Shown: one piece after another, positions 1 to 64,000 of the stretch
How positions within the stretch are numbered: position 1 is the first letter of the stretch
Layout of the letters: each line of letters begins with the position of its first letter
Source of the DNA: a virus
Direction: 5' to 3' (one strand)
Virus record (IMG/VR): IMGVR_UViG_3300042389_001478
Coordinates: 32,001-96,000 of that record
DNA: 64,000 bases
Program-made: the position numbers and the translations under genes
The notes under the pieces: model-generated
The model's input: only the letters and a program-made list of their open reading frames with translations
The model's database searches: none
Told to the model about the DNA's origin: nothing

Positions 1-1694
1 TAGTATCAGACCTCGACTTTTCTGCAACAGATGGATCTAATGTTACTCTTAGTAACAGTGTCCCTTCTGGTACAGTTTTAGAGTATTTAACAATGGCTTC
101 TGGAGTTTCTTCTGGAGGAGGTTCTTTATCTGGAAGTGTTACGATTCCGGGAAGTGATCCGTATTGGGATAGCGTTTTGTTGCTATTGCGCGGCGACGGC
201 AACCTCACGGACTCGTCCAAGTACGGTCGCACACTGACGGCCCACGGTAACGCAGCGGCGAACGCGGCGGGCAAGTATGGCACCAACTCTATTGCGTTGG
301 ATGGGACGGGCGACTACCTGTCGTTGTCAAGCAGTGACTTTTCGTGGGGAACGAGCGACTGGACGGCTGAAGCGTGGGTATGGCTGACTGCCTACGGCAC
401 CTACGGTTCGTACTTCTCGACGTACTTCAGCAATGGATCTCCGTTCGGCGTGTCTGTTGGCGTGACGAACACCGGCTATCCGTTTCTGATGCACCCGGGC
501 GGCGCGAACATCGAAGGATCCTCGCTGCTCCCGACCGGGCAATGGGTGCATCTTGCCGCCGTTCGCGCAAGCGGCGTGGTGACCTACTACGTTAACGGCA
601 CGTCTGTCGGGAGCGTGACGGCTGCTGACTCGCACGGACAGTCCAATGTGGTTGTAGGCCGCACCTATGTGGAGTTGAACAACAATTATTGGAACGGCCG
701 CATCGCGGAACTTCGCGTCACGCAGGCGGCTCGCTATACTGCCAACTTCACGCCTCCAACTGCTGCTCTGCCAACGACAATCTTTCAGGCATCACCTCAG
801 ATCCTCCCCGTCACCATTACTGGCTCTAGCGGCAATTCTTCTGGTCTTTCGTGGTCAAGTGTCCCAGCATCAGCATCAGCAAGCGGTACTACTGGTCAAA
901 TAGCATATGATAGTAATTATTTTTATGTAGCTACTGCTAGTAATACTTGGAAAAGATCTATATTATCATCATGGTTTTCTCTTAATAGTATAAGCAGCTT
1001 AAATATGTGGTTAGACGCTTCGGTATCGAGTAGCTTACGAAGTACTACTTCCGGGGGCTCTATTGTTGGCATCAATGGGTCTGTGGCTAGATGGGAAGAT
1101 CAAAGCGGTAATGGAAATCATTTTACCCAATCAGATTCTCAATATTGTCCTATATATGATGGAACAGGACTGGTATTAGCAGAGAATACAGGAAGGTATT
1201 TATTAGCGTCTTATCCAATAACAGAAAATAATTTTTCTTTTTTTGCTGCTATTGTACTTAATGGACGAAATAATTCGCGTCATACATATGGTCGAATTTT
1301 TAGTGGAGCCCCAACTACTAGCGGAGGAGCAGATTATGCCGACAATAACGGTCTTTTATTTGCAGATTTTCCTTCCCCCAGCTTGCAAGCATATAGAAAC
1401 AGCTCAACCATAGCGTCCACCACAGCCCTAAGCATAGGAACACGAGTAGTTGTTGGTTTTACAGTAAATAGCGGGTCTGTTACTATCTATAGAAATAAAT
1501 CATATACGTCTGGCAGTACCAGCTCTACTCCTGTGAATATACAAACAGTTAGGCTTGGTAATAATGCCGCCCCGAATACCGACTCATCACTTAATGGGGC
1601 TTACTATGAAGTTGTGATGTTTAATAGCGCTTTGGATAATACTACATCTCAATCTGTTATTGATTATTTAATGAGTAAATGGAGTATAGCTTAA
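1..1694 (+). CDS. Tail fibre/decoration protein with two LamG (concanavalin A-like) domains; 5' partial
   Basis: The frame is open upstream of the ATG at 93 (from nt 3: VSDLDFSATDGSNVTLSNSVPSGTVLEYLT, a typical fibre segment), so the gene starts before the window. LamG motifs: DPYWDSVLLLLRGDG...DWTAEAWV...WVHLAAVR...GRIAELRVT..ARYTANFTPP. Second domain: LNMWLDAS...VARWEDQSGNGNH...EVVMFNSAL. Confidence 0.8.
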   Translation, partial: VSDLDFSATDGSNVTLSNSVPSGTVLEYLTMASGVSSGGGSLSGSVTIPGSDPYWDSVLLLLRGDGNLTDSSKYGRTLTAHGNAAANAAGKYGTNSIALDGTGDYLSLSSSDFSWGTSDWTAEAWVWLTAYGTYGSYFSTYFSNGSPFGVSVGVTNTGYPFLMHPGGANIEGSSLLPTGQWVHLAAVRASGVVTYYVNGTSVGSVTAADSHGQSNVVVGRTYVELNNNYWNGRIAELRVTQAARYTANFTPPTAALPTTIFQASPQILPVTITGSSGNSSGLSWSSVPASASASGTTGQIAYDSNYFYVATASNTWKRSILSSWFSLNSISSLNMWLDASVSSSLRSTTSGGSIVGINGSVARWEDQSGNGNHFTQSDSQYCPIYDGTGLVLAENTGRYLLASYPITENNFSFFAAIVLNGRNNSRHTYGRIFSGAPTTSGGADYADNNGLLFADFPSPSLQAYRNSSTIASTTALSIGTRVVVGFTVNSGSVTIYRNKSYTSGSTSSTPVNIQTVRLGNNAAPNTDSSLNGAYYEVVMFNSALDNTTSQSVIDYLMSKWSIA

Positions 1695-1726
1695 TATTAT
1701 TTATTAATAATAAAAGATAAAACAAA

Positions 1727-2197
1727 ATGACAAAAGCATATAATAATTCACTACTAGCACGAAACATAAGCATCAGTGGTACCAATACTTCTGTTAGTGG
1801 GTTATTGTCTGCAACTAGTGGTAATTTTATTGATTCTTTGCAAGTTAATAATATTAATGTTAGCGTTAGTGGACATACTCATACATCATCTAATATTAGT
1901 GATTTTAACTCTTCAGTTAGTGGATTATTATCAGTAACTAATATCTCTGCTGGTTCTGGGATTAGTGTTAGCTCTAGTTCTGGTAATTATACAGTTAATA
2001 GTACTACTATATTAAGTTATGCTGCTACTAGTGGTTTTCCAGCTTCTGGAGTCTCAACATCATATTATTTAGCTAGTGATACTAGTAGATTATATCAATG
2101 GACAGGATCATATTATGCTGAAATAGGACCACCGATTGCAGGTGTTAATAATGCTCAAAATGCTGCTAATCTTTATCTATGGAACAACTTTAAATAG
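1727..2197 (+). CDS. Small fibre-like virion protein
   Basis: 156-aa Ser/Thr/Asn-rich ORF. Contains the GHTHTSSNISDF fibre motif and a FPASG..YYLASDTSRLYQWTG module common in phage fibre proteins. Confidence 0.6.
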   Translation: MTKAYNNSLLARNISISGTNTSVSGLLSATSGNFIDSLQVNNINVSVSGHTHTSSNISDFNSSVSGLLSVTNISAGSGISVSSSSGNYTVNSTTILSYAATSGFPASGVSTSYYLASDTSRLYQWTGSYYAEIGPPIAGVNNAQNAANLYLWNNFK

Positions 2198-2208
2198 GAG
2201 AATAAATT

Positions 2209-2592
2209 ATGGCCATCAGTCCCTCGTTTGCCGCAACACCAAGAATAGGAAATGTTAGTATAGCAACTGCTGAAGGTTCTTATACATCCCCAACAAATTT
2301 TGGCACTCTAATTACCGGAGCATCTACTGGAACACGAATAGCAGAAGTTATAGTAAAAAATGCTGCTACTAGTGCTGCTGCTATAGTACGTTTATTTTTA
2401 CATGATGGATCTACTTATTATCTTTTTGATGAATATACTATAGCCGCAGCTACAGGATCAAGTACTGTTCAGCAAACGCGAGTAAGCACACAATATAACA
2501 ATCTTATATTGCCAAACTCTTCTTGGACTCTAAGAGTAACAACATCAGTAGCTCAAACAACCCATGTTACTGCTTTAGGTGCTGATCTATGA
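2209..2592 (+). CDS. Hypothetical virion protein (beta-rich)
   Basis: 127-aa ORF with RBS AGGAG at about 2196-2200. Its stop overlaps the next start (ATGA). Confidence 0.6.
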   Translation: MAISPSFAATPRIGNVSIATAEGSYTSPTNFGTLITGASTGTRIAEVIVKNAATSAAAIVRLFLHDGSTYYLFDEYTIAAATGSSTVQQTRVSTQYNNLILPNSSWTLRVTTSVAQTTHVTALGADL

Positions 2593-3473
2593 ATAATGGT
2601 ATTTATGGTTTTGGATCATCTTTAGTATCTTCTAGTCCATATGGGCCTTATGGAATTTCTGGTTCTTCATCTGTTATTGGAACAATAAGGTTATTAGTTG
2701 TTGGAGGTGGAGGAGCAGGAGGTTCCGCAACAGGCGGGGCGAGGACTGGGCCGGGAGGTGGTGGTGGTGGGACGATTGAGTCTTCTGTAGGTGTTGTTCT
2801 CGGTATCACATATACAGTACAAATTGGTGCTGGAGGAGCTATTAATAATTTTGGAAACTTGTCGAGATTTGGAGATTTTACTGCTGCTGGAGGTGGTTTC
2901 GGAACAACCACTGGTGGTGTTTACTATTCGTTAGCAACTGGTGCTGGTGGATTAGGAGGACGCTTTGCGTCAAATATTCCTTCGCAGGGTGCTGCGGGAG
3001 GTACCGGTGTTACTACGGCTGGTTCTGTGATTATTAGTGGAGGAGGAGGAGGAGCATCTCAAGGTGGAGATGCTACTACAACCATTGCCGGTTCTGGAGG
3101 TGCAGGTAGAACAGTTTCAGTATTAGCTGCCCAATCTTTTTTTGGAGGAGGAGGAGGTGCCGGTGCAAGTACAACTTCCGGCTCATTAGCTTCTGGTGGC
3201 GTTGGAGGAGCGGGCGGTGGAGGCAATGGTGCAACAGATTTGGTCGGATCCACAGCTGGATCACCAAATACCGGAGGTGGCGGAGGTGGTGGACGCGCTT
3301 CAGCATCGTCAAGCGCTGGAAGTTCTGGAGGGTCTGGTGTTGTGATTGTTCGTTGGAATTCTTCAACAATGAAAATTAATATAGGAGTAGGATTAACATT
3401 TACAACAACCACAGTAGGATCTGATACAATAGTTACCTTTACAGCAGGAACCGGAACAGTATCATGGAGTTAA
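2589..3473 (+). CDS. Glycine-rich domain virion/fibre protein (paralog 1)
   Basis: RLLVVGGGGAGG...GGGGGG...GGSGVVIVR signature of phage glycine-rich domain proteins. Confidence 0.75.
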   Translation: MNNGIYGFGSSLVSSSPYGPYGISGSSSVIGTIRLLVVGGGGAGGSATGGARTGPGGGGGGTIESSVGVVLGITYTVQIGAGGAINNFGNLSRFGDFTAAGGGFGTTTGGVYYSLATGAGGLGGRFASNIPSQGAAGGTGVTTAGSVIISGGGGGASQGGDATTTIAGSGGAGRTVSVLAAQSFFGGGGGAGASTTSGSLASGGVGGAGGGGNGATDLVGSTAGSPNTGGGGGGGRASASSSAGSSGGSGVVIVRWNSSTMKINIGVGLTFTTTTVGSDTIVTFTAGTGTVSWS

Positions 3474-3476
3474 TTT

Positions 3477-4394
3477 ATGCCATTTAATTTTCCAAATAAT
3501 CCAACAGTAAATCAATATTCTCGTCAAAATAATAGAGTATACCGATGGAATGGATATTCGTGGGATTTATTTGCTGATAATTTTTTACTTCGTGTGTTGT
3601 TGGTTGGTGGTGGAGCGGCTGGTGTTACTGCACAGGGAAGTGGCGCACGCCCTGGACCCGGAGGTGGTGGTGGCGGCGTGGTGGATCAGACCCTTGGCGT
3701 TCTACTTAACACATCATACTCCGTGACGATTGCTGCCGGTGGCTCTGTTGGAGCATTCCCCGGAAATAATAGTTTTTTTGCTGGTATCACTGCCGCAGGC
3801 GGTGGAACGGGTTCGACATCTAGCGTTGGCTTCTCGCTTGCTACAGGTGCCGGATATTTGTTCCTGACCAGCAACAGCAACGGAGGCACTCGCAATGCGT
3901 CCTACATCACGACGCAAGGATTTTCCGGTGGCCTTGGCCAATCAAACGGAAGGGCTGGTGGTGGTGGCGGTGGTTCTGGTGGACAAGGGGGTGACGCCAC
4001 TTCAACCGTTAGCGGTTCGGGCGGTATTGGTAGGTCTAGCGACATCACTGGATCGGCTGTTCTATACGGTCCCGGCGGTGGCTCTGGAGGCTACGTTGGA
4101 ACATCTTCTGCTGGTTCTGGTGGTAGCACTGGTGGAGGCAACGGGTCGCAGGATGTTGCGTCTGCGGGATCGGCAGGTGCGGCTAATACCGGAGGGGGAG
4201 GTGGTGGTGGAGCAAGTAATGGTACTACTTTCTCGGTTGGAGGAGCAGGGGGTAGTGGCGTTGTGATATTGCGATTTGATGCCATATTAAACATAACTCT
4301 TTCAGCGGGACTATCATACACTACAGCTTCTTTTGGAGCAGATACAATTGTTACAATTACAGCCGGTACAGGAACGGTTACATTTACAGTTTAA
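3477..4394 (+). CDS. Glycine-rich domain virion/fibre protein (paralog 2)
   Basis: N-terminal MPFNFPNNPTVNQ...YRWNG module followed by RVLLVGGGAAG...GGSGVVILR. The C-terminus aligns with the 2589..3473 protein (DTIVT.TAGTGTV). Confidence 0.75.
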   Translation: MPFNFPNNPTVNQYSRQNNRVYRWNGYSWDLFADNFLLRVLLVGGGAAGVTAQGSGARPGPGGGGGGVVDQTLGVLLNTSYSVTIAAGGSVGAFPGNNSFFAGITAAGGGTGSTSSVGFSLATGAGYLFLTSNSNGGTRNASYITTQGFSGGLGQSNGRAGGGGGGSGGQGGDATSTVSGSGGIGRSSDITGSAVLYGPGGGSGGYVGTSSAGSGGSTGGGNGSQDVASAGSAGAANTGGGGGGGASNGTTFSVGGAGGSGVVILRFDAILNITLSAGLSYTTASFGADTIVTITAGTGTVTFTV

Positions 4395-4408
4395 ATAGGA
4401 GAATAATT

Positions 4409-4723
4409 ATGGCTCATTATGCATTTTTAGACGAAAACAATATTGTTACTGAAGTTATAGTTGGTAAGAATGAAAACGAAGATGGTATTAATTGGGAAAA
4501 ACATTATGGAGAATTTAGAGGAAAAACTTGTAAACGAACTTCATATAATACCTCTGGTGGAGTTCACAACGGAGGTGGAATCCCATACCGAAAAAATTAT
4601 GCTGGAATAGGTTATGTTTTTAGAGAAGACATAAATGTCCCAGAAGGAGCTTTTGTTCCACCTTGTCCCGGTGACGAATATGTTTTAGATGAGACTACTG
4701 GATTATGGGTAATATTAAGTTAG
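4409..4723 (+). CDS. Conserved small phage protein usually found after Gly-rich fibre genes (possible fibre chaperone)
   Basis: MAHYAFLDENNIVTEVIVG...TSYNT...RKNYAGIGY. RBS AGGAG upstream. The function is inferred from context. Confidence 0.65.
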   Translation: MAHYAFLDENNIVTEVIVGKNENEDGINWEKHYGEFRGKTCKRTSYNTSGGVHNGGGIPYRKNYAGIGYVFREDINVPEGAFVPPCPGDEYVLDETTGLWVILS

Positions 4724-4758
4724 CCCTTTAATTTTAAACGAATCAATTATTTTATAAA

Positions 4759-4767
4759 GTGTATATA
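4759..4767 (+). promoter_or_regulatory. Candidate late-promoter motif GTGTATATA
   Basis: Intergenic, 30 nt before the ATG at 4789. Similar motifs at 5088, 22171 and 26313. Confidence 0.4.
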
Positions 4768-4788
4768 CCAACATAAGGACAAATTATT

Positions 4789-5070
4789 ATGCAACTAAAT
4801 AATAAAATCGCAATTACAGACCAATCTGGCTCGCCGCAGGAAATAGACCATCTTGATCTTGTGGTAGTGGATCTCAATGTCAGAAAAACCGTATTATGCC
4901 ACATAGAACCTTATCAAACCCCATTAATATTATGGAAAGATAAAGAATATGATGCTGTCGGTGATTATACTCAAGCACAGATAGAGAGCAGGGTTTTAGA
5001 AATTCTTGGAGACAATCCATCCATTGTTTTACAGGGCTTAATCTTCTCTAGACAGCCAATTCCTCATTAA
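4789..5070 (+). CDS. Hypothetical phage protein
   Basis: 93-aa ORF with RBS AAGGA. Motif LILWKDKEYDAVGDYTQAQIESRVLEILG. Confidence 0.6.
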   Translation: MQLNNKIAITDQSGSPQEIDHLDLVVVDLNVRKTVLCHIEPYQTPLILWKDKEYDAVGDYTQAQIESRVLEILGDNPSIVLQGLIFSRQPIPH

Positions 5071-5087
5071 TTTAAAAGCCGGTTTGG

Positions 5088-5096
5088 GTGTATTAA
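5088..5096 (+). promoter_or_regulatory. Candidate late-promoter motif GTGTATTAA
   Basis: Intergenic, 44 nt before the ATG at 5132. Confidence 0.45.
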
Positions 5097-5131
5097 AGAA
5101 CAGCCACCAATACCCATAAAAGGATCAAATT

Positions 5132-5647
5132 ATGAGCTGGTCTATTGAAATTCCAATTATTGTACGCACTTTAATTGATGACTATGCTGAAACCCCAGTT
5201 TTTAGTGATGAAAGACTACTACAAGCCATAGTCGTAGCAGCTAAATATGTTCAATTTGACGTATCTTTAGACAATAAATATGCCGTTAACGTAGTAACCC
5301 CAGACATCACCCCAGACCCGACAACATTAGATGACAGTATTTTCATCAGCCTGACCTCATTAAAGACAGCCTGCATAATTGATCAAAGTAATCTAAGAAC
5401 AAAAGCCGCCATGGAAGGCATTAGGGCTGCTTTGGGACCCATTAGTTTAAGTGTTGGTGGTAGTTTAGCTGGACTTAAAATGATCATAGAACAGGGCCCC
5501 TGTGCCGCATATGAAGAACTAACATCTCATTGGGATGTTAAAGAAGCCACAGCTATTAGAGCAGTATTTAGCCCATTTGTTGGCAACAAGTTTGATCCAC
5601 GATACATACAGAATCACGACTATCGATCAAGATACTTTTATTCATAA
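5132..5647 (+). CDS. Probable head-tail adaptor/connector protein
   Basis: 171-aa helical ORF starting IVRTLIDD...FSDERLLQAIVVAA, a pattern resembling gp6/gp15-type adaptors. Late-region context. Confidence 0.5.
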   Translation: MSWSIEIPIIVRTLIDDYAETPVFSDERLLQAIVVAAKYVQFDVSLDNKYAVNVVTPDITPDPTTLDDSIFISLTSLKTACIIDQSNLRTKAAMEGIRAALGPISLSVGGSLAGLKMIIEQGPCAAYEELTSHWDVKEATAIRAVFSPFVGNKFDPRYIQNHDYRSRYFYS

Positions 5648-5662
5648 ATAAGGATTATTACC

Positions 5663-6106
5663 ATGCCAGCAGCTGACTATAATTTTACTATAGAAAAAGG
5701 CACAGCATTTGTTCTTGCATTTGAATATAGAGACGATAATAATATTCCAATTGACATTACCAATTGGTGTGCTAGAATAAGATGGATAGAAGATCAAAGT
5801 CCAGAACCAGTAATTAGAACATTCACCACTAATAATAGAACATCAGAATACGAATTCACCATAGACCCCAAAGTTGGCAAAATTGTATTAAGAATACCAG
5901 CATCACAAACAGTTGCCTATTCCTTTGGATCTGCTAGATACGATTTTGAGCTACAAGAACCAAATGATTTATATAGTGGTGGTGGTAAAAAAATATTTCG
6001 AATTCTTCAAGGAAGCGTATCATTACTTGCAAGAAATGTACCGGGAGACGATGCATTTGGTTGCGACACCAATGTACAAAATGATTGTGGAACATGTAGC
6101 TCATGA
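5663..6106 (+). CDS. BppU-N-like Ig-fold virion protein
   Basis: MPAADYNFTIEKGTAF...PIDITNWCAR...GKIVLRIPASQT...ARYDFEL...RILQGSV matches the common fibre-anchor Ig domain. Confidence 0.65.
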   Translation: MPAADYNFTIEKGTAFVLAFEYRDDNNIPIDITNWCARIRWIEDQSPEPVIRTFTTNNRTSEYEFTIDPKVGKIVLRIPASQTVAYSFGSARYDFELQEPNDLYSGGGKKIFRILQGSVSLLARNVPGDDAFGCDTNVQNDCGTCSS

Positions 6107-9100
6107 GCATAGTACGAATAGAAGAAGAAATACAGCCATTAAAATATCTGGTTATAACACAAGAAAGAGACCCTGAAAGTGTTGTTTCTACCAATGTAAT
6201 TATATCTGATACTAGAGTAAATAGAGTCAATTTAATTTCTATAGAAAAAGGACCCCAAGGAGATACTGGACCACGAGGGGCTCAAGGACCAGCAGGAAAA
6301 GACGGAGCCTCTTTTGAAGTTTTGCCAATTAATAGTGGAGGAACCAATAACACTTCATTTAGTAGTGGTAATATAATATATTATGACGGACACAAGCTAT
6401 CTAGTTCTAACTATTCATTTCAAGATCTACTAAACAACTCTAACACTAATGCTGTTACTGGAGTTTTTGCCGGATCAGGGCTATACAGAGAACTAGCAAA
6501 TAATACCGCTACGCTAGGAATTAATGCTGGAGATGGACTTTCTATTAATGAAGATAACCAAATAATAGTAGATGATACCATTGTTCGTAAAGTCGAGCTG
6601 AGTATTGGAAATATTAGTGGTGTTGTTCCGATAGCTAAAGGAGGCACTAATAATCAAACCTTTAGTAGTAATAGGCTATTATATTATGATGGTTTTAAAA
6701 TAACATCATTTCCATTGGCTACTGGAAGAATACTATTAAGCGGAACAACAATAGACATAATTGCAGGATCAGGATTAACCGGAGGAGGATCTTTATCTTT
6801 GCCCAGCGGATCTGTGGTTCTAAATATTGGTGGATCATCAGACATTCTAGTAGAAAATAACGCCATCTCATTATCAACTACTGGAACACCAGGAACATAT
6901 TCTAGAATTACCACAGATGATAAAGGCAGAGTAGTCTCAGGAAGCAACCTAACAAGATCTGATATTATTAGTATTCTTGGATATACTCCTTGGCATCCAG
7001 GTAATGATGGACAAGACTCTGGATTAGACGCTGATTTGCTTGATGGTAGAGATAGCTCATATTTTACTAATGCAGCCAACTTAACTGGTCTTATAGATTC
7101 AAATATTATTCCATCGTCAGTCGAGCCCGGAGTTTATACAAAGCTTTATATTAATAACAAGGGTATGGTAACTCTTGGAGATAATATGAATTATGGAGAT
7201 GTTGTTTATTCTCTAGGATATCGTCCCGTAAGCACAGCCGGAGATACCATTAATGGACCAATAGAAATTAATGGAGATGCCAGTCTAAATGGAGATAATC
7301 TAACCATCAGAGACAATCTCCCTACGATAGGGACCAACTCTGCGTCAATACTTCCTAGCGACCCTAGGGGTTTTAGTTTTTTATATGGTGGATACACATC
7401 CAAAACTGGAATACTTGCATTTTTTCCAGCAGATAGAGAACTGAGACTCGTTACTAATATTAGTAGTGGCGGAGACTTGAGCGGAGGTGAAAATAGTTTT
7501 ATAGGAGATGTCGATGGCGGAGATCAAAATGCTTTGTATATTACTAATAATGTTAGTGGAGATATTAATGTTGTTCTATTAAGAAGTAAAGCTGATAGTC
7601 TTTACGTTAGCAGAACCGATACTCAGGTCATCAGTGGAGTCAAAACATTTGTTAATGGGGTGCAGGTTAGAGATCAGGTTGTGATTATACCGTCCGTTAA
7701 TCAATCCAACCCTCCTCTTAATGTTGGAAATAACTCCAGGATGGTAGATAGTCTCAATGTGGATTTATTACATGGACACAATGCAGATTATTTCAATAAC
7801 GCTAGCAACATGACCGGACTATTTACTTATACTAAAGTCCAATTTGATAATTTAGATGGGACACCAGACTATATTCCTCGTTTTGATAATAGAACCTCTA
7901 ACCCTAGTAGAACAATTAGTAATTCTATCATAAGACAAAAGTCGGACAACACGGCTATTATAATAGAAAATAATGCAAACTTATACGTTGGCTCATCAAA
8001 TAGTGGCTCGTTTTTATCTGACAGTTCTACGGCTGTTGGGCGTAATAATAAAATATATGAAGATAATAGTTTAGCTGTTGGCTATGGTAATGCTATTTCT
8101 GGACAAAATAGCGTAGCGCTAAATTATGGATCTAAGACTTTATCAGATACTTCTATCGCGGCCGGTAAATATGGAGAGACCTGGAATGAAAATCAATTAA
8201 GCTTCGGTGCTTTTTCTGAGTTTAATAATAGTCAAACCATTACTCACGGACAGTATTCAACTATTGCGCTAGGATTAAATAGTACAGAAACTAATGGAGC
8301 ATGGGCCACAATGTCTCCTAATGTCATTTTGCCCAAAGATAAAACTATCGCTTATTCATTAGAAGTATTAATGAATAAAGCAGCAGGTACCGGCGCGGCA
8401 TTTGTTGTATTTGATAGTGGGATTATCAAGAATACCACCTTCAGAAGTCCATCCAACCCCTCTCAGACCATCAATGTCACATCTTCTCTTAAAAATACCA
8501 CCAAAAAAGAAATTTATAACGATTCTCAACAAAGAAGACACTATTATCACTACAGACTAGCAAATATAACCATCATTCAAAATCTTGAAGTAACTGCGTC
8601 TCCTGTTAAAAATATAAGCGGAACTAGCGGTATTGCACAAAATATTAATTCAGAATATAAATATATACCAAAATTTATTAGCAGCATATCTAGCTATTCA
8701 AAGTCAAATGATGGCCATACTGTATTAAATATTCCTAAGCCCATATTTAGTGGATCATTTATACAAAATGAAAATGACTATAGAATCAAAATTAAATCAT
8801 ATGATCATAATATGGTCGCCGGATGTATGGCTAATCTGATGTTTTCATCAGGACTAGCCCGCAACCCAATTTCTAAAAAATATCAGGTTTTAGATATTAT
8901 TGATAAAGATAACTTTCGTGTTAGTGAAAATTTTGCTAGTGGATATCTAACAGATAACGAAATAACTATAGATCCACAGAGTATTTCATTGGTTGATGAG
9001 GCTAATTCTATAGTAATCTCTGGTGGATATCTATATACTAATTCACCAGATATGTATAATATGCCTATTAATGCTATGACCGTACTACATACTGGTATGA

Positions 9101-12100
9101 AAGTACGATTTAGGCCATATGAGTCCCTATATCCAAGCATCAACGAACAAACAGGGATTATTGTCGCATTAACAAATAGTAGCGTTACTTTTAATGTTCC
9201 TTTTACTGGGGTCTTTAATTCTTCTAGCGTCAACACCCCGTCCGTATTAAGGTTTAACTCATACACAGACCACACCTTGAGCTCTTGCTCAAAATTATAT
9301 CTAAGTATTGAAGGATATGGACAGCAGTCAGTCTTTAGAACCTCTGGATCATACCCAACAACATACTGTGGGCAGCCTACTATAGCTTTTAGAATTTCTG
9401 GGGTTCCACAAAACTTTAGTGGCAATCCCGTCAGAGTTTCTCCAGCATCACTAAATTCAGGACTAGTAAATCTACACAACAAAAGAAGTTTTGATGGATC
9501 GTATTCTAAATTAGCCACATCATTTAAAAAGTATGAAGGCATCTATACTCAATATCCATCTAATGATGGGACTAGCGTTTTAAGTATCTTTAACAAGAAC
9601 CTAGAGCACATAACCTTACCTTCTATGCCTTTTTCATATTCTTTGGTATGCGGCTATGGAGACACCGACAACAGCTTTTTTCGTGTTAGTGGGGATTATT
9701 TAGTTTCTAAGCAGGCATTTAATTTTGAAGAGCAAGCAACCCGCACTGTTAGAATTAGAACCACGGACATGTCTGGACAATTTTTAGAAAAATCTTTTAG
9801 AATCAATATATTAAATATGGATGAAAATCCACTATTAATAAATCCTATACAGGATCAATATTTAACAGTCGATGAATTATGGACTTTTTCAGTTCCGACA
9901 GACACTTTTAGCGACGAGGTTTTTTCGACATCTAAGTCTTATTCTGCTCTTTTGAGCGATAATTCTACGCTACCATCATGGCTTAGTTTTAACCCCAGCA
10001 CAAGAAGCTTTAGTGGAACTCCTTCATTATCTGATACTGGTGTCTTGTCTTTAAAAGTGAATGCTCTTTACTATGGCGGTCTATCAGCGCAGGATACTTT
10101 TAATATACATATTAATGAGCCAGGTTTAAACACCTTTGACTACAGCATTCAGTCTGTTGATGATGATAGTCCTCTAAAGATCACAAATCTTAATTTATCA
10201 CAAATTACAATACCAGAAAACATGCCTTCAGGATCAATCATAGGCAAACTAGACACAGCCGGAGGATATGCTCCCCATCTAATATTTCAAACGGCTTCGA
10301 ATAGTTTTAGCGGAGTACTGATCAACAATAGCAATATAATAAGCGAGTGCGCTTCATTTAGTGTGAATTATCCTACAACCACCTTGCTGGGTAGGCTGGA
10401 TACTATCTATACTGGAATGCCGCTGTCCGCATCGAATGGTCTGTCATCAGCCACAGTTACGGGAATTTTAGATTCTATAGTAGCAATCAATGGATACACA
10501 AGTAGTGGGTCAAATCGAGTTTGTGTTCCTAGCATGACATTTCCAGACCTACAATATATTTCCGGCATTCGGTTTGTTTCTTCTCTTTCTGGATGGAATA
10601 ATCAAGCAAGAGTCGCTAATACTGGGCAGAATTTTATCACATTTGATAGAACAGCTTTTAGCGGAAACACGGACTCTGCTTCAAATAAATTTAGCGGCGT
10701 ACTCATTAATAATAGCAACATAATAAGTGAGTGTGCTTCAGTACTTGGTAATCTAAATACTCTGGTTGTCGGAATGCCATTATCGACAAATAGCGACCTA
10801 TCATCAGCCGCAGTTACGGGAATTTTAGATAATATAGTAGAAATTGACGGATATGTAAGTAGTGGATCTTATTCCATTTCGGGTATAACTCCCCCAGATT
10901 TGCAATATATTTCCGGCGTTAGATTTGTATCTTCTCTTCCTGAATGGAATAACGAGGCTAGGGTTGTTAATACCGGAGAGAATTCTCTTATATTTGACGT
11001 TGCCTTTACTGGGACCGGAATTGATACGGCTATTACTGTAAATAATATTGGTAAGCGAATTCTTTTAGACACAAGATATCAAGGACAATCACTATCTGGA
11101 CTAATAACTTATACAGCTATTACTATAAATAATATTGGGAAGCGAATTCTTTTGGATACAACATATCAAGGAACATCACGATCCGGAATAATAACTTATA
11201 CAGCTGAACTTCCGAATGATGCTGAGTACTATCCAAGTGGATTACAATATTTCTCTCGGTCATCAATAGAAGGATGGTGCCCAACAACCATTTCAAAGTC
11301 TTATATTAAAGGATTTCAATCCGAAACCCCTCAATATGCACAATCAACTGGTCACTATGCTACCGGCATCGTATCCTTCTATACTAGTGCTGGATACAAC
11401 AGAATAACTATTAATACGAATGAATATACTAATATCGAACCCGATGAAGATAGTATCTTTATTAATTATTTAGATATAAATCTTGGAGACATTCCAACAG
11501 ATAAGCCATATTCTAGAATTAGTGGATATGACAATCCGTTGTCTTTTATGACACATAGCTTATCGTGGTATCCAGACTCTGGAGTGTTGGGAACAGGTAG
11601 ATTAATATTAAACTTAGATCAAAATCATGGCTATAAAATATTAGATCCCAAAATTTTAAATCAGATCCCCGTACGGTTCGATTCTTGCATTAATAACAAC
11701 AGCAATCGTAGACCCAAAGATAATTTATTTGATATTTTAGCTATTACTGGAAATAAAATAACCATAAAAGATAGTCAAAACTATTTACTAAAAGAAAATG
11801 GCAGACCCGACTATTTTGAACAGCCAATAAAAGCACAATATTCTACAAACGGTTTTCATTTTAGTGGTACAATAGTTAGTGGATCTAATTTATTATATGA
11901 TTGTAGTAGTAATAAAATTTATGATTTACAAAAAAATATGATTTTAGGGTCTTCTTCTTTTAGGGACTACCCACACGTAGTAAGGTTTGATTCTATAGTA
12001 TCGACCGGAACTACCTTCACCGCCACCCTGTATGGTGGACAAAGTATTTTAACGACGACCCCCGGACAACCCATATACATTAATCAGAAGCTATACTCTT

Positions 12101-15100
12101 CATTTCCTGGGTGGTCGGATAGACAAATATACGTAGTAGGTTATTCTTCAGACACAATATATTTATCTAGAGAAATAGACTGGATAAGCCAAGGAACTAG
12201 TGCTACGGCCACTTTCTATACTCTTCCAATATTAGCCGCTAATAAAGATTTCTGTATAGACGACGAAAGAAGAGAGAACAATAGAATTTTTTATAACGGG
12301 AATATTATTACTATAAATGATTTATCAACACCACGAGCATACCTAAACACAAATGATCAAATCAAGATTACTAAATTTAATGAACTAAATAGTTTTGATA
12401 CTAGTTCTGCAATTAGTCAATATGCGCAAATTTTAAGACTTAATGATAAAAAAACTTTATTTAGTGGCATAGCTATCAATGGTGCTAAAAATCTTGAGCC
12501 AATAGTTTTTAATAATCCACAAGATCCCTTAAGAAGAAATGAATATAGACATTCTGATAGTTTTGGATTAGATTGTAATACCGAACTCCCAAATACAGGA
12601 TCTCTGTCTTTTCTAGGGGCAGTATCAGGATATTGTAATATACCATTCTTTAATGGAATTTATTATCATTCATACGGAGGATTTACAGCACAGTGGCCCA
12701 TGGATCCAGACGGACATTTTATTTCAGCCCCAAAAACTGGAGTCTTTACGATAGGAGTAAGCTCCACTAGCTGTCAATCAGGGACTTTATGTATTAATAT
12801 TAGAACTTTTGAAAATACAGAGTTTGATAACATTACAGACATATTTAATAGAAGCATTATCGGACATACCAGTAATATAACCAGCGACAATAAAGGATAT
12901 GTGAGGCCCTGGGGAACAGATAAAAAGCTATATTTTGATTTTTCTGATGGAGCACCGGCTCTTAATGGGTCATACCACATAACTGATAAAATAGATACCA
13001 ATAACTTTACAATTACTGTACCATATAATTCTTCGTATCTCAACAGTAGTGGTTTGGTTTATATTATAGATAGTGACTATAATCTTAAAGCTAATAGAAA
13101 CCCAAATATAAACAATAGTTTTGTAATTCCAGAAGGATCTCTTAGCGTTTCTGGAAACCAGAGCCTGTTTGGTTTTAGTCTTGATTCGTATAATGACCAA
13201 TCTAAGAGATGGAAACATCTTATCAATCTTAGTAATTCAAGCCTATCTAAGTATAGTGGATACCCAGTAAAATTCCACAACCAGGTTAATAGTCAACTAT
13301 TATACTTAAACCCTAATCAAATTAATATTATAGGATTAGATTATTCATTAGATTTTGGTCAAACATACTCATCCATACTAGACAATCCTTCCCTGGACAT
13401 ATTATCAACTAATACACAACCTATTTATCTTAGAGTAACAACCAAAGAAGGCGCAGAACAATGGGCAGCTAGTATACCTAAAATAGCGCCCAAGATTAAT
13501 ATCCTTGGAATTGGTAGTTACACTATCGATAGCAGTAATTTAGTATATAATAATCTAAATAATACATGGCTAATTAATATTATTATTAATAATATAACAG
13601 ACGTTTTAATAGATAGAGATATTACTATTAGAGCTAGCGATGAAACAGGTTTTGATAGTATCACTAAAAACCTTCACTTCAAATTAATACCTGAAATTAG
13701 ATCACCATTGCCTTCATACGCATATTTGAATGGTTCAGATAGTTGGTCTTTAATATATGATGTAAAATATTTACCAGATCAACATCTTATCACAATGTCA
13801 GGCTTTCCCGGCCCAAACTTTAATACCGAAACTGTCTATCCTAATAGTAATACTCCCCTGCGTGTTTATGGATCTCCGGGGTCTATCTCTGGAATATATC
13901 GTCCGGTTTTACAGATCAGAGACTGGACAACCAGCGAGGTTTTAGCAACAAATACAGGAGAGATACACATATTGGGACCAGGGCAATCTGCTCCTCCTTA
14001 TCAATTAAATCCCATTGGGCTTGATGATGATATCTATTTAGACATAGATAATAATTCTAATTCTAGTTCTTTCTCTTTTTATGTTCCATCTAATACTAGC
14101 GCAAGCGAGACAAATTTAGTTGTAACACTAGGAGCTGATCAAAAATATAACAGCAATATATCATATGAATATAGTACAGTATCTAATAGGTACAAAGTCA
14201 CAGTTACTCTAGTTGGTAATACCGGATATTATCCGTCTAAAAATATTAGCGTATCCATATTTCAACCTGTTGTAGATGCAAATTCTAACACAACCTGGGT
14301 ACCACATACTTATAATAAAACGATTAATTTGACACTATACAAGCAATTTCAGATTAGCACATTAGAACTAACACTACCACTAGTATACGACAAACAACAG
14401 AAATGGTCTATTCAGTTCGCTTTAATAGAGGGAATATTAGCATATAGACCCGATATTCAACCAATAGTTAGACTAGGAAATCTACCAACAATAGGAACCT
14501 ATGAGACGCAGCCTCTAGAATATTCTTTAGCCTATAATTATGATGCTGTTAATCATAGATGGCATGTTATAGTGACAGGAAAAGAAGATATTTTTGGATA
14601 TACTACCGACAGACTAGGTCTTAAAGCTATTCAAGTATATGCCGAGGATGGTCTATCATTAGCTACAAAATCTGTTGATGTATTATTTACACAAACTCAA
14701 TATATGGATAATATACAACCAACAATATATTCTATACCAAATGAAGGCTATCAAAATACATTTGATATCAAACAAGCATCTGTTAATGTTTTTCCACAAG
14801 TTCAGATTCCTGTTGAATTAGCAGAAAACACAATTAATTTATCAAGATACTATCGTAAATATGATCCACAGTTTGGTTTATGGGAATATTCATATTATGG
14901 AGATCCTATTTTTGATAGGTGGGATATAGGACTTGATATTACTAATCTGAATTCAACACTATCCAGTAACCAATTTTCTAGACTAATAGTCAAATGTAAA
15001 GGCATTGCTACAGATAAAATACAGGCTGTTGGCAAGCTCAGTCTTGTTGAGCTGGATAGCTTTAGTCTTAATTCATTACCAATTAGTATTAGTGACATAA

Positions 15101-18100
15101 TCTATCCATCATACAATATCATCGAGGGCGAACCCTGGGAAATAACATTTAAGACCTCCTTTGGTCTTGAAAATCCAAATTTTCCTCCGACGATTTTGTT
15201 CTCCGGCCTTCCGTCCATGTGTTCAGGATACAATCCCAGTATTCCATTAGAGCAACAAAATGCCTGCTTTCAATCTAGGATTTGGGATGGTCAACAAAAG
15301 TCTTGGAGCTTTAGATTCAAGGGGCTTCCGTTGTGCGGCATTGAAGGACTAAAGCCCTTCTCTATTACGGCAATAGACACAGACACTATTCAAGATATTT
15401 ATTTAACTTCAGACACTAAATCTGCAAGTATTATGTATTCTTCTTTGGAAGATAATGGCTCTCCTCATACTCCTCCAATAATAAAGATTAAAGGACTTAT
15501 ACCAGAAGAAGATCCTATTCCTTTATCTCCAAAATGCAATTCTCCTATCAACATCTCCTATGAATTTATGCCAAGTAATAGAGAGGCATGTCCAATCCCC
15601 ACGGGTATAACAGGATGGTTAGTTAGTGGCTTGTTACCGCCCGGAATAGGTTATACAATAACATTTTCTGGAGGAAACCCCTCTCCTCCGTGGAATAATC
15701 TATCCAAAGGAACTATTACCCTGTCAGGAAACCCTACAGAGTTTGCTAATGGTGGAGAATATTCACAAAAACTTACTTTAAGAGTATTTGATGCTAGAAA
15801 TAAATCAAGTCAAAAAACCTTTAAATTCCAAGATGCTTCATCTCCAAATCCAGCGTCTCCATTAAATATTTCAGTATATTTTGATGATGAGAAACCCAAA
15901 TACACACCAAGAAGAGCACTAGGCAATGGAGAACAGATAATTCCTCCTCTAGGTACGAATCCTGTAGATAAAGTTATAGGATATCCACCTATTTCTAAAG
16001 CATATTGGCCGCCAGCAATCTCGGGATATGTAACATGCACCAGCACACTTCCTCATAATCTTTGCGAAACTTGCGAATTCTCATATTCTGGAGGAAATTT
16101 TAATAATTTAGATGATAAAGTTTATTTACAATTTTCTAAGCAATTACCAGGATTACCTCTTGGCGCTGGGAATAATGTCTATTTAGAGTTTGACTATGAT
16201 TCAAATAATGATTTAAATAAAATATATACTTTACAATATTCTGCTCCTAATTACTATGTCAGTATTCCGGGGCAAACCTTATTAACCGGAAGTGGTAGGC
16301 TAGTAAGAGAGAGAATAAAAGAAAATATTCCAACAGAAGACCTGCAGAAATTTCGCGGGTCTGTTGATCCAAACACCTCTCATTCTATACTAGGATGTGG
16401 AGCATTTGCTACTAAGTTATCTTACCAAGTTCCAGGAGAAGGAAACTCGTACGGATTATTTGGCAGAATGAGGCCAGATTATATCGCCACCATTCCTACT
16501 AATGGGGTTTTTAGTAACACAGACTCTTTACTTTCTGGTTTAAGTATTAATCAATTAAATAATCCATATACTGCTGGTAGTTCCAATCATATCTATACCA
16601 TAAAAACATCTAATTGTTGGGAAACAGGATATCTAAGAATCAGTGGCATACTATTACCATCCCCCTCTGTCGAGCTAACAGACCCCGCTCCCGCCCAAGG
16701 TGTTCCTTTTGCATATAATAATCAGCAGTACTATGTTGGTAGCAGATGTTCATATGGAAATACCACTGAACAAAGAGATCTAGTAGAGAACCAAAGAGAT
16801 ACAAGTATAAATTACAGGATCAAAAATATTTTGACGAATTCTATTTATCAAAATTCTCAGGTAGGACGAAATCAGGCTATAGCATTTAACCATAGCGAAA
16901 CAAACGGAACAGTCTTCTCCTTATTTTTAAGCAATAACCCATCGACATTTCCAACATTCAAATATAATGCATTAAGGTATGCAGAAAATGAATATTTTTG
17001 GATTCATAAGGGTGGCACCAAGAATGGAACTATAACACAAACTAGTTTTCCACCAGTTATTATTGCCGGAATCAAGAACAATACCATTTCTTCTTTAAGC
17101 GGAGTTTCTATTTCAGGTTATGGAGGCGTTTTAGTTGGTGGCTATATTCCCTTCAGAGAATATCCAATAGCAATACCATATTATCAGCGTCCAGATAATA
17201 CAGAATGGCGAACACAGGATTATCCACCACACATCACTGGGTTTATTGCAGAAGAAATTAAAAATAGTCTCTCGATATCTGTGCCATATACACACCCAGG
17301 AAATTCATCCAGTAGCGATCAATATATTTATATTAATATTGGTCCTAATAACTACAATCTGGTTGCAGGAGAGGCTATTAGTGTTTCTTTTGCTAATAGC
17401 TTAATACCATCAATGTCATTAATTTTAGAAAACGCTAATTTCAGTAGTACTTTTATAAAAATACCATATAACAGACAGACACTTCAGCCCATAACCGATG
17501 GTCAGGCTTATATTTCATTTAAAAATGTATTATTGAATACAGATACAGAAAATAATCAATTAATTATTAAACATAGAGATATACCATTTATAACTGGAGA
17601 TAATGTTGATATAACCCAAGCCTCAGCATCGACTCGCACTAATATAGCTCCATATGACTATAATACCACGATAGTCTCTGGAGATAGCTCTACTCTATAT
17701 GTGGCATTTAATGGTCCAAATACCATCAACTACAGTGGATCTCTTGCTGTTTCGGGCATTACTACTATTAATAGGGTATATTCAGACATGATTAATGTGG
17801 TACAGCCACTGACCACTACAGACACGGCAGGATATTGGTTATTTGGATTATCTGGAATACCATCGGGCCTATATAAAGACTATTCGTATAAAATGATCTC
17901 TGTGGAAAATACTGGTATGCCAGTTTTTAATGGTACTGATTTAAGCCCTAAAAAATACTACACATCCTATCCTCTATATATCAATAAGCCTATTAAAATT
18001 AAGTTGACTCAATCGGTTTTGGATGCAGGCATAGTCAACAACAACGGATCATGGAGCCTTACCTTTAATGTTGAAGGAGGGTCGAGACCAATAATCAATA

Positions 18101-18768
18101 ATAAGCCAGAAGTTATGATTGATGGAAGTATTTGTAATTTTAATAGACAACTATCTCCAACTAATATGCTGGATACCTATGATCCCACTACTGATTCGTG
18201 GCAGATTACACTAACTAATAATAATAATTTTAATTGGAGATATTCTATATCTTTTGAATTAACTGTTTTTGATGAAACTGGCAGCGACACAGTAACAGTA
18301 AACTTAACTTCATCAACACCCCCTACGACAACGCCAGCTCCTACGACAACAACGACAACCACTACAACGCCAGCTCCTACGACAACCACGACAACCACTA
18401 CAACGCCAGCTCCTACAACAACCACGACAACAACGACAACTACAGCAGCACCAACATCATTTAGCGTTACTAATAGCGGTAGCGGATCATATGTAATTAG
18501 TGGATCTAATAATCCGACACTAAATCTTATAAGAGGGACAACATATACATTTAATATAAATACTCCTGGTCATCCTTTCTGGATTAAGACAACTCAGACT
18601 ACCGGACAAACAAATGCTTATAATACAGGAATCACAAATAATGGTGCCGAGAATGGCTCGTTAACATTTGTCGTTGCAAATAATGCGCCAGATACTCTAT
18701 ACTATAATTGTGAATTCCATTCCAGTATGGCTGGTATAATAAATATTACTGGGACTACCACCCCATAA
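6103..18768 (+). CDS. Giant 4,221-aa multidomain fibre/adhesin
   Basis: Collagen triplets (6250-6306); PIxxGGTN, GTYxxITTDxKGRV and LGYTP..DADLLDG fibre motifs; cadherin-like and dystroglycan-type cadherin/Ig domains (about 9630-10260); nested duplication (10297-11205); many beta-rich domains; Thr-rich linker; C-terminal cupredoxin-like domain. Confidence 0.85.
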   Translation: MSIVRIEEEIQPLKYLVITQERDPESVVSTNVIISDTRVNRVNLISIEKGPQGDTGPRGAQGPAGKDGASFEVLPINSGGTNNTSFSSGNIIYYDGHKLSSSNYSFQDLLNNSNTNAVTGVFAGSGLYRELANNTATLGINAGDGLSINEDNQIIVDDTIVRKVELSIGNISGVVPIAKGGTNNQTFSSNRLLYYDGFKITSFPLATGRILLSGTTIDIIAGSGLTGGGSLSLPSGSVVLNIGGSSDILVENNAISLSTTGTPGTYSRITTDDKGRVVSGSNLTRSDIISILGYTPWHPGNDGQDSGLDADLLDGRDSSYFTNAANLTGLIDSNIIPSSVEPGVYTKLYINNKGMVTLGDNMNYGDVVYSLGYRPVSTAGDTINGPIEINGDASLNGDNLTIRDNLPTIGTNSASILPSDPRGFSFLYGGYTSKTGILAFFPADRELRLVTNISSGGDLSGGENSFIGDVDGGDQNALYITNNVSGDINVVLLRSKADSLYVSRTDTQVISGVKTFVNGVQVRDQVVIIPSVNQSNPPLNVGNNSRMVDSLNVDLLHGHNADYFNNASNMTGLFTYTKVQFDNLDGTPDYIPRFDNRTSNPSRTISNSIIRQKSDNTAIIIENNANLYVGSSNSGSFLSDSSTAVGRNNKIYEDNSLAVGYGNAISGQNSVALNYGSKTLSDTSIAAGKYGETWNENQLSFGAFSEFNNSQTITHGQYSTIALGLNSTETNGAWATMSPNVILPKDKTIAYSLEVLMNKAAGTGAAFVVFDSGIIKNTTFRSPSNPSQTINVTSSLKNTTKKEIYNDSQQRRHYYHYRLANITIIQNLEVTASPVKNISGTSGIAQNINSEYKYIPKFISSISSYSKSNDGHTVLNIPKPIFSGSFIQNENDYRIKIKSYDHNMVAGCMANLMFSSGLARNPISKKYQVLDIIDKDNFRVSENFASGYLTDNEITIDPQSISLVDEANSIVISGGYLYTNSPDMYNMPINAMTVLHTGMKVRFRPYESLYPSINEQTGIIVALTNSSVTFNVPFTGVFNSSSVNTPSVLRFNSYTDHTLSSCSKLYLSIEGYGQQSVFRTSGSYPTTYCGQPTIAFRISGVPQNFSGNPVRVSPASLNSGLVNLHNKRSFDGSYSKLATSFKKYEGIYTQYPSNDGTSVLSIFNKNLEHITLPSMPFSYSLVCGYGDTDNSFFRVSGDYLVSKQAFNFEEQATRTVRIRTTDMSGQFLEKSFRINILNMDENPLLINPIQDQYLTVDELWTFSVPTDTFSDEVFSTSKSYSALLSDNSTLPSWLSFNPSTRSFSGTPSLSDTGVLSLKVNALYYGGLSAQDTFNIHINEPGLNTFDYSIQSVDDDSPLKITNLNLSQITIPENMPSGSIIGKLDTAGGYAPHLIFQTASNSFSGVLINNSNIISECASFSVNYPTTTLLGRLDTIYTGMPLSASNGLSSATVTGILDSIVAINGYTSSGSNRVCVPSMTFPDLQYISGIRFVSSLSGWNNQARVANTGQNFITFDRTAFSGNTDSASNKFSGVLINNSNIISECASVLGNLNTLVVGMPLSTNSDLSSAAVTGILDNIVEIDGYVSSGSYSISGITPPDLQYISGVRFVSSLPEWNNEARVVNTGENSLIFDVAFTGTGIDTAITVNNIGKRILLDTRYQGQSLSGLITYTAITINNIGKRILLDTTYQGTSRSGIITYTAELPNDAEYYPSGLQYFSRSSIEGWCPTTISKSYIKGFQSETPQYAQSTGHYATGIVSFYTSAGYNRITINTNEYTNIEPDEDSIFINYLDINLGDIPTDKPYSRISGYDNPLSFMTHSLSWYPDSGVLGTGRLILNLDQNHGYKILDPKILNQIPVRFDSCINNNSNRRPKDNLFDILAITGNKITIKDSQNYLLKENGRPDYFEQPIKAQYSTNGFHFSGTIVSGSNLLYDCSSNKIYDLQKNMILGSSSFRDYPHVVRFDSIVSTGTTFTATLYGGQSILTTTPGQPIYINQKLYSSFPGWSDRQIYVVGYSSDTIYLSREIDWISQGTSATATFYTLPILAANKDFCIDDERRENNRIFYNGNIITINDLSTPRAYLNTNDQIKITKFNELNSFDTSSAISQYAQILRLNDKKTLFSGIAINGAKNLEPIVFNNPQDPLRRNEYRHSDSFGLDCNTELPNTGSLSFLGAVSGYCNIPFFNGIYYHSYGGFTAQWPMDPDGHFISAPKTGVFTIGVSSTSCQSGTLCINIRTFENTEFDNITDIFNRSIIGHTSNITSDNKGYVRPWGTDKKLYFDFSDGAPALNGSYHITDKIDTNNFTITVPYNSSYLNSSGLVYIIDSDYNLKANRNPNINNSFVIPEGSLSVSGNQSLFGFSLDSYNDQSKRWKHLINLSNSSLSKYSGYPVKFHNQVNSQLLYLNPNQINIIGLDYSLDFGQTYSSILDNPSLDILSTNTQPIYLRVTTKEGAEQWAASIPKIAPKINILGIGSYTIDSSNLVYNNLNNTWLINIIINNITDVLIDRDITIRASDETGFDSITKNLHFKLIPEIRSPLPSYAYLNGSDSWSLIYDVKYLPDQHLITMSGFPGPNFNTETVYPNSNTPLRVYGSPGSISGIYRPVLQIRDWTTSEVLATNTGEIHILGPGQSAPPYQLNPIGLDDDIYLDIDNNSNSSSFSFYVPSNTSASETNLVVTLGADQKYNSNISYEYSTVSNRYKVTVTLVGNTGYYPSKNISVSIFQPVVDANSNTTWVPHTYNKTINLTLYKQFQISTLELTLPLVYDKQQKWSIQFALIEGILAYRPDIQPIVRLGNLPTIGTYETQPLEYSLAYNYDAVNHRWHVIVTGKEDIFGYTTDRLGLKAIQVYAEDGLSLATKSVDVLFTQTQYMDNIQPTIYSIPNEGYQNTFDIKQASVNVFPQVQIPVELAENTINLSRYYRKYDPQFGLWEYSYYGDPIFDRWDIGLDITNLNSTLSSNQFSRLIVKCKGIATDKIQAVGKLSLVELDSFSLNSLPISISDIIYPSYNIIEGEPWEITFKTSFGLENPNFPPTILFSGLPSMCSGYNPSIPLEQQNACFQSRIWDGQQKSWSFRFKGLPLCGIEGLKPFSITAIDTDTIQDIYLTSDTKSASIMYSSLEDNGSPHTPPIIKIKGLIPEEDPIPLSPKCNSPINISYEFMPSNREACPIPTGITGWLVSGLLPPGIGYTITFSGGNPSPPWNNLSKGTITLSGNPTEFANGGEYSQKLTLRVFDARNKSSQKTFKFQDASSPNPASPLNISVYFDDEKPKYTPRRALGNGEQIIPPLGTNPVDKVIGYPPISKAYWPPAISGYVTCTSTLPHNLCETCEFSYSGGNFNNLDDKVYLQFSKQLPGLPLGAGNNVYLEFDYDSNNDLNKIYTLQYSAPNYYVSIPGQTLLTGSGRLVRERIKENIPTEDLQKFRGSVDPNTSHSILGCGAFATKLSYQVPGEGNSYGLFGRMRPDYIATIPTNGVFSNTDSLLSGLSINQLNNPYTAGSSNHIYTIKTSNCWETGYLRISGILLPSPSVELTDPAPAQGVPFAYNNQQYYVGSRCSYGNTTEQRDLVENQRDTSINYRIKNILTNSIYQNSQVGRNQAIAFNHSETNGTVFSLFLSNNPSTFPTFKYNALRYAENEYFWIHKGGTKNGTITQTSFPPVIIAGIKNNTISSLSGVSISGYGGVLVGGYIPFREYPIAIPYYQRPDNTEWRTQDYPPHITGFIAEEIKNSLSISVPYTHPGNSSSSDQYIYINIGPNNYNLVAGEAISVSFANSLIPSMSLILENANFSSTFIKIPYNRQTLQPITDGQAYISFKNVLLNTDTENNQLIIKHRDIPFITGDNVDITQASASTRTNIAPYDYNTTIVSGDSSTLYVAFNGPNTINYSGSLAVSGITTINRVYSDMINVVQPLTTTDTAGYWLFGLSGIPSGLYKDYSYKMISVENTGMPVFNGTDLSPKKYYTSYPLYINKPIKIKLTQSVLDAGIVNNNGSWSLTFNVEGGSRPIINNKPEVMIDGSICNFNRQLSPTNMLDTYDPTTDSWQITLTNNNNFNWRYSISFELTVFDETGSDTVTVNLTSSTPPTTTPAPTTTTTTTTTPAPTTTTTTTTTPAPTTTTTTTTTTAAPTSFSVTNSGSGSYVISGSNNPTLNLIRGTTYTFNINTPGHPFWIKTTQTTGQTNAYNTGITNNGAENGSLTFVVANNAPDTLYYNCEFHSSMAGIINITGTTTP
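10297..11205 (+). repeat. Internal duplication in A-B-A'-B'-C'-C order
   Basis: FSGVLINNSNIISECAS at about 10306 and 10690 (384-nt offset). PDLQYISG.RFVSSL..WNN.ARV.NTG occurs twice. An 87-nt tandem unit TAITxNNIGKRILLDTxYQGxSxSGxITY lies at 11026-11112 and 11113-11199. Confidence 0.9.
18328..18453 (+). repeat. 36-nt tandem repeat encoding a TTPAPTTTTTTT mucin-like linker
   Basis: ACAACGCCAGCTCCTACGACAAC(A/C)ACGACAACCACT at 18328 and 18364, with a degenerate third copy from 18400. Confidence 0.9.
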
Positions 18769-18783
18769 GGATATAATTTAATT

Positions 18784-19938
18784 ATGGCTATTGTTAACAT
18801 CACACCACCATCTAATAAAATATTAGTTATTAATCAATCCATAGATGGATCAAATAGTAATGGCGTTATAACTACTAATTTAAAAATCAATGATGGTTTT
18901 GAGAATACTGTTGGGGTTGTTTACATAGAGCGCGGATTACAAGGCTTGACTGGGCCTAGCGGAAATATTGGACCAGCGGGGCCAGTTGGGCCTCAAGGAG
19001 AACCCGGATCCATTGGTTTACAGGGACCACCGGGTAGCGGACTAACTAAATTACTAGTTGGAAATATTGAGATAAAAGAAAATGAAATTCTTAATATTAC
19101 AGGGAACGGCGGCACTACAGTTACTTTTTATCCTAATTCTAATACTATTGATATTAGTTCTGATATTATAAGTAATAATTATTCATTAGTTGGTCATCGT
19201 CATAATACTAGCGATATAAATGGCTTCGGTGAAGCAGTAGATGATAGAGTTGCTGGTTTATTGACGGCTGGTGACCACATCTCTTTACAATATAATGATC
19301 AGGACTTAAATAATCTCGTTGTTTCTACAACCGGACTAGAAATTGGAAAAGATATTCAAGAGTATAGTTCCAGATTATCCAAGCTTGGTAATTTATCAAT
19401 ACACTCTGGGTCTATTATATATGGAACAGCCGTAGATCAGTATGGCTTAATTAACATTACAGAAGCTGGAAAAATATTAATAAACGATGTCGATGCAGCA
19501 GCACAAAGACGCACCCTTGAATTAGGAGAAATTGCCACCCACGACTCCTCTGAATTTGCTAAACTAGCTGGAGGAAATAATTTTACTGGCACACAATCCC
19601 TAGGAGACGGAACGCTAACCAGATTCTCGGCATCCCTGAATAACCAGAGTTCTAATTCATATATTATTACACAAAGCGATAATGGAAAAGTGCTTAGCTT
19701 TAACAATGATGCTACCTTCATAAATGTTAGTTTTAGCAATTCATTAAATGTCGGGTTCAACTGCCTAGTAACACAAATGGGTTCTGGACAAGTAAGATTT
19801 TCAGGAGTACAACTAGGACACAGACTTGGTCATAATAAATTAGTGGGTAAGTATTCTATAGCAACATTAGTAAAAACTACTCCAGATATTATTTTGATTT
19901 CTGGAGATACTACTGATGCTGAAGGTGGTCCAGGATAA
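18784..19938 (+). CDS. Collagen-like tail fibre protein
   Basis: GLQGLTGPSGNIGPAGPVGPQGEPGSIGLQGPPG triplets; GHRH motif; AKLAGGNNFTGTQ; common fibre C-terminal domain (SYIITQSDNGKVL...QMGSGQV...GKYSIATL). Confidence 0.8.
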   Translation: MAIVNITPPSNKILVINQSIDGSNSNGVITTNLKINDGFENTVGVVYIERGLQGLTGPSGNIGPAGPVGPQGEPGSIGLQGPPGSGLTKLLVGNIEIKENEILNITGNGGTTVTFYPNSNTIDISSDIISNNYSLVGHRHNTSDINGFGEAVDDRVAGLLTAGDHISLQYNDQDLNNLVVSTTGLEIGKDIQEYSSRLSKLGNLSIHSGSIIYGTAVDQYGLINITEAGKILINDVDAAAQRRTLELGEIATHDSSEFAKLAGGNNFTGTQSLGDGTLTRFSASLNNQSSNSYIITQSDNGKVLSFNNDATFINVSFSNSLNVGFNCLVTQMGSGQVRFSGVQLGHRLGHNKLVGKYSIATLVKTTPDIILISGDTTDAEGGPG

Positions 19939-19950
19939 TAGGAGAAAGTC

Positions 19951-22032
19951 ATGATTTTGCCTCCATTTTTTGGCTACCCAATCCCCAAAGATAGAGAGAT
20001 ATATAAGCTTAAATATTCTTATTTATCTCAAGATTTATTCTCATACCCCTACTACCCACCAATTGCTCAAATTACCTATGTTAGCAATGATATATTATCA
20101 TATAGTAAAAATACAATAGTAGATTCTTTAGCTAATACCTATCTTTCTAATGATGTTATGTCGTATAGTATAGCTACTCCTAAAGCTATTTCTTCGTACT
20201 TATCTTTCGACATACTTTCTTATGATCCTCCTCCGGCACCCCCAGAACCACCGCTTAATCTTAGTAGCTTGGCTGACGACGGAACAGCAACCCTATCCTG
20301 GACTGCTCCATATGCTAATAGATCTCCGCTCATCGACTATATCGTAGAATATGCAACAGGAAATTTTACATCATGGAACACCTATAACGACGGTGTGTCT
20401 CTGGATACCAATCTGTTTGCCACAGGACTGCAGAATTTAACAACATATAAGTTTAGGGTCTCCGCTACTAATGCGATAGGAACAGGTAATTTTTCAAACT
20501 ATACTACTGTTTTTCCATCGGCAGTTTCTCTTAATTATTGTGATTTGTTGTTATATTTTCCATTCGACACAGATTTTTCGGATAAGTCATGCTATAATAC
20601 CAACATTCAAGCCATGATACCTACTGAAGGATCTTTATCGATTACTAGCAACGATTATAAGTATGGTGGATATAGCTTATATACAGACGGTATACAGTAT
20701 GGAGAACCGGGGAACTACGATAATCCTCCAGAATATGCTCATCTTATTGTTGGTAGTAATCAAAATATCGACTGGAGTCCTAGCGGAGACTTTACTATTG
20801 AAATGTTTGTTAAGGGCCTTCCCGGAAATGCTGCAGGTACCATATTTAGTATTAGTAATAAAAACTACAATGATAATTATAGTTATATACAATTAAGTAA
20901 ATATAATAATACGTTGTATTTTGGATTTTATACTCAGTACTATGATAATAATTCACAAACATACATAGAGGATGGAAACAGCAGTATCACTGCTAATAAT
21001 GTTGTTTTAACAACAGGCTGGAGACATATTGCAATATCACGAGCCAATAATACCATGAGATTATTTGTTGATGGTATCGATAAAGGTAGTAAAATTACAA
21101 GCTTCAACCCAAAACTCGATAGCCATAATTTTTATATTGGATCAAATATTACCGCACCATTTTATCCTGGAACATCTTATGATGGTTTTGCCGGATATAT
21201 TGATCAATTTATATATACTAAAAAAGCTAAATACAGAGGAAGATTTATACCATCTAGATATTCTTTGCCATTTAATTGTGATAATTGTCAGCCAACTACT
21301 ACCACAACTACAGTTGCGCCCACAACAACTACAACAACTACCACCACAACAACACCAGCCCCCGCAACAACCGGTTATTTAATTAGTGGAGCATTTGATC
21401 CTGTAGCACAAGACGGAACATATTGTCAAGACGGAACATATAACGATAGACCATATTACAAAAACACAAACAATAGCAATTATTATCTGCTCTATCTAGG
21501 AACTCTTGACGGATGGGTTCTGGCATATACTTACGGAGCACCGTTTAATCCAGCAAATCCATCTTATGCATTTATGGACCAGGTCTATAGTAATGACCAG
21601 ACTCCGCCATTAACCGGATGGAACCAGGAACTAGGTAGCGCCACTATAACCACAATAACTTGCGGAGGAGGGGGAACAACTACCACAACAACGACGACTA
21701 CTACAACCACCCCAGCTCCTATTGGATATAATATCAGCGGAGGTGCCGATCCAGATTCTGATGGAATATATTGTCAAATCGGCATTTACAACGGAAAACC
21801 ATTCTATAAACATTCAACCAATAATTTCTTTTTCATATACTATAACCCAGGAGATCCTTCTTGGACAATTTCCTATGCGTCATCTGATTACTGGCAACCA
21901 TCCAATCCAACAAATTCTATTCTAAACTCAAGCACACAATCTATTAATTCTAATTATCAAAGCCCTACGCCACCACTCACTGGGTGGGGCGACCAATTCT
22001 CTGAGGCAATTATAACTCAAACAATATGTTAG
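19951..22032 (+). CDS. Fibre/adhesin: FN3 + LamG + Thr-rich linkers + two paralogous C-terminal domains
   Basis: FN3 motif (PPLNL...ATLSWTAP...DYIVEY...YKFRVSATNAIGTG); LamG motif (GDFTIEMF...WRHIAISR...GYIDQF); poly-Thr at 21295-21372 and 21676-21720. Confidence 0.85.
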   Translation: MILPPFFGYPIPKDREIYKLKYSYLSQDLFSYPYYPPIAQITYVSNDILSYSKNTIVDSLANTYLSNDVMSYSIATPKAISSYLSFDILSYDPPPAPPEPPLNLSSLADDGTATLSWTAPYANRSPLIDYIVEYATGNFTSWNTYNDGVSLDTNLFATGLQNLTTYKFRVSATNAIGTGNFSNYTTVFPSAVSLNYCDLLLYFPFDTDFSDKSCYNTNIQAMIPTEGSLSITSNDYKYGGYSLYTDGIQYGEPGNYDNPPEYAHLIVGSNQNIDWSPSGDFTIEMFVKGLPGNAAGTIFSISNKNYNDNYSYIQLSKYNNTLYFGFYTQYYDNNSQTYIEDGNSSITANNVVLTTGWRHIAISRANNTMRLFVDGIDKGSKITSFNPKLDSHNFYIGSNITAPFYPGTSYDGFAGYIDQFIYTKKAKYRGRFIPSRYSLPFNCDNCQPTTTTTTVAPTTTTTTTTTTTPAPATTGYLISGAFDPVAQDGTYCQDGTYNDRPYYKNTNNSNYYLLYLGTLDGWVLAYTYGAPFNPANPSYAFMDQVYSNDQTPPLTGWNQELGSATITTITCGGGGTTTTTTTTTTTTPAPIGYNISGGADPDSDGIYCQIGIYNGKPFYKHSTNNFFFIYYNPGDPSWTISYASSDYWQPSNPTNSILNSSTQSINSNYQSPTPPLTGWGDQFSEAIITQTIC

Positions 22033-22170
22033 AATTAGGATATAATTGAATGTCAATGCCAAGAAGGGGTACTATGATATTGGTGCTGGATGCAAATGAA
22101 TGACAGAAATGATCTAGTTTGGCCCGTATTTTGGACAAAACCCACTTTGTTAAATAAGACTACATCGACG

Positions 22171-22179
22171 GGGTATTAA
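22171..22179 (+). promoter_or_regulatory. Candidate late-promoter motif GGGTATTAA
   Basis: In the 168-nt intergenic gap, 30 nt before the ATG at 22201. Followed by AGA as in the 5088 copy (GTATTAAAGA is identical). Confidence 0.45.
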
Positions 22180-22200
22180 AGATAAACACTGGAGTTAATT

Positions 22201-25200
22201 ATGGCCACATTATTTTTTGAAGGATTTGAAAAAGGCGTTATTTTAAATAGCCTAGATTCTAGCTATTGGTCTAGCCAATTTAAAAGATTTCCCCAATATA
22301 GTTTTGGTGGATATGTACCATACACAGATCCTTCTCGTAGCTATTATGTTAATTATGCTTCAATATCTCCTAATAATGGAATACTACCTGATATAAGTTA
22401 TACTAATAGTTATTTAAACAGCAACAACGGAATATATTATCCCGGCAATGGTTATCCAGGATTTGGACAACCTCCAGGATTTTTGGCATTAACCAATGTA
22501 GAAGTTGAAAATCCAGACTCAGTAGAATATCCAACATATCTACAAATTAGCGGATTTCCCAATGCCAATGGGAATAAAACTTACTTTGGATTTAGGTCCT
22601 TAGGACTAGAAAGTAAGCACAGAGATTACTCAGACTATCCTCATGCTCACACTCTATTTTCTTTGTGTAGTGGCAATATTACCGGATTGGTGGTTAATGT
22701 GGTAAAACCAACAGGAAATACCTTAGCCTCTCTGAATAATGAAAAAACCACACTAGCCCTAGAAATACAGCAAAACAATCAATCAATTGGCTTTTTTGAT
22801 CTTAATATTTCGGGTGTACTCAGTAGATATCGAGTAGCATCAGTATTCTCTACAGGAAATAAAGTATTAACAATAGCAGATACTGTTGCTGGAAATGACA
22901 TAAACCGAGAGGATGCCTTAATAACTAGATGGATTCATTCTGAATTTTTAATAGATGATTCTAATCCCTCGCAGTCTTACTTATCAATTAAGCTGGAAGG
23001 TACTGACCTAGGCATTATTAATAATGATATAGAGAATAGAAATGACTGGGATATTGAGTTGCCAATTAGTGGTTTTAAATTCAACAATATTAAATTTTAT
23101 AATAGAACATATTCTTCTACATTAGAACAAAATATCACCTACGGAGGTGCGGGTGGCTACTATAGTTGGCCTGCGATGCAACCCGCTTCTAGATATTATC
23201 TTCATGGGAAAGCATGGCTATTAGACGATATTACTTTGATAGATAACGCTGGAGATCCATCTTTTTATGTTGGCCCAACAGCTAAGATACTATCATTCAA
23301 CCCTGGATATTATACTGGTGGATATGAAGGACCTAATTTAAGAGATAATGTTGGAGAAACTGATGGAGTATTAGATTGGACTTCTACTGCTGTAGTTAAT
23401 GATGGTTTCTCTTTCGGGAGCCCGACTAATCCATCGCCAAGCACTCGCAAGGCTTTATTGGCTATAGATAATGCTAATGTTATAGAATCAGTTACCAGTG
23501 GCAATATTGCAGCAGTAAATATGAACCCCCTATATCTTAAGTTTTTAAACGTTTCTGACGACGTGGTTTCGTATGACCCAGGATCAGCATGGAGATGGGG
23601 ATTAAATGATGCTGTTGGAGGAATGAAAGTATACAATACTGCTCGCAAAAACTATTTGGATACTAAATTTATTAATGTTTTTCGTTCAGGAGTTAGTGAT
23701 TCATTAGAAAATAATGTTTCTCTATTACTCCATGCGGACTCTGCTCCAATAGTAGACTCCACTAAATTTCCTAAAGCAGTTAATAGTAATAGCGTTTTAG
23801 TTAGAGGAGACAAATTCAAGTTTGGCGGAGGAAGTTTGTATTTCTCCAATAAAGACTCTTCTTTGTCTGTTAGTCACCCAGACTTAGGAAATAGTCCTTT
23901 TACCATAGAAGCTTGGATATATTTCCAAAATCATTCGCAAATAGTAGCATTATTTGATAAGACCCCAGCCAACTGGCCTTTAAAACCATATGAAAATACA
24001 ACTTATGAAATTCCTGGTCAAGGAACATTTCAAGCACCCTACTATAGTTTTGCGGCAAATACTAGCGGTATTATTTTCAAGAATAGAGACTACTGCGATA
24101 AGATCTTACCTTTTGATGCTATCGCAGAAACAGGAGTCTGGAACCATGTTGCTATCAGCAGAACATCAGACTCTAATCTAGTATGTTATTTAAATGGGAT
24201 TAAGGGAAATTTATATAATGTTTGTAATTGCGATTCTCAACTTTATCTGAGAACAAATGAATATCAAGGAACATCTAATGATATTTATTCGTTAAATACT
24301 TTATATAGTAGTAATTTAACTTCTGTTTATAATTTAACTATTGGTAAGCCAAGGACCTCTCTGCTTAAAGATTCTTATTATAATAATGTTTCACTGTTAT
24401 TAAAATCAGAAAATAGCGCTATTACAGACTATTCTTCAAATCCTAAAACTATTTCTAATAGCGGGGTTGTTTTATCTTATGATCATTCAATATTTGGAGA
24501 CCGAAGTCTCAAGTTGACTAATAGTAGTTATTTAAGTTGTAATAATTCTTCGGATTTTAATTTTGGTAGCGATAATTTCACGATAGAATTTTGGGTTTAT
24601 CTTGGGGATCCTAATCCTACTAATTTTACCCAGCGATCACTATTTAGTAGTAACAGTATTAATATCGATTTTAGAAGAACAAACACCAACGATTGCACCG
24701 GCAATAACGGTAGTACTTATGGTATGCTAGTATATGTTTTGGATAGTCAAGCAAATGCATATTATTTGACTAGGGGATGTAGCGGAACTTGGTGGCAGAA
24801 TATTGGTAACCCCTACTATGCTTGGGATCAACTTAAATACCCATGGGTACATATTAGTATAGTCAGAATCAATGGTATGATGTATGCATATGTTAATGGT
24901 AGTACAGCTATAGGAAATAGTGATCCTATAGCATATTCTGCAAATATACCATTTAATATTGATGTTAATAATTTTACTCTAGGATCCAGTTCTCCTGGCA
25001 ATTCCTTGAATTGTTATTTGGATAATTTTAGAATTACTAAGGGAATTGCTAGATATGCCACCAGAGCCAATAGCTTCAGTCCTCCGTATCAACCTTTTGG
25101 TACTAATGTTACAATACCAACAGATCCTGGGGCATTTATAGACGATTATAGAATTACTTATGGCGCAAATAGATATACTGATAATTTCACACCACCAGAC

Positions 25201-25371
25201 TATCCTCTTAGAGCAGAAAGAGACGACTATTATGATATAGGCCCAGTACATAATGTTAATAAAACCACCTATAGGAATTATCAGTATTACTCATATAAAA
25301 ATCCTGCCACTAACCAAAATTGGACGATGCCTCAAATTAATAATTTGATTTTTGGAGTGAAAAAGCTATGA
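22201..25371 (+). CDS. Virion protein with two nested LamG domains
   Basis: Outer domain MATLFFEGFE...NPATNQNWTMPQINNLIFGVK. LamG starts NVSLLLH (23704) and DSYYNNVSLLLK (24370). Two closing D(N/D)(F/Y)RIT.G..RY motifs. Confidence 0.8.
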   Translation: MATLFFEGFEKGVILNSLDSSYWSSQFKRFPQYSFGGYVPYTDPSRSYYVNYASISPNNGILPDISYTNSYLNSNNGIYYPGNGYPGFGQPPGFLALTNVEVENPDSVEYPTYLQISGFPNANGNKTYFGFRSLGLESKHRDYSDYPHAHTLFSLCSGNITGLVVNVVKPTGNTLASLNNEKTTLALEIQQNNQSIGFFDLNISGVLSRYRVASVFSTGNKVLTIADTVAGNDINREDALITRWIHSEFLIDDSNPSQSYLSIKLEGTDLGIINNDIENRNDWDIELPISGFKFNNIKFYNRTYSSTLEQNITYGGAGGYYSWPAMQPASRYYLHGKAWLLDDITLIDNAGDPSFYVGPTAKILSFNPGYYTGGYEGPNLRDNVGETDGVLDWTSTAVVNDGFSFGSPTNPSPSTRKALLAIDNANVIESVTSGNIAAVNMNPLYLKFLNVSDDVVSYDPGSAWRWGLNDAVGGMKVYNTARKNYLDTKFINVFRSGVSDSLENNVSLLLHADSAPIVDSTKFPKAVNSNSVLVRGDKFKFGGGSLYFSNKDSSLSVSHPDLGNSPFTIEAWIYFQNHSQIVALFDKTPANWPLKPYENTTYEIPGQGTFQAPYYSFAANTSGIIFKNRDYCDKILPFDAIAETGVWNHVAISRTSDSNLVCYLNGIKGNLYNVCNCDSQLYLRTNEYQGTSNDIYSLNTLYSSNLTSVYNLTIGKPRTSLLKDSYYNNVSLLLKSENSAITDYSSNPKTISNSGVVLSYDHSIFGDRSLKLTNSSYLSCNNSSDFNFGSDNFTIEFWVYLGDPNPTNFTQRSLFSSNSINIDFRRTNTNDCTGNNGSTYGMLVYVLDSQANAYYLTRGCSGTWWQNIGNPYYAWDQLKYPWVHISIVRINGMMYAYVNGSTAIGNSDPIAYSANIPFNIDVNNFTLGSSSPGNSLNCYLDNFRITKGIARYATRANSFSPPYQPFGTNVTIPTDPGAFIDDYRITYGANRYTDNFTPPDYPLRAERDDYYDIGPVHNVNKTTYRNYQYYSYKNPATNQNWTMPQINNLIFGVKKL

Positions 25372-26303
25372 GCGATTTTACCAGAATCAGATTACGACGA
25401 GCTAGTTCAACGGAATGGCTGGCTGTTGATCCATTACTATCTTTGGGAGAAGCCGGATACGAAACTGATACTAAAAAACTCAAAATTGGTGATGGTAATA
25501 ATATTTGGTCATTGTTAGACTACGTTAAAGTAGATACATCAGAAATAGTTTTTCCTTCAATACAGCTTGGAATTTCTGATGGTACAGATCAACGAATGGG
25601 AATTAACTTATCTCAAAATGAGTCATTCAATATTGTTGGTTCTGGAGGAACTGATGTTCTGTATGATGACTATACCAAAACATTGACTATAAAAAGCTTA
25701 GGCGACGGATCTTCATTAAGCAGAAATGATATCCTGAATGCATTAGGATATATTCCACATAGATCTGGTAACTATAGTTCAGTCGATCATAATCATAGCA
25801 TATCTAACATTAGTGGACTACAAGCTATTCTGGACAGCAAACAATCTAGTGGCAACTATGCGTCAGGGAATCATACTCACTCTATGAGCATCGGAAATGG
25901 AACATACAACACCATATCATATAGCGTTGGAGAAACCTTAAACGTTATTGGTAGCGGCTATACCTCAGTATTATTTGATGAATATACAAATAGTATAACT
26001 ATATATTCTACTGGTAATAGCGGTGTGATTTCATTAAATAATAGAGCGGGCGATGTTATTCTTAATTTTACTGATATTACAAACGCCATAGGATATGTTC
26101 CACAGCCTGTCGGATCATATTCGTTGTCCAGTCATAATCATTATGCTTCTGGTCTACTTCAATTAGAAAATATCTTTGAACAAAAAACCATAGGTAGCGC
26201 TGGTGCTTCTGGAGTAGCTGGTCAAATTTGCTGGGATCCAGCATATTTATATCTTTGCATCTCAACAAATTCATGGCATAGAATCCCACATTCTGGCTGG
26301 TAA
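25368..26303 (+). CDS. Tail fibre protein with Mtd_N/hyaluronidase-N-like anchor domain
   Basis: RIRLRRASSTEWLAVDPLLSLGEAGYETDTKKLKIGDG..W..LDY signature; LGYxP repeats; three HxH motifs; C-terminal GQICWDPAYLYLC..NSWHR. Confidence 0.8.
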   Translation: MSDFTRIRLRRASSTEWLAVDPLLSLGEAGYETDTKKLKIGDGNNIWSLLDYVKVDTSEIVFPSIQLGISDGTDQRMGINLSQNESFNIVGSGGTDVLYDDYTKTLTIKSLGDGSSLSRNDILNALGYIPHRSGNYSSVDHNHSISNISGLQAILDSKQSSGNYASGNHTHSMSIGNGTYNTISYSVGETLNVIGSGYTSVLFDEYTNSITIYSTGNSGVISLNNRAGDVILNFTDITNAIGYVPQPVGSYSLSSHNHYASGLLQLENIFEQKTIGSAGASGVAGQICWDPAYLYLCISTNSWHRIPHSGW

Positions 26304-26312
26304 AAGCATAAT

Positions 26313-26321
26313 GTGTATTTA
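26313..26321 (+). promoter_or_regulatory. Candidate late-promoter motif GTGTATTTA
   Basis: Intergenic, 40 nt before the ATG at 26353. Confidence 0.4.
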
Positions 26322-26352
26322 ATAGTAACTTAATTTATATAGGAATATTATT

Positions 26353-26883
26353 ATGGCCAATCCTTTTGACTCACTAATTTCCCCACTATTCAAAGATACT
26401 TTTAATAAGGCCATAGACGCACTGTTGGCTGACAATGCTCTCACAGTTCCATGCACATTAAATTACGCTTCTTCGAATAGATCATTATGTAATAACTGTA
26501 TTTTTGACCCAATTTCACAAAGATCTCTGAATCAATATAATAATGTTGGACCAGCTCCATTTGCTGCTAATAGCATTTGTCCAGTGTGTAATGGATATGG
26601 ACTACTTGATAAAGCAAAAACAGAAAGCGTTTACTTGGCTGTACTTTTTGATAGTAAATACTGGTTTAATTGGAATAATAAAGATGCTATCAATATACCA
26701 GACGGATCAGTCCAGACTGTTTGCAACATATCATTATTGCCAAAACTTAAAAATTCTCAATCTATGACCATGGATACGAATATTCAGAATTATGGAAATT
26801 ATTCATATGCTATTGCTGGAGACCCTCAACCATGTGGTCTTGGAAATAATAGATATATTATAACTATGTGGAGCAGAGCATGA
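26353..26883 (+). CDS. Probable head-closure/neck protein with CxxC...CxxC insert
   Basis: 176 aa; CNNC (26488) and CPVCNG (26578). The C-terminal YAIAGDPQPCGLG..RYIITMWSR resembles head-closure beta strands. Position upstream of tail-completion and tube genes. Confidence 0.5.
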   Translation: MANPFDSLISPLFKDTFNKAIDALLADNALTVPCTLNYASSNRSLCNNCIFDPISQRSLNQYNNVGPAPFAANSICPVCNGYGLLDKAKTESVYLAVLFDSKYWFNWNNKDAINIPDGSVQTVCNISLLPKLKNSQSMTMDTNIQNYGNYSYAIAGDPQPCGLGNNRYIITMWSRA

Positions 26884-27524
26884 AGCTGGAAATGAAATTA
26901 TTGGAATCAAATGCGGACATAGAAAATATGATTTTATCAGGCATTAGAGATAATATAGATCAAGCATTTAATAAGGCTCTTAAAAATTTACAAAGGTCTA
27001 TTCCTCTTGAGATACAAAGAGCGATCACATCCGAACCAGAATATCAGTCCTTAATTGGCGGAGTCTTACAATATGAGCTTGGCATCCCGGACGCAGGTAA
27101 AAAGGTAAATAATATTGTTAATATATGGACGAATAATTTTAATGTTGAAGTTTCTCCAATATCAATAAGGGGAGCTGGAATTACTGGTGGTTTTAGTATT
27201 AATATGATAAAAGAGAACTATGAAGATGTATTAAGCAGTGCGGATGCTTTTGTAATAGATGACGCTAAATCATTAAAGTTACCCTGGCTAGAGTGGCTCT
27301 TATTATATGGTGGTAAAATTATAGTAAGAAGCTATGAAGTTAAGGTGGGACCAAATCCACACTCACGAACCGGATTAGCTATCATGAAACCGTCAAAAAA
27401 GAACTGGAGAGTTCCAGCAGAATTTTCTGGCACACGAGAGAATAACTGGGTTACCAGAGCCTTAGACAGACTAGACGATTCCATTCCCAACCTTATACAA
27501 ACAGAAATTGAGAAGAACACATGA
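26880..27524 (+). CDS. Probable neck/tail-completion protein (HK97 gp10-like position)
   Basis: The likely start is the ATG at 26880 (ATGA overlap with the upstream stop, GGAG RBS) rather than the GTG at 26868. It ends with the NWVTRAL..L helix typical of this class. Confidence 0.5.
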   Translation: MKLEMKLLESNADIENMILSGIRDNIDQAFNKALKNLQRSIPLEIQRAITSEPEYQSLIGGVLQYELGIPDAGKKVNNIVNIWTNNFNVEVSPISIRGAGITGGFSINMIKENYEDVLSSADAFVIDDAKSLKLPWLEWLLLYGGKIIVRSYEVKVGPNPHSRTGLAIMKPSKKNWRVPAEFSGTRENNWVTRALDRLDDSIPNLIQTEIEKNT

Positions 27525-28942
27525 GTTGCAAAAATAACTACAGGATAAATGGAGCAACTAATTGGAGAAATATTGGAGGATCTGGCGGAATAGGAGGCTT
27601 GTCTCCATTAAACACCAATATATATATAGATAATACCAACGGAGAAAGTTTAGAGATATCAGCATCTGGTTTTATAGATCTTTATGGAGATGGATCAAAG
27701 GGAACAACCGGCCCAAACGGATATTTGTCAACAATATCTCCGGTAGACCCCGAGACTGGATTTAACGGCGGGGCCCTATTAGGCAAAATAGGAATAGACG
27801 GACCTCCGTTTTTAATAGGAAGTAATTATAATAATATTCCAAGCTCATCTGGTTTCCTATATTTAGGAATTTCAGATCTTAATTCGTCTTTGGGTTATTC
27901 GGATAATACTGGATGTTTTGACATTACTATACAATATAAAAATTGTGGAAACGATCTGAGTAATTGTGAAAATTGCTGTCCTGAATCTACAAATTATACT
28001 AAGTTTAATAATGTAGAAAGCATAGGAGACAATTATTTAGTAACAACACTTGAAGAAAATATTAAAAGCTTCCTTGATTGGGGTTTTCTTAATATTGGTG
28101 GATTTGTTAATATAAAGACACCGACAAGCGGCTTATATGGAGGGAATTTTAGTGATTTAAAAGTTTCCGACCAACCAGGATATTTAAATGGCCAAGTATG
28201 GCAAAGTCCCAAGAAAGAATGGATATGGGAAAACGGAGTATCCTATGAAGGATCCTCTCCAATTAATATCTCGGGAGTTAGAGTATCCAACGTATTCTAT
28301 CCTACCCCAACAGGAAGCGGATCAGTAGGATACTATATTAATTATCCAATGGGCAATGTTGTTTTTAACAAACCCATCCCAGCCTCCGCTTCTGTCAAAT
28401 TAGAATATTCATATAGATGGTGTCAGGTATATAAAAGTAGTACCGACCCATATTTGTCCGAATTACAAGGAATGACGTATGAGCCAGCCCCCGCTATTAA
28501 TCAAAAGGACAAGGGAGACTATAGCCTATCTTCTAACCATAGAGTACAAATGCCCTGTATTATTATTGAGCCTATTGCTAGAAGTTTCTCTCATCCTTGG
28601 CAATTAGGAGCATATGATTTTTTAATAGACCAAGATATTTTATTGCATGTTTTTACAGAAAACGCAATTGACAAAAATACTATTTCGGATATTATTAGAC
28701 TACAGAAACAAAAAACAATTTGGTTATATGATGTTAAAAAAGCGGTCAAAAATGGAGTTAATCCATTAGATTATCGTGGGTCACTTAATAATAATGGTAA
28801 AAACTACCACGATTTAGTAACTAATATTGATTATAGATGGAAAAAATGCCACTTTAAAGAGGTTATTTTCTCTGAGATGGAAAGCAAAAATAAAAATTTA
28901 TATTGGTGTACAATAAGGTTGACTACCGAAGTTATCATTTAA
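27521..28942 (+). CDS. Probable tail terminator/completion protein with N-terminal lectin-like domain
   Basis: Lies directly upstream of the tail tube gene. The N-terminal ~140 aa resemble the PA-IL/LecA-like fold (W..T..YI...E.L.ISASG...GP.G...GALLGKIG..GPPFLIG...SG.LYLGI.D...YSDNTG.F.ITI). Confidence 0.55.
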   Translation: MSCKNNYRINGATNWRNIGGSGGIGGLSPLNTNIYIDNTNGESLEISASGFIDLYGDGSKGTTGPNGYLSTISPVDPETGFNGGALLGKIGIDGPPFLIGSNYNNIPSSSGFLYLGISDLNSSLGYSDNTGCFDITIQYKNCGNDLSNCENCCPESTNYTKFNNVESIGDNYLVTTLEENIKSFLDWGFLNIGGFVNIKTPTSGLYGGNFSDLKVSDQPGYLNGQVWQSPKKEWIWENGVSYEGSSPINISGVRVSNVFYPTPTGSGSVGYYINYPMGNVVFNKPIPASASVKLEYSYRWCQVYKSSTDPYLSELQGMTYEPAPAINQKDKGDYSLSSNHRVQMPCIIIEPIARSFSHPWQLGAYDFLIDQDILLHVFTENAIDKNTISDIIRLQKQKTIWLYDVKKAVKNGVNPLDYRGSLNNNGKNYHDLVTNIDYRWKKCHFKEVIFSEMESKNKNLYWCTIRLTTEVII

Positions 28943-28973
28943 TTCTTCTTAAAAAAATAGTGGAGACTAAACC

Positions 28974-30056
28974 ATGGCCAACAATCGTATTTTTTATGCA
29001 TGTCAAGCTGTTCAACTTAATGGTCCATCGGGCACGAAAGCTGGCGAGGGTACCACAGCTGCTACCAATGCTGATTGGGATACAGTACAGGGTTTGCAAA
29101 GCGTTGGTATGAACACCAACTTTAACCTTGAGCCAATTTATCAGCTTGGTCAAATTGAACTATATGATAACTACGAAGAAATTCCAGAAGTGGAAATTAC
29201 CTTAAATAAGGCTCTTGATGGTTTCCCCACTCTTTATCAAATGACAATGGGCACCGGTGACCTAGCTAGTTTGGCTAATAATCGTTGTGGTGTAAGACTA
29301 CTACTATATCCTGATACCAATACAGCTGCTACCGGAGTACCTACAGCTGAGGTTGGATGTACTCCTGCTTACTTGTCTTCGGTCAGCTATACATTTCCAA
29401 CAGAAGGTAATTTCACAGAAGAAGTTACTCTTGTTAGTAATGATAAAGTTTGGACAACTGGAACCAATACTGCAATCAGCGCTAGACCAGTAGTTGATGC
29501 TCCAAGTGGCGTTGGTATTCTTCGTCGTGGCCTCTGGAACAAGTCTCTTACTGTTCTTCCAACCGGAGGCTCCAATGTGAGCATGGAAAAACGATCAATT
29601 AGTGGCGGTATTCCAGACGGAGCCAAGATCAGTAGTGTTAAGGTCAGCATGAACCTTGGTCGTGAACAAATTCGTGAACTTGGTAGCAGAACTCCTTACT
29701 ATCGTTATGTCAAGTTCCCTGTTGAGGTTTCAACAGAAATTGAAGTAACAGCCAATAATGGAGATCTTGTTGGAGCAGCCGGATCGAGCGACACAGCATG
29801 CAACAATCCCAAAGCTCTAACAAATAAAGAGATCAAGATTGCTCTTTGCGACGGTACCGTGATCGACCTAGGCAAGAAGAACAAGCTCACAACAGTAAAC
29901 TATACTGGTGGTGATACTGGTGGTGGTAATGCTACGATCACCTATAGCTATAGAACATATAGCGAGTTCACATATACTGCCCCAACCAGCGGTGTTGGTC
30001 AAACAGGTAGTGATGTGATTGAAGGCAATCTACCAGTTCCTGGTACCGACTTCTAA
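28974..30056 (+). CDS. Major tail (tube) protein
   Basis: MANNRIFYACQAV...VQGLQSVGMNTNFNLEPIYQLGQIELY.N.E..PEVEITL...LGRE.I.ELG...PY.RYVKFPVEV. GGAG RBS, low-bias structural composition, and position before chaperones and TMP. Confidence 0.8.
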   Translation: MANNRIFYACQAVQLNGPSGTKAGEGTTAATNADWDTVQGLQSVGMNTNFNLEPIYQLGQIELYDNYEEIPEVEITLNKALDGFPTLYQMTMGTGDLASLANNRCGVRLLLYPDTNTAATGVPTAEVGCTPAYLSSVSYTFPTEGNFTEEVTLVSNDKVWTTGTNTAISARPVVDAPSGVGILRRGLWNKSLTVLPTGGSNVSMEKRSISGGIPDGAKISSVKVSMNLGREQIRELGSRTPYYRYVKFPVEVSTEIEVTANNGDLVGAAGSSDTACNNPKALTNKEIKIALCDGTVIDLGKKNKLTTVNYTGGDTGGGNATITYSYRTYSEFTYTAPTSGVGQTGSDVIEGNLPVPGTDF

Positions 30057-30101
30057 TAGTAGACTGATAATTAACAAAAGATACAAGGCTCGGGGAAAGA
30101 A

Positions 30102-30254
30102 ATGGAAGAAATATTTTCAACAATCGGTAAATTATATCTAGACTTATTACAAAGTCAAAAAATTATAGAAGGCCTGCAAAAAAAGGTAGACAATCTTGAA
30201 AAAGACCTATCTAATCTGCAGGCTTCTATTATTTCACGAGAAAATCAAGTGTGA
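30102..30254 (+). CDS. 50-aa coiled-coil protein absent from the ORF track
   Basis: ATG at 30102 after GGGGAAAGA. Translation: MEEIFSTIGKLYLDLLQSQKIIEGLQKKVDNLEKDLSNLQASIISRENQV. Its stop overlaps the next start (GTGA). It fills the gap between the tube gene and 30251. Confidence 0.75.
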   Translation: MEEIFSTIGKLYLDLLQSQKIIEGLQKKVDNLEKDLSNLQASIISRENQV

Positions 30255-31282
30255 ATGATTCAAGGAAAAATGAAGCATTAGTTCATAGAATATTATCAGG
30301 AAAACAAATCTTTGTTCATCAGGATAATACGTATGAACTTAGAAAGCCGTCCTTATCTTTAAAAATGAGGGGCGACTTATTATATGAGACAACTTATCAG
30401 GATCATATTTATGATAATTTTTGGTTCTTAGAGGATATTGATATTTTATTATTTGATTTACAGCTTTTGTCTCCTAACTATAAAGAATCGCTATCTAAGC
30501 TAGAAAAAAACTTAGAAAAAACTAAGATTAATCTTTTTCAACAGTATTTTGATACCACAAAAAGAAAAAAGATAAAACAGAGAATCCAAGACTTAAAAGA
30601 TAATATTGATAGTATTTATAGCCAACAACACTCTCTAGATTTTTTAACACTAGAGCATTATTGTGATAATATTAAAAATGAGCTTATTATAAGTCGTACT
30701 CTTTATTTTTACGATTCTGAAGAATTAGTATTTGAACAAAATATAGACTCTAATCTTTTTAATCAGATCGTAACACAAATATCAAAGAATATGATTAGTT
30801 TACCATCATATAAAAAAGTTGCTCGTAGTGATTATTGGAGAAACTATTGGAATAATAATAAAACTAATATTTTAGACGAACCAGTTAAAGAATGGTCAGA
30901 AGAACAAAAAAGTTTGATAAATATTTCTTATATGTATGATAAGATATATGAGCATCCGGGATGTCCAAAAGATGATATTATTGATGACGATGACGCATTA
31001 GACGGATGGATGTTATTCCAAAAACAAGAAAATGAAAGACAAAAGAAAGAAAAGGGTGTAGAAAGTATATTGAGTGGGAATATGAAAAATGCAAATGAAG
31101 TATTCTTGATGGCTGGAAACAAGGAACAGGCACAGAATGTTTTGGACCTTAATTCAGAAGGATCACTAGCTACTTTACAGCAAAAACTTGGTTTTATAAA
31201 TTCTAGTTCTACGCCAGTTAGAGATGCTCAGTTACCCGACGTTAAACAAAGATTAATGCAGCAATTACAGGAAAGAGGATAA
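30251..31282 (+). CDS. Conserved tail-region protein (possible tail assembly chaperone)
   Basis: 343-aa GTG-start ORF with motifs ARS.YWRNYW and IYEHPGCPKDDIIDDDDALDGW. Lies between the tube gene and TMP. Confidence 0.5.
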   Translation: MNDSRKNEALVHRILSGKQIFVHQDNTYELRKPSLSLKMRGDLLYETTYQDHIYDNFWFLEDIDILLFDLQLLSPNYKESLSKLEKNLEKTKINLFQQYFDTTKRKKIKQRIQDLKDNIDSIYSQQHSLDFLTLEHYCDNIKNELIISRTLYFYDSEELVFEQNIDSNLFNQIVTQISKNMISLPSYKKVARSDYWRNYWNNNKTNILDEPVKEWSEEQKSLINISYMYDKIYEHPGCPKDDIIDDDDALDGWMLFQKQENERQKKEKGVESILSGNMKNANEVFLMAGNKEQAQNVLDLNSEGSLATLQQKLGFINSSSTPVRDAQLPDVKQRLMQQLQERG

Positions 31283-31284
31283 AT

Positions 31285-31605
31285 ATGGATAATGATATGT
31301 ATAATCCAGACAGACTACAATTTTATATGAAAAGAAGAATTCAAACCACAATGATTGGCGCCTTGGCTCGCATGGAGCGTCATTTTGGATTTCTGTGGGG
31401 ACAGAACAAAGAGGGCGAATTGACTCCAGAAGAAGAAAACTTTGCTGATATCTGGGATTTTACCAGAAATGAAATTCTAAACCATGGAAATAAACAAATG
31501 AGAGAAGTGGCTGATGACTTTTATGAATATGGTGGTTTATTTAAAAACAAATACCATTACAACTTTAGAGTAGTTCAAGATAATCAAAAAAGGAAGGATA
31601 ATTAA
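31285..31605 (+). CDS. Hypothetical tail-region protein
   Basis: 106-aa ORF with RBS GAGG. Motif IQTTMIGALA..E..FGFLW. Confidence 0.55.
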   Translation: MDNDMYNPDRLQFYMKRRIQTTMIGALARMERHFGFLWGQNKEGELTPEEENFADIWDFTRNEILNHGNKQMREVADDFYEYGGLFKNKYHYNFRVVQDNQKRKDN

Positions 31606-31606
31606 T

Positions 31607-32491
31607 ATGAAGACCGAAAATTTTAGTACAGTAGTAGGTGGGACAGAAAAGCATTTTGTGGTTAGATCTCCGTCATTAAATGACCAGAGAGAGGCCCAGA
31701 AGGCTTATAATCAAGCTTTTACGGACGCTATTAAAAGCAAGAGTATCGTAAGAGCCAAGATGGACGATCTTTTAGAAGAGCAAGGACTGTGGGACAGAGA
31801 GAAACAGGCCAAGTTCACCAACCTGCAACAAGAACTTCTTGATGGCGAAAAGAGATTAGCCAAGGGTGGTTTCGGTATTTCAGAGGCCAGAAATTTGGCC
31901 CTTAAGATGAAAGAAGTTCGTTCTGAGATACGAGAACTAATTAGTGTCAGAACATCTCTTGATAATCATAGTGCTGAAGGTCAAGCTGATAATGCTAGAT
32001 TTAATTATTTAGTATCTGCTTGTGTGGTGTATAGAGATAGCAATGAGCCTTATTTTAAGAATTTGGAAGAGTATCTAAATAGAGCAGACGACCCCGTTGC
32101 TCTACTAGGTGCTCAAAAATTGGCCAGTATGATTTATGGATTGGATAACAATTTTGAGAAGACACTTCCAGAAAACAAATTTTTACAGAAGTATAAGTTT
32201 GTTGACGAGAAACTTCGCCTAATTGATAAGAAGGGTCGTTTGGTTGATGCTGATGGCAGGCTAATAGATGATAATGGTAGATTCATTGACGAACAAGGCA
32301 ACTTTGTTGATAAGTACGGTGCCAGAGTGGATAAGGAGGGCGATTATGTTGTTGAAACAGAGCCATTCCTTGATGATGATGGAAAACCTGTAGTTTTAGA
32401 AGAGACTAAACTAGAAGAAACTAAACCAAATGATGCTACTACTACCCCCACTACAGAAGCAGCAGCACCAGAAGTCACTCCAGCTAGTTGA
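31607..32491 (+). CDS. Probable tail assembly chaperone with 7-aa repeats
   Basis: Last gene before the TMP. Helical body (RSPSLNDQREAQKAY...ARFNYLVSACVVY), then (I/V)DxxGxx repeats and an acidic C-terminal tail. Confidence 0.55.
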   Translation: MKTENFSTVVGGTEKHFVVRSPSLNDQREAQKAYNQAFTDAIKSKSIVRAKMDDLLEEQGLWDREKQAKFTNLQQELLDGEKRLAKGGFGISEARNLALKMKEVRSEIRELISVRTSLDNHSAEGQADNARFNYLVSACVVYRDSNEPYFKNLEEYLNRADDPVALLGAQKLASMIYGLDNNFEKTLPENKFLQKYKFVDEKLRLIDKKGRLVDADGRLIDDNGRFIDEQGNFVDKYGARVDKEGDYVVETEPFLDDDGKPVVLEETKLEETKPNDATTTPTTEAAAPEVTPAS

Positions 32492-32523
32492 TAATTACTC
32501 TTTGTTAAAGTATTTACACTTGA

Positions 32524-32562
32524 GCACCATGTTGCTATTACGCAGCATGGTGTTCTTTTTTT
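32524..32562 (+). terminator. Intrinsic (rho-independent) terminator immediately upstream of the TMP gene
   Basis: GCACCATGTTGC-TATTAC-GCAGCATGGTGT stem-loop (12 bp including G-U pairs), followed by TCTTTTTTT. Confidence 0.75.
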
Positions 32563-32579
32563 GAGAACGAGGATAGAAT

Positions 32580-35500
32580 ATGGCAAAAGGATTTAATTTA
32601 ACAGCGGAAATTAATTTACGAGGACCATCTAATATTAGATCGGTTGTTGCCGATATTAAAAGACAGGTAGGGTCTGTTAGTGTTGATGTCAGTCCAACGC
32701 TCAATAGGGCTTCTGTTAGAACTATTGCTAATGATATTAGGCGTCAGATAGGAAATTTATCAGCAGAAATTAATGTAAGAGCTAATGCTGGCTCAATTAG
32801 AAACTTATCAAGAGATATTCGACAGAGACTGGGAACATTAACTGCTGATGTTCAAGTCAGAGCAGATGCCTCGTCAATTAGAAGATCTGTTGCTAATATA
32901 AGATCTCAATTTAGGAATATTAGCACCAATGTCGCAGTATCTGCATCGCCATCATCTATTAGACAAGCATCGTCAGCAATTAGGAGACAGCTTGGAAATA
33001 TTAATGCAAATGTCAGGGTTAATGTTTCCGCAGGATCAGTAAGACAAGCAGCAGCCAATATTCGTAGACAACTAGGCTCTATTAACACCACAGTTAACGT
33101 TGGAATCAATGCAGCGTCATTACGAGGCATTGGGGCATATACAGCAAATCTTACAAGATTAAATGCAACTTTAGCTCAAACTACAATTACTGCTACTAAT
33201 GCTGCCGGAGCAATTGCAACTTTAACCGCGGCTATGGGCGCTGCTGGACGAGTAAATCTTGGTCAAATCAATGTTAATCTTGGTAATGCTGGTAATGCTG
33301 CTAGAAATACTGCTAATAATATTCAGTTAGCTGGTAATGAAATTGAAAACTTCGGTCGTCAAGCGGGCTTGGCTATAAGGCGTTTTGCTGCTTTTAGTGT
33401 TGTTACGGGTGTGGTCTTTGGTATTACTAATGCTTTTAAGAATGGCGTTAGTGCTTTTATTGAATATGATCAGCAGCTTACCAGAATTAGCCAAGTTACC
33501 GGAGATGCCAAAGAAAGTCTTGGTAAAATTAATAGTACAATTAGTGAGCTCTCAACAAGCTTAGGTGTTTCATCTAAAGAATTAGCAGCAACATCAGTAA
33601 CGTTAGCTCAGGCAGGTTTAACAGCACGAGACACCGAGACTGCATTAAAGGCATTGGCCTTAAGTGCATTGGCTCCGTCTTTCGATGACATGAATCAGAC
33701 GGTAGAAGGCTCTATCGCATTAATGAGACAGTTCGGCATTTCCAGCAAAGAACTAGAAGGATCATTAGGATCAATCAACGCTGTTGCTGCAAAGTTCGCT
33801 GTCGAAGCTAGCGATATTATTACTGCCATTCAACGTACCGGTGGTGTGTTTGCTGCTGCTGGTAAAGGAGTTAGTGAAGGCACTAATGCTTTAAATGAGT
33901 TCATTGCTGTATTCACTAGTATTAGAGCAACAACTCGTGAAAGCGCAGAAACCATTGCTACTGGCTTAAGAACAATTTTTACAAGAATTCAGAGAGCCGA
34001 TACTATCGAGGCCCTCAAAGAGTTCGGCGTTACATTAACAGACTTAGAGGGTAAGTTCGTTGGACCATATATTGCTGTTCAAAGATTAAGTGAAGGATTA
34101 TCAAAACTGGATCCTAGAGATTTGAGCTTCTCTAGAATTGTGGAAGAGCTTGGTGGATTCCGACAGATTGGCAAGGTTCTACCACTTATTCAACAGTTCG
34201 CCACCGCACAAGACGCTTTGAGGGTTGCCCAGCAAGGACAAGGATCATTATCGGCCGACGCAGCCAAAGGACAAATGGCATTAGCAATTCAAATAGCAAA
34301 AGTTAGAGAAGAATTTTTAGCATTAATTAGAAGTGTTGGAAATACTGATAGTTTTCAAAATATGGTTAAGGTTGGACTAGACTTGGCCAGTGCCTTAATA
34401 AAGGTAGCAGATGCTGCTAAAGGATTAATTCCATTAGTTGGATTATTTGCGGCGTTCAGGGGAGCTCAAGCTATTACTCAATTTGCTGGTGGTTTTGGAA
34501 GAGGTTTTAGAGGAGCACCAACACAAAGAGCCTCAGAAGGTGGCCCTATTAGACACTTTGCTTCTGGAGGCTATGTTCCTGGTTTTGGTAACGGAGACAC
34601 TGTTTCTGCAAAATTAACTCCTGGCGAGTTTGTTATGAGCAAACCAGCTGTACGGTCTATTGGAGTTGGTAATCTTAGTAGAATGAATAAAGGCGATAGA
34701 GCTAGCAAATTTGATAAGGGTGGTCCAGTAACAGTATCCGCCTTATTAACTAGATCTGGAGGACCGTCAATCAGAAATGCTATTAATACTACTAATTTAG
34801 AACCAGATGATACAGTATCGATAAATATTGTTCCTAAACAAGTACCACTAAACCAGACCGACTTTTTAAATATATGGTTACGAGGTAATTCTTCTGCTAA
34901 AAAAGGAACAGGAAAATTCAAAAATTATGCTGGAATTAATGTTAGTCAAGAGAATAGAGATAGATTAAAAAATTTAGCAGGAAAAAATACAAAACAGCAA
35001 CAAGAAATTAAACGTGGTTATGGGGCCGGTATTTCTGAACAAGTGAGTATGCTACAAAGCGCGGAAGGAAGATGGGGGTTAGCATATGAAGAATTTTTGA
35101 TTAATAAACTTCGAGCTAATTGGACCAAAGCTAGTTCTAAAAACAACTACCCAGTTGATCTTGTTCAAAAACTAACAAATAATTCTATAAAGCGTATTGG
35201 AGAGGTTAAATTTCGCACGACACCTACTGAAGATATAGATCTTATTAGTAAGTTATTAAGATATCGAATAGAAAGAGGATCTATTAACAGATACTTTAGA
35301 GAAAATGAAGAAATTCCCAAAGACTTGGATAAAAATATAGGTTCGTTAGATTATTTTTGGGCTGGAAACTATAAAAAACAATTCTATAAGTTTATAGAAG
35401 AGAGACAAAAAATACAGGCTCCTGGTTTTGTTCGTGCGGCAGCTGGTGGACAAATACAAAGATTCCCTAGGGGCGGAAATGTTCAAAAACTAGCTAATGT

Positions 35501-38500
35501 TGGAGTAACCAAGGAAAAGAAACAGACTAATATAAATGAAACTGCTGCACAAGCTCTTCTCGAACAAAATGCAGGTAAATCTCCTGTTATTAGAAGAATA
35601 TTAAGTAAACCAAAAGCTGGTAGAGATTTTGCACAAATACTTAAAAAACAAGGAGTGACTATACCACCATTTCCAAAATTTGTGGGATCTGGAATGGCTA
35701 ACGCGGTTTTTGATATCGGAAATAAGAAAATGTTAAAAGTTTCTCTCACGGGCTTTGGCGATAATATGATGGCAGGAAATTTCTTTGGAGAGAATGTTGC
35801 TGAAAAAATGGGTATGACAGGTAATTATCAATTACCGATGGGTGTTCCTGGAGTAGCTGGATATTCATCTCATATTGATGCGGGAGTCTTGTCGTCTGCT
35901 ATTCAAGACAAAGCTGTTATGAAAATAAAAGGAAGAAGTAAAAATAAAGATGCTAACGAGCTAATCAAGCGATTGCGTAAACAAGAAGGACTTACAGGGA
36001 TTGATCTTCATAACGACAATATAGGATATAGATATAATCCCAAAACTAAAAAACAAGAACCAGCAATTATAGATGGTTTAGTAGTTCATGATGATAAATT
36101 ACCTCCTGGATTTGATTTTTCGAATCGTTTTAAAATTGGTGGAGAAGTACAGAGATTCCCTATTGGTGGAGAAGTTAGAAGAACCAAAAAAGAACGATAC
36201 AAAAAAATATCAGTAGCAGATGCAGAAAAGCTATCAGCTTCTCAGATTATAACCGGCCTTACTACAGGACAATCCGCTCCAGCTAGAGTAGGGGGTATGG
36301 ATGTTGTAACTATGAGAAAGATTCTCGGCCAACGCAATAGAACACCAGATGATCAACGCAAGAGAGATGAAATTCTAAATGCTTATACTAGAAGAATAAA
36401 TGGAGAAGTAGATCAACGTCTTGGAGTTACTAAGCAGAGACAAACAGCAGGATTACTATTTGGTATTGCTGGTTTGTACGGGTCTCCATTTGCCCCAACC
36501 GATATGGTTGTTGGAGATAAAGGAGAACTTACAAAACCCACAACCGTTCAGGTAATGGGTGGTGTTCCTCGTAAAAAATTAATGGATAGAGCTAATCTAA
36601 GTATTAATGACCTAGACATTTATGGTAAAGATTTTAAAAAGTCTGTTAAAAAAGGAGCTAAAAGATTATTAGTATCAGATATTCTTAGCCAACTAGGTTT
36701 AGGCAAAGCTCTTTATGCTGACTTTGATCGAACATTAGTGTTTGGTGCTGATGATCTTCCAGATATCCAGTCTTTTAATGACAAGAGAAAAGTGGGCAGG
36801 CAATTATTATCAAAAAAAGCTAGACTGAGCGTTCTTGGTCAAAAATTAAGAGATTTATTAGTAGCTAAGCCACAGCTCACACCATCTGTAAAAATATTAA
36901 CAGCAAGACCACGCTCTACACTTGGTCTTTTACAAGCTTTTCTTAGACGACAAAATCTTAATATACCTTCTTCTCAATTTACTGGGGTCGGTGGTAATAA
37001 TTTAAACGAAGCAGCAATAGCAAAATTAAAAGCTGCAGAATTACCTTCTGGATCAGTTTTAGTTGATGATAATGCAAAAAATATAAGAGCAGCAGAGCTA
37101 AAATCTAAAGCACTAAAAGCTCAAGGCGAAGCTGGTATTACAACATTTAGATATAAGAGCGCTAGGAGCCCACTAGATAAGCCGGGCGAAGATACTGCTG
37201 CTGGTCTTGCGTTCCAAGAATCATTAAGAGGACTTCTTTCAGAAAAAAGAGCAGTGGCCGCATTTGCTGAAACAGGAGGGAAGAGCATAGATTTCCCGCT
37301 AGGATTAGGAAGACGAGCAGCATTATTCGGACTAAAACCAAATATACCCACAGATGCTAAAAGAACATTAACTGGTCCATCAACAGCAAAAGAGAATATT
37401 ACTAATTATTTGAAAGCTAGATCATATTCTGCTGGCGGAGATATTCAAAAGTTTCCACAAGGAGGAACACCATCGCCGGGTGGACATTCCTCAAATATTG
37501 TACCAGCATTAGTTAGCACTGGAGAAGCTTACTTTCCACCAGAAGAAGCAAAAAATATAGGCTTAGACAAATTAAGAAAAATGAATCAAGCAGATCGTAA
37601 TGGCATGAAATCCTTTGCTCGGGGTGGTGTTAGTGTTTTCAGAGGTCCGGGATCAGGAACTAGTGATAGCATAGGACCAATAGGTTTGCCAGTAGGAAGC
37701 TTTATCGTTCGAGCAGCTGCAACAAAAGCTTTGGGTCTTAGTTCGGGTGGATCTGTTGGTAATGTACAAAAATTTGCCGCAGGAGGAGCTGCTCAAAGAT
37801 TATTTGTTGGAGGATTATTAAATCCACCACCAGCAGCTAGGCCAGATCTTGGTGGTATGAATGATTCTGAAGCTCGAAGAGTTGTTGGAGTAGTTAATAG
37901 CGTTAATCAGCAACTAGGACAATTAGCAGGAGTATTAGAAGAGCTTGGTGTTGCATCAGGAGATACTGCAAGGTTAATGCAAAGAGGAAGTCAGGCTACT
38001 TATGCTCAAGCTATTCAAGCGACAGAAGCTGATATTAGACGAGCCAGAATAGCAGGAGCATCAGCTCAACAAATAGCAGCTGCAGAAAGTGTGCTACGGG
38101 ATATTAGACAACAAGCTGATAGAGATATCAGAGCAAGAAGAGCATCTGTAGATACTCCGGGCGGAGCTAGAGCTTCCTTGGGTAGTTTAGGTGGACAAGA
38201 TTTACAGAGAATAGATTCTAGAGCCGATCAGCTACGTCAACAAATGATGGAAACAGAAAGAAATCGACTACAGAACCAAACTGTAACTCGCGGAGGAAGA
38301 ACAACAGCAAGATATTCTAATGAACAAGTCGAAGAAAGACTACAAAGACGAGCAGGAAGATTTAATAGACAATCCTACGAACAAGCAACTACTCAAGTTA
38401 CCGGCGGACGAGTCGATCTTGGTGCTGTTGGTTTAACTGGAGATGATGCTCAAAGATATATCCAACAAAGTATGAGAGACCGTAATACTTTAGCTCAGAT

Positions 38501-41500
38501 GGATAGAGCATATATACCACGACGAGCCGCACAGATTAGACAACAATTAGAAGCAGAGCGTGGTGTCGGAGCAACAGCAAGAGAAAGAGCGGCATTAGCA
38601 CGACAAGCATTACGCATGGCTGAGCAAGAGGCAAGAGACAGAGCCAATACTGCACGAGCCGCTGCCAGAGCCGCTGGAGCAGCTGGCCCCGGAGGAGGCC
38701 CAGAAAGCGGTATGGCTAGAAGCATGGGCATGGCCTTTGGTCTACAGATGGTAGGCTCCCTACTTGCACAACAGATTAATCCAGAATCTAGCTCTTCAAA
38801 TGCTCAGATATCTGCTGGTTTACAAGGTGGAACAAACATGCTGGCTACTGGCACCATGATTGGTAGTGGTGTGATGGAAATGTTCCCAGCAATGACACGA
38901 TTACTAGGTCCGATAACGATTTTAACAACAGTCGCACTAGCTGCTGGTCAAGCTTTAATTGATGCTCGAAATGCCGCCATAGAATTTGAGAAAAAATTAG
39001 CTGACAAAAGAGTTCAAGATGCAATGGAGAGAGTTGGTCAAGGCTTTGATAAACTAAGTAAAAATATCAAAGATATTAAAATTCAAGATGATATTACTAA
39101 CAATTTAATTGAAGCTAGTAGAAATGTTAGAAAATCAGTAGAAGCAGATAAAACAACAGCCAAGGCTTTTTGGGCTAATATTACTGATGTTTTTACCTCC
39201 AACACATCATCAAACTTAGCTGAGGCTGCGCAAAATGTATATAACTCCAAGCCAGCTGCTGGCAGAACAGACGCTGATAGAAATGCCTTAGCTGCTGTCA
39301 CAATAAACACCCAAGCTGCTGCAGCTAGCAGGAGCAAGATTTTAGAAAAAGAGGGGGTGTCAGCGTATCTTAGTACTACTAGCATGGGACAATTTTTAAG
39401 TGGAGCTGGCTCACAATCATCTTCTAGAGCTGAAGAAAGAAGATCATCGCTCTCTCTGGGTATGATACCGGAAACAGCCAGAGAAGACTCTAAAAAATAT
39501 GTTGAAGTCGCACAAAGTATGCAAAGAATTATTGAAGATAAATTAAGAAGTGGCTTGAGTGTTAGAGAATTATTAACAGCACCAAAACATGAATTTGAAC
39601 AAATTGCTAGAACAATGGCCATGGCAGACCAAGCCACCCATGCTAATATATTAGCAATCCAACAAGACACTAATCTAACCACAGCAGAAAAAGAAGCTAA
39701 AATCAAAAATATTGCTACGCTTTATGCTGAAGACAAGATTCGCAAATCTGCTAAGTCCGTGGACACGGAAAAAGCGAGTAAAAACTTTGAGAAGAATATT
39801 AATAATATGAGCCGTAGTTTGGAAAGAATGTTCCAAAATATGGATCAAGCTATTGAGAGAACAAGCTTTAGTTTAAGACAAATGTCTCAAGATATGGATC
39901 TCATATCAGCATCTCTTGGTGGACAAGCTAAAACTGGTGATACATCTCTTAAGTCCATGAATATTTTACAAAATCCAAGAGCATATGGTGGACTAGAAAC
40001 CAATGCTGCTAGGGATCAAGCTTCTTCCTTCTTTACTGGGGAACGTAATTTAGTTAAGGGACTATTATCAGTTGGAGATAATTTAGAAACTAGCATAATG
40101 TCTAGTATTAATAAAACTCTTACTGATAATCCAGCAGCTAGCAATGAGCAAATTGGTATCAATATTGAAAAACAAGTTACTAAACAAATTGCTAAACTAC
40201 AACTGCCTCCTGATGTTGGGAACAAACTTGGAGAACAAGTTAAGACCGCGTTGGACGAAATGAGAAAACGCGGAGATGAGAATCTAAATTTTGATGATTT
40301 AATGGAAAAAATCCCAGGATTAAGCAAGGTTCTGGAGAGCGGCAAAAGAGCACAAGAATCTGCACTTAAAGCACTAGAACATTGGCAGAGTTCACTAAAT
40401 TCGTATTCAGAAAAAATTAATCAATTAATAGATCTACAAATCGATACCAATGAAAGACTACGAAGATCAAGTGAATTGGTGATTCGTGGCAATATGGAAG
40501 TATCTCGCGCCCTTGGTAAAGATGTTAGTGTTTCATCTGTTAGATCAGCAAGAAATGTTGGCATAGCTCAACAAACTGGTGGCTTAACGGATGCTGATGC
40601 TATAGCCAAAAACATAATGTCATTAGAAGGCCAACGACGATCACTAGAATCATCGGCTAATTCTGCTGGTAATAGAGGATTAGCTGGGGCTAATGATTTT
40701 GTTAAATTTAAGAGCGGACTATTAGACACTAATGTTGCATTAAGAGAAAATATTGCAGCATTAAAATCTTTAGCAGAAAATGGCGATGTTGCTTCAGCAG
40801 CATTAGGAAAAATACAAGAAGCCCAACAGAAACAAGCTAGCAAAGTTGGATTCATTGAAAAGCTAGTAACTAGCACACCAGAAGAAGTTAATTCTTTAGA
40901 ACGTGCTATGGCTAGATTACAAAATAATATAAATGGTCAACTAAATACTATCAACAACAGTGTTGGTGCACAAAAGGCATATAATGATGCTATAGCGCAA
41001 GGAGCCACAAATGCAGAGGCCATGAGCGCAGCACAAGTTGCTTTTGCTGGCGAAAGAAAAGAAACACTAGGCGCTCTAAATGATTTATTGCCATTTTTAA
41101 GTAATAATCAACAGGGCAATAATATTAAAGCTAATGTACTAGAGAGTATGGCTAGAGAGTCTGGTGTTGGTATTAATCCAATGATGCAAGAGGTGATTAA
41201 TTCTTTAAGAAATCCACAGGCCGACCCTCAAACTCAAGCTGCTATGCAGCAATATCAACAGGCAATTAGTGAACAAGCTAGAGCTAATACTTTACTAGCA
41301 CAACTTAATAGTACTTTGGCTAATGATATTGCTACCAAATCAGCAGCAGCATTGAGCCAAGCTTTAACTGGCGCCTCGATTAAATTTCAGAGCAGTCAAT
41401 TAGACGATATTGCTAAGAATGTTAGATCTATTTCATTAAGAGGTGGTGATCAGCCAGTACCAGCAGCTGGAAAAGCCAATGGTGGCATGATTTATGCTGC

Positions 41501-44500
41501 CGCTGGTACAATGGTTAATTTCCAGCCCAAAGGAACCGACACTGTACCAGCAATGCTTACTCCCGGCGAATTCGTGGTCAACAGAGCTGCTACATCTCGT
41601 AATCTTCCATTATTGCAAAGCATTAATAGTGGTGGCTATAGTAAGGGCGGCAGCGTTAATTATTATTCTTCTGGTGGATATGTTAGTAGCGTATTTAAGA
41701 GTGAGTATTTAGACTCCAAGAACTTAGAGAATAGCGAAAAGCAATATATTGATCCAGAAGATAAAATAATAAAAGATATTATTAGTGGAGACGATAAACC
41801 ATTTATGATTAGGTCTGGATGGAAAAATTTCACTAGACTACAATCACCAGCTAACCAATATCACAGTGCTCAATTTAAAAAGACTTATGTTGGTAGAGTC
41901 GGAGGTTATTTTGGGTTTGGTCTTGATGAAACAAACGATAAAATTCCATTTGAGACCAGTGGTAAATTAGTACCTGGGTCTGCTCCGATCATTGATATTA
42001 ACTCCATAGATGGTGAATATGTTTATAAAAACACACCACCTCCTAATTTATGGCCAGCTGGTAATAGAGAGCTAGGATACTTATTATCAGATAGAAAATT
42101 TAATACTAAAAATATTGCTAAGAATGATTTGTCTAAATATAGAGATATTATCAATGGGCTTATTAGTGTTGTTCCTCCTGGTAGAGTTTGGGGTACAGAT
42201 CCATCAAGCTTTGAATTTAGTTCTCCAGATGATCTTTCCGGCGGCCAGAGCGGCTTTCCATATAATCCTAATTTAAGCAGCGCAAAACCGGTAGGCTTGA
42301 TTTTATCTAGAGGAGCTACTGATATAGGACAGCAAGCCACAGAAAGCACAGATGGAATTCAGAAAATCTTTAATAACAGCAGAGCATTTACCGGACAATC
42401 AGAAGAAGCTTCAGATAGAGCTGGAAATACAACTAGAATATATGGAGATATACAAGGAACGGTCTCTGCTGGGAAACTAACCAACGCAGCAAAACTTGCT
42501 CAAAGAGGTTTTATTAACGACGTTCCAACAGATAATGACACATTTAAATGGATTACTGAAACCAAAAAAATTAGCGAACTAAGAGACACTCAAAAAGAAA
42601 ATCTATCTCTACTTAAAAATACCACCACAGATATTTTTGGTAATAAAATTAATTGGCTTAAAAACACTGAAAAAAATAATAAACTTATTTCTTTACAACA
42701 AAAACTACAAAAAATTTATGAGGGTGGATCATTAATAGAAGATCTTGATGTTTCAGAAAGAGAGTTGATAGATAATACTCAGCTAAGACTAGATGATGCA
42801 TCCGGTAAGTTTTCATTGTTATCTAAACAATTAGAACCCCAATTAGCTAAAAGAGTAGCAGAGCTATCGTCTAGACCAATAGATCAACAGCTTCCAAAAG
42901 ATAAAGAAAATGCTAGAATTGCAACACTAACAAGAATAGGTGGAGCAGCAGGCTGGGCAGACGGAGATCCATTCCCGATCAACTTTAGTGAAAACGGACT
43001 AACCAAACCAACAGTCTCATTTCCATGGATAGCTAATATTGAACCAGAATTTTTCTTACAAAATATTAAAGAACAACAAGAGCAACAAGCTAAAGACCGA
43101 GCATCTGGTAAAGACTATGGGTTTAATATTAGCTCACTAGGATTACAACCGTATGCTGCTAAATTACCGGCACCACTAGACAAAGTAAGCTTCAATTATA
43201 AGGCTGCTTATACCAAATATAGTGGTAGACTATTTGATTTAAGACAAAAAGAACTAGATAATACCAGACCATTAAATGACGCTTTTATTATTGACCCTAA
43301 GCACGATGATGCTCTCAATATATTTAAAAATGCTAATTTCCCAGACAAATCCTTCTTTACAGGATTTCCCGGACCATACCAACCACAAGATTTAGCCAAG
43401 AGAATAAGCGTTAAAGATCCTCAGTCCATTCTAGACTACATGCAAGCTTTACGCAATAATGATCCCAATGCCGATGCTTTAGCTGGAAAAATTAATGGGG
43501 TATCTTTAGCTTTGGGACCAGCCCTGCTCAAGGTTATGAATGATAAGCCATTATATTTACCTGACGACTTATATTATGGTATTGATAATACTTTTCAAAA
43601 TCTTGATATTAGTCCATTTGTAGTAGCATCAGCAAAAGATGCTGCCGGGCAACTTGGTCGTTTAGCCAAAGAAAAAAGCTCCCAGATCAATACCCCAGGA
43701 TCAAAAACTCAAAGTATAAGCGAAGCTGATCTTGGTCCAACAGTGCAAAGAATAGCACAAGCATCTTTAGGCATTTTTGGACGTAGACCAGGAATACCAT
43801 CCGGATATCTTTATAGTCAATTTGGAAGAGCATTATCTAATATTAGTGATCCAATCAAAGCTAAGAATACGGCTTCTGGTATCAGTGGAGTTTTTAGTAA
43901 TTTAGTCAAACAAATTCATGGCATGGCTCCCAGAAATTCAAGAGAATTTGCAGCACTAAGAGATTCCAATATTTTAGCAACAGGCGCCTCTGCTGTTTTT
44001 AACAAACTAGCTTCTGGTAGTACTAATTATATTAAATCATTTTTAGGTGGTGGATCTTCTATAGAAAATCTCTTTAGGTCATTAGGTTCTGGATCTTTCT
44101 TTAATGAGATGGGTAGTCAACAGTTTAGTGAAGATTTTACTAAACAGCTTGGGGCTGATCTTAAGGGAAGCAAATTAGCTAAAATTGGAGCTGATGGCTC
44201 TATCGATTTAACAGATATGAATGAGCAGGATGTTCCTAAGAATTACCAAGGATTAGTTGATCTTGCTATTAATCCTTATCATGAATTTGGAAATAGATCA
44301 GTTCGTCAGGGAATTTTCCAAAAATTAATGACAGACATTCCTAATTTTAGAGCTAATCATAATGTTACAGATCCAAAAACTGGCACTATTTTAGAAAAAC
44401 GACAAACCCAACTACCATTATTTGGGCCTGCTGCTCTTAAGATGATAATGACTAATTTGAATAATTTATCACAATGGTATGGTGGAAATGGTGCTTGGGC

Positions 44501-47500
44501 TGGTCAAGACTATCTTAATGAGAACGACCCTGCTACTACTCCAAATGAAAGAGCAGAATTCTTAGCATCTAATTTCGATGGTGCTTTATATACTACAGCA
44601 ACAGAAGCCCACAGACAACTTGGCGGATTAGCAAACTTTGGAGATATTCCTAATAGAGAATGGCTTATGGCTAGAGGTCAGGCAAAGATGCCCGATATGA
44701 AACCAGTAGTTAAACTTGCTACTGGTGGTATGGTTTATGCGTCTAATGGACAGTATGTTAATTTCCAACCAAGAGGAACTGATACTGTTCCTGCAATGTT
44801 AACGCCAGGAGAGTTCGTTGTTAATCGAAGTGCTACTCAACAAAATCTTCCGCTACTAAGAGCAATTAATAATGGAGCTGATGCTTATAGTATGGGCGGT
44901 GTAGTTTACGCTGCTGGAGGATTTGATCCTTCTCGAATGGCCCAAGGAGCATATCCGTCACAAAGTACTAGTCCTAAGCCATCAATGTGGAGTAGAATGT
45001 TTGGTGCTAGAAATCCTGGAGCTTTTAGACCACGCGGTATGTTTCCAACTTTTGGTGGTGCCGTCGGACATATGGAAAATGGGCTACACAAAGCTTTTGT
45101 TAGAACATCTGGATGGGCTGGTAGGCAGGTCGGAGATGTGGGGAGAGCATTTGGTAACATTGGACATGCTCCGATCAGACCAACTGCTATCCTTAATCAA
45201 TTAACCCAATGGCAGGCTGCGCAACAAGGGGCAATGTTTCCTGCCAGCACAAGTGGTGCTGCTTACCAGAGAATGCAGCAAAATGTACTTAAACAGCTGG
45301 CACAGTACAGTTCGGCTGCAACAAATTATAATGCTAGCAATACCCTATTAGCCAGAGCAGGAAGAGGAGCAACTAGTTTAGCCACTAAGGCCGTTGGAGG
45401 TACAGCAGCTTTCAACTCTGGAATTAATATATTGACTGAAGGATCAAGCGCTCTATATGGTTTTGGTAATGCTGCTTTAGGAGGACGTAATACATATGTA
45501 GATAGTAGACGAGAACAAGCTGCTCAAACCAATAATACTATTTTAGGAGGAGCAGCTACAGGATTTATGTCTCCAATTACCACTATGGCCCAGATGGGTT
45601 TTACTGTTGCTGAACTTAATGAAACTAGGAGAAGAGCTAGTAAAGGAGAAAGTTTAAATAGTGAAGGACGAAAGATATCTGTATCAAACATTGCTAATAG
45701 ACAATATTCTGGAGATGAAAGACATTTATCTGGATTAACAGCAGTAGAAGCTACTTATATTAGACAGATCATAAATTTAGAAAAAGCTTTAGCCAAAGAA
45801 AAAGTTGGGACTAAACGGTACGACCAGCTACAACAAAATTTAAATGATGCAAAATCTAGAAATGTTACAGAAAAAACTCGTGGTATGCTATGGGGTACCA
45901 CAAAAACTACTAGCAGAAAGGCCGGTCTTAGTAGTGGTGACGACGTATTAGACAAAGCTATTGATCAACATAGAGAATATGAGGTTAGATTAGAAGCACA
46001 AAGAGTTGCTCAGGCAGCTGCAGAAAAAGCAGAAGAAGCTAGACTAAAAGCTCAACAACAACAAGCTGAAGCTCAAAATAGAACAAGAGCTGCTGTTACG
46101 GTAGTGTCTAATGCTGGACAAGCAGCTTATAATTTTGGGGTCTCTATGTTTAATAAATTCAAAGAAGATAGAAAGAATGCTATAAATGCTGATAGATCTA
46201 AGAGAACAGCAGCAGCATCTCAGTATTTAGATAAGCCCGCAGTGCCAGATCTAATTAAAGATAGTCAAACTTTCAGAGACGAAAGACAAGCTGCTATCGA
46301 TGAAGTTCGTCGTTTGGATGGGGTTTATCAACAAGAGTCACAGCTAAATAAAAATAGAGGAGATAGCGAAGCAGAACTTAAACGATTAAAGGATTCATAC
46401 GACAAAGAACGAGAAGCCGCACTAGCAGCTGTTGCTAAAGTTGATAGTAAAATTATTGACAGAAATAAAGAAGCAGAAAAACTCAGCCCAGACGAAAGAC
46501 AAGCAGCATGGAAGTCATACAATGATAATCAAGCTAAAACAGCCAAAGATGAAGCATTAGCTCAAGCAAGATACCAAAGTAGAGTTGCTAAAACACAACT
46601 TAAAAAACAGGCCGACGGTCAATTGGCCATAGCAGAAATTACTAGAGTACCCAGACCAACAAAAGATATGAACCCTGAATCATTCTTTAGATGGTCAGAA
46701 AATGCTCGTAAGACATTAAATAGAAAATTCAAGCTGAGCGGAAATGATGAAAAAGACATGGCTATTTTAAGTGCTGCTGGATTATCTCCAGAAATAGCTA
46801 AAGAAGTTATCCAGCCTATCTCTAAAGAGAATAGCTCACTATTATTAGAAATGATGTCAACTAGCGGTAAATATAGTAAACAAGAACTAGGACTATTACA
46901 GCTTAGTGGAGATCAAATAGAACAGTTAACTAGAGCTAGCTCTGGTATGGGTGGCTCAGCCACCGCACAAATGACACTAGACGAAAGAAACAAAGTTCTG
47001 AAAAAACAAAGGGGCTTGGCAGTTAAAACTCAAAAGCAATTGAGTAGAATTGAAAAACAAATTGAGGCTGCTGAAAGACTTGGCCCAGAAGGAAGAATAC
47101 GTCGTCAATCCGCTATTCAACAACAACTATTAAGACAAGGATTAGTATCAGCATCTCAAGATGGTCCTGCTAATCAAGCTAGACTAGAACAATTAGGAAT
47201 GAATAAGGAAAGAGTTGGTTTCATATTCCAACAGCAAGGAAATCAACAAGGTGCTCCAGCAAATGGTATGAGTAACGGAGGAGTGGTTTATGCTGCTGGC
47301 GGAACATTGATTCCATATTCTCCAAGAGGAACCGACACTGTTCCTGCTATGCTAACGCCCGGAGAATTTGTTGTTAATGCTAAGGCCACAAGTCAAAATC
47401 TTCCATTGTTACAAAGTATTAATAAAAGTAGTGGAGGGGTAATTTATCGAGCGGAGGGTGGCGGAAGTGACGCTTTCTCTAACAGACAGCCGACCTCATC

Positions 47501-50500
47501 TGCAGAAAAATCAGGATCGATTAGAGCAACAGAATTAAATACTAGACTACAACAACAAATAGCTAATAATACAAAAAATACAGCCGATACTGTTCCAACT
47601 ATAGCAAAAATTACTAGTGAAACAGCAAATAAGCAAATACCGACATTATCTAATAAAACATCATCATTAGAACAAAATAATGCTAAGGCTTTTTCCAACA
47701 TAAATACAAAAGCTACAGATATTAATAAAATAACTTCAACTATTCCACAATTTGACAAAACAGCAAATGAAAAATTAGATGAATTATTAAGAAGAACTGA
47801 AGGGTTGCCAGAGACAGTTGCACAAATTGTTACTTTGATTATTGGGGATATACAACAGAGACAGCCTGGAGGTAATTTTGCAGGATTTGGGTTGAATCAA
47901 GGCCCTAATGCAATACAAGCAATAAATGATGCTATTAGAAATAGGTTTGATAATATTCTTAATGCTGCCGCTTTACAGATGGGCAGGGGCTTTAGTAGTG
48001 GAGGTATGGTCTATGCTTCAAATGGAATGATGATTCCTTATGAACCTAGAGGTACTGATACTGTTCCGGCGATGCTAACTCCGGGTGAGTTTGTGGTGAA
48101 CAGAGTTGCTACCCAAGCCAATTTACCTTTATTACAAGCTATTAATAAGAGTAAAGGTGGGAATATCAAAAAGCTTGCTGAGGGTGGAGTAGTTTATGCT
48201 GCTACTGGCGGAACAATGCCAACTAAACCAGACGGTTCTGCTGATACTAATTTTGATGCTCGCAAAGCTCAACGAAAAGCATCTTTAGAGAGACAGATTC
48301 GAACACAGGAAGAAAAAGAATTTAAGAAATTAGGTATCTTATACAATGATACCACAGACAAAGAAGATATCATACAAGCTCTTAAAAAACAAACTCAGCC
48401 TTATCCTTATCCTTTAAATATTGATTATTATCTAAGACAATTTAGTAGGGATAAAGCATTTGACATAGACCTAAAAAGATTTCCAAGAATTAGCGAAGCG
48501 GCAAAATCAATCTTAGCCAAACAAGAACAACCAAAAGCTAATCCTTTTGATATGGGTCAGCAACCAGCAGCAACTCCACAATCACTCTCAAGAGGTGGAG
48601 TAGTTTATGCTTCTGGTGGCGGAGAGATGACAAAAATTCCAGAGCCACCAATAGCTATGCCATTCGGATTTGCTCCACAAAAGGGATTTGCTGTTCCTTT
48701 GGATAAAACTAAGGCCATACAAGCACATCAACAATCAGAAAAATACCCTGATCCTTTTACTCCAGAAGCTGATAGGGCCTGGAGACAATTTGACTTGAGT
48801 CCAGTAGAAAGTATGGCGGATGATGCTCATGAATTTTTACAAGAAAAATTAGGAGGAAACAAACAAATTCCCCTTAATGGTCCACCCATGCCATTTGGTG
48901 TCGGTCCTAGAGCTAGGCATATGGATAACACTGTTGCTGGACAACTTCAAGGATTGTATTATTCGTTAATACCTGATAATACCAAAGGTGGTCAGGGTTT
49001 AGAAAATTATTTAGACCAATATAAAAATCATTTTGCTCCAAACGCACCATATGGGGCTCAGCCGATCTTACCAAATAAAGATTCGTTGATGCCTCAAATG
49101 AAAGCTAAGGGTGGAGTAGTTTATGCTCAAGAAGGATTTGATCCATCAAGACCATTAAATCCTATGATGAATCGTCAAGGAAAGGGTTCAGCTTCCACAT
49201 TAACCTCATCTCCAATTAGTAATTTTAATAATGAGAAGTTAGCTGAAGAAGGTAAAGCTTTTATGTACGGAGCTGCTAAGTCCGTACTTCCAGGTTTAGC
49301 TGGTTTGGGTGCTGGACTTTTAGGACTACCCACCACGGGTCCTGGTGGATTTGCTATTGGCTTAGGAGCAGGGACCGCAGTATATCAAGCTCAAGAAAAT
49401 TATTTGAATGCTTTTGCTCCAGAAACAAATAGACAGATGAAAGATATCACCGAGGAGCACTGGCAGGCTTCATTATTGGGATCTATAGCTAGTGGTTTTG
49501 GTGTTGATAAGGCGGGTCGTAAGCTACTCTCTCCTTTTATGAAAAATACTCTCAGAATGCCCGCCACACTTCCTAATAATAATGCTTCTGTAAGACCAGA
49601 TATTAAGAGTGCTAGTCAAGAAGCTATGGAGGAATTTTCTTTAAGAAGTAGACCAGCAGCTAGCGCCCCATTAGATGTACCAAAAGCTGATAAAGCTTTA
49701 CCGCTTCTTCGTAGTCTAGAAGAAAAGGGTGTTATAAAAACTACTCAATCATCATCAACATCTAAATTTAACAGTGATAACAGACGAGACCTATATCAGA
49801 TTGATCAAATTTTATATCACGGCACAGGACATACTATAGATGATATAGATCCATCCAAAGGCGGAGGTATATTAGGCGGTGGTTTCTATACTGGATTTGA
49901 AGGTCACGAAGGAATCGCTGCAAGATTTGCAGCAATGGGTAAAGCAAATAAGCATGTGTATCCAGTAAGAGTCAGTGGTGGTATAGGTGATTTTCCTGAG
50001 GCTACAGAAACTCTTGGCGGTAACTCTAAAATTTTATCAGTCATAGAAAAATTATTTACTGAACAGAACTTATCTAGACAAACTCGTCAGTTCTCAGGCA
50101 AATGGGGGAAAACAGGTCCTATTTATGACAACGTAGATTTAAATCTGAAAGACATGACATTCAAAGACGTTGTTGATTTGCTTAAGAATAGATATTCTGA
50201 AACCATAAAGAAAACTCTAGAGCAAGAAAATGGTATTTCTTTATCAAAAATATCGCCTCAAGAAATTGCTACAAGAGCAGATAAATTAGGTGAAGAACAG
50301 GTAAGACAACTATTGGTTAAAGCTGGTATACCAGGAGCCAAAGATACAACAGGAAAATTATCGGGTACTGGCGAACCTATGGTCTCCATATATGATCAAA
50401 GCAGGCTAAGCAAAGAAGGAAAACCTTTTGTTCCAAATAGTTTGAAACCCCAGATGAAAGCCAATGGTGGTGTAATTTATGCTCAAGATGGTATGAGAAT

Positions 50501-53279
50501 CCCGTTTAATTTAAATGATATTGCTGATAAAAATCCAGCAAAAGTGGGATACTCAACATCAGCAGAAGAACGATATATGGAAAGATGGAAGAAAACACAT
50601 ACCGACTTACTAGCAGACCCGTCAGAAGGTCCTGGTATGTTGGGTGCTCCGTTTCATGAAAGATTTTCAGCTGGCTTAAATATGCTTGCTGATATTGGTT
50701 CAGCAAAAATGGCTGGAGCAAAAGCTACAGGAGCAAGAGGTCAAAAATTTGCTAGTGTGCCAAGATCAGGCAGATCCATGAGGAAACCACCGACCTCTAT
50801 AGTGAAACCAAGTGCTCCTTCTGTAGGAGATCTTAAAGCTCTGCAATATAGTCAAGAAAATATACCAAATTTATTAGGAGATGGAGAGAGACCATTATTT
50901 AGTAAAGATTTTCCAAAAACCGTTAAACCAAAAGATATTGAAGCAAAATTAGCCCAAGATAGAACTGAAATAGAAAGTATAGCAAAATTACTCTCTGAAA
51001 GACTAGGAAGACCGGTTGATCCAGTGGAAGCTAAGGATATGTTAGTTAAAAGAATGACTGATATGATGATTGAAGCTAAGTCTGGCGAAGATAATATGAA
51101 AGGTAGAACTGTTGATAGTAAAACATTTATAATATCTTCTTCACAAGGAAGAACTAATCGAGCTTTTGTAGAAGCGTCTCCTAAAGCATCATTATTACGC
51201 AAAATAGCCTCAAAACTATCTTTTGGTAAAATAGATAGATTATCTCCAAAACAACAATTAGATAGAGACGAACTATTTGCCATACAACGAATACAGAGTT
51301 ATATGTATGATCAGTTACATCCTGAAAGAATGGGTGGTTTAATTATTCCTTCTCGTAAACTATCTTTTGCTGAAGCTTATGATGAAATAGATTCATTACA
51401 ACCAGGAAAATATGGTTATTTCAAAGGGCTAACTGAACCCGGAGGCAAAGCATTAAAAAATCTTCTATCCAGCGGAAGAATAGATAAAGAAACATTGATG
51501 ACTCAACGTAAACAAGTATCAGATAAGTTAATATCTGAAGGTAAATTAGATCCACAAGATCTACCAGAAGCAAGAATGGCGGAAGACCCCACAAAATCTC
51601 AAATGATAATGCAGAGAGTAAACAGAAATTCTGATATGATAATTAGATATCAAGGAAATGATGTCAGATTAAATCCAGATATTTTAAAATTAGCAGATAA
51701 AGGTGTCTACCAGTCACCCGTAACCACAAATGATCCACAACAACAAATATACCCTACATCTCCATTAGATTTTTATCAGAAATTTATGGCTCCACAGAAT
51801 AAATCATCTGGTGGTGTAATTTATGCTTCAACAGGAACATTAGTAAATTATCAGCCTCGTGGCACCGACACAGTACCCGCAATGCTTACGCCCGGTGAGT
51901 TTGTTGTAAACAGAGCCTCTACTCAAAAACACCTTCCACTATTACAATCTATTAATAGTGGGAACTATGAAAATGGCGGAATAGTATCATACTATCGAAG
52001 AGGTGGTCGTATTACTGCAGCAGAACTAGCATCAAATAGAAGAGAATATTTAGATCGCAAAAAAGCAGAGAAAAAGCAAAGAGATGATGATAAAAAAGCT
52101 AGAGAAGATAATTTTGCAGCAGCACGACAACAACAGATTGAAGACCGTAGAGCTAGATCTACAAGTGGCATCTCTGTGCAAACCAGGGGCGGGTCCTATG
52201 CTCGATCTGCAATGAGTTCTAGTCAAGCACAACCAAACCAACCACAACAAACAGCACAGAGCACCATAGCACAAGCTATTATCAATGTGGCTCAAGCAGC
52301 TATAAATATTGCAAATGCTACTACTAGTTCTAGCTCCTCTAATAATAATCAAACCGGCACTCCGTCTTATATGACTAGTAGTATTAATGGACCAAGAACT
52401 CAACGAACTCAGGATTTCTTTGAAGCTAGAAGAATAAATAGAAACAGCAGAGAACAAGAAGAGAATGACAGAACATTATATAGAAGAAGAAATCGCAGGC
52501 CATCAGACACAACAGCTTATAGTAATGCTTTAGCTAGTAGAAATACTCCCGTGGCTGCTAATAATCAAAATTCCCCAGCACAAAATAGCATATTCGGTAA
52601 CTTGCTACAAGCCATACAAAGCATGTTTGGATCGGCCCAAACAGCAACGAGAGGTGCACAGAATCAACAAACTGGAACACCAAGATATCTAACAAGCTCT
52701 ATCAATACTCCCGGCGTTCAGCGAACACAAGAATTCTTTGAGATGAGAAGAATTAACCAAGAAGCTCAACAGGCTGAAAGAGACAGAAGAAATCAAAGAG
52801 CTGCAGTGGCACAAGCGGCCAATAGTCCAAATGTTCCATCTGGCCAAAATCCAGCACAAAATAATAACATATGGACAGTATTAAATAATAATGCTCTCCA
52901 ATTTAGTAATGCTTTAAATACAGCTACCACCGCTTTAAACACAGCCTCCGCCGCGATACAGCAATATAATCAACAATTGGCTGGTGGTGTATCTAATAAA
53001 GGAAACCCTGATAAAACCAATCTTGATGGAATTAGCCTATTTACAAGCACATTCCAATCATTTATTGATCAATTGAAAAATATTAATCCGGTAATAAATA
53101 TGAGAGGAAATCATACAGTAACAGTAAATTTCGGTTCTGGTGCAGATGTTTTTGCAAGAATGGAAGGAAGAGTTAAGGAGTTTGTTATTGATCAAATTAA
53201 TGCCGGATTAAATAATGTAAATACTACACTAAGAGATAGCACCGAAGGCTCTATTGATAATGTTCGAAATTTAGCTTAA
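32580..53279 (+). CDS. 6,899-aa tape measure protein carrying multiple enzymatic cargo domains (polyvalent TMP)
   Basis: TP901/PhageMin_Tail-like core (FIEYDQQLTRISQVTG...TRESAETIATGLRTIFTRI, about 33450-34300). Second long helical region with hydrophobic segments. Repeated GTDTVPAMLTPGEFVVN motifs. Canonical position after the tube and chaperone genes. RBS GAGGA. Confidence 0.92.
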   Translation: MAKGFNLTAEINLRGPSNIRSVVADIKRQVGSVSVDVSPTLNRASVRTIANDIRRQIGNLSAEINVRANAGSIRNLSRDIRQRLGTLTADVQVRADASSIRRSVANIRSQFRNISTNVAVSASPSSIRQASSAIRRQLGNINANVRVNVSAGSVRQAAANIRRQLGSINTTVNVGINAASLRGIGAYTANLTRLNATLAQTTITATNAAGAIATLTAAMGAAGRVNLGQINVNLGNAGNAARNTANNIQLAGNEIENFGRQAGLAIRRFAAFSVVTGVVFGITNAFKNGVSAFIEYDQQLTRISQVTGDAKESLGKINSTISELSTSLGVSSKELAATSVTLAQAGLTARDTETALKALALSALAPSFDDMNQTVEGSIALMRQFGISSKELEGSLGSINAVAAKFAVEASDIITAIQRTGGVFAAAGKGVSEGTNALNEFIAVFTSIRATTRESAETIATGLRTIFTRIQRADTIEALKEFGVTLTDLEGKFVGPYIAVQRLSEGLSKLDPRDLSFSRIVEELGGFRQIGKVLPLIQQFATAQDALRVAQQGQGSLSADAAKGQMALAIQIAKVREEFLALIRSVGNTDSFQNMVKVGLDLASALIKVADAAKGLIPLVGLFAAFRGAQAITQFAGGFGRGFRGAPTQRASEGGPIRHFASGGYVPGFGNGDTVSAKLTPGEFVMSKPAVRSIGVGNLSRMNKGDRASKFDKGGPVTVSALLTRSGGPSIRNAINTTNLEPDDTVSINIVPKQVPLNQTDFLNIWLRGNSSAKKGTGKFKNYAGINVSQENRDRLKNLAGKNTKQQQEIKRGYGAGISEQVSMLQSAEGRWGLAYEEFLINKLRANWTKASSKNNYPVDLVQKLTNNSIKRIGEVKFRTTPTEDIDLISKLLRYRIERGSINRYFRENEEIPKDLDKNIGSLDYFWAGNYKKQFYKFIEERQKIQAPGFVRAAAGGQIQRFPRGGNVQKLANVGVTKEKKQTNINETAAQALLEQNAGKSPVIRRILSKPKAGRDFAQILKKQGVTIPPFPKFVGSGMANAVFDIGNKKMLKVSLTGFGDNMMAGNFFGENVAEKMGMTGNYQLPMGVPGVAGYSSHIDAGVLSSAIQDKAVMKIKGRSKNKDANELIKRLRKQEGLTGIDLHNDNIGYRYNPKTKKQEPAIIDGLVVHDDKLPPGFDFSNRFKIGGEVQRFPIGGEVRRTKKERYKKISVADAEKLSASQIITGLTTGQSAPARVGGMDVVTMRKILGQRNRTPDDQRKRDEILNAYTRRINGEVDQRLGVTKQRQTAGLLFGIAGLYGSPFAPTDMVVGDKGELTKPTTVQVMGGVPRKKLMDRANLSINDLDIYGKDFKKSVKKGAKRLLVSDILSQLGLGKALYADFDRTLVFGADDLPDIQSFNDKRKVGRQLLSKKARLSVLGQKLRDLLVAKPQLTPSVKILTARPRSTLGLLQAFLRRQNLNIPSSQFTGVGGNNLNEAAIAKLKAAELPSGSVLVDDNAKNIRAAELKSKALKAQGEAGITTFRYKSARSPLDKPGEDTAAGLAFQESLRGLLSEKRAVAAFAETGGKSIDFPLGLGRRAALFGLKPNIPTDAKRTLTGPSTAKENITNYLKARSYSAGGDIQKFPQGGTPSPGGHSSNIVPALVSTGEAYFPPEEAKNIGLDKLRKMNQADRNGMKSFARGGVSVFRGPGSGTSDSIGPIGLPVGSFIVRAAATKALGLSSGGSVGNVQKFAAGGAAQRLFVGGLLNPPPAARPDLGGMNDSEARRVVGVVNSVNQQLGQLAGVLEELGVASGDTARLMQRGSQATYAQAIQATEADIRRARIAGASAQQIAAAESVLRDIRQQADRDIRARRASVDTPGGARASLGSLGGQDLQRIDSRADQLRQQMMETERNRLQNQTVTRGGRTTARYSNEQVEERLQRRAGRFNRQSYEQATTQVTGGRVDLGAVGLTGDDAQRYIQQSMRDRNTLAQMDRAYIPRRAAQIRQQLEAERGVGATARERAALARQALRMAEQEARDRANTARAAARAAGAAGPGGGPESGMARSMGMAFGLQMVGSLLAQQINPESSSSNAQISAGLQGGTNMLATGTMIGSGVMEMFPAMTRLLGPITILTTVALAAGQALIDARNAAIEFEKKLADKRVQDAMERVGQGFDKLSKNIKDIKIQDDITNNLIEASRNVRKSVEADKTTAKAFWANITDVFTSNTSSNLAEAAQNVYNSKPAAGRTDADRNALAAVTINTQAAAASRSKILEKEGVSAYLSTTSMGQFLSGAGSQSSSRAEERRSSLSLGMIPETAREDSKKYVEVAQSMQRIIEDKLRSGLSVRELLTAPKHEFEQIARTMAMADQATHANILAIQQDTNLTTAEKEAKIKNIATLYAEDKIRKSAKSVDTEKASKNFEKNINNMSRSLERMFQNMDQAIERTSFSLRQMSQDMDLISASLGGQAKTGDTSLKSMNILQNPRAYGGLETNAARDQASSFFTGERNLVKGLLSVGDNLETSIMSSINKTLTDNPAASNEQIGINIEKQVTKQIAKLQLPPDVGNKLGEQVKTALDEMRKRGDENLNFDDLMEKIPGLSKVLESGKRAQESALKALEHWQSSLNSYSEKINQLIDLQIDTNERLRRSSELVIRGNMEVSRALGKDVSVSSVRSARNVGIAQQTGGLTDADAIAKNIMSLEGQRRSLESSANSAGNRGLAGANDFVKFKSGLLDTNVALRENIAALKSLAENGDVASAALGKIQEAQQKQASKVGFIEKLVTSTPEEVNSLERAMARLQNNINGQLNTINNSVGAQKAYNDAIAQGATNAEAMSAAQVAFAGERKETLGALNDLLPFLSNNQQGNNIKANVLESMARESGVGINPMMQEVINSLRNPQADPQTQAAMQQYQQAISEQARANTLLAQLNSTLANDIATKSAAALSQALTGASIKFQSSQLDDIAKNVRSISLRGGDQPVPAAGKANGGMIYAAAGTMVNFQPKGTDTVPAMLTPGEFVVNRAATSRNLPLLQSINSGGYSKGGSVNYYSSGGYVSSVFKSEYLDSKNLENSEKQYIDPEDKIIKDIISGDDKPFMIRSGWKNFTRLQSPANQYHSAQFKKTYVGRVGGYFGFGLDETNDKIPFETSGKLVPGSAPIIDINSIDGEYVYKNTPPPNLWPAGNRELGYLLSDRKFNTKNIAKNDLSKYRDIINGLISVVPPGRVWGTDPSSFEFSSPDDLSGGQSGFPYNPNLSSAKPVGLILSRGATDIGQQATESTDGIQKIFNNSRAFTGQSEEASDRAGNTTRIYGDIQGTVSAGKLTNAAKLAQRGFINDVPTDNDTFKWITETKKISELRDTQKENLSLLKNTTTDIFGNKINWLKNTEKNNKLISLQQKLQKIYEGGSLIEDLDVSERELIDNTQLRLDDASGKFSLLSKQLEPQLAKRVAELSSRPIDQQLPKDKENARIATLTRIGGAAGWADGDPFPINFSENGLTKPTVSFPWIANIEPEFFLQNIKEQQEQQAKDRASGKDYGFNISSLGLQPYAAKLPAPLDKVSFNYKAAYTKYSGRLFDLRQKELDNTRPLNDAFIIDPKHDDALNIFKNANFPDKSFFTGFPGPYQPQDLAKRISVKDPQSILDYMQALRNNDPNADALAGKINGVSLALGPALLKVMNDKPLYLPDDLYYGIDNTFQNLDISPFVVASAKDAAGQLGRLAKEKSSQINTPGSKTQSISEADLGPTVQRIAQASLGIFGRRPGIPSGYLYSQFGRALSNISDPIKAKNTASGISGVFSNLVKQIHGMAPRNSREFAALRDSNILATGASAVFNKLASGSTNYIKSFLGGGSSIENLFRSLGSGSFFNEMGSQQFSEDFTKQLGADLKGSKLAKIGADGSIDLTDMNEQDVPKNYQGLVDLAINPYHEFGNRSVRQGIFQKLMTDIPNFRANHNVTDPKTGTILEKRQTQLPLFGPAALKMIMTNLNNLSQWYGGNGAWAGQDYLNENDPATTPNERAEFLASNFDGALYTTATEAHRQLGGLANFGDIPNREWLMARGQAKMPDMKPVVKLATGGMVYASNGQYVNFQPRGTDTVPAMLTPGEFVVNRSATQQNLPLLRAINNGADAYSMGGVVYAAGGFDPSRMAQGAYPSQSTSPKPSMWSRMFGARNPGAFRPRGMFPTFGGAVGHMENGLHKAFVRTSGWAGRQVGDVGRAFGNIGHAPIRPTAILNQLTQWQAAQQGAMFPASTSGAAYQRMQQNVLKQLAQYSSAATNYNASNTLLARAGRGATSLATKAVGGTAAFNSGINILTEGSSALYGFGNAALGGRNTYVDSRREQAAQTNNTILGGAATGFMSPITTMAQMGFTVAELNETRRRASKGESLNSEGRKISVSNIANRQYSGDERHLSGLTAVEATYIRQIINLEKALAKEKVGTKRYDQLQQNLNDAKSRNVTEKTRGMLWGTTKTTSRKAGLSSGDDVLDKAIDQHREYEVRLEAQRVAQAAAEKAEEARLKAQQQQAEAQNRTRAAVTVVSNAGQAAYNFGVSMFNKFKEDRKNAINADRSKRTAAASQYLDKPAVPDLIKDSQTFRDERQAAIDEVRRLDGVYQQESQLNKNRGDSEAELKRLKDSYDKEREAALAAVAKVDSKIIDRNKEAEKLSPDERQAAWKSYNDNQAKTAKDEALAQARYQSRVAKTQLKKQADGQLAIAEITRVPRPTKDMNPESFFRWSENARKTLNRKFKLSGNDEKDMAILSAAGLSPEIAKEVIQPISKENSSLLLEMMSTSGKYSKQELGLLQLSGDQIEQLTRASSGMGGSATAQMTLDERNKVLKKQRGLAVKTQKQLSRIEKQIEAAERLGPEGRIRRQSAIQQQLLRQGLVSASQDGPANQARLEQLGMNKERVGFIFQQQGNQQGAPANGMSNGGVVYAAGGTLIPYSPRGTDTVPAMLTPGEFVVNAKATSQNLPLLQSINKSSGGVIYRAEGGGSDAFSNRQPTSSAEKSGSIRATELNTRLQQQIANNTKNTADTVPTIAKITSETANKQIPTLSNKTSSLEQNNAKAFSNINTKATDINKITSTIPQFDKTANEKLDELLRRTEGLPETVAQIVTLIIGDIQQRQPGGNFAGFGLNQGPNAIQAINDAIRNRFDNILNAAALQMGRGFSSGGMVYASNGMMIPYEPRGTDTVPAMLTPGEFVVNRVATQANLPLLQAINKSKGGNIKKLAEGGVVYAATGGTMPTKPDGSADTNFDARKAQRKASLERQIRTQEEKEFKKLGILYNDTTDKEDIIQALKKQTQPYPYPLNIDYYLRQFSRDKAFDIDLKRFPRISEAAKSILAKQEQPKANPFDMGQQPAATPQSLSRGGVVYASGGGEMTKIPEPPIAMPFGFAPQKGFAVPLDKTKAIQAHQQSEKYPDPFTPEADRAWRQFDLSPVESMADDAHEFLQEKLGGNKQIPLNGPPMPFGVGPRARHMDNTVAGQLQGLYYSLIPDNTKGGQGLENYLDQYKNHFAPNAPYGAQPILPNKDSLMPQMKAKGGVVYAQEGFDPSRPLNPMMNRQGKGSASTLTSSPISNFNNEKLAEEGKAFMYGAAKSVLPGLAGLGAGLLGLPTTGPGGFAIGLGAGTAVYQAQENYLNAFAPETNRQMKDITEEHWQASLLGSIASGFGVDKAGRKLLSPFMKNTLRMPATLPNNNASVRPDIKSASQEAMEEFSLRSRPAASAPLDVPKADKALPLLRSLEEKGVIKTTQSSSTSKFNSDNRRDLYQIDQILYHGTGHTIDDIDPSKGGGILGGGFYTGFEGHEGIAARFAAMGKANKHVYPVRVSGGIGDFPEATETLGGNSKILSVIEKLFTEQNLSRQTRQFSGKWGKTGPIYDNVDLNLKDMTFKDVVDLLKNRYSETIKKTLEQENGISLSKISPQEIATRADKLGEEQVRQLLVKAGIPGAKDTTGKLSGTGEPMVSIYDQSRLSKEGKPFVPNSLKPQMKANGGVIYAQDGMRIPFNLNDIADKNPAKVGYSTSAEERYMERWKKTHTDLLADPSEGPGMLGAPFHERFSAGLNMLADIGSAKMAGAKATGARGQKFASVPRSGRSMRKPPTSIVKPSAPSVGDLKALQYSQENIPNLLGDGERPLFSKDFPKTVKPKDIEAKLAQDRTEIESIAKLLSERLGRPVDPVEAKDMLVKRMTDMMIEAKSGEDNMKGRTVDSKTFIISSSQGRTNRAFVEASPKASLLRKIASKLSFGKIDRLSPKQQLDRDELFAIQRIQSYMYDQLHPERMGGLIIPSRKLSFAEAYDEIDSLQPGKYGYFKGLTEPGGKALKNLLSSGRIDKETLMTQRKQVSDKLISEGKLDPQDLPEARMAEDPTKSQMIMQRVNRNSDMIIRYQGNDVRLNPDILKLADKGVYQSPVTTNDPQQQIYPTSPLDFYQKFMAPQNKSSGGVIYASTGTLVNYQPRGTDTVPAMLTPGEFVVNRASTQKHLPLLQSINSGNYENGGIVSYYRRGGRITAAELASNRREYLDRKKAEKKQRDDDKKAREDNFAAARQQQIEDRRARSTSGISVQTRGGSYARSAMSSSQAQPNQPQQTAQSTIAQAIINVAQAAINIANATTSSSSSNNNQTGTPSYMTSSINGPRTQRTQDFFEARRINRNSREQEENDRTLYRRRNRRPSDTTAYSNALASRNTPVAANNQNSPAQNSIFGNLLQAIQSMFGSAQTATRGAQNQQTGTPRYLTSSINTPGVQRTQEFFEMRRINQEAQQAERDRRNQRAAVAQAANSPNVPSGQNPAQNNNIWTVLNNNALQFSNALNTATTALNTASAAIQQYNQQLAGGVSNKGNPDKTNLDGISLFTSTFQSFIDQLKNINPVINMRGNHTVTVNFGSGADVFARMEGRVKEFVIDQINAGLNNVNTTLRDSTEGSIDNVRNLA
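32637..33122 (+). repeat. Six 27-aa (81-nt) tandem repeats at the TMP N-terminus
   Basis: Consensus RxxxxxIRRQLGxIxxxVxVxxxxxS(I/V/L), repeated six times in exact register. Confidence 0.9.
35040..35420 (+). other. PD-(D/E)xK nuclease-like domain 1 within the TMP
   Basis: GLAYEEFL (E837)...YPVDL (D860)...IGEVKF (E875, K877). Confidence 0.6.
35670..36110 (+). other. Protein-kinase-like domain within the TMP
   Basis: VGSGMANAVF (Gly loop, G1036), MLKV (K1053), IQDKA hinge, DLHNDNIG (D1142, N1147), IIDG (D1165). Confidence 0.75.
36705..37110 (+). other. HAD-superfamily phosphatase domain within the TMP
   Basis: Motif I LYADFDRTL (D1381, D1383), motif II KILTAR (T1441), motif III Lys (AKLK), motif IV VLVDDN (D1496). 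Confidence 0.8.
37190..37425 (+). other. PD-(D/E)xK nuclease-like domain 2 within the TMP
   Basis: GLAFQESL (E1547)...SIDFP (D1571)...PTDAKRT (D1592, K1594). Confidence 0.55.
41532..51911 (+). repeat. Five exact protein-level copies of GTDTVPAMLTPGEFVVN within an extended ~55-aa repeat
   Basis: Copies start at 41532, 44775, 47328, 48051 and 51861. Each is preceded by GGxxYAxxG and followed by xxATxxNLPLLxxIN (variants in some copies). Degenerate copies at about 34560-34650, 37480-37535 and 37610-37715. Confidence 0.95.
49800..50400 (+). other. ADP-ribosyltransferase-like domain within the TMP
   Basis: LYHGT (H5747), LGGGFY (Y5770), IAARFA, HVYPVRV, then LLVKAGIPG...GEPMVSIYD (E5932). Confidence 0.7.
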
Positions 53280-53295
53280 AACAAGGTATACTATA

Positions 53296-56200
53296 ATGAA
53301 TGAAACAATTTCTGGTACATTGCTTATTGGCTCCGGACTCACTCCAGACATCAGACTATCTGAAACATCTGGAATAGCCACAAGCTTTAATAATAATAAG
53401 AAAAATATTGATTTTAGTATATCAGGAACAGGAAATAATGGCCTAATTTATTTTGATGCTTCTACTGGTCGTTTAGGAGTAGGCACCGGATTACCAGATG
53501 CTGTTCTTCATATTGTTGCTCCGTGCGCCAAAGATGGACTTATTGTTGAGAGTGTTACAAATTGCCCCACTGGCGTAACCCTACTATTAGTACACAACCC
53601 ACAAACTGCTCCACAAAGCGGTAGTTATCCAGCTATTATTAATTTAGCCGGAAGAGACACCAACTATGAAGAAATAGCTTATGGCCAGATAATGTCCCGC
53701 ATACTAGATCCAATTACTGGATTTACTAGTGGCGAACTAATTTTCACAGTTGATGAAACTGGAGTTAATAAACCAATTTTTGTTGGTAATCTACAAAGCA
53801 TAGTTCTTGGCGGAAGAAATCAAATATCTGGATCTAACTATGAAGTAATTGGAAGTACAAACTCAATCACTGGAGTTGGCTTTACTAATATAGGATCTTA
53901 TAATAGTGGATTGTCTACTAGTGGTATTTTAATTGGTAATTTAAATTATGTTAACGGTATTAAAACTTTAGCATTAATTAATAGTGCTAGTATAGTGGGC
54001 AATAACAACATTGGAATGGGTGATCAGATAAAAATTTCTGGGTTGTCTAATGTATTGGTCGGCAATAATAATAGCTTGTCTGGATCACAGAACGTGCTAT
54101 TAGGAGGAAATAACGATTTATTAGCAAGCTACTCAGTAGGCTTGGCTCAATATTCCGTATCTTCTGGAATTTCTGGCATAGCTCTTGGTTCATATATTAA
54201 TAATACTGGTGACTATAATATTTACATAGGTAATCTTAATAGCTTATCGGGTAATAACAATAGTATAGTAGGTTCGTACGTAAGCCTCACCGGAACCAAC
54301 ACTGTTGTTTATGGAAGTTCTGATAATATTTCTGGTAATAGTTTAATAGTCATTGGATCTAATCAGTCAGTGATTAATGTTAATAGTGGTATTTTTATTG
54401 GAAATAATATAACCAGTGAAGATTCATATCGAAGTGTTATTGTTGGATTAGGCAATGCTATTCAAAGCGGTTTGCAAGATAGTATTCTTGTTGGTATTAA
54501 TAACAATCTGTCCAATGGAAATCCAAGCAGCCTGCTTTTGGTAGGACAAGCTAACGTTACTAAAGATATTACAGGATCATTGGTTGTTGGCAATACTAAT
54601 AATTTAAGTGGAACAGTATCTAATAACTTAGTATTGGGTAGTATCAATGCTGTTCCGTCCACAAGCAACAACAACCTAGTGCTTGGAGTACTAAATAACC
54701 AAACTGGGGTTTATATCGATTCAGCTGGTTCTATATATGGAACTCCCAGAAGAACTAATGGCTCAGTAAATAATTCCATAGTTGCTGGTGTCCATAACAT
54801 TATTTCTAATGGTAATGCCGATATTCTTTTAGGTAATAAAAATTCGGTATCAGGATCAAATGCAAATATCTTAGGGTCATACAATAATCTTAAAAATTCT
54901 TCTAACACATATAATGTTGGTAATTCTAACTTTATTGTTGGAGATAAGGTTGGAACACTAGGAAGTAAAATATCTGTAATAGGTCAAGAGTCTGTAGTAT
55001 TTAATACTGCAGATCGTAAAATGGATGTTTTTGGTAGTGGTAATATCGTTATTGGTCATAACGCAGCCGTATCAAGCGGTATTATAGTCGGCACATCAAA
55101 CAAAGCCCATGGAACTAATAATATTATTTATGGTAAAAATAATACAGTTGGTTCCATACGCCACCAATTTACTACGAATAGCCCATTTGCTAATAGTGTT
55201 ACTATTGGTTCGCTGAACGTTGCTAACAAATACACTATAGGAGATACGGTACTAATTTATGTTCAAAATCCTCCTTCTATAACTAATACATTCGTTCGAG
55301 AAATTCAGGACATTGTTGAAGATATAGATACAACGACTATTACGTTCACTACTTCTATTAGTATGGATAGTAGTAATGGCTATTATTCTATTAATCAGGC
55401 TTTCGATGATAATAATTCTCCATCACCTTCCATAAGCGGATTAATTATGCCATACCAGCAAGGTGGTGGCATTGGTGGTCCAGAAACAAATCCCACCTAT
55501 GGTTCTGATAATATCATCGTTGGATCTAATAATAACTATATTTTTAGTAGCGGCGTTGTTATTGGAAATAATAATACTGTTTCTGGGGTTAAAAATGTTG
55601 TTATCGGATATGGCATGAGTGGGGTAGCCAATAATACATTATATGTGGGAACTAATAATAACAATAAAATTATTTTAGACAACGATAAAACAGTATTTAA
55701 CTCAGGTTCAGTACAAGATAATTTCATTATTAAATCTAGTAGTGATAATACCTCTGTAGTTAATATGGATTTAAATAGTAATTATTTTGGTATTAATACC
55801 GACAACCCCACGGCTGCACTCTCGGTCAGTGGACTAACGAGCACATCCACCGTAAGAATAGGTTTTTCTGCACCAGATCAATATGTTTTAACTACAAACG
55901 TCAATGGCTATGGCACATGGCAGCTTCCGGTCAGAATATCTGGAACCGATAATGGATTAATGTATAGAGTAAATAATAAGGTTGCTAGTGGTATTACTGA
56001 AGTTCAGTATGATCCAACAACATCTACAATGGGCTTTAATCTTGATGGGGCCAATGGTTTTTATATCACTTCATCTGGACTATTAGTCAATGACGAAGGT
56101 AATACTTATGGCATTAGGGTACGAGGAAGCGGAGGATCAGATTTCGCCAGAACCTTGCTTCAAACAAATTTTGGTAGAAATAGAATTGACTTTTTTAATA

Positions 56201-57648
56201 TAAGTGGCAATTCTGGTAATTTTAATAATTTCTCTGTTGGTAGTGGAATGATTTTGCCAGTTAGCTTAACTGGTACATTTTTATATGTTAATAATTCTGG
56301 TAATCTAACAAGCTTTGGCTCTAGGGCTTATAGTATACTATTTTCTAATGCTAATTCATGGGCTACTGGTAACACTAGCTATAGATGGATTGATAATCAA
56401 TCTACATTAGTGATGGGGTCTACCGGCGTTGTGTCCTATGATGTTTTAGCTACTAGTACTAATGACACAAGATACAACATATTATTAAGCTCCAATAAAG
56501 ACATAGATACCGTATTTAATAATTTGGGTTTGGGTAATAAATTTTCTGTCATCAATTCTGGACAATTAAACACCAGACGTGGATTACACATCAATCCCGC
56601 TAGCGGACAGGTTGCGATCAACGTTATTCCTGATACTTATGCCGGAATAGCAAGTCAATCGCATTTGTATGTTGAGGGTAAAACACACACCCAGTCATTA
56701 AGAATAGGGAATAATAGTATTTCTGGACTATATCTCAGAGTAGATAATAGTGGCAATGTTTTTTCTAGCCTATTAGATCTCAAGACCCAATTTAGTGGAT
56801 TGTGGCCGTTTTCTGTTACAACAACCTCTTTGGGCGGCAGTGATACTTTTAGGGTTGATCTTGGGCTATCCAATCAAGATAGGTCAAATTTTAGTATGGT
56901 CGGAGTGTCTGGTGATGGCCGGTTCTTAGTTTTTGACTCAACTAAGTGGGACTTATCTAATAGTTTGAAAGTGCCTCAATCAACATGGGTTACTAACAAC
57001 ACTGGTCCTGTTCTCAGGACTCTCAGAGGTATTGAATTTGGATACAGGCCCAAAATTAATTACACATACCACAGCCACGTTTTTGCATCAAGTTCTTTCT
57101 TAGATTCATCATCTTTGTATGATGGATCATCTCAGTTCTCCCAATATTACCTAAGATCCCGCACAGTAGGCAACGACATAGCTGAACTTACTACAGACTG
57201 GGGTAAAAATAGCAGTAATGACGTAAGCCAATATAATACCATTAGTTTAAAAAACACAAATGGTTATGATTATGATAATGTATGGAACTATAAGATTTTT
57301 GTATCAGTAATTTGGCAAGATGGTACCACCACACAAACCGTTACTGGTCCAAAATCTGCTGCTGGCATGACTATTGAAGGATGTGTTTTTAGATCAGCAG
57401 ATGGAGGAATATTCACTAAACTAGGCAAGGAGAATATTAATGTGTATGCTACTGGTATTGGAGCAGTTGGGATGCCTGCTGGTATGGGTATTGCAACATA
57501 CATAGACAATGATGCTAATCAAACATTAATGCCTCGATTAGCTATTCAAGCCACAGGAGTTGCTGGAAAAACGACATTATGGAGCGCCTCTGCTCAGATT
57601 AATCAATTAAATCACCCTGCTGGATCTAATTTATTCGGAAATACTTAG
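53296..57648 (+). CDS. 1,450-aa tail fibre/spike with long beta-helix (IGxxN repeats)
   Basis: GRLGVGTGLPDAVLHI and FGINTDNPTAALSV fibre motifs. About 450 aa of regular (I/V)(I/V)GxxNx(I/L)xG repeats at 53790-55150, resuming at about 55500. Confidence 0.8.
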   Translation: MNETISGTLLIGSGLTPDIRLSETSGIATSFNNNKKNIDFSISGTGNNGLIYFDASTGRLGVGTGLPDAVLHIVAPCAKDGLIVESVTNCPTGVTLLLVHNPQTAPQSGSYPAIINLAGRDTNYEEIAYGQIMSRILDPITGFTSGELIFTVDETGVNKPIFVGNLQSIVLGGRNQISGSNYEVIGSTNSITGVGFTNIGSYNSGLSTSGILIGNLNYVNGIKTLALINSASIVGNNNIGMGDQIKISGLSNVLVGNNNSLSGSQNVLLGGNNDLLASYSVGLAQYSVSSGISGIALGSYINNTGDYNIYIGNLNSLSGNNNSIVGSYVSLTGTNTVVYGSSDNISGNSLIVIGSNQSVINVNSGIFIGNNITSEDSYRSVIVGLGNAIQSGLQDSILVGINNNLSNGNPSSLLLVGQANVTKDITGSLVVGNTNNLSGTVSNNLVLGSINAVPSTSNNNLVLGVLNNQTGVYIDSAGSIYGTPRRTNGSVNNSIVAGVHNIISNGNADILLGNKNSVSGSNANILGSYNNLKNSSNTYNVGNSNFIVGDKVGTLGSKISVIGQESVVFNTADRKMDVFGSGNIVIGHNAAVSSGIIVGTSNKAHGTNNIIYGKNNTVGSIRHQFTTNSPFANSVTIGSLNVANKYTIGDTVLIYVQNPPSITNTFVREIQDIVEDIDTTTITFTTSISMDSSNGYYSINQAFDDNNSPSPSISGLIMPYQQGGGIGGPETNPTYGSDNIIVGSNNNYIFSSGVVIGNNNTVSGVKNVVIGYGMSGVANNTLYVGTNNNNKIILDNDKTVFNSGSVQDNFIIKSSSDNTSVVNMDLNSNYFGINTDNPTAALSVSGLTSTSTVRIGFSAPDQYVLTTNVNGYGTWQLPVRISGTDNGLMYRVNNKVASGITEVQYDPTTSTMGFNLDGANGFYITSSGLLVNDEGNTYGIRVRGSGGSDFARTLLQTNFGRNRIDFFNISGNSGNFNNFSVGSGMILPVSLTGTFLYVNNSGNLTSFGSRAYSILFSNANSWATGNTSYRWIDNQSTLVMGSTGVVSYDVLATSTNDTRYNILLSSNKDIDTVFNNLGLGNKFSVINSGQLNTRRGLHINPASGQVAINVIPDTYAGIASQSHLYVEGKTHTQSLRIGNNSISGLYLRVDNSGNVFSSLLDLKTQFSGLWPFSVTTTSLGGSDTFRVDLGLSNQDRSNFSMVGVSGDGRFLVFDSTKWDLSNSLKVPQSTWVTNNTGPVLRTLRGIEFGYRPKINYTYHSHVFASSSFLDSSSLYDGSSQFSQYYLRSRTVGNDIAELTTDWGKNSSNDVSQYNTISLKNTNGYDYDNVWNYKIFVSVIWQDGTTTQTVTGPKSAAGMTIEGCVFRSADGGIFTKLGKENINVYATGIGAVGMPAGMGIATYIDNDANQTLMPRLAIQATGVAGKTTLWSASAQINQLNHPAGSNLFGNT

Positions 57649-57673
57649 GACTTTTTAATTTAGGAAATTATTT

Positions 57674-59263
57674 ATGGCAAATGGAGCTTATATAAAATAC
57701 GGAAACTTTAGTTTTCTTGCTAATAGTGGATATCCAATTCCATCAATAAGCATATCTCAAGAATACCAAAGAGATGGAGCTGGCCGCCAGATAGGAGCTA
57801 CTGTTTCTATTGCTTTAGAAGGAAAGATTTATAGTGGTAGTGGAGATAAAGGTTTTTCTCATTTACTTACTAAAGAAAGCGGTTTAAGACAAGCTTTTAG
57901 TTATGATGGTAATAACTTTGTTGTTGGGTGTAGTGATGGAACTCAAACCACCTTTAGTGGTATAAAAGTTTCTCGATACAATGCTAGTAAAACCGAAAAT
58001 AATTGGACAACCACTATAGACTATAGTATTGATTTACAATCAGAAGTAGCAAATACTGGTAGCGGTATTTTCAACGTTACTAGCACTCAAGATGATTGGA
58101 GCATAGAAACGATTGATGAATTTTCATATTCACGATCTCCAGTAAGCATGAGCCTTTTGGGTTTTGGATCTAATTTTCAGTTTCCACAAGGAAAAAATTA
58201 TCCTTTTTATAGAATCAGTCGCACAATAGGAGCAGTTGGTAAGTTTATACCAACAAGCGGCTCTGGTGGCAACGTATCTCTTACTGGTATCAATACCGCA
58301 GTCTCTAACGCTAAAAACTGGGTTAATTATCATCTTCCACTAAATCCAACCTATTCTGGTATTATTAAAAGTTTATCTTTGTATAATTTTGTTAGAAATG
58401 TCAATAGTAGTGAAATTGAAGGCTCTTATAGAATAACAGATAATTGGATAGCTATTCCTAGTGGGTTAAGTGGGCTATACACCGAAAGCTTTAATATTGA
58501 AAGCTCATTAGACTCTTCATTAATGAGAACCGTAACCCTCAATGGTACTGTGAAAGGATTAGAGCTATTTAATAGTGGTAATTATAATAATTCATCACTA
58601 GATAATTTATCTAATAATATTAAATTAACAAGTAATGGTTCTACAAAATTTGATAACGCCATTAGCGGATACTCCTCTGTTAAAAACTTGCTATATGGTA
58701 GAGCACAGACTTTTATGGTTAGCGGCAGTGCTGCGACGGCAACCTTTTATGGTGGACTCGGAAGTGTTGTCGCCGGACAATTTGCTAATAGAACCGAAAG
58801 TCCTTTGAACCCTATTCCAGTAAGCGCTACCGAAGGGTTTAATCCAGCAGAAGGAAGCATAACATATAGTTGGTCTTTTAATAATCGTCCTATGAACATT
58901 ATTAGCGGAGCTATTAGCGAAACATTAACCGTTGATGATACATTTCCAACACAAGTAGTAGGAAGTATTTATGTGCTTGGTAGAAGATTAGGACCAGTTT
59001 TACAGGATATCGGCACAGTAACTTCTTATAGTAGATCGGTTACGATGGAAGTGGTTTTCCCCAAACCATCTAGTCTTAGAAATATAACATTTCCTGGAGA
59101 TGCTTATAGATCTATAACAGGAATAATCGATTCGTTAGATCCTAAAAATCTATATGCTGACGGAATACGATCATTTGTTAAGCAAAATAGTGAAAACTGG
59201 AATGCAACCGAAGGAAGATTTACCAAGACTAAAGCGTGGGAATATACAAGATGCATCTACTAA
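57674..59263 (+). CDS. Probable distal-tail (Dit-like) protein with repeated tube-like beta modules
   Basis: 529 aa downstream of the TMP. Repeated pattern of a beta strand followed by (R/V)xxTxxGxxKG / xSxxxGAVGK-like hairpins, which resembles tail-tube-fold repeats. The assignment is by position and pattern. Confidence 0.5.
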   Translation: MANGAYIKYGNFSFLANSGYPIPSISISQEYQRDGAGRQIGATVSIALEGKIYSGSGDKGFSHLLTKESGLRQAFSYDGNNFVVGCSDGTQTTFSGIKVSRYNASKTENNWTTTIDYSIDLQSEVANTGSGIFNVTSTQDDWSIETIDEFSYSRSPVSMSLLGFGSNFQFPQGKNYPFYRISRTIGAVGKFIPTSGSGGNVSLTGINTAVSNAKNWVNYHLPLNPTYSGIIKSLSLYNFVRNVNSSEIEGSYRITDNWIAIPSGLSGLYTESFNIESSLDSSLMRTVTLNGTVKGLELFNSGNYNNSSLDNLSNNIKLTSNGSTKFDNAISGYSSVKNLLYGRAQTFMVSGSAATATFYGGLGSVVAGQFANRTESPLNPIPVSATEGFNPAEGSITYSWSFNNRPMNIISGAISETLTVDDTFPTQVVGSIYVLGRRLGPVLQDIGTVTSYSRSVTMEVVFPKPSSLRNITFPGDAYRSITGIIDSLDPKNLYADGIRSFVKQNSENWNATEGRFTKTKAWEYTRCIY

Positions 59264-59279
59264 TTAGCTAGAGGAAATA

Positions 59280-62200
59280 ATGACAGATACGTGTACTAAT
59301 AGATTACCATATAAGGCTGTCGGACCATATAATCAAACTTTATTCTTGGGTTGCAGTATAACTAATTTTAATATTAGTTTAGGGTGGGGTGGAGAAGCCA
59401 GCACTTTAACAGTGAACCTGTTAGATGATCGAGCATATCACCCATCATCAGCAGTCTTTGCGTCAATGGAAAATCGTCTAGTGCAGATCAATACTCAGTC
59501 TCAATCTCAATCCAATGCTTCTAATGCGCTTAAGGTTAATCCGACAACAGGCGATGTGGAAACTGATAATACTAAAACTATGCATCGAACCATTTCTCAA
59601 GAAATGGAAAACCAAGAAAGATCACGATTTTCAAATAATAAAAGACTTTACGATAATCCTCAAACGACCGATAATCAAAATATTATTGATAACGGCAAGG
59701 TTTGCTGGAGCTCTGCGGGGACTAAAAAGTTTTGGACAGATCCCGACCTTGGATTTTTAGGCTTGCCTAATAAGTTTAATAATAGAGGATATGATATTAT
59801 AGGAACTCCGGTTCTTTTTAAGTTTGATGATTTATTTTTTGGGGGAATGATTTATTCTTGGAAAAATGTTGGGTCGCAGGGTGGTTGGCCAACATATGAA
59901 GTTGAAATACGAAGTTTTGCTAGCTTATTGAATGGGTCTCAATTAATTATTGATGGATACGCCGGTACTGTCGCATCTCTTGTTGGTAATACTAGTGATA
60001 ATCCAACAGGGCTAGATGTTTGCGTTCCTCATTCATATCTTAGATTGCCCGGCGGAAATTCGGCTTTACCATATAACGGATCGATAGTGCAGGGTAATTT
60101 ACCCAATGTTTTTAATATTTATGGACATTTAGAGGCAGATGGTTTTGGCAATTCAGGACGAACGGATAGAGGCATTTCTGCTCTGGCAATATACAATGCT
60201 TTAGTCTCTATGCTAGGCCCAGGAACCGATGAAAGTCATAGTCCATTTAATCCGTATGGAGCCCTTCTTGGAAGAACAATTACTGATATGGACGGCAATT
60301 CTGTTGATCCCTATAACACCATTTATCGACCTAGTTTAACCAATCCAAATTATCAGTTATCTTTGCATGATATTGGAATTTGTCGTAATAGAGTTCCGGT
60401 GGTCGCAGCCAATGGAGCAACTCCAGATACTAGCTTTAGACGAAGTATGTTTAAACTAGACCTAAGCCAAGTTCCAGCTCCGCCAGCCGCTTTATATATG
60501 CAGGGCCCAACAATATCCATCATGCAGTTTCTTACAGAGATTTGCGACGGCGCTGGGGTAGATTTTTTCATAGACTTTATACCAGCAAGCGGAAACGACG
60601 ATTATGCTGGTACCATTAAAGTGCGAACCGTATCTCGTAGGGTTCAACCAAATAGAGAAATCATAAAAAACATTGTTGATAATCTAATATCAGAGCATAT
60701 ACAAGTAAGTTCATATAATTATGGACAAGAATTTAATGATCAAAATACTAGAGTAATGTATGTTGGAGGAAAACAAAAACGATTATTGCAAGTAAAGTCT
60801 ACTCCATTAGCTAGTAAACAGAATACATTAATATTCGATCCATTTGCAAATGACGGACTTGGATCATTTATTGACTATTCAGCCCTGGGGCAGCCAGGAA
60901 CAAATCAAGTACGAGAACCAAACCTGATGAGCACCAGAAGCTATAGATACAGAATGGCTCCTGGTGGTGGTGCTGTAGTAGCAGAATCTCAAACAAAAGA
61001 AAATTTTCCCGCTGGAGGCTATAGCGACGGATCTTTTGCTGACCCAACCTATTTCGCAGATGCTGGTTCCTCACTACTTATTAATAGAGGTAACTATCAT
61101 GACGCTAAAAATATACAAACTATACAAACAACAGTAGCTCTTCCTATGGCTAATCATCCATATTACACTAATATGATTAGTCCGTATTTTGGTGTTGGGG
61201 CCAATGGTCTTGGTAGGAAGGTATTTTTTGATCCTGCTATGGGTCAAATGCAAATTATCTTTGATGTTAAAGATATTACAGATATTGTCTCTGCGACCAC
61301 TCCTGGCTATGATGGTTTTAGTTCTAACTCTCCACAGTTTATGGTTTTAGAAAATGAACTTAGAGCAGCCTCCAAGGGCCTCGGTGAATGGATGGTTTAT
61401 TGTTTTAATAGTCCTTTTACCACTGATATTGAAGAATTAACATACAAAATCTTTAGACAGTCTTTTGGTCCCATGGGGTCTAGGGAAAAGTTTTTTGATG
61501 TTAAATCGTTTGTCATCCTTGAATCTATTAGTAAGTTTAATCAAATCAATCAAGGAAGGCCCCACAGAGTTAATTTAAATTCGGCTGCGGCATATATGAA
61601 AATATGGTATAAAAATTTTGAGGCTATTCATCAATTTTTTCAAAAAATAGCATCAGAGTACTACGGCAAACAATTTATGATCAAGATGCCATCACCGAGA
61701 TGGTATGAAGATAGCAGTATTTTACCCACAGAAACCGCTAATATAAACACCCTGCTCAATACTGGAGTCTCTAATACCATAACAATCAGACAAGGCTCTG
61801 GAAAGATTTATACTGATTGGGAATTATCTCCTGACGGAGCATGGGAAGAGCCGGGCAATTTAATAGATGATATGATATATATCGGATCTCCTAACGCCAG
61901 CATGATGATGGATGAACAAGGCAAAATACCACCAATAATAGGGTACAATGCCTCCGCTGAATATGACTATAAACAAATGTATCTTGGAAGATTTTACGCT
62001 GCTCAGGCTTCTATTTCAAATGCGGTTCTTGGCAGTGTTTGGGGAAACTATATTGATCTTATCAGATTTGAGGTCAGAAATAATGCCAGAGACCATTTTT
62101 ATAGTTCCATAAACCACTCATTGCCTTCCAATGAATATATAACACTACCATATAATAATGCAGCAGCTAGAAATTTAAAAACCGCGCACGGGCAACCATT

Positions 62201-64000
62201 AAATGGTAATAATCTATCCAAAATGTATGTTAAGTCCTCGTTATCTAGCGATATAGTCTTTTTAGATTTTATCAACGGAAACTATGCTGAGCCAAGAGCC
62301 ATTATGACCATATCTTCTCCAGTATTTATTGGAGCAAACAGAAACACTACGGATAATCAGCTGGACGCAATTCAGCGTTATGATAGCATAGCTAAATATA
62401 CAAGAGGAAGCAGCATACCCACACCGGCTATTGGCATAGCAGCAGGAAATACTATTTGGGGCGGATTAAGATGGAAAATTAATCCAAGCGCTACTACATA
62501 TAGAAATATCGTAGCTGGAACAGCTAGGGCCGAGGCTTCTTTATACGGAACTAGCTCCAACCCAGATGATCCAAGCAGTGCGAATGTGCATGTTCTAGAA
62601 AAGGCCGCTGTGCCATCGTTTGCTGCTATACCAATTCAGTCTAATTTAGCTATTTACGGACCCTGGATCAATCATCCTGGATCGATAGCCGCTGGAAGTA
62701 ATGGAATTTTTTCTGGTCGTGTTAACCCATATTACGATGTTAATAATCTAATTGGTGGATCAAAAGTTAATATTGACGAGGGTTTGGTTCCATGGAATTA
62801 TGGAGGAATGGACGCTCTTGACAGCGCTGTTTTAGAGAAAATTTTTGAAGACGTTAATTATCAACAGATCAATGAACAGGGAAGCATACAAGTTCCAGGA
62901 TACATGCTCACCACGAGCACGAACGGTTCTGCATATAACGTTGGAGATGCTTTGCAGTATCTTGGAGTGGCTAATGGTCCAATAGTCAGCAATATTCAGG
63001 TACAGGTTGGAGAAGGAGGTATTACGACATCCTATAACATGAGAACATATGTTAGAAAACTTGGTTTTTTTAATAAAGAAAATTCTGATCGTATGAAATT
63101 AATAGGACAAGAAGCGATTAAAAGACGCAAAGAAATAGCCACAAGTATTGCTACCCTAACTCAAAAACTAGGCACTGGATCGTCTAATGGTTTTGGTAGC
63201 ATGGGCGCTGATGAGATTTATGATGTTCTACAAAATCATACCTCTTTTCCGGCTATGTTACGAACTAGTCCTTTAACAGTATTAGCGGGACAAGCATATC
63301 CTAATGTGAATCATAAAAGCAGTTTGACTGATCTTCAAACCCAACTGGGTTATTCCCCATCTTGGAATATGCTACCAGCTAGTTTGGATAGTAGCATATC
63401 ATATACTCCAGAGCAAATGATTAAACAACTAACATATAGCTCATTATATGATGTAGAAGAGGTTCCTAAAGAATTAGTAGCGGACTATCATAAAAAATCT
63501 TTTATGAGTTTAGATGGATTATTATCGCCAATATCATTTTATCCAACAGAATTTAGTGCAACATATCATGCTACAAAGTATCCAACAGAAGCATGTCCGT
63601 TTTGCAAAGGGACGAGGAGGTATAAATATACAACAGCATCGGACACCAATCTACAATCAACATTAGCTTCTAACGGTAACTGTCAAAATATTATGTCCTT
63701 AGTAGCCAATAGTCGTGTTACTATGACTGAGGACTGTAGGTTTTGTGAACCAACAGCTGATAAAGTTAAGAGAAGCTTTATTAGCGCGTCGTCTAAAGAA
63801 ACTACTCCTCCGTATGTCATTGCTAGCGGAGACGACTTAACCCTGGTTAATAATCTTAGATTTGCTGGCTTGACTGGCAATCCTATTATTAATCAAAACA
63901 CATTAAATCCAATATTAACTTCGCTAGGAGAATTTAGTTGTTTTCAAAATAGGCAAGTGGGCGATCTTACTGCTCATTCTATAGAAATTATTGGAGACGG
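59280..64000 (+). CDS. Large baseplate-hub/central-fibre-like tail protein (>1,570 aa, 3' partial, absent from the ORF track)
   Basis: ATG at 59280 after RBS GAGGA. MTDTCTNRLPYKAVGPYNQTLFLGCSITNFNISLGWGGEASTLTVNL... No stop in the segments I translated (start, middle samples, end), and its absence from the complete-ORF track fits an ORF running off the edge. Hub-like segment SIMQFLTEICDGAGVDFFIDF...YGQEFNDQNTRVMYVGG. Confidence 0.8.
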   Translation, partial: MTDTCTNRLPYKAVGPYNQTLFLGCSITNFNISLGWGGEASTLTVNLLDDRAYHPSSAVFASMENRLVQINTQSQSQSNASNALKVNPTTGDVETDNTKTMHRTISQEMENQERSRFSNNKRLYDNPQTTDNQNIIDNGKVCWSSAGTKKFWTDPDLGFLGLPNKFNNRGYDIIGTPVLFKFDDLFFGGMIYSWKNVGSQGGWPTYEVEIRSFASLLNGSQLIIDGYAGTVASLVGNTSDNPTGLDVCVPHSYLRLPGGNSALPYNGSIVQGNLPNVFNIYGHLEADGFGNSGRTDRGISALAIYNALVSMLGPGTDESHSPFNPYGALLGRTITDMDGNSVDPYNTIYRPSLTNPNYQLSLHDIGICRNRVPVVAANGATPDTSFRRSMFKLDLSQVPAPPAALYMQGPTISIMQFLTEICDGAGVDFFIDFIPASGNDDYAGTIKVRTVSRRVQPNREIIKNIVDNLISEHIQVSSYNYGQEFNDQNTRVMYVGGKQKRLLQVKSTPLASKQNTLIFDPFANDGLGSFIDYSALGQPGTNQVREPNLMSTRSYRYRMAPGGGAVVAESQTKENFPAGGYSDGSFADPTYFADAGSSLLINRGNYHDAKNIQTIQTTVALPMANHPYYTNMISPYFGVGANGLGRKVFFDPAMGQMQIIFDVKDITDIVSATTPGYDGFSSNSPQFMVLENELRAASKGLGEWMVYCFNSPFTTDIEELTYKIFRQSFGPMGSREKFFDVKSFVILESISKFNQINQGRPHRVNLNSAAAYMKIWYKNFEAIHQFFQKIASEYYGKQFMIKMPSPRWYEDSSILPTETANINTLLNTGVSNTITIRQGSGKIYTDWELSPDGAWEEPGNLIDDMIYIGSPNASMMMDEQGKIPPIIGYNASAEYDYKQMYLGRFYAAQASISNAVLGSVWGNYIDLIRFEVRNNARDHFYSSINHSLPSNEYITLPYNNAAARNLKTAHGQPLNGNNLSKMYVKSSLSSDIVFLDFINGNYAEPRAIMTISSPVFIGANRNTTDNQLDAIQRYDSIAKYTRGSSIPTPAIGIAAGNTIWGGLRWKINPSATTYRNIVAGTARAEASLYGTSSNPDDPSSANVHVLEKAAVPSFAAIPIQSNLAIYGPWINHPGSIAAGSNGIFSGRVNPYYDVNNLIGGSKVNIDEGLVPWNYGGMDALDSAVLEKIFEDVNYQQINEQGSIQVPGYMLTTSTNGSAYNVGDALQYLGVANGPIVSNIQVQVGEGGITTSYNMRTYVRKLGFFNKENSDRMKLIGQEAIKRRKEIATSIATLTQKLGTGSSNGFGSMGADEIYDVLQNHTSFPAMLRTSPLTVLAGQAYPNVNHKSSLTDLQTQLGYSPSWNMLPASLDSSISYTPEQMIKQLTYSSLYDVEEVPKELVADYHKKSFMSLDGLLSPISFYPTEFSATYHATKYPTEACPFCKGTRRYKYTTASDTNLQSTLASNGNCQNIMSLVANSRVTMTEDCRFCEPTADKVKRSFISASSKETTPPYVIASGDDLTLVNNLRFAGLTGNPIINQNTLNPILTSLGEFSCFQNRQVGDLTAHSIEIIGD

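Follow-up and report, generated by a model that had tools for sequence, protein, structure and literature searches.

The window analyzed here, a 64,000-nucleotide stretch of DNA, belongs to a 192,497-bp virus genome found in lake and freshwater metagenomes. An uninterrupted ORF at positions 32580..53279 on the plus strand encodes a protein of 6,899 aa that contains no cysteine, and its ATG is preceded by a GAGGA ribosome site. A public protein collection places the start of this gene at window position 33234, 218 codons later, which yields a protein of 6,681 aa without the conserved N-terminal repeats. The first ATG is favored over this later start because of the ribosome site and the conservation of the N-terminus in orthologs. 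The protein matches PF10145 at aa 320–512 (E 1e-24; 87.8 bits, cut-off 33.2) and TIGR01760 at aa 281–586 (E 1.5e-26; 93.2 bits, cut-off 28.8), and this TP901-type core match is the sole one in the genome. The protein is a TP901-type tape measure protein (TMP), present as a single copy in a tail gene module. The preliminary description had recognized a TMP core in a chain of this length, and both the profile matches and the intact ORF bear this out. The features of the locus are listed in Table 1.

The genes directly upstream, judged by position and character, are probably those for the tail tube and two tail chaperones; no family match was found for them. The two probable chaperone genes (343 and 294 aa, window 30251–32491), which flank a 106-aa ORF, lie directly before the TMP gene. 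Tail fibre and baseplate-like genes are also located upstream of the TMP gene, and a 4,221-aa ORF at window 6103–18768 has a C-terminal match only, to a tail fibre connector family. Large tail genes of 1,450, 529, and 1,858 aa without a PHROG match occupy window 53296–64000. The 1,450-aa gene follows the TMP gene in close relatives and is not recognizable in most distant ones. No match to the PF04984 sheath was found in the genome, and the tail is therefore likely to be non-contractile. The virus has no close cultured relative; the nearest cultured match to the core is YomI, at 23–25% identity. Three GTDB matches are MAG contigs with unrelated labels and provide no host assignment, and no RNA dataset is present among the listed holders of the sequence.

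Table 1. Features of the tape measure locus in the window
Feature	Position	Strand	Remarks
Upstream tail tube gene and two tail chaperone genes (probable)	28974..32491	+	By position and character
N-terminal basic repeats, aa 1–250	32580..33329	+	Five I-R-R-Q-type units; region of 66–251 aa among orthologs
TP901-type TMP core, aa 251–650	33330..34529	+	PF10145, TIGR01760
L1	34530..34730	+	Long type
Cassette 1, PD-(D/E)xK-like, aa 718–952	34731..35435	+	E837/D860/E875/K877
L2	35436..35483	+	Double short motif
Cassette 2, minimal protein-kinase-like, aa 969–1183	35484..36128	+	Without C-terminal subdomain
L3	36129..36176	+	Double short motif; left edge of block shared with L004
Cassette 3a, folded alpha/beta domain, aa 1200–1372	36177..36695	+	pLDDT mostly 75–96; dN/dS 0.28
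Cassette 3b, HAD phosphatase, aa 1373–1530	36696..37169	+	T4 Pnkp 3'-phosphatase-like
Cassette 3c, small PD-(D/E)xK-like, aa 1531–1615	37170..37424	+	D1571/D1592/K1594; dN/dS 0.10
L4	37425..37796	+	Two degenerate copies of the long linker; variable zone 1 ends here
Ala/Gln-rich conserved helical body, aa 1740–2964	37797..41471	+	Second half of frame; parts match 19–53 loci
L5	41472..41684	+	Long
Module of 1,010 aa, no assigned fold	41685..44714	+	Kept in closer relatives, 17–26% identity
L6	44715..44915	+	Long
Optional 780-aa helical module	44916..47267	+	Not in P0007
L7–L10 and three small optional modules	47268..49130	+	172, 130, and 162 aa
Module with Gly-rich apolar stretch	49131..49739	+	78% identical in three relatives without the following ART
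Probable ADP-ribosyltransferase, ART-PolyVal type, aa 5721–5959	49740..50456	+	Atlas 0.93, 189/256 features
L11 and 440-aa cassette	50457..51800	+	84% to P0007 linker to linker
L12	51801..52013	+	Long; homologous to TMP motif at lambda gpH 732–786
Low-complexity stretch and conserved C-terminal strand-helix end	52014..53279	+

The conserved frame and the repeated linker peptide

The chain comprises a conserved frame of ~2,000 aa (N-terminal core, helical body, and C-terminal strand-helix end), 12 linker blocks, and exchangeable inserts. Variable zone 1 extends over aa 651–1739 and zone 3 over aa 4046–6478, and the 1,010-aa module is placed between the helical body and zone 3. The five N-terminal repeats (window 32580–33329) have a 27-aa spacing and a net charge of +22, and their number differs from ortholog to ortholog; on the head-proximal side, they may contact the genome end. 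The C-terminal strand-helix end is a probable tail-tip anchor.

The short linker motif, (F/Y/L)-A-x-G-G-x-V/I, occurs at 613 sites in 59 non-redundant orthologs versus 2 in shuffles. Its di-glycine is kept at fixed spacing in the short linkers (0.97 each) at cassette borders. The long linker adds a D-T-V-P-A-x-L-T-P-G-E-F-V core and a helix, and the 12 blocks of the query contain eight long copies, two of which are degenerate. The 19-aa linker core is identical in four query copies, while third codon positions in the linkers agree at only 44% within genomes and 46% between them, indicating that selection acts on the linker peptide. Maintenance of the linker as a DNA repeat by gene conversion was rejected because third-position identity is no higher within genomes than between them. 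A genome-wide signal of virion proteins was likewise rejected, since the long profile matches the TMP only and matches of the short motif elsewhere are mostly Cys-driven artefacts. A profile search of the PDB with the linker found no solved relative. An AlphaFold model of the long linker has a weak strand-helix-helix form (pLDDT about 60).

As a TMP motif, the long linker is widespread: 389 phage records, mostly TMPs, contain it, and mycobacteriophage TMPs also carry the linker motif. The profile built from the present orthologs aligns to residues 732–786 of lambda gpH (24.6 bits). Lambda gpH loses a ~14-kDa C-terminal piece from a glycine-rich region, and neither the cut site nor the protease has been identified (PMC12617516). 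By calculation, a 13.9-kDa piece of gpH would begin at residue 720, twelve residues before the motif. The link between the linker motif and gpH cleavage is positional only.

The inserts share one compositional feature with the frame. Only 13 cysteines occur in 212,401 aa of the orthologs, four of them in the 96,414 aa outside the frame, compared with 1.36% cysteine in the other proteins of the genome and none in lambda gpH. Since the inserts show the same scarcity as the ruler, they presumably pass along the tube and across the envelope in unfolded form.

Cassettes and their predicted enzymes

None of the enzyme modules of the query has its own match in Pfam, PHROG, or NCBIfam, and the assignments therefore required orthologs and folding. 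Matches of query inserts to GapR, PilN, XhlA, and CsgA were discarded as noise. Cassettes 1 and 3, the small nuclease, the ART, and the 1,010-aa module had no match in PDB profile searches, and word-index searches missed the kinase and ART homologs. A single-sequence AlphaFold model of aa 641–1740 was useless (pLDDT 35). The recognized enzymes amount to ~930 aa, or 13.5% of the chain, and no function has been assigned to about half of the chain.

Cassette 1 is a probable PD-(D/E)xK nuclease at the level of motifs: the E, D, and E are invariant, and the K is present in seven of eight orthologs. Cassette 2 is assigned with good support as a protein-kinase-like domain on the basis of its conserved residues and profile matches. 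Its motifs are G1036-x-G1038/K1053/D1142/N1147/D1165, of which K, D, N, and D are invariant in seven homologs, as is Q1109, the Gln of the last N-lobe strand. The module ends 18 aa past D1165, and a Glu before strand 2, present in five of seven homologs, is Ala in the query. The nine best rows of the PDB search are all kinase folds (E 0.026–1.5). Atlas gives 0.94 to the Kinase-PolyVal and T7 kinase clusters, and the query has no PF18760 or PF18762 match. In the 761-aa model, the N-lobe is predicted at pLDDT 75–88 and the C-lobe at about 25–67; all fold-search rows for this model were taken by the HAD domain and are silent on the other domains.

The HAD phosphatase of cassette 3b is a firm assignment. 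The Rossmannoid fold is present, and the motifs D1381/D1383/T1441/K1484/D1496-D1497 (DxDxT, T, K, and DD) correspond to motifs I–IV; motifs I, III, and IV are invariant and motif II is at least 90% conserved among 17 orthologs. Cassette 3c is probably a second PD-(D/E)xK nuclease at motif level, with the D invariant in 37 rows and D/E-x-K in most, although some copies have no lysine. The two nuclease profiles align on their motifs, and the hhalign probability (4%) is too low to support homology between them. The HAD and second nuclease form a single 416-aa cassette. The dN/dS in cassette 3 is 0.10–0.28, and the catalytic residues of the HAD and kinase are kept.

The ART domain is a probable ADP-ribosyltransferase of the ART-PolyVal type. 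Its His of strand 1 (H5747) and Tyr of strand 2 (Y5770) are both kept in the relative L019, and E5932, a tentative candidate for the acidic residue of strand 5, is also shared with L019. The L019 homolog, which is 36% identical, matches PF18760 with an E of 1.1e-4, below the cut-off. All five motifs named in the preliminary description (PD-(D/E)xK, kinase, HAD, a second PD-(D/E)xK, and ART) are present in the order given there. The identities drawn from them are graded: firm for the HAD, good for the kinase, probable for the ART, and at motif level only for the two nucleases. The format of modules separated by GG linkers was also confirmed as repeat-delimited, except that no linker lies between the HAD and the second nuclease or on the N-terminal side of the ART.

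Exchange of cassettes among relatives

The TMP core is encoded at 80 IMG/VR loci (80/80) with 54–87% identity. Complete orthologs range from 1,958 to 7,794 aa and keep the N- and C-termini; with increasing length of zone 1, the helical body begins at later positions, between aa 797 and 2958. Zone 1 has 56 cassette orders in 57 orthologs, a count based on coarse labels in which singletons are distinct and some loci are truncated. Of 228 ends of high-identity DNA blocks, 64% have a linker no more than 20 aa away, versus 13.5% at random, a statistic that is inflated because the pairs are not independent and the linkers themselves are conserved. Individual pairs locate the exchanged segments. With L004, the DNA of aa 1199–1625 shares 85% identity from one linker to the next, and no flanking block reaches 75%. 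L002 is ~80% identical to the query over aa 1–698 and 1634–2200 and differs between these regions. P0008 and P0009 are 91% identical over aa 1–704 and 72–77% over 1614–5220, without the kinase, and P0007 is 84% identical over aa 5955–6478 and lacks aa 4110–4900. The kinase and ART also change zone: L004 has the same kinase in its zone 3, and L019 has the same ART in its zone 1. These comparisons show that TMP cassettes are exchanged between phages by recombination at the repeated peptide linker. Cassettes are gained, lost, and reordered at the linkers, and the fixed collinear content that would have contradicted the preliminary description is excluded.

The relatives extend the enzyme repertoire to a VIP2-type ART (six members, best E 5e-10) and SNase and, by motif, to HExxH, P-loop, HIGH, and GNAT modules. 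The HExxH protease is present in 13 of 59 relatives and not in the query. PD-(D/E)xK-like cassettes are the commonest type, one of them occurring in 41 loci. In L001, L002, L004, and L015 (e.g., L084:3730-6552 and L085:207-3044), an EF-hand module replaces the optional 780-aa module of the query (best E 2e-9); calcium-binding motifs inside a TMP were unexpected. A recurrent cassette in L012:11381-14632 and related loci (a cluster of 17) has a P-loop and, in some members, a HIGH-type nucleotidyltransferase; it may act together with the HAD in NAD salvage or nucleic-acid end repair. A 4,808-aa ortholog (L089:5683-6855) carries two kinase cassettes in tandem with a double short linker between them. 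The gene in L090:1-4255 stops in zone 1 and was called as three genes, representing either an assembly error or a decaying allele.

A proposed role of the tape measure as a carrier of effectors

TMPs fill the tail lumen, set the tail length, and leave before the DNA. We propose that the protein is a working TMP that doubles as a polyvalent effector array, being packed unfolded, ejected, and possibly resolved into cassettes by cuts at the linkers; we give this reading an even chance of being correct. The whole chain would run, unfolded, along the lumen of a non-contractile tail of ~1.0–1.1 µm. Zone 1 separates the two halves of the frame, and it is therefore simplest to assume that the entire chain serves as the ruler for a tail of this length. 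As expected for a TMP, the chain would leave the tail before the DNA; once in the host, the cassettes would fold again and act within the first minutes, ahead of phage gene expression. Judging from the domain set, the kinase and ART may modify host proteins, the HAD may heal nucleic-acid 3' ends or remove nucleotide phosphates, and the PD-(D/E)xK domains may cut nucleic acid. In the least certain step, the linkers would be the signal at which a protease separates the enzymes. It would act in trans because the query protein has no zincin of its own. By motif, two subtilisin-like, one trypsin-like, and one possible cysteine protease are encoded outside the window (G000:C1 7620-9227, 144673-145596, 161067-162751) as candidates. 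Another ORF outside the window (G000:C1 163077-164078, 333 aa) has an actin-like phosphate-1 motif at its start. Only two hydrophobic segments, both marginal (aa 264 and 2109), were found in the chain, which, as regards a path into the cytoplasm, counts against the proposed reading.

Several other explanations have to be weighed. Linkers that are 70–78% alike in DNA could have caused several genomes to be joined at repeats during assembly, and the whole gene is spanned by no single public contig. Such a chimera is largely refuted, and we give it almost no weight. All 30 bins of the gene are evenly covered, almost without differences, by contigs from four lake-water runs, which also bridge L6, L7, and L8 (run-contig joints with short sides were treated as other organisms), and this even cover and bridging indicate that the gene is not chimeric. 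In addition, independent relatives are collinear over 3,700 aa at 72–77%, and the same architecture occurs on many separate contigs. It is very improbable that the cassettes are tolerated or selfish passengers without a host-directed role, namely length filler or nuclease-driven mobile inserts that cut rival alleles in co-infection. The prevalence of PD-(D/E)xK-like cassettes, the nuclease copies without lysine, the many low-complexity inserts, and the gene broken by stops in L090 would agree with such passengers. However, the HAD and kinase are under purifying selection and keep their active sites, and the set of ART, kinase, GNAT, zincin, and nucleotidyltransferase mirrors the conflict effectors of polyvalent proteins (PMC5512222) and not homing elements.

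The remaining alternatives accept the enzymes as functional and concern the fate of the chain. The frame alone could be the ruler of a 300–500 nm tail, with the cassettes cut or looped out in assembly and packaged elsewhere or acting late in the producing cell. The shortest complete ortholog indicates that ~2,000 aa suffice, and if the whole chain were ruler, the fourfold range of TMP lengths would translate into tails of 0.3–1.2 µm. We regard this as improbable nonetheless: the ruler would be divided if zone 1 were removed before assembly, the closed tube of the tail leaves no way for a folded domain to loop out, and the cassettes share the cysteine ban of the TMP, which fits a life in the lumen. 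Tails of this scale do exist, that of P74-26, a relative of Thermus phage P23-45, being nearly 1 µm (PMC10034513). A stronger competitor, though still somewhat unlikely, is delivery without cutting, in which the chain stays whole, the enzymes refold tethered to the membrane channel, and the linkers are chaperone-binding, folding, or spacer elements as well as recombination joints. In P23-45, the 5,002-aa TMP gp96, to which an RNA polymerase is fused, keeps its full size in virions (PMC10770324). Consistent with this, the query has no protease in cis, the modelled long linker has some form of its own, and the linker motif is common in TMPs as a single copy, with no cleavage shown for the 389 phage records. 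On the other hand, a di-glycine at fixed spacing at cassette borders exceeds the needs of a spacer, the one characterized homolog adjoins a processed region, and the targets of the kinase, ART, and nucleases would be spread in the cytoplasm.

Extending the proposal of linker cutting, we tentatively suggest that the peptide near the cut of lambda gpH is a general TMP processing signal, an idea we hold to be possible but more probably wrong than right. The present family would have multiplied this signal to carry a dozen released, recombinable enzymes, with tails of 0.3–1.2 µm growing with the payload. If this is true, the 7,794-aa relative would have a tail longer than any described. The family offers a catalogue of candidate enzymes for host takeover or anti-defence before phage gene expression, and its natural series of 1,958–7,794 aa bears on the question of whether enzyme domains contribute to the ruler. 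For the 50-year-old question of the cut site and signal of gpH (PMC12617516), the family singles out a particular conserved peptide.

Comparison with known systems places the protein between enzyme-fused tape measures and injected polyvalent proteins. Like gp96 of P23-45 and its counterparts in P74-26, G20c, and TSP4, it combines in one chain a giant TMP with enzymes that would act in the cytoplasm and, by prediction, belongs to a phage with an extremely long tail; an enzyme-bearing ruler on the micron scale thus has a precedent. The suggestion of the preliminary description that part of the chain may be cargo rather than ruler is not required in the light of these phages (PMC10770324, PMC10034513). 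In contrast to the single fixed N-terminal RNA polymerase and metallopeptidase of gp96, the cassettes here are many, small, internal, linker-fenced, and shuffled, and an RNA polymerase was not detected in the query TMP. Muralytic or protease-bearing TMPs (T5 pb2, TM4 gp17 (PMC1796659), and SPbeta YomI) also have enzymes inside the TMP, but theirs are one or two cell-wall enzymes for entry and not an exchangeable array acting on proteins and nucleic acids. Lambda gpH shares the linker motif and the absence of cysteine, is cut near the motif, and is ejected as a channel (PMC12617516). Unlike the present protein, it is 853 aa long with one motif copy and no known enzyme activity.

Polyvalent proteins similarly carry disparate conflict enzymes in one chain encoded among virion genes, and processing was proposed for them (PMC5512222). 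The query has at least two disparate domains (HAD, kinase, and ART) and is encoded among late/virion genes. Its kinase resembles Kinase-PolyVal in having no C-terminal subdomain and a conserved Gln, a probable ART-PolyVal-like domain is present, and the relatives have GNAT and zincin motifs (PMC5512222). By the features tested, the protein is a TMP that would work like a polyvalent protein, and its domains suggest membership of described PolyVal families. However, the carriers in that study are MuF, portal, virion RNA polymerase, or T4SS substrates and not TMPs; the words "tape" and "linker" are absent from it, as are a TMP scaffold and a repeated joint (PMC5512222). Two later surveys likewise draw no connection to tape measures or linkers.

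Our literature searches, in which subscription journals were thinly covered, found no paper on this architecture or motif. Polymorphic, MuF, and MARTX toxins exchange cassettes at conserved joints, and MARTX toxins release several effectors from one chain. The likeness is an analogy, as the cassettes here are internal and multiple. Polymorphic toxins are characterized by C-terminal variation and an immunity gene, whereas here the variation is internal, the C-terminus is conserved, the next gene encodes the conserved 1,450-aa protein, and no immunity or orphan cassette genes directly follow the TMP ORF. Enzyme-fused tape measures and injected polyvalent proteins are known; new, as far as the papers searched show, is the TMP as a modular carrier with a standard joint.

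Follow-up and report, generated by a model that had tools for sequence, protein, structure and literature searches.

The window, which is the whole stretch of 64,000 nucleotides that was analysed (positions 32,001 to 96,000 of the IMG/VR record IMGVR_UViG_3300042389_001478), was found to contain a giant gene (P0001) of an uncultured, 192-kb phage (Table 1). The 6,899-aa ORF matched the Pfam family PhageMin_Tail (PF10145) with an E-value of 2.1e-25 and a score of 90.2 bits, where the cut-off is 33.2. The genes beside it were tail-fibre-like and baseplate-like, PF10145 was also found in relatives of 4,808–6,542 aa, and the JGI name of the relative P0002 was ‘TP901 family phage tail tape measure protein’. 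Judged from this sequence evidence, the product of the ORF is a tape measure protein (TMP). The start codon ATG at 32580 was favoured by the N-terminus, which was conserved among the relatives, and the number D1142 given to the catalytic aspartate in the original prediction agrees with it. The Pfam model of the tail sheath found no match, which argues weakly for a tail of the non-contractile type.

The TMP contained a kinase-fold cassette. The original prediction had placed a protein kinase-like domain at nucleotides 35670–36110 and had listed the motifs GSG, LKV, IQDK, DLHNDN, and IIDG in that order. All of these motifs were found in frame within one ORF, between aa 1036 and 1166; the extent was not retained, as the unit was larger and covered aa ~970–1200 (nt 35487–36179) between two linkers. 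The linkers, which begin at aa 956 and aa 1187 and are of the GGxVQRFPxGG type, were taken as the cassette boundaries. The same linker type flanked the kinase cassette on both sides in the TMPs P0002, P0004, and P0009, and was present directly before the second kinase copy in P0008. Two kinase copies each were found in P0002 and P0008, and the modules upstream of the kinase cassette varied from TMP to TMP. The kinase module appears to be one of the cargo cassettes that linkers delimit in a polyvalent TMP. Linkers of the types GGxVQRFPxGG and GTDTVPAMLTPGEFVVN are present in this TMP.

Table 1. Features of the tape measure protein gene and its kinase and phosphatase-like cassettes (positions in the window).
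Feature	Position	Strand	Evidence
Giant tape measure protein gene P0001, 6,899 aa	32580..53279	+	Single open frame; PF10145 match
PhageMin_Tail (PF10145) core, aa 320-512	33537..34115	+	Pfam profile match
Upstream linker GGQIQRFPRGG, aa 956-966	35445..35477	+	Motif scan
Kinase-fold cassette, aa ~970-1200, ~230 aa	35487..36179	+	AlphaFold2 model, kinase-only structural matches, 14 homologous copies
N-terminal three-helix extension, aa 987-1023	35538..35648	+	Model helices 18-27, 33-39, 44-54
Gly-rich loop GSG, aa 1036-1038, between strands 1 and 2	35685..35693	+	Model; G1038 invariant
K1053 in MLKV, candidate ATP-anchoring Lys, third strand	35736..35738	+	Invariant; model strand 81-87
Q1109 of IQDK (aa 1108-1111), end of last N-lobe strand	35904..35906	+	Model; invariant Gln
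Candidate catalytic loop DLHNDN, D1142 to N1147	36003..36020	+	D and N invariant, His variable; pairs with FDMHSGN of T7 gp0.7
D1165 of IIDG, candidate metal-binding Asp (DFG equivalent)	36072..36074	+	Invariant; pairs with D of T7K DPV
Downstream linker GGEVQRFPIGG, aa 1187-1197	36138..36170	+	Motif scan
HAD-fold phosphatase-like cassette, aa ~1364-1526; DFDRT, TARP, DD motifs	36669..37157	+	AlphaFold2, pLDDT ~76-96

The AlphaFold2 model of aa 970–1200 had a pLDDT of 72.3 and a pTM of 0.70; it was built from a shallow alignment of 9 rows, and only two of the five models had a pLDDT above 60. A structure prediction had been proposed as a check of the kinase fold, and the model did give one. 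The modelled N-lobe contained five strands (model residues 64–68, 72–78, 81–87, 126–132, and 135–141) and helix C (92–100), with GSG in the turn from strand 1 to strand 2, and the loop with D1142 and N1147 followed a long helix (152–167). The motifs were located at the strand 1–2 loop, in the third strand, where the last N-lobe strand ends, and in the loops past the long helix. From the positions of these secondary-structure elements, the K, D, N, and D residues would be expected to cluster in space. In the model, the activation segment and the C-lobe (helices F to I) were missing; about 20–35 residues, devoid of a long helix, were present from D1165 to the linker.

Structural searches with the model returned kinases. 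All of the Foldseek matches listed against the PDB were kinases, including PINK1, AceK, CK1, and RIO2 (E-values of 8e-5 to 2e-3, TM-scores of ~0.4), and VIA-align after Foldseek placed RIO1 (1zth_B) at a Z of 9.6, with an rmsd of 3.8 over 167 aligned residues. VIA-align against 48,161 chains, independent of Foldseek, returned only kinases of the protein kinase-like (PKL) fold among the top 50, with RIO1 at a Z of 9.5. In VIA-align, OspG (4q5h) reached a Z of 7.2, and the alignment covered 134 of its 169 residues; the small-molecule kinases of the PKL fold, namely APH (4pdy), YihE (1zyl), and the amicoumacin kinase (6sum), reached a Z of 6.6–6.9, with APH at 6.9. In the BFVD, the module matched phage kinases including T7-like ones, with E-values of 2e-6 to 1e-4, and also several phage proteins of 146–213 aa.

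Profile searches did not place the module in a known family. With E-values up to 10, the 231-aa module found only noise in Pfam (PilN, AAA_lid) and nothing relevant in PHROGs and NCBIfam; APH (PF01636) was absent from its Pfam scan, and the T7 kinase PHROG 2828 did not match it. Neither RIO1 (PF01163) nor Kinase-PolyVal (PF18762) had a match in the whole virus genome at E-values up to 10, and the latter was also absent from the Pfam scan of the domain. The module found nothing meaningful among the PDB sequences, nor did its alignment profile, and none of 50,697 phage records was matched by tblastn. A local hhalign alignment with the T7 gp0.7 family covered the catalytic segment only (34 columns, P of 0.0036, score of 27.6), where 40 column shuffles gave a score of 13.0 +/- 2.4 with a maximum of 18.4. 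It paired DLHNDN with DMHSGN and IIDG with ITDP. The likeness of the DxHxxN loop to T7 gp0.7 and APH-like kinases, suggested earlier, was retained as far as DMHSGN of T7 aligns at this site; the His varied in the family, and no APH or T7 kinase (PHROG) profile matched. In the ESM Atlas, which gave leads only, clusters with scores of 0.90–0.91 carried Phage_T7_kinase on 10–11%, Kinase-PolyVal on 80%, and Pkinase on 12% of their members.

Fourteen homologous copies of the module, with a pairwise identity down to 23%, were found, all of them within giant TMPs or fragments. Among 1.84 billion representatives, a full HMMER scan yielded only 5 relatives, word-indexed searches added 4 further giant TMPs, and the back-translated pattern GNYQLPxGxxxVxGY added L027, L028, L029, and L030, which come from contigs of viruses and metagenomes. 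The same pattern had no match among 185,579 species genomes. No free-standing relatives of 103–408 aa were found, proteins of 409–2,000 aa yielded only two already-known fragments, and the L002 contig was the only one returned by a related-locus search with the module or a two-row alignment. The copies formed three subfamilies, which were 23–42% identical to one another.

Only 23 columns were invariant across the 14 copies, and these included G1038, K1053, Q1109, D1142, N1147, and D1165. Other motif positions varied, namely the S and the first G in GSG, the DK in IQDK, and the His in DLHNDN. The catalytic loop was substituted by DIRDDN, DAGAVN, DADGSN, DAHGSN, DVDPSN, or DLVRGN in the relatives, and D-x-H-x-x-N was present in the query and four other copies. 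The motif of the candidate metal-binding Asp was [IL]D[GA] in all 14 copies; the Asp followed the Asn by 13 residues in the 10 shortest copies, by 12 in P2a, by 14 in P2b, and by 18 in the query and P8a. The helix-C position (aa 1067 or 1068) was acidic (Asp or Glu) in 12 of the 14 copies, and was Gly-Asn in the query and P8a, where E1072 or E1076 may substitute as the acidic partner of the Lys. A Glu before strand 2 (GSGGEN) was present in nine copies and was replaced by Ala in the query. In a protein of this length, the five motifs alone would be no more than chance; the pattern is judged to exceed chance because the catalytic columns stay invariant at identities down to 23%. The claim of a kinase-like domain inside a TMP was thus upheld by PF10145 and the JGI name of P0002 on the one hand, and by the kinase-only best matches of three structural searches, the position of the motifs on the expected elements, and the invariant K, D-x4-N, and D on the other.

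The HAD-fold phosphatase-like cassette begins ~160 aa downstream of the kinase cassette. Its model matched the HAD domain of Lem4, phosphoserine phosphatase, and Pnkp1 in Foldseek (E-values of 1.5e-4 to 5e-4), and the T4 Pnkp phosphatase was also matched. The invariant columns of this module were DFD.T, TARP, and DD. The order kinase then HAD was the same in P0002, P0006, P0009, and L026, and no HAD module was detected in P0008 beside its two kinase copies. The pLDDT was below 50 in the ~160 aa between the two cassettes and in the ~100 aa past the HAD cassette. The TMPs of the relatives were also found to carry HExxH modules.

Previous studies reported kinases of polyvalent proteins (Pfam PF18762) that have no C-terminal subdomain and keep the ATP-binding and phosphotransfer residues, with a Gln in the last N-lobe strand and a Glu N-terminal to strand 2 as hallmarks (Iyer, Burroughs, Anand, de Souza, and Aravind, 2017; PMC5512222). 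The module resembles these kinases in the loss of the C-lobe with the catalytic residues kept, and in its place inside a giant phage protein with several enzymes, the gene of which lies among virion genes; Q1109 and the Glu before strand 2 described above, which is Ala in the query, may correspond to the two hallmarks. In contrast to them, it had no PF18762 match and its carrier is a predicted TMP, a term absent from PMC5512222, and the searches located its relatives only within giant TMPs and fragments from uncultured phages. We read the cassette as a new sequence family among the C-lobe-less kinases of polyvalent proteins (PMC5512222), built into a TMP. The T7 kinase (T7K; PHROG 2828/PF27024) is a broad anti-defence enzyme that disarms many defence systems by mass phosphorylation and has a DPV motif in place of DFG (PMC13645617). 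Like T7 gp0.7, the module is predicted to be a phage kinase of the PKL fold with a D-x-H-x-x-N loop (DMHSGN in T7), and the Asn–Asp spacing of 13 residues in most copies equals that of T7 gp0.7. Unlike T7K, it has IDG instead of DPV and no shut-off or DNA-binding C-terminal domain, and it is part of a virion protein (the predicted TMP), whereas T7K is expressed early from the genome.

The best structural match was to the RIO kinases (Rio1 of A. fulgidus, 1zp9/1zth; Z of 9.5–9.6, 167–168 residues aligned), and this alignment begins at model residue 17 and thus spans the N-terminal helical extension. The module differs from RIO kinases in having no PF01163 match, an identity of 13–14%, and a shorter stretch past the metal-binding Asp. 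It resembles the minimal effector kinases Shigella OspG and NleH in its very small size and reduced C-lobe; injection is a feature of OspG and NleH, but these are free proteins delivered by type III secretion, and no sequence similarity to the module was detected. The Thermus phage P23-45 gp96, a TMP of 5,002 aa, includes a fused virion RNA polymerase by which the pre-early genes are transcribed (Chaban et al., 2024; PMC10770324). Both are giant TMPs with a built-in enzyme, and that of gp96 works on entry, before phage gene expression; it is an N-terminal RNA polymerase that was experimentally shown, whereas the present one is a predicted internal kinase cassette among other cassettes.

We propose, with a probability of about 0.6, that the module is a compact kinase of the PKL fold, carried in the TMP and delivered to the host, which phosphorylates host (or phage) proteins before phage expression. 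The architecture of the cassette would be a three-helix extension, a five-stranded N-lobe with the Gly-rich loop and K1053, a helix, the D-x4-N loop with D1142 and N1147, and D1165. TMPs are mainly structural and exit the tail during ejection. Because they leave the tail, the kinase module would enter the host, probably with the DNA or possibly ahead of it, would meet ATP in the cytoplasm, and would phosphorylate its substrates ahead of any phage gene expression, with takeover or anti-defence as the likely purpose. The results themselves cover the gene context, the predicted fold, the conserved catalytic residues, and the modular nature of the cassette; the use of ATP, the protein substrates, the delivery, and the timing are what we infer. 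The periplasm has no ATP, and a module retained in it would therefore not act as proposed. The lumen of the tail tube may be too narrow for three TMP chains that contain folded domains of 230 aa. In ordinary kinases, the helices of the C-lobe serve in substrate docking; this lobe is missing here, which leaves substrate binding without explanation.

A more specific version is doubtful, and we hold it only tentatively. In it, the tail-borne kinase is threaded into the cytoplasm within the TMP and phosphorylates host proteins, including those of defence, before any phage transcription; it would be a pre-expression counterpart of the T7 kinase and would form, in fixed order with the HAD phosphatase, a delivered kinase/phosphatase pair. 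The T7 kinase requires prior expression, and a kinase within a protein that exits the tail on ejection could be active sooner, at the stage at which the outcome is determined by restriction and abortive-infection systems. If the proposal of a delivered kinase is true, a second enzyme class would be added to the TMP-delivered enzymes after the virion RNA polymerase of P23-45, and the idea of the “polyvalent protein” would be tied to a defined delivery vehicle. A very small kinase core devoid of the C-lobe also bears on the minimum fold needed for catalysis.

An unlikely alternative is a kinase of this fold whose target is not a protein (for instance sugars, lipids, nucleotides, antibiotic-like molecules, or the ends of nucleic acids) and which is perhaps paired with the HAD phosphatase in a logic like the end healing of T4 Pnkp. 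The Z of the small-molecule kinases was little below that of the protein kinases, the loss of the C-lobe removes the usual platform for protein substrates, the kinase and HAD order was kept in four relatives, and the HAD model matched the phosphatases of Pnkp1 and T4 Pnkp. However, the best matches were protein kinases (RIO1, OspG, T7-like), and the sole sequence-level signal was to the T7 kinase. To our knowledge, no polynucleotide kinase of the PKL fold has been described. P0008, with its two kinase copies and no detected HAD module, speaks against the pairing, and the top HAD match, the Legionella effector HAD, together with phosphoserine phosphatase suits protein or amino-acid substrates equally. 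It is less probable still that the module is a pseudokinase, or a part of the TMP that binds nucleotides and has a structural role (e.g., as a plug, spacer, or binding site), with no catalysis in the host. The mainly structural role of TMPs, the truncated C-lobe, and the lost acidic residue of helix C in the query and P8a would suit such a piece, but pseudokinases have usually lost at least one catalytic residue. In our study, the four catalytic residues were invariant across the three subfamilies while most other positions varied, and catalytic selection is favoured for that reason.

About as improbable as a pseudokinase is an active kinase with its role in the producing cell or on the virion itself, e.g., in the phosphorylation of the TMP or tail proteins at assembly, rather than an injected effector. 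The substrates of the T7 kinase include phage proteins (PMC13645617), which would agree with such a role. However, a cassette that is modular, duplicated, and reshuffled beside effector-like modules (HAD here, HExxH in relatives) suits cargo better, and the enzyme fused to the TMP of P23-45 acts after ejection (PMC10770324). Lastly, a chance resemblance of the motifs in a non-kinase domain is very improbable. The module had no sequence family match, and its Foldseek E-values were moderate with TM-scores of ~0.4, but the structural matches listed were all kinases in three independent rankings, the motifs were placed on the right structural elements, and the conserved columns were the catalytic ones.

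Judged by its sequence, the 6,899-aa protein is a tape measure protein (TMP). It was found to match PF10145 (PhageMin_Tail) at residues 320–512 with E 2.1e-25, the genes upstream of it gave tail-fibre and baseplate-like PHROG matches, and a 4,808-aa relative was named "TP901 family phage tail tape measure protein" by JGI. The source record, of which the window covers bases 32001–96000, was 192,497 bp long and was rated complete by CheckV; the tail-sheath model PF04984 (Pfam) had no match in the whole virus record. In the public annotation the gene is shorter (6,681 aa), its start lying 218 codons 3' of the ATG at 32580, but the longer form was favoured because relatives conserve the N-terminus MA.GFNLTAE.NLRGP. 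A fully helical TMP of this length would imply a tail of ~1 micrometre, so that one must assume either an extreme tail or a protein of which a large part serves as cargo and not as ruler.

Features in and around the giant tape measure protein gene (window positions)
Feature	Position	Strand	Remarks
Second giant ORF, 4,221 aa	6103–18768	+	Upstream of TMP, same orientation
384-aa ORF	18784–19938	+	Weak collagen-repeat match, E 1.3e-4, below Pfam cut-off
Tail-fibre/baseplate-like ORFs	19951–26303		Follow the 384-aa ORF
Giant TMP ORF	32580–53279	+	6,899 codons, single frame; encloses the originally flagged span 35670–36110
Block upstream of kinase	approx. 34700–35440 (aa ~707–955)		58% identity to aa 566–825 of the related TMP P0006
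Linkers GG-x-[IV]-Q-[RK]-F-P-x-GG	aa 956 and aa 1187	+	Two copies bracketing the kinase cassette
Kinase-fold cassette, ~230 aa	35487–36179 (aa 970–1200)	+	Holds all five motifs
Kinase motifs	GSG 1036, K1053 in MLKV, IQDK 1108, DLHNDN 1142, IIDG 1163	+	Translated ORF
Kinase–HAD gap, ~160 aa	36192–36668		Model pLDDT below 50
HAD-fold phosphatase-like cassette	36669–37157 (aa ~1364–1526)	+	AlphaFold2 model, pLDDT ~76–96; ~160 aa after kinase
Segment after HAD, ~100 aa	37158–37454		Model pLDDT below 50; conserved IDFPxGLG...PTxxKRT
GTDTVPAMLTPGEFVVN copies	41532, 44775, 47328, 48051, 51861 (aa 2985, 4066, 4917, 5158, 6428)	+	Motif scan
YHGTGH...GGGFYTG stretch	~49260–50450		Between two PQMKA[KN]GGV[VI]YAQ[ED]G repeats

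The original prediction had placed a kinase-like domain with GSG, LKV, IQDK, DLHNDN and IIDG motifs inside this protein. All five motifs were found in the ORF, with the residue numbering correct, and the reading is supported: the PF10145 match identifies the TMP, and the AlphaFold2 model, with structural matches to kinases only, backs the kinase fold. The model, which was predicted from a checked 9-row alignment, had pLDDT 72.3 and pTM 0.70. From the N-terminus it ran through three helices, three strands, a helix and two further strands ending in Q1109; GSG occupied the loop joining strands 1 and 2, and strand 3 held K1053. A long helix, the D1142 to N1147 segment, a hairpin and D1165 followed. 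All Foldseek matches listed from the PDB were protein kinases. The best VIA-align match was Rio1 of A. fulgidus (Z 9.6, rmsd 3.8, 167 residues aligned), and in an independent search of 48,161 chains the best 50 were all kinases of the protein-kinase-like fold, including Rio1 (Z 9.5), the minimal effector kinase OspG (Z 7.2), and APH and YihE (~6.9). The BFVD matches were phage and giant-virus kinases, T7-like ones included, together with several phage proteins of 146–213 aa.

The 14 kinase copies, query included, formed three subfamilies with a mutual identity of only 23–42%. Their alignment contained no more than 23 invariant columns, among them the third Gly of the Gly-rich loop, K1053, Q1109, D1142, N1147 and D1165. 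Between the Asn and the last Asp, the spacing of the 10 shortest copies was 13 residues; the query carried a five-residue insert there and had lost the acidic residue of helix C. As only ~20–35 residues remain between D1165 and the downstream linker, the cassette lacks the helical C-lobe.

No curated model of Pfam, PHROGs or NCBIfam matched the cassette at E <= 10, nor did the RIO1 and Kinase-PolyVal models or the PDB sequences. The proposed likeness to the T7 kinase through DxHxxN stood in part. In a pairwise hhalign comparison with T7 gp0.7, three segment pairs were aligned at P 0.023 (FKMLGNG...VIKV with KFVGSG...MLKV, FDMHSGN with IDLHNDN, and YITDPV with AIIDGL), and a profile of eight T7-like kinases matched the catalytic segment at P 0.0036 with a score of 27.6. 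Since 40 column shuffles scored 13.0 +/- 2.4 and never above 18.4, the T7 link is considered real but remote. However, the His of DLHNDN varied among the 14 copies, and DPV, the hallmark of the T7 kinase family (PMC13645617), was replaced by [IL]D[GA]. The best conceptual match was the kinase clade of the polyvalent proteins, giant multi-enzyme phage proteins (Iyer et al. 2017), which has lost the entire C-terminal subdomain with the active site intact, and which conserves two residues of the N-lobe region, a Gln of its last strand and a Glu preceding strand 2 (PMC5512222). In the cassette Q1109 was invariant, whereas the Glu was present in 9/14 copies and absent from the query, and PF18762, the Pfam model of the clade, gave no match; the cassette was therefore treated as a new sequence family of this kind. 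The kinase-fold reading is supported, and the cassette is taken as a predicted C-lobe-less kinase of the kind known from polyvalent phage proteins, carried in this case by a TMP. Membership in the T7, RIO, APH and Kinase-PolyVal sequence families, as tested, was rejected.

When 1.84 billion representative proteins were scanned in full with HMMER, five relatives were found, all of them in giant proteins of 4,808–6,201 aa or in fragments of such. A word-indexed search added two further giant TMPs with PF10145, and pattern scans added four metagenomic loci. No free-standing relative was found in the protein searches, and none of any kind in 185,579 species genomes or 50,697 GenBank phage records. 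Judged by its sequence context, the cassette acts as a movable module. It was present once or twice per protein (two copies each in the related TMPs P0002 and P0008), the linkers flanked it on both sides in P0002, P0004 and P0009 and preceded the second copy in P0008, and its upstream neighbour varied, P0006 containing ~540 extra residues with HExxH between blocks adjacent in the query.

The downstream HAD-fold cassette contained DFDRT, TARP and VDD motifs, of which the DFD.T, TARP and DD columns were invariant. Foldseek matched its model to the HAD domain of Legionella Lem4, phosphoserine phosphatase, Pnkp1 and the T4 Pnkp phosphatase. The kinase-then-HAD order was kept in P0002, P0006, P0009 and the metagenomic locus L026.

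TMPs exit the tail during ejection. In Thermus phage P23-45, the TMP carries a fused RNA polymerase by which pre-early genes are transcribed (PMC10770324). On these two grounds we infer that the kinase cassette may enter the host cell together with the TMP, where the putative kinase would use cytoplasmic ATP for early phosphorylation of host proteins. The lost helix-C residue and the missing C-lobe argue against this, and whether folded domains fit inside the tail tube is a question that weighs against delivery.

Zincin-like HExxH modules (LYHE.THQ) were observed in the related TMPs P0004 (aa 2125), P0006 (aa 1154), P0005 (aa 165) and P0009 (aa 4275 and 5527), directly upstream of the kinase in P0006 and P0005; a motif scan found no HExxH anywhere in the query TMP. 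The block upstream of the query kinase contained a PVDL...GEVKF pattern resembling a PD-(D/E)xK nuclease. The YHGTGH...GGGFYTG stretch looks like an ADP-ribosyltransferase-type module, with no Pfam match at E <= 0.01. The five GTDTVPAMLTPGEFVVN copies were spread over the distal two thirds of the protein, each after GGxVYA; a sixth TPGEF was found at aa 680, and the relatives contained 0–6 copies.

Follow-up and report, generated by a model that had tools for sequence, protein, structure and literature searches.

In phage lambda, the tape measure protein (TMP) gpH is cut in a glycine-rich region to yield gpH* and gpHC, and according to a structural paper from 2025, neither the position of the cut nor the enzyme is known (PMC12617516). 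In T5, pb2 is cut at one site only, after R1127, as mapped by mass spectrometry (PMC10038345); this maturation parts the tape (pb2*) from a C-terminal functional piece with a muralytic motif (pb2C). Furthermore, a myophage study argues that TMP cleavage is general (PMC11972413). The tail-tip maps resolve only residues 818-849 of lambda gpH, and the segment compared below is without density (PMC12617516). In the TMP of Douge (gp16, PDB 8ZDO), only residues 1658-1699 are resolved in the cryo-EM map, and the segments of interest lie outside them.

Ruler proteins with a functional payload have also been described. The TMP of P23-45 carries an N-terminal virion RNA polymerase, an example of a working enzyme on a TMP (PMC10770324); the same paper does not mention TMP processing. 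Together with SPbeta YomI and TM4 (lysin domains), it offers a precedent for a ruler that takes a functional payload into the cell as well, but each of these proteins has one payload, and a repeated junction motif has not been described for them. The polyvalent proteins (Iyer et al. 2017, PMC5512222) are likewise single giant chains delivered with the virion, made of many exchangeable modules and proposed to be processed into units, in their case by an embedded zincin-like (MPTase) peptidase. Tape measures are not mentioned in that paper.

Here, we analysed one 64,000-nucleotide stretch of viral DNA (the window), which corresponds to bases 32001-96000 of IMG/VR record IMGVR_UViG_3300042389_001478, a record of 192,497 bp rated complete by CheckV. 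A preliminary description of the window had pointed to five repeats of identical peptide sequence but diverged codons within a candidate TMP.

Repeated units in a giant open reading frame

A single open frame of 6,899 aa matches the Pfam family PF10145 (PhageMin_Tail, 'TP901 family') at residues 320-512 with 88.4 bits, against a cut-off of 33.2; the same family was found in it by a search of the whole record (95.3 bits), and its N-terminal part is matched by nine PHROG TMP families. With PF10145 above the curated cut-off, the frame is assigned as a TMP by family membership. PHROG tail-fibre/baseplate-like matches lie upstream of the gene at 18784-26303, while the ORFs directly flanking it had no family matches. 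The C-terminal end of about 96 aa is conserved and probably binds the hub, by analogy with lambda gpH 818-849 and Douge TMP 1658-1699. The main features are as follows.

32580..53279, + strand: giant TMP, single open frame, 6,899 aa
34539..34694, + strand: unit 0a (aa 654-705), lambda-like diverged copy after a hydrophobic Gly-rich stretch; HMM 33.7 bits, BLASTP to lambda gpH
37434..37589, + strand: unit 0b (aa 1619-1670), diverged copy of GEAYF type; HMM 33.3 bits
37662-37709, + strand: possible further remnant near unit 0b (aa ~1695-1720)
41481..41666, + strand: unit 1 (aa 2968-3029), where the long helical tape region ends; exact 17-aa core, HMM 70.8 bits
44724..44915, + strand: unit 2 (aa 4049-4112); exact core, HMM 72.9 bits
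47277..47453, + strand: unit 3 (aa 4900-4958); exact core, HMM 66.8 bits
48000..48203, + strand: unit 4 (aa 5141-5208); exact core, HMM 66.6 bits
51810..51995, + strand: unit 5 (aa 6411-6472), last before the C-terminal part; exact core, HMM 72.5 bits
52989..53276, + strand: conserved C-terminal ~96 aa, probable hub-binding end; 53% identity with the final 98 aa in the TMP of the closest relative (G001)

There are exactly five occurrences of the 17-aa core, GTDTVPAMLTPGEFVVN, all of them in the frame 32580-53279 (+), where it begins at aa 2985, 4066, 4917, 5158 and 6428 (window positions 41532-41582, 44775-44825, 47328-47378, 48051-48101 and 51861-51911). An HMM of the unit, built from 236 copies, found seven significant copies in the giant TMP: the five with the exact core and, at about 33 bits each, two diverged copies (aa 667-704 and 1633-1670). 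In the other frames of the window, it found no unit. Both diverged copies hold the same relative position in the relatives, with GEAY-type copies orthologous to unit 0b present in G001 and G003; therefore, units 0a and 0b appear to be older, differentiated copies.

Each full unit spans about 55-65 aa. It opens with a mini-motif of the type GG-[VIM]-[VI]-Y-A, which is followed after about 10 residues by the core, then by a short helix ending in LL..IN, and finally by a second GG mini-motif. Among 150 diverse units, the invariant residues are P, A, G, E and one N. The distance from one unit to the next varies irregularly between 241 and 1270 aa, so that the units are not tandem, and the HMM map shows no regular, ruler-like spacing. 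From the last unit to the C-terminus there are 461 aa here, compared with 145-181 aa in the relatives and about 100 aa in lambda; the greater distance is due to an extra low-complexity insert.

Homology of the unit and its distribution

Unit 0a aligns with lambda gpH 754-777 by BLASTP (E=4e-7), and the canonical copies connect to lambda through the profile only. When the unit profile was searched against all PDB sequences, it returned two copies in the Douge TMP (8zdo_S, E=1e-8), whose unit homologues lie at 961-1036 and 1412-1460, and lambda 8iyk_H 733-789 at E=0.067; in a four-sequence search, the unit HMM matched lambda with an i-E of 1.5e-6. Judged by these alignments, lambda gpH aa 733-790 and the two Douge segments are homologues of the unit. 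The lambda segment shares the GG mini-motif, the P-A...G-E-F-V core, the helix and the second GG mini-motif with the units, as well as the order of its surroundings, since it follows a hydrophobic Gly-rich stretch and precedes the hub-binding C-terminal helix. However, lambda has one copy without inserts, with a diverged core from which the near-invariant Asn is missing. In the same way, the TMPs of Douge and Amelie differ from the giant TMP by having one or two copies only and a more diverged core.

That a single copy is common near TMP C-termini, as had been suggested beforehand, is true in its first part. Lambda gpH (733-790) has such a copy, and so does the PHROG TMP family 25241 (positions 692-756 of 810). 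The location is not always C-terminal, since the one unit that the HMM finds in the TMP of the mycobacteriophage Amelie (860-943) lies about 65% along the protein, and in the 3,404-aa TMP of Nodularia phage 2AV2 (vB_NpeS-2AV2), which has two units with an almost identical core, the position is about 30% along. Douge, too, has two copies.

Pfam and NCBIfam scans of the five units gave nothing at E<=10. PF09718 (Tape_meas_lam_C), considered as the family of the unit, matched none of the five at E<=10 and was rejected because it covers lambda gpH 627-701 and thus represents the neighbouring region rather than the unit. A search of the PDB with the sequence of a single unit returned chance IMPDH matches only.

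A search of IMG/VR gave more than 579 matching stretches, from which 71 loci were kept, most of them on contigs of 50-240 kb. The exact 17-mer is present in 117 of the 236 units in these loci, and 50 of the 71 loci contain at least two exact 13-mers. The TMPs of four full-length relatives measure 5,267-7,733 aa and contain five or six canonical copies apiece, besides two diverged ones. When 1.84 billion representative proteins were searched with the profile, 26,326 matched at E<=1e-3 and 1,535 at E<=1e-30, with up to 11 units per protein in proteins of about 7,800 aa. The unit was found only in TMPs, as matching proteins of 150-2,000 aa bear PF10145 or PF20155. The unit is ancient and widespread; no description of it, or of its multiplication, was found in the literature searched.

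Units mark the boundaries of exchanged segments

Identity between the giant TMP and that of G001 is 85% over the first 704 residues and stops within the helix of unit 0a. Homology blocks break at aa 1611-1634 by unit 0b; four of them end at aa 4113-4114 at unit 2, others begin at aa 4883-4900 at unit 3 or end at aa 5204-5214 at unit 4, and further blocks begin at the leading mini-motif or stop past the trailing one. The mini-motif itself also occurs alone, outside full units. In total, a regular-expression map of the giant TMP contains 19 mini-motifs of the GG-[VIM]-[VI]-Y-A type, compared with 0.49 expected in shuffled sequences. The stand-alone mini-motifs on this map, some of which coincide with block ends, are listed here.

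35445..35492, + strand: double GG mini-motif (aa 956-971)
36138..36158, + strand: GG mini-motif (aa 1187-1193); homology blocks begin at aa 1179-1187
48594..48614, + strand: GGVVYA mini-motif (aa 5339)
49110..49130, + strand: GGVVYA mini-motif (aa 5511); block end at aa 5505
50466..50486, + strand: GGVIYA mini-motif (aa 5963); block end at aa 5976

In each of the five full-length TMPs, 35-53% of block ends, which are non-independent of one another, lie at most 30 aa from a mark, compared with 13-16% for random positions, an enrichment of homology-block ends at units of about three times chance. One clear exception is the block boundary at aa 3243/3323. Nonetheless, the expectation that the repeats sit at module boundaries and swap points was borne out: the places where relatives have exchanged modules do coincide with them. 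By this coincidence with swap points, a junction role of the units is shown. The repeats appear from sequence comparison to be copies of a TMP-specific junction unit.

The preliminary description had further stated that the units bracket cargo modules. The boundaries are there, but cargo was not recognised in this protein, in which no module has a sequence match in Pfam or the PDB. Beyond PF10145, the giant TMP contains no Pfam family at E<=0.01, and scans of the individual modules at E<=1 gave sub-threshold noise only. The 'YHGT' module was rejected as an ADP-ribosyltransferase-type (ART) domain, as it matched neither the Pfam-validated ART of relative P0258 nor any PDB sequence, and kinase, phosphatase and ART identities for the inter-unit segments, which come from short motifs only, are unsupported. 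In a few relatives, an ART (PF03496), SLT, DnaJ or SHD1 domain does lie directly beside the units. We infer that the inter-unit segments are payload. None of the modules matches a domain family listed for the polyvalent proteins (PMC5512222), and the giant TMP lacks the embedded peptidase found there. With no recognisable effector or enzyme domain and no HExxH motif, its classification as a polyvalent protein was rejected.

The repeats are conserved as peptides, not as DNA

The five copies, which extend over 41472-52010 from the first to the last full unit, are identical in their core protein sequence and diverged in their codons, exactly as first described. Pairwise nucleotide identity in the 17-aa core is 0.75-0.86 without a single amino-acid change; dN is 0, and the proportion of synonymous differences, 0.52-0.91, is saturated. 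Taken over all 56 codons of the unit, dN comes to about 0.25 and dS to more than 1.2. The same exact peptide also occupies orthologous positions in the relatives. With dN at 0, synonymous sites saturated and the peptide kept in place, the proposed origin by old duplication under strong purifying selection, and not by slippage, is upheld; a tandem or slippage repeat is likewise ruled out by the spacing of 241-1270 aa and the DNA identity of 0.75-0.86.

To judge the DNA itself, sequences were simulated by drawing codons at random according to the usage of each gene. The copies of the core reach a DNA identity of 0.79-0.83, compared with 0.81-0.82 in the simulations, and between phages the means are 0.79-0.82 and not above those within a phage. 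Since codons picked independently would give copies just as alike in their DNA, the signal lies in the peptide. These values also bear on the suggestion that the repeats serve mainly as shared DNA for cassette exchange between co-infecting relatives. The beginning and end of homology blocks at units would fit such an anchor, but breakpoints at these places are equally expected if only in-frame unit junctions survive selection. Moreover, selection acts on the peptide (dN=0), the core DNA is as similar as random codon choice predicts, and no shared run exceeds 14 nt. The recombination anchor is thus weak at the DNA level, and we give it only a very slight chance of being the explanation.

The opposite possibility, selection against DNA identity to avoid recombination, was rejected as a general feature. 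With the window alone, the P values were 0.02 (17-mer) and 0.10 (13-mer), and the four relatives gave P=0.2-0.7. As a separate observation, the cores have a somewhat raised GC3 in all five phages (0.28-0.40, compared with 0.18-0.24 gene-wide).

Predicted structure and possible partners of the unit

Fold prediction for the unit, a check suggested by its length of ~55 aa, gave no confident fold. With 150 sequences, AF2 reached a mean pLDDT of 62, and the short helix alone came near 80. For a unit-module-unit construct, the mean pLDDT was 46, with each mini-motif modelled as a beta-hairpin and each core followed by a helix. These values speak against an autonomously folding domain, and the unit is predicted to be a linear motif without a fold of its own.

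An invariant, non-folding peptide that is identical across copies and in phages of unrelated hosts suggests one common reader within the phage. It would be this single partner, reading all copies, that holds them to one sequence. One candidate is the assembly machinery, with each unit binding the same phage partner, so that the tube could polymerise across the non-helical inserts. This partner might be the tail assembly chaperone or else the lumen of the homopolymeric tail tube; any cleavage would then be incidental. One sequence in all copies is what a single chaperone or a homopolymer as reader would demand, the predicted lack of an autonomous fold would resemble peptides that fold upon binding, and the near identity of the core in phages of Nodularia and actinobacteria argues for a phage-internal partner. 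In lambda, gpG and gpGT bind gpH, which also counts in favour of docking. However, no chaperone genes were confidently identified, as the two ORFs at 31285-31605 and 31607-32491 had no family matches, and the irregular distances between units, 241-1270 aa, do not suit such a role. Furthermore, the TMP of TP901-1 contains no unit according to the HMM, though it belongs to the same Pfam family, and yet it assembles with chaperones. Overall, we regard docking as unlikely, though the likeliest of the alternatives to processing.

The predicted beta-hairpin and helix could also pair between chains. TMPs are trimeric or hexameric in the tube, and the units of three or six parallel chains might staple together and keep the register between inserts. 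Identical staples at many sites would invite out-of-register pairing, so that divergence rather than identity would be expected, and the equivalent segment has no density in the symmetric lambda and Douge maps. Stapling is therefore very improbable in our judgement.

The disorder of the unit in the virion would agree with a role after ejection, in which the units act as membrane-insertion or translocation ratchet points that contact a universal host component and assist the very long chain on its way out of the tube. A hydrophobic Gly-rich stretch directly precedes the unit both in lambda and at unit 0a; as cited within PMC12617516, TMPs form a trans-envelope channel, and a periplasmic chaperone is required by the TMP of HK97. 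On the other hand, most canonical units are not beside hydrophobic segments, the unit is polar and not membrane-like, and no host partner is known. Conservation over hosts with different envelopes would, in addition, require a universal target. We consider this role improbable.

Processing as the favoured reading

We tentatively favour the reading that the units are protein-level junctions recognised by one common partner, and that the process they serve is most likely TMP processing. This preference stems from two neighbourhoods: the region in which lambda gpH is cut adjoins the unit, and the T5 cut adjoins a GGMMY motif. From the size of the lambda fragment, about 14 kDa, the cut falls near aa 713-729, shortly ahead of FATGGF at 733, with an uncertainty of about 20-40 residues. 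In T5, the site at R1127 is two residues before GGMMY, the sole GG[MVI][MVI]Y in pb2, and the chance of any such match in shuffled pb2 is 0.002. A profile comparison of pb2C with the full unit was not significant (hhalign E=0.11), and the T5 likeness comprises the 5-residue mini-motif only. Its surroundings agree with those of the units in a [basic/aromatic]-[A/S]-x-GG context. Among 133 distinct mini-motifs of the relatives, the context reads [Y/K/F/L/M]-[S/A]-x-G-G-[V/I/M]-[V/I]-Y-A-x-x-G, and the part [aromatic/K]-[S/A]-x-GG is common to these 133 instances, T5, lambda and Amelie.

On this basis, the following course of events may be proposed. In ordinary TMPs, a single segment (lambda gpH 733-790) lies between the hydrophobic Gly-rich stretch and the anchor to the hub at the C-terminus. 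The unit would descend from this segment, and it would have multiplied in a large clade of uncultured phages. There it would stand at every junction of the conserved tape backbone with the segments exchanged among relatives, and it would act as protein, not as DNA. The most likely event at each unit would be a proteolytic cut of the TMP shortly ahead of the GG mini-motif, and the giant TMP may be a polyprotein from which tape and payload pieces are released by cutting within the tail. For the giant TMP itself, we infer cutting at the units by analogy with lambda and T5.

Several observations weigh against processing. The residue at position -3 of the putative cut varies (Y, K, F, L or M), which is unlike simple protease specificity. 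An invariant core of 17 residues exceeds the needs of most cleavage signals and suggests a larger binding interface. No protease is recognisable in the giant TMP, which has no HExxH, or in the neighbouring genes. Finally, none of its modules matches a known enzyme family. The wider claim combines two parts, namely that the unit or its GG mini-motif determines the cut sites in lambda gpH, T5 pb2 and thousands of further TMPs, and that the giant TMPs are polyproteins cut in the tail into up to a dozen separately ejected pieces. In this broad form, we hold it to be conceivable but somewhat unlikely.

Implications

The cutting of TMPs has been an open question since the 1970s. As the unit adjoins the lambda cut region and the mini-motif adjoins the site in T5, the only one mapped, a concrete target for mutagenesis in lambda is now at hand. 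In addition, the roughly 1,500 or more clusters of multi-copy TMPs, with lengths of up to 7,800 aa, suggest that in many environmental phages the ruler is a modular carrier with standard joints. Such a modular ruler bears on what phages deliver alongside their DNA, and the unit may offer a natural design rule for the insertion of payloads into tails.

Tape measure protein

The GC3 of the invariant 17-residue core of the repeat units was compared between the five core copies of the tape measure protein (TMP) gene (window 41532–51911) and the cores of G001 and G003–G005, four relatives with full-length giant TMPs. In all five phages, GC3 lies at 0.28–0.40 in the cores, as opposed to 0.18–0.24 gene-wide.

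In residues 1128–1180 of pb2, the TMP of phage T5, past the mapped cut, the elements follow the same order as in the unit and the reported T5 muralytic motif coincides with the position of the core, in an alignment that is itself non-significant (hhalign E=0.11). The series in the C-terminal piece, pb2C, runs from GGMMY to GTEVVTPM, ATPND and PIILNIS.

The last unit is situated 461 aa from the TMP end, compared with 145–181 aa in the relatives, because it is followed, ahead of the C-terminal end, by a Q/N/S-rich low-complexity insert, which contains an internal duplication:

Window 52356–52391 and 52674–52709 (TMP aa ~6593 and ~6699), + strand: duplicated segment of ~35–50 aa

Three enzyme-like stretches of the TMP are short-motif resemblances only, and no Pfam or PDB sequence match was found for any of them:

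Window 35685–36026, + strand: kinase-like glycine loop and catalytic loop
Window 36714–36743, + strand: HAD-like DxDxT
Window 49815–49844, + strand: YHGT, compare H-Y-E ADP-ribosyltransferases

Other ORFs of the window

Immediately upstream of the TMP, two ORFs are separated by a 1-nt gap and lie in different frames:

Window 31285–31605, + strand: 106-aa ORF, no family match
Window 31607–32491, + strand: 294-aa ORF, no family match

The latter carries an Asp-rich G-R/N-x-[VI]-D repeat close to its end. No lambda-like frameshift overlap was seen between the two, which may be tail assembly chaperones.

The other ORFs considered here are:

Window 2589–3473 and 3477–4394, + strand: neighbouring paralogous ORFs, one Gly_rich_2 (PF21722) domain apiece
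Window 6103–18768, + strand: second giant ORF (4,221 aa), same structural module as the TMP

The paralogous pair is preceded by a Laminin_G_3 protein (window 93–1694). The sole family match of the 4,221-aa product is a He_PIG Ig-like domain (aa 1243–1337), and this protein is probably a fibre or adhesin.

Follow-up and report, generated by a model that had tools for sequence, protein, structure and literature searches.

The window analysed here, a 64,000-nucleotide stretch from the 192-kb genome of an uncultured phage, encodes a tail "ruler" (tape measure) protein of 6,899 residues with an embedded module that resembles the ADP-ribosyltransferase (ART) domain ART-PolyVal of phage polyvalent proteins. 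We consider it somewhat probable that this module is an ART-PolyVal-like cargo cassette with a putative catalytic activity. An ART-derived fold is likely, and the cassette is probably delivered cargo, whereas actual catalysis by the domain, as judged from its residues, is a tentative proposal and somewhat doubtful.

The tape measure protein is encoded by one uninterrupted ORF on the + strand (32580..53279), which contains the ART-like cassette and of which the gene caller's version (P0012) has 6,681 aa. In a Pfam scan, residues 320-512 match PF10145 (PhageMin_Tail) with 87.8 bits (cut-off 33.2; E = 1.2e-24), and six PHROG tape measure families (phrog_28, 167, 4211, 4704, 1272 and 1533) match the N-terminal half of the ORF with E values from 3.4e-24 to 2.2e-11. 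By these profile matches it is a tape measure protein with its core at the N-terminus, which bears out the carrier named in the first-pass annotation. Tail-fibre-type domains are found in genes upstream of the ORF, and the directly adjoining genes are orphans. The region 49260-50450, where that annotation had seen a toxin-like cassette, lies within this single ORF in frame 1 and contains no stop codon, and the strings quoted for it are all present and in frame. LPGLAGLG is located at residue 5570, and YHGT starts at residue 5746, GGGFY at 5766, GIPG at 5916 and GEPMVSIYD at 5931; the numbering of the two residues singled out for mutation, H5747 and E5932, is therefore correct.

The edges of the cassette were revealed by comparison with P0003, a relative of 7,872 aa. 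BLASTP aligned residues 5509-5976 (49104..50507, + strand) with P0003 residues 5111-5577 as a single 468-aa block of 87.8% identity, whereas the remaining backbone blocks are 32-52% identical, with one block at 82%, and the immediate flanks of the cassette resemble P0003 through repeated linker modules only. The comparison indicates that this exchangeable unit, composed of linker, glycine hairpin, connector, ART-like domain and linker, is conserved as one block in giant tape measure proteins that have otherwise diverged, with copies of a GG-x-V-Y-A linker at both ends. The bounded cassette between two linkers proposed earlier thus stands, with slightly different limits. The upstream linker (MKAKGG and VVYAQEG, 49098..49136, + strand) is a shortened copy of a repeated GG-x-[VI]-Y-A module and starts at residue 5507 (window 49098), 162 bases upstream of 49260. 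The downstream linker (MKANGG and VIYAQDG, 50454..50492, + strand), placed by motif position near the end of the 88% block, starts at residue 5959 (window 50454), directly past 50450. The full linker module, ending TDTVPAMLTPGEFVVN, is present in five copies (residues 2986, 4067, 4918, 5159 and 6429) and is common among prophage tape measure proteins, with 88 relatives in the genome contigs. The GC content of the cassette (0.37-0.41) is the same as that of its flanks, so that composition gives no sign of a foreign origin. P0003 has an additional ART-like copy (residues 917-1111) in the slot that is occupied by a kinase-like module (residues 969-1186) in the window's protein.

The first distinctive element of the cassette is a glycine-zipper-like hydrophobic hairpin (residues 5568-5605; 49281..49394, + strand), recognised by its composition and its conserved Gly and Pro residues. 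It comprises 38 residues without charge, 11 of them Gly (29%, against 8.8% protein-wide), and has the highest mean hydropathy of the nine uncharged runs of at least 28 residues in the protein. Its two arms surround a PTTGPGG turn and contain three GxxxG and eight small-xxx-small pairs. P0003, P0007 and P0009 keep its Gly and Pro positions, and a glycine-rich segment precedes the ART-like domain in four of the nine module instances, which confirms the hydrophobic GxxxG segment reported earlier as a conserved glycine-rich hydrophobic feature. No glycine-zipper family was matched by Pfam at E <= 1 in window 49260-50450; composition and the two-armed arrangement agree with membrane hairpins of the glycine zipper 2TM type. 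The Kyte-Doolittle maximum is 1.82 over 13 residues and 1.36 over 19 residues, the latter below the values of a classical transmembrane helix; the homologous segments of P0007 and P0009 reach 1.57-1.65. A membrane-spanning role of the glycine segment is putative. The hairpin is followed by a connector (residues 5606-5733; 49395..49778, + strand) that leads to the ART-like domain and whose first ~40 residues are conserved in the alignment of the four hairpin-bearing instances (QE-x-YL...AP..N.....IT-x-E).

The ART-PolyVal-like domain itself occupies residues 5734-5957 (224 residues; 49779..50450, + strand), as identified by the family alignment, hhalign and searches of Atlas and BFVD. Its N-terminal half (49803..49979, + strand), which contains the putative NAD+ pocket, carries the hhalign match and the sub-threshold PF18760/PF13151 matches of the relatives, and is made up of strand 1 with Y5746-H5747-G5748, strand 2 with G-F-Y5770, a helix with A5780 and A5784, and strand 3 with V-Y-P-V-R-V. 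An insertion of ~97 residues (5802-5898; 49983..50273, + strand), consisting of helices and a beta-hairpin, corresponds to the gap in the hhalign alignment; its length differs among family members, and it is missing or far shorter in ART-PolyVal. The C-terminal half (50274..50423, + strand), defined by the C-terminal hhalign pieces, invariant residues and predicted strands, includes a helix with R5909, a G-I-P5918-G strand that corresponds to GYDG, and a last strand, M5934-V-S-I-Y-D5939, that corresponds to E-Y-V-A-F.

The domain defines a rare family. Among 1.84 billion representatives, eight matches were obtained at E <= 0.001, seven of which are credible relatives; P0010 (E = 4.2e-6, seven short stretches) was dropped, as its match is a 66-residue low-complexity one confined to query residues 164-229. 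All seven host proteins contain tape-measure-type linkers, and three of them have the N-terminal tape measure core in common, at 60-65% identity. The search for longer homologous proteins returned P0007 and P0009 only, the near-length search returned one 138-aa fragment (P0011), and the region search with the giant protein yielded the window's own protein together with P0003. A standalone form of the domain did not turn up in these three protein searches, each of which is limited by its length window and word seeding. In the viral contigs, no relative was found with the single-protein query and one locus, L002 (the locus of P0008), with the alignment query. None of 221 pattern matches was confirmed in the metagenome contigs with the alignment query, nor any of 102 in the genome contigs with the single-module query. 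Similarly, tblastn against 50,697 phage records gave nothing with the window's module (E <= 0.01) or with that of P0008 (E <= 5), and megablast of window 45000-53279 gave no match.

Relationship to ART-PolyVal was assessed by comparing the family alignment of eight members (A1) with an alignment of 10 true ART-PolyVal domains (A2). Their hhalign comparison gave a probability of 88.9% (E = 2.4e-6) over 50 columns, and at low mact the alignment is colinear to the C-terminus over 123 columns. The score of 44.4, obtained with the N-terminal and C-terminal parts together, was reached by none of 100 column-shuffled templates (mean 11.6, maximum 20.3), and the ART-like motifs are therefore more than chance. 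The C-terminal profile pieces alone scored 17.1 (E = 0.002), again above all 100 shuffles (maximum 11.8). Sub-threshold PF18760 matches are present in four of the eight members, the best being the P0008 module (23.2 bits, E = 1.3e-4, cut-off 31.2), and DUF3990 is matched by three of the eight. A language-model search (Atlas) with the window's domain placed ART-PolyVal clusters at the top (0.93; 16/30 matches), and a member 34% identical to it did likewise (0.90; 17/30 matches). Among the best 18 rows of a BFVD fold search, four are named ART-PolyVal and two "large polyvalent protein associated domain"; the unnamed first row (E = 1.7e-5) is the sole one at E <= 0.001, the named rows lying between 5.6e-3 and 0.2. 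No Pfam (E <= 1), PHROG or PDB entry matched residues 5734-5957, and PF18760 searched against the six-frame genome returned nothing at E <= 10. Taken by these profile comparisons, the domain is a distant, insertion-bearing relative of ART-PolyVal (Tox-ART-HYD2).

Structure prediction was less informative. The AlphaFold model of the domain from the single sequence had a pLDDT of 37 and that from the eight-row alignment a pLDDT of 66, with the His/Tyr region (domain residues 1-46) below 50. The only confident part (pLDDT 80-90) was domain residues 70-190, which is the insertion, and strands were predicted at domain residues 186-189 and 201-204. Neither model built the ART core, and PDB fold searches gave nothing over noise. 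When the PDB was searched by sequence, the single protein and the family profile retrieved chance-level rows only (a thiolase at E = 0.57, a reductase at E = 0.16), and the ART-PolyVal profile itself matched only tankyrases (E = 0.35-0.6), so that there is no solved close relative for modelling. Of the ART-like domain claimed in the first-pass annotation, the relationship to ART-PolyVal is upheld by hhalign, Atlas and BFVD, but the Pfam cut-off was not reached and AlphaFold gave no ART core.

These shortfalls would also fit a domain with no ART fold at all, YHG and GxGxY being convergent in an unrelated alpha/beta domain that happens to serve as a tape measure spacer; every sequence match to ART families lies under the curated cut-offs, and the hhalign probability does not exceed 95%. 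We regard this as unlikely, because two segments match ART-PolyVal in the correct order, each beating all of its 100 shuffles, and because the two Atlas queries, in spite of their divergence, reach ART-PolyVal alike, as do the named BFVD matches. Further aligned features, namely a hydrophobic-x-x-hydrophobic-D turn, an A..Y helix, G-hydrophobic-x-G and Y/F-x-P-x-[QR]-I, also argue against convergence.

The active-site residues of ART-PolyVal are partly retained. The strand-1 Y-H-G (Y13-H14-G15 in domain numbering) is invariant in all eight members and aligned to H13-G14 of the 10 true members, and the strand-2 tyrosine, Y37 (Y5770), is also invariant and aligned to the [YFW] column of A2. Invariant too are A47 and A51 and, in the C-terminal half, R176, I184, G186, M201 and D206. 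The strand-5 Asp of the H-Y-D triad is not retained: GYDG, whose D is the only invariant acid of A2 (10/10), pairs, in a stretch of low per-column hhalign confidence, with G-I-P5918-G, where the residue is Pro in six members, Ala in one and Arg in one. The second conserved acid, a last-strand Glu (E or Q in A2), aligns to M5934, an invariant Met. The only invariant acids of the family are D5757, whose counterpart is D in 5/10 ART-PolyVal members, and D5939.

E5932, put forward in the first-pass annotation as the catalytic glutamate, is not supported in this role. The residues at its position in the eight members are E, E, S, Q, G, G, E and G, the Glu thus being present in three, two of them near-identical, and the profile alignment places the family acids at P5918 and M5934. 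It is very unlikely that the module is a canonical toxin-type H-Y-E ART with H5747 and E5932 as catalytic residues behind a transmembrane segment of pre-toxin type, in the manner of polymorphic toxins, even though YHGT and GFY resemble the H-Y-E clade (a likeness that extends to the diphtheria toxin and PARP motifs) and E5932 precedes the last strand by two residues. The polymorphic-toxin layout is in any case a loose analogy, as the domain is internal rather than C-terminal, ending 942 residues ahead of the C-terminus of the protein, and no pre-toxin or toxin Pfam family was matched.

The replacement of both ART-PolyVal acids in all eight members, by P/A/R and by the invariant Met, together with the restriction of invariant acids to D5757 and D5939, would also fit an ART-derived pseudoenzyme that transfers no ADP-ribose and has retained its fold and His/Tyr pocket either as a binding site (for NAD+, a signal derived from ADP-ribose, or a host protein) or in a purely structural capacity within the tape measure protein. 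This is possible but rather unlikely. Y-H-G and the Tyr are strict at an overall identity of 29-40%, which argues for a ligand pocket under selection, and a virion contains no more than a few copies of its tape measure protein, which fits an enzyme better than a stoichiometric binder. Moreover, PARPs with H-Y-hydrophobic triads, such as PARP10, are active mono-ARTs that use substrate-assisted chemistry. We retain the cargo cassette as the preferred reading, with the domain as a variant of ART-PolyVal lacking both family acids and, within a tape measure protein, a putative enzyme.

Several known systems resemble parts of this arrangement. PARP10-type mono-ARTs likewise keep the His and Tyr with a non-acidic third triad position; they are eukaryotic and share no detectable sequence relation with the family beyond clan motifs. 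Tape measure proteins with embedded peptidoglycan-hydrolase motifs also exist. ART-PolyVal (PF18760), known from polyvalent proteins of phages and conjugative elements, and the window's family share, in order, a [VL]-Y-H-G-[TS] strand, a hydrophobic-x-x-hydrophobic-D turn, a G-hydrophobic-Y strand, an A..Y helix, a third strand, a variable insert, a helix, a G-hydrophobic-x-G strand and a last strand followed by x-P-x-[QR]-I. Both are found in giant multidomain phage proteins predicted to enter the host, and more than one copy per protein is possible, as in P0003, which has two. The window's family differs in having Pro/Ala/Arg for the strand-5 Asp and Met for the last-strand Glu, in its ~97-residue insert, in scoring under the Pfam cut-off and in its tape measure carrier. 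Iyer et al. 2017 (PMC5512222) predict in their main text that ART-PolyVal domains are host-modifying enzymes delivered by injection, and define the H-Y-D triad of ART-PolyVal/Tox-ART-HYD2 by its acid; "tape measure" occurs 0 times in that main text. No report of a tape measure protein containing an ART-PolyVal-like domain was found in the literature, although supplements, or the external architecture lists of PMC5512222, could hold one. T4 Alt, according to the same main text (PMC5512222), is similarly a virion-borne ART that targets the host as infection begins. Alt is a proven enzyme of the R-S-E clade (Arg, Ser-Thr-Ser and Glu-x-Glu motifs, as also in VIP2) and a separate head protein, whereas the window's module is of the H-Y type, part of the tail ruler and a putative enzyme. 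Pfam matched neither PF03496 or PF01129 nor any other ART family in the window's protein, PHROG scans of its two halves showed no ART family, and the module has His/Tyr motifs instead of the R-S-E ones. The Sle1 contractile-injection effectors, as far as the text of PMC13277306 describes them, are comparable in that a tape-measure scaffold serves as a modular vehicle whose functional domains can be exchanged and are brought to a membrane or a target cell. They belong, in that description (PMC13277306), to an intracellular phage-tail-like particle of Streptomyces with functional domains unrelated to those found here, where the carrier is a genuine phage tape measure protein bearing many cassettes.

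In the preferred reading, the tape measure protein would leave the tail at infection and enter the host envelope, taking the cassette with it, and the hairpin might help the cassette to lodge in or traverse the cytoplasmic membrane. Once refolded, the domain could bind NAD+ through its His/Tyr pocket and then either attach ADP-ribose to a host target through a non-canonical, substrate-assisted mechanism like that of the H-Y-hydrophobic mono-ART PARPs, or consume NAD+. A folded domain of ~25 kDa is unlikely to fit the lumen of the tail tube, which counts against this explanation. Polyvalent proteins are generally taken to be injected from the head of the phage; if the reading is true, that idea would widen to include the tail ruler, and one protein would set tail length, provide the entry conduit and carry changeable host-modifying modules. 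The family is also a natural test of an ART pocket without the family acids and with invariant His and Tyr, which might serve in substrate-assisted transfer, in the hydrolysis of NAD+ or in the binding of a ligand. The sharp edges and high conservation of the cassette, and its slot-swapping with the kinase-like module, provide defined limits within which this part of an uncultured phage could be expressed heterologously.

A more far-reaching version, which we find improbable, would make the tape measure protein a "train" of swappable host-directed effector cassettes, in which recombination, and perhaps processing, would take place at the conserved GG linkers that couple the cassettes, with the hairpin translocating the adjoining ART-like domain over the cytoplasmic membrane, and the H-Y-Pro/Met domain an active NAD+-using enzyme with a chemistry or target class new for ARTs. 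The cassettes of such a train would include the H-Y ART-like module, the kinase-like module and, in relatives, an R-S-E ART. One relative, L002/P0013, has an additional ADPrib_exo_Tox-like module (PF03496) scoring 22.9 bits against a cut-off of 23.4.

The tape measure protein encoded in the window bears a conserved, exchangeable cassette (residues 5509-5976), which combines a hydrophobic hairpin rich in glycine with an ART-PolyVal-like domain in which the His/Tyr pair is intact and the acids are missing. The protein is encoded by a single giant ORF of 6,899 aa on the + strand (32580..53279), in a virus record of 192,497 bases of which the window covers bases 32001-96000. Its N-terminus is a tape measure core, matched by PF10145 of Pfam at residues 320-512 (E 1.2e-24), and the ORF matched six tape measure families of PHROG. 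The first-pass annotation had proposed a glycine-zipper segment followed by an ADP-ribosyltransferase with H5747 and E5932 as catalytic residues. All the strings it quoted were found at the given residues, and its numbering of H5747 and E5932 is correct; the two linkers that it described are present, but they start at window 49098 and 50454, slightly outside its interval.

These linkers, MKAKGG-VVYAQEG and MKANGG-VIYAQDG, are shortened versions of a module repeated along the tape measure protein. The full module of ~55 residues, GG-x-[VI]-Y-A followed by the terminal TDTVPAMLTPGEFVVN, is present in 5 copies at residues 2986, 4067, 4918, 5159 and 6429 (window 41535, 44778, 47331, 48054 and 51864). 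A variant that looks older, GG-x-[VIL]-x-[KRHY]-[FLA], is present in 7 copies, 5 of which lie within the first 1,650 residues and the others at 4952 and 5193. As the full module occurs widely in the tape measure proteins of prophages from many bacterial phyla (88 confirmed loci in one-genome-per-species contigs), it is a general tape measure element and not specific to the cassette.

The ART-like domain (residues 5734-5957) had no match in Pfam or PHROG, among PDB sequences or in 50,697 phage records, and PF18760 (ART-PolyVal) gave no match at E <= 10 against the six-frame genome. A HMMER pass over 1.84 billion representatives returned 8 proteins at E <= 0.001, of which 7 were retained: P0003 (7,872 aa), P0004, P0005, P0006 (5,532 aa), P0007, P0008 (5,078 aa) and P0009. 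P0010 was dropped as a low-complexity match. All seven relatives contain tape-measure-type linkers, three have the tape measure N-terminal core in common (60-65% identity), and P0008 is located on a 230-kb viral contig (locus L002). Additional homologue searches yielded one fragment only, P0011, and no relatives came from metagenome contigs or species genomes.

The eight family modules were aligned (A1) and compared with an alignment of ten true ART-PolyVal domains (A2) from 2 bacterial genomes, both above the Pfam cut-off, 4 plasmids and 4 phages (F116, a crAss-like phage, Tunturi_5 and vB_PaeM_USP_25). When the A1 modules were scanned singly, PF18760 was matched by 4/8 and DUF3990 by 3/8, every match being under the cut-off; the best PF18760 score, 23.2 bits versus a cut-off of 31.2 (E 1.3e-4), spans the YHG-to-GxGxY part only. 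The two alignments were matched by hhalign with a probability of 88.9% (E 2.4e-6, 50 columns) and, in a permissive setting, were colinear past a long insert through to the C-terminus. The full score was 44.4, versus a maximum of 20.3 in 100 column-shuffled templates, and the C-terminal pieces alone scored 17.1 (E 0.002), versus a maximum of 11.8 in 100 such templates. The protein language model Atlas ranked ART-PolyVal clusters first both for the window's module (score 0.93, 190/256 features, 16/30 hits; recognition value 2163, a little under the tool's 2300 mark) and for the 34% identical module of P0007 (score 0.90, 17/30 hits).

AlphaFold reached a pLDDT of 37 from the single sequence of the window's module and, with A1, a pLDDT of 66 and a pTM of 0.65; the insert and two C-terminal strands were then modelled, and domain residues 1-46, the His/Tyr half, were under pLDDT 50. 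A Foldseek search of the AlphaFold model against BFVD placed an unnamed protein at rank 1 (E 1.7e-5), and the best 18 rows included two proteins labelled "large polyvalent protein associated domain" and another four named ART-PolyVal, with TM-scores that are low (0.15-0.37). As the His/Tyr half was not modelled and Foldseek against the PDB gave nothing at E <= 0.001, the fold is deduced solely from sequence profiles, according to which the window's module is probably ART-derived.

According to Iyer et al. (PMC5512222), the ARTs of polyvalent proteins have a strand-1 His, a strand-2 Tyr and a strand-5 Asp, and are grouped with Tox-ART-HYD2. The strand-1 His of A2 corresponds to H5747 (flanked by the equally invariant Y5746 and G5748) and the strand-2 aromatic residue to Y5770, both of which are invariant in A1 (8/8). 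The D of GYDG, the sole invariant acid of A2 (10/10), corresponds to P5918 of G-I-P-G (P in 6, A in 1 and R in 1 of the A1 modules), and the last-strand E (E 9/10, Q 1/10 in A2) to M5934, an invariant Met in A1. The nicotinamide-side residues are therefore kept and both family acids lost, so that the domain cannot be filed as an ordinary ART-PolyVal member. The catalytic role proposed for E5932 is not borne out: this residue lies two residues ahead of M5934, in a column that reads E, E, S, Q, G, G, E, G in A1. Further invariant polar residues of A1 are D5757, R5909 and D5939, and the D5757 position is also D in 5/10 ART-PolyVal members. PARPs with an H-Y-hydrophobic triad are mono-ARTs. Loss of the acids does not by itself imply that the domain is inactive. 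Catalysis by the domain is somewhat less likely than not.

The glycine-rich segment (residues 5568-5605) is an uncharged run of 38 residues with 11 Gly, 3 GxxxG pairs and 8 small-xxx-small pairs, in which PTTGPGG is flanked by two arms of ~13 residues. Among the protein's 9 long uncharged runs this one ranks highest in hydrophobicity, and its 19-residue hydropathy maximum of 1.36 falls short of the values in the protein's three classical hydrophobic windows (262-287, 602-625 and 2104-2129). Homologous segments with the same Gly/Pro pattern and a hydropathy of up to 1.57-1.65 are found upstream of the ART-like domain in P0003 (copy 2), P0007 and P0009, where they are followed by a conserved QE-x-YL..AP..N.....IT-x-E stretch. 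Judged from these alignments, the segment is a conserved element rather than drift. It is not an obligatory companion of the ART-like domain: in P0006, P0008 and P0003 (copy 1) the linker adjoins the domain directly, and in P0004 the upstream sequence looks, by eye, like the kinase-like module described below. The glycine-zipper families of Pfam gave no match to the segment, for which we infer a membrane role.

BLASTP comparison of the window's protein with P0003 showed backbone blocks at residues 1-968 (P0003 1-915, 52.5% identity), 1187-1629 (1108-1550, 82%), 1614-3243 (1833-3351, 44%) and 3481-4114 (3615-4256, 32%), and the cassette at 5509-5976 (5111-5577, 87.8%), the edges of which are the two linkers; in the gaps between backbone blocks there were repeat-to-repeat matches only. 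The slot between the first two blocks contains a kinase-like module in the window's protein (969-1186; window 35484-36137); in P0003 (916-1107) it is filled by another ART-like copy, which shares 30% identity with the window's module. An ART-like module is also found close to this N-terminal position in P0006 and P0008 (residues 829-1029). As the flanks of the slot are 52% and 82% identical and its contents differ, a cassette was swapped here, in a slot that is itself fixed. Behind the cassette at 5509-5976 lies a module (window 50493-50760, residues ~5972-6060) that starts with MRIPF and has AEERYMERW and a Gly/Ala-rich stretch; it is kept in P0005, where it is ahead of the ART-like domain and not behind it. 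The P0008 locus contains an extra module between two GG linkers (L002 4924-5565, residues 1485-1698 of P0013), which matches ADPrib_exo_Tox (PF03496) with 22.9 bits versus a cut-off of 23.4 (E 5.9e-5) and, with its STS- and ExE-like motifs, would be a second, R-S-E-type ART; the Pfam scan showed no such module in the window's protein. Enzyme-like modules are thus exchanged between tape measure relatives among fixed linker-bounded slots, a behaviour expected of cargo and not of a ruler. The GC content of the cassette gave no sign of foreign origin.

Tape measure proteins are generally expelled at infection. PMC7824862 describes this expulsion into the envelope, which the window's protein would enter together with its cassette, the latter probably unfolded. 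The hairpin may then associate with the membrane, and the ART-like domain would refold, bind NAD+ and either modify a host component or consume NAD+. An enzyme is likelier than a stoichiometric binder because there are few tape measure copies per virion. We lean towards delivery of the cassette as cargo.

T4 Alt is an already-known injected ART, and injected polyvalent proteins are likewise known to contain ART domains (PMC5512222); for a contractile injection system, modular effectors related to tape measure proteins were reported in 2026 (PMC13277306). The cassette shares its idea and, probably, its fold type with the ART-PolyVal polyvalent proteins, but differs in its carrier and cassette partner, both of which are new, and in its active site, which is altered. 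A literature search that took in the main text of PMC5512222 found no paper in which a tape measure protein contains an ART-PolyVal-like domain, and "tape measure" has 0 occurrences in that main text.

The nearest genes on either side of the tape measure ORF had no family match, and the three large ORFs 3' of it (1,450 aa, 529 aa and >1,573 aa; window 53296-63998) had no Pfam or PHROG match at E <= 0.001. Genes upstream encode tail-fibre-type domains (Laminin_G_3, fn3, collagen and Mtd_N). The 311-aa protein of window 25368-26303 combines an Mtd_N (major tropism determinant N-terminal) domain with a phage-tail-repeat match and is a receptor binder of the tail-fibre type. Another giant ORF (4,221 aa, window 6103-18768), whose sole Pfam match is an He_PIG Ig-like domain at residues 1243-1337, presumably encodes a fibre or decoration protein. 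Window 2589-4394 contains a neighbouring pair of paralogues of 294 and 305 aa with Gly_rich_2 domains (PF21722).
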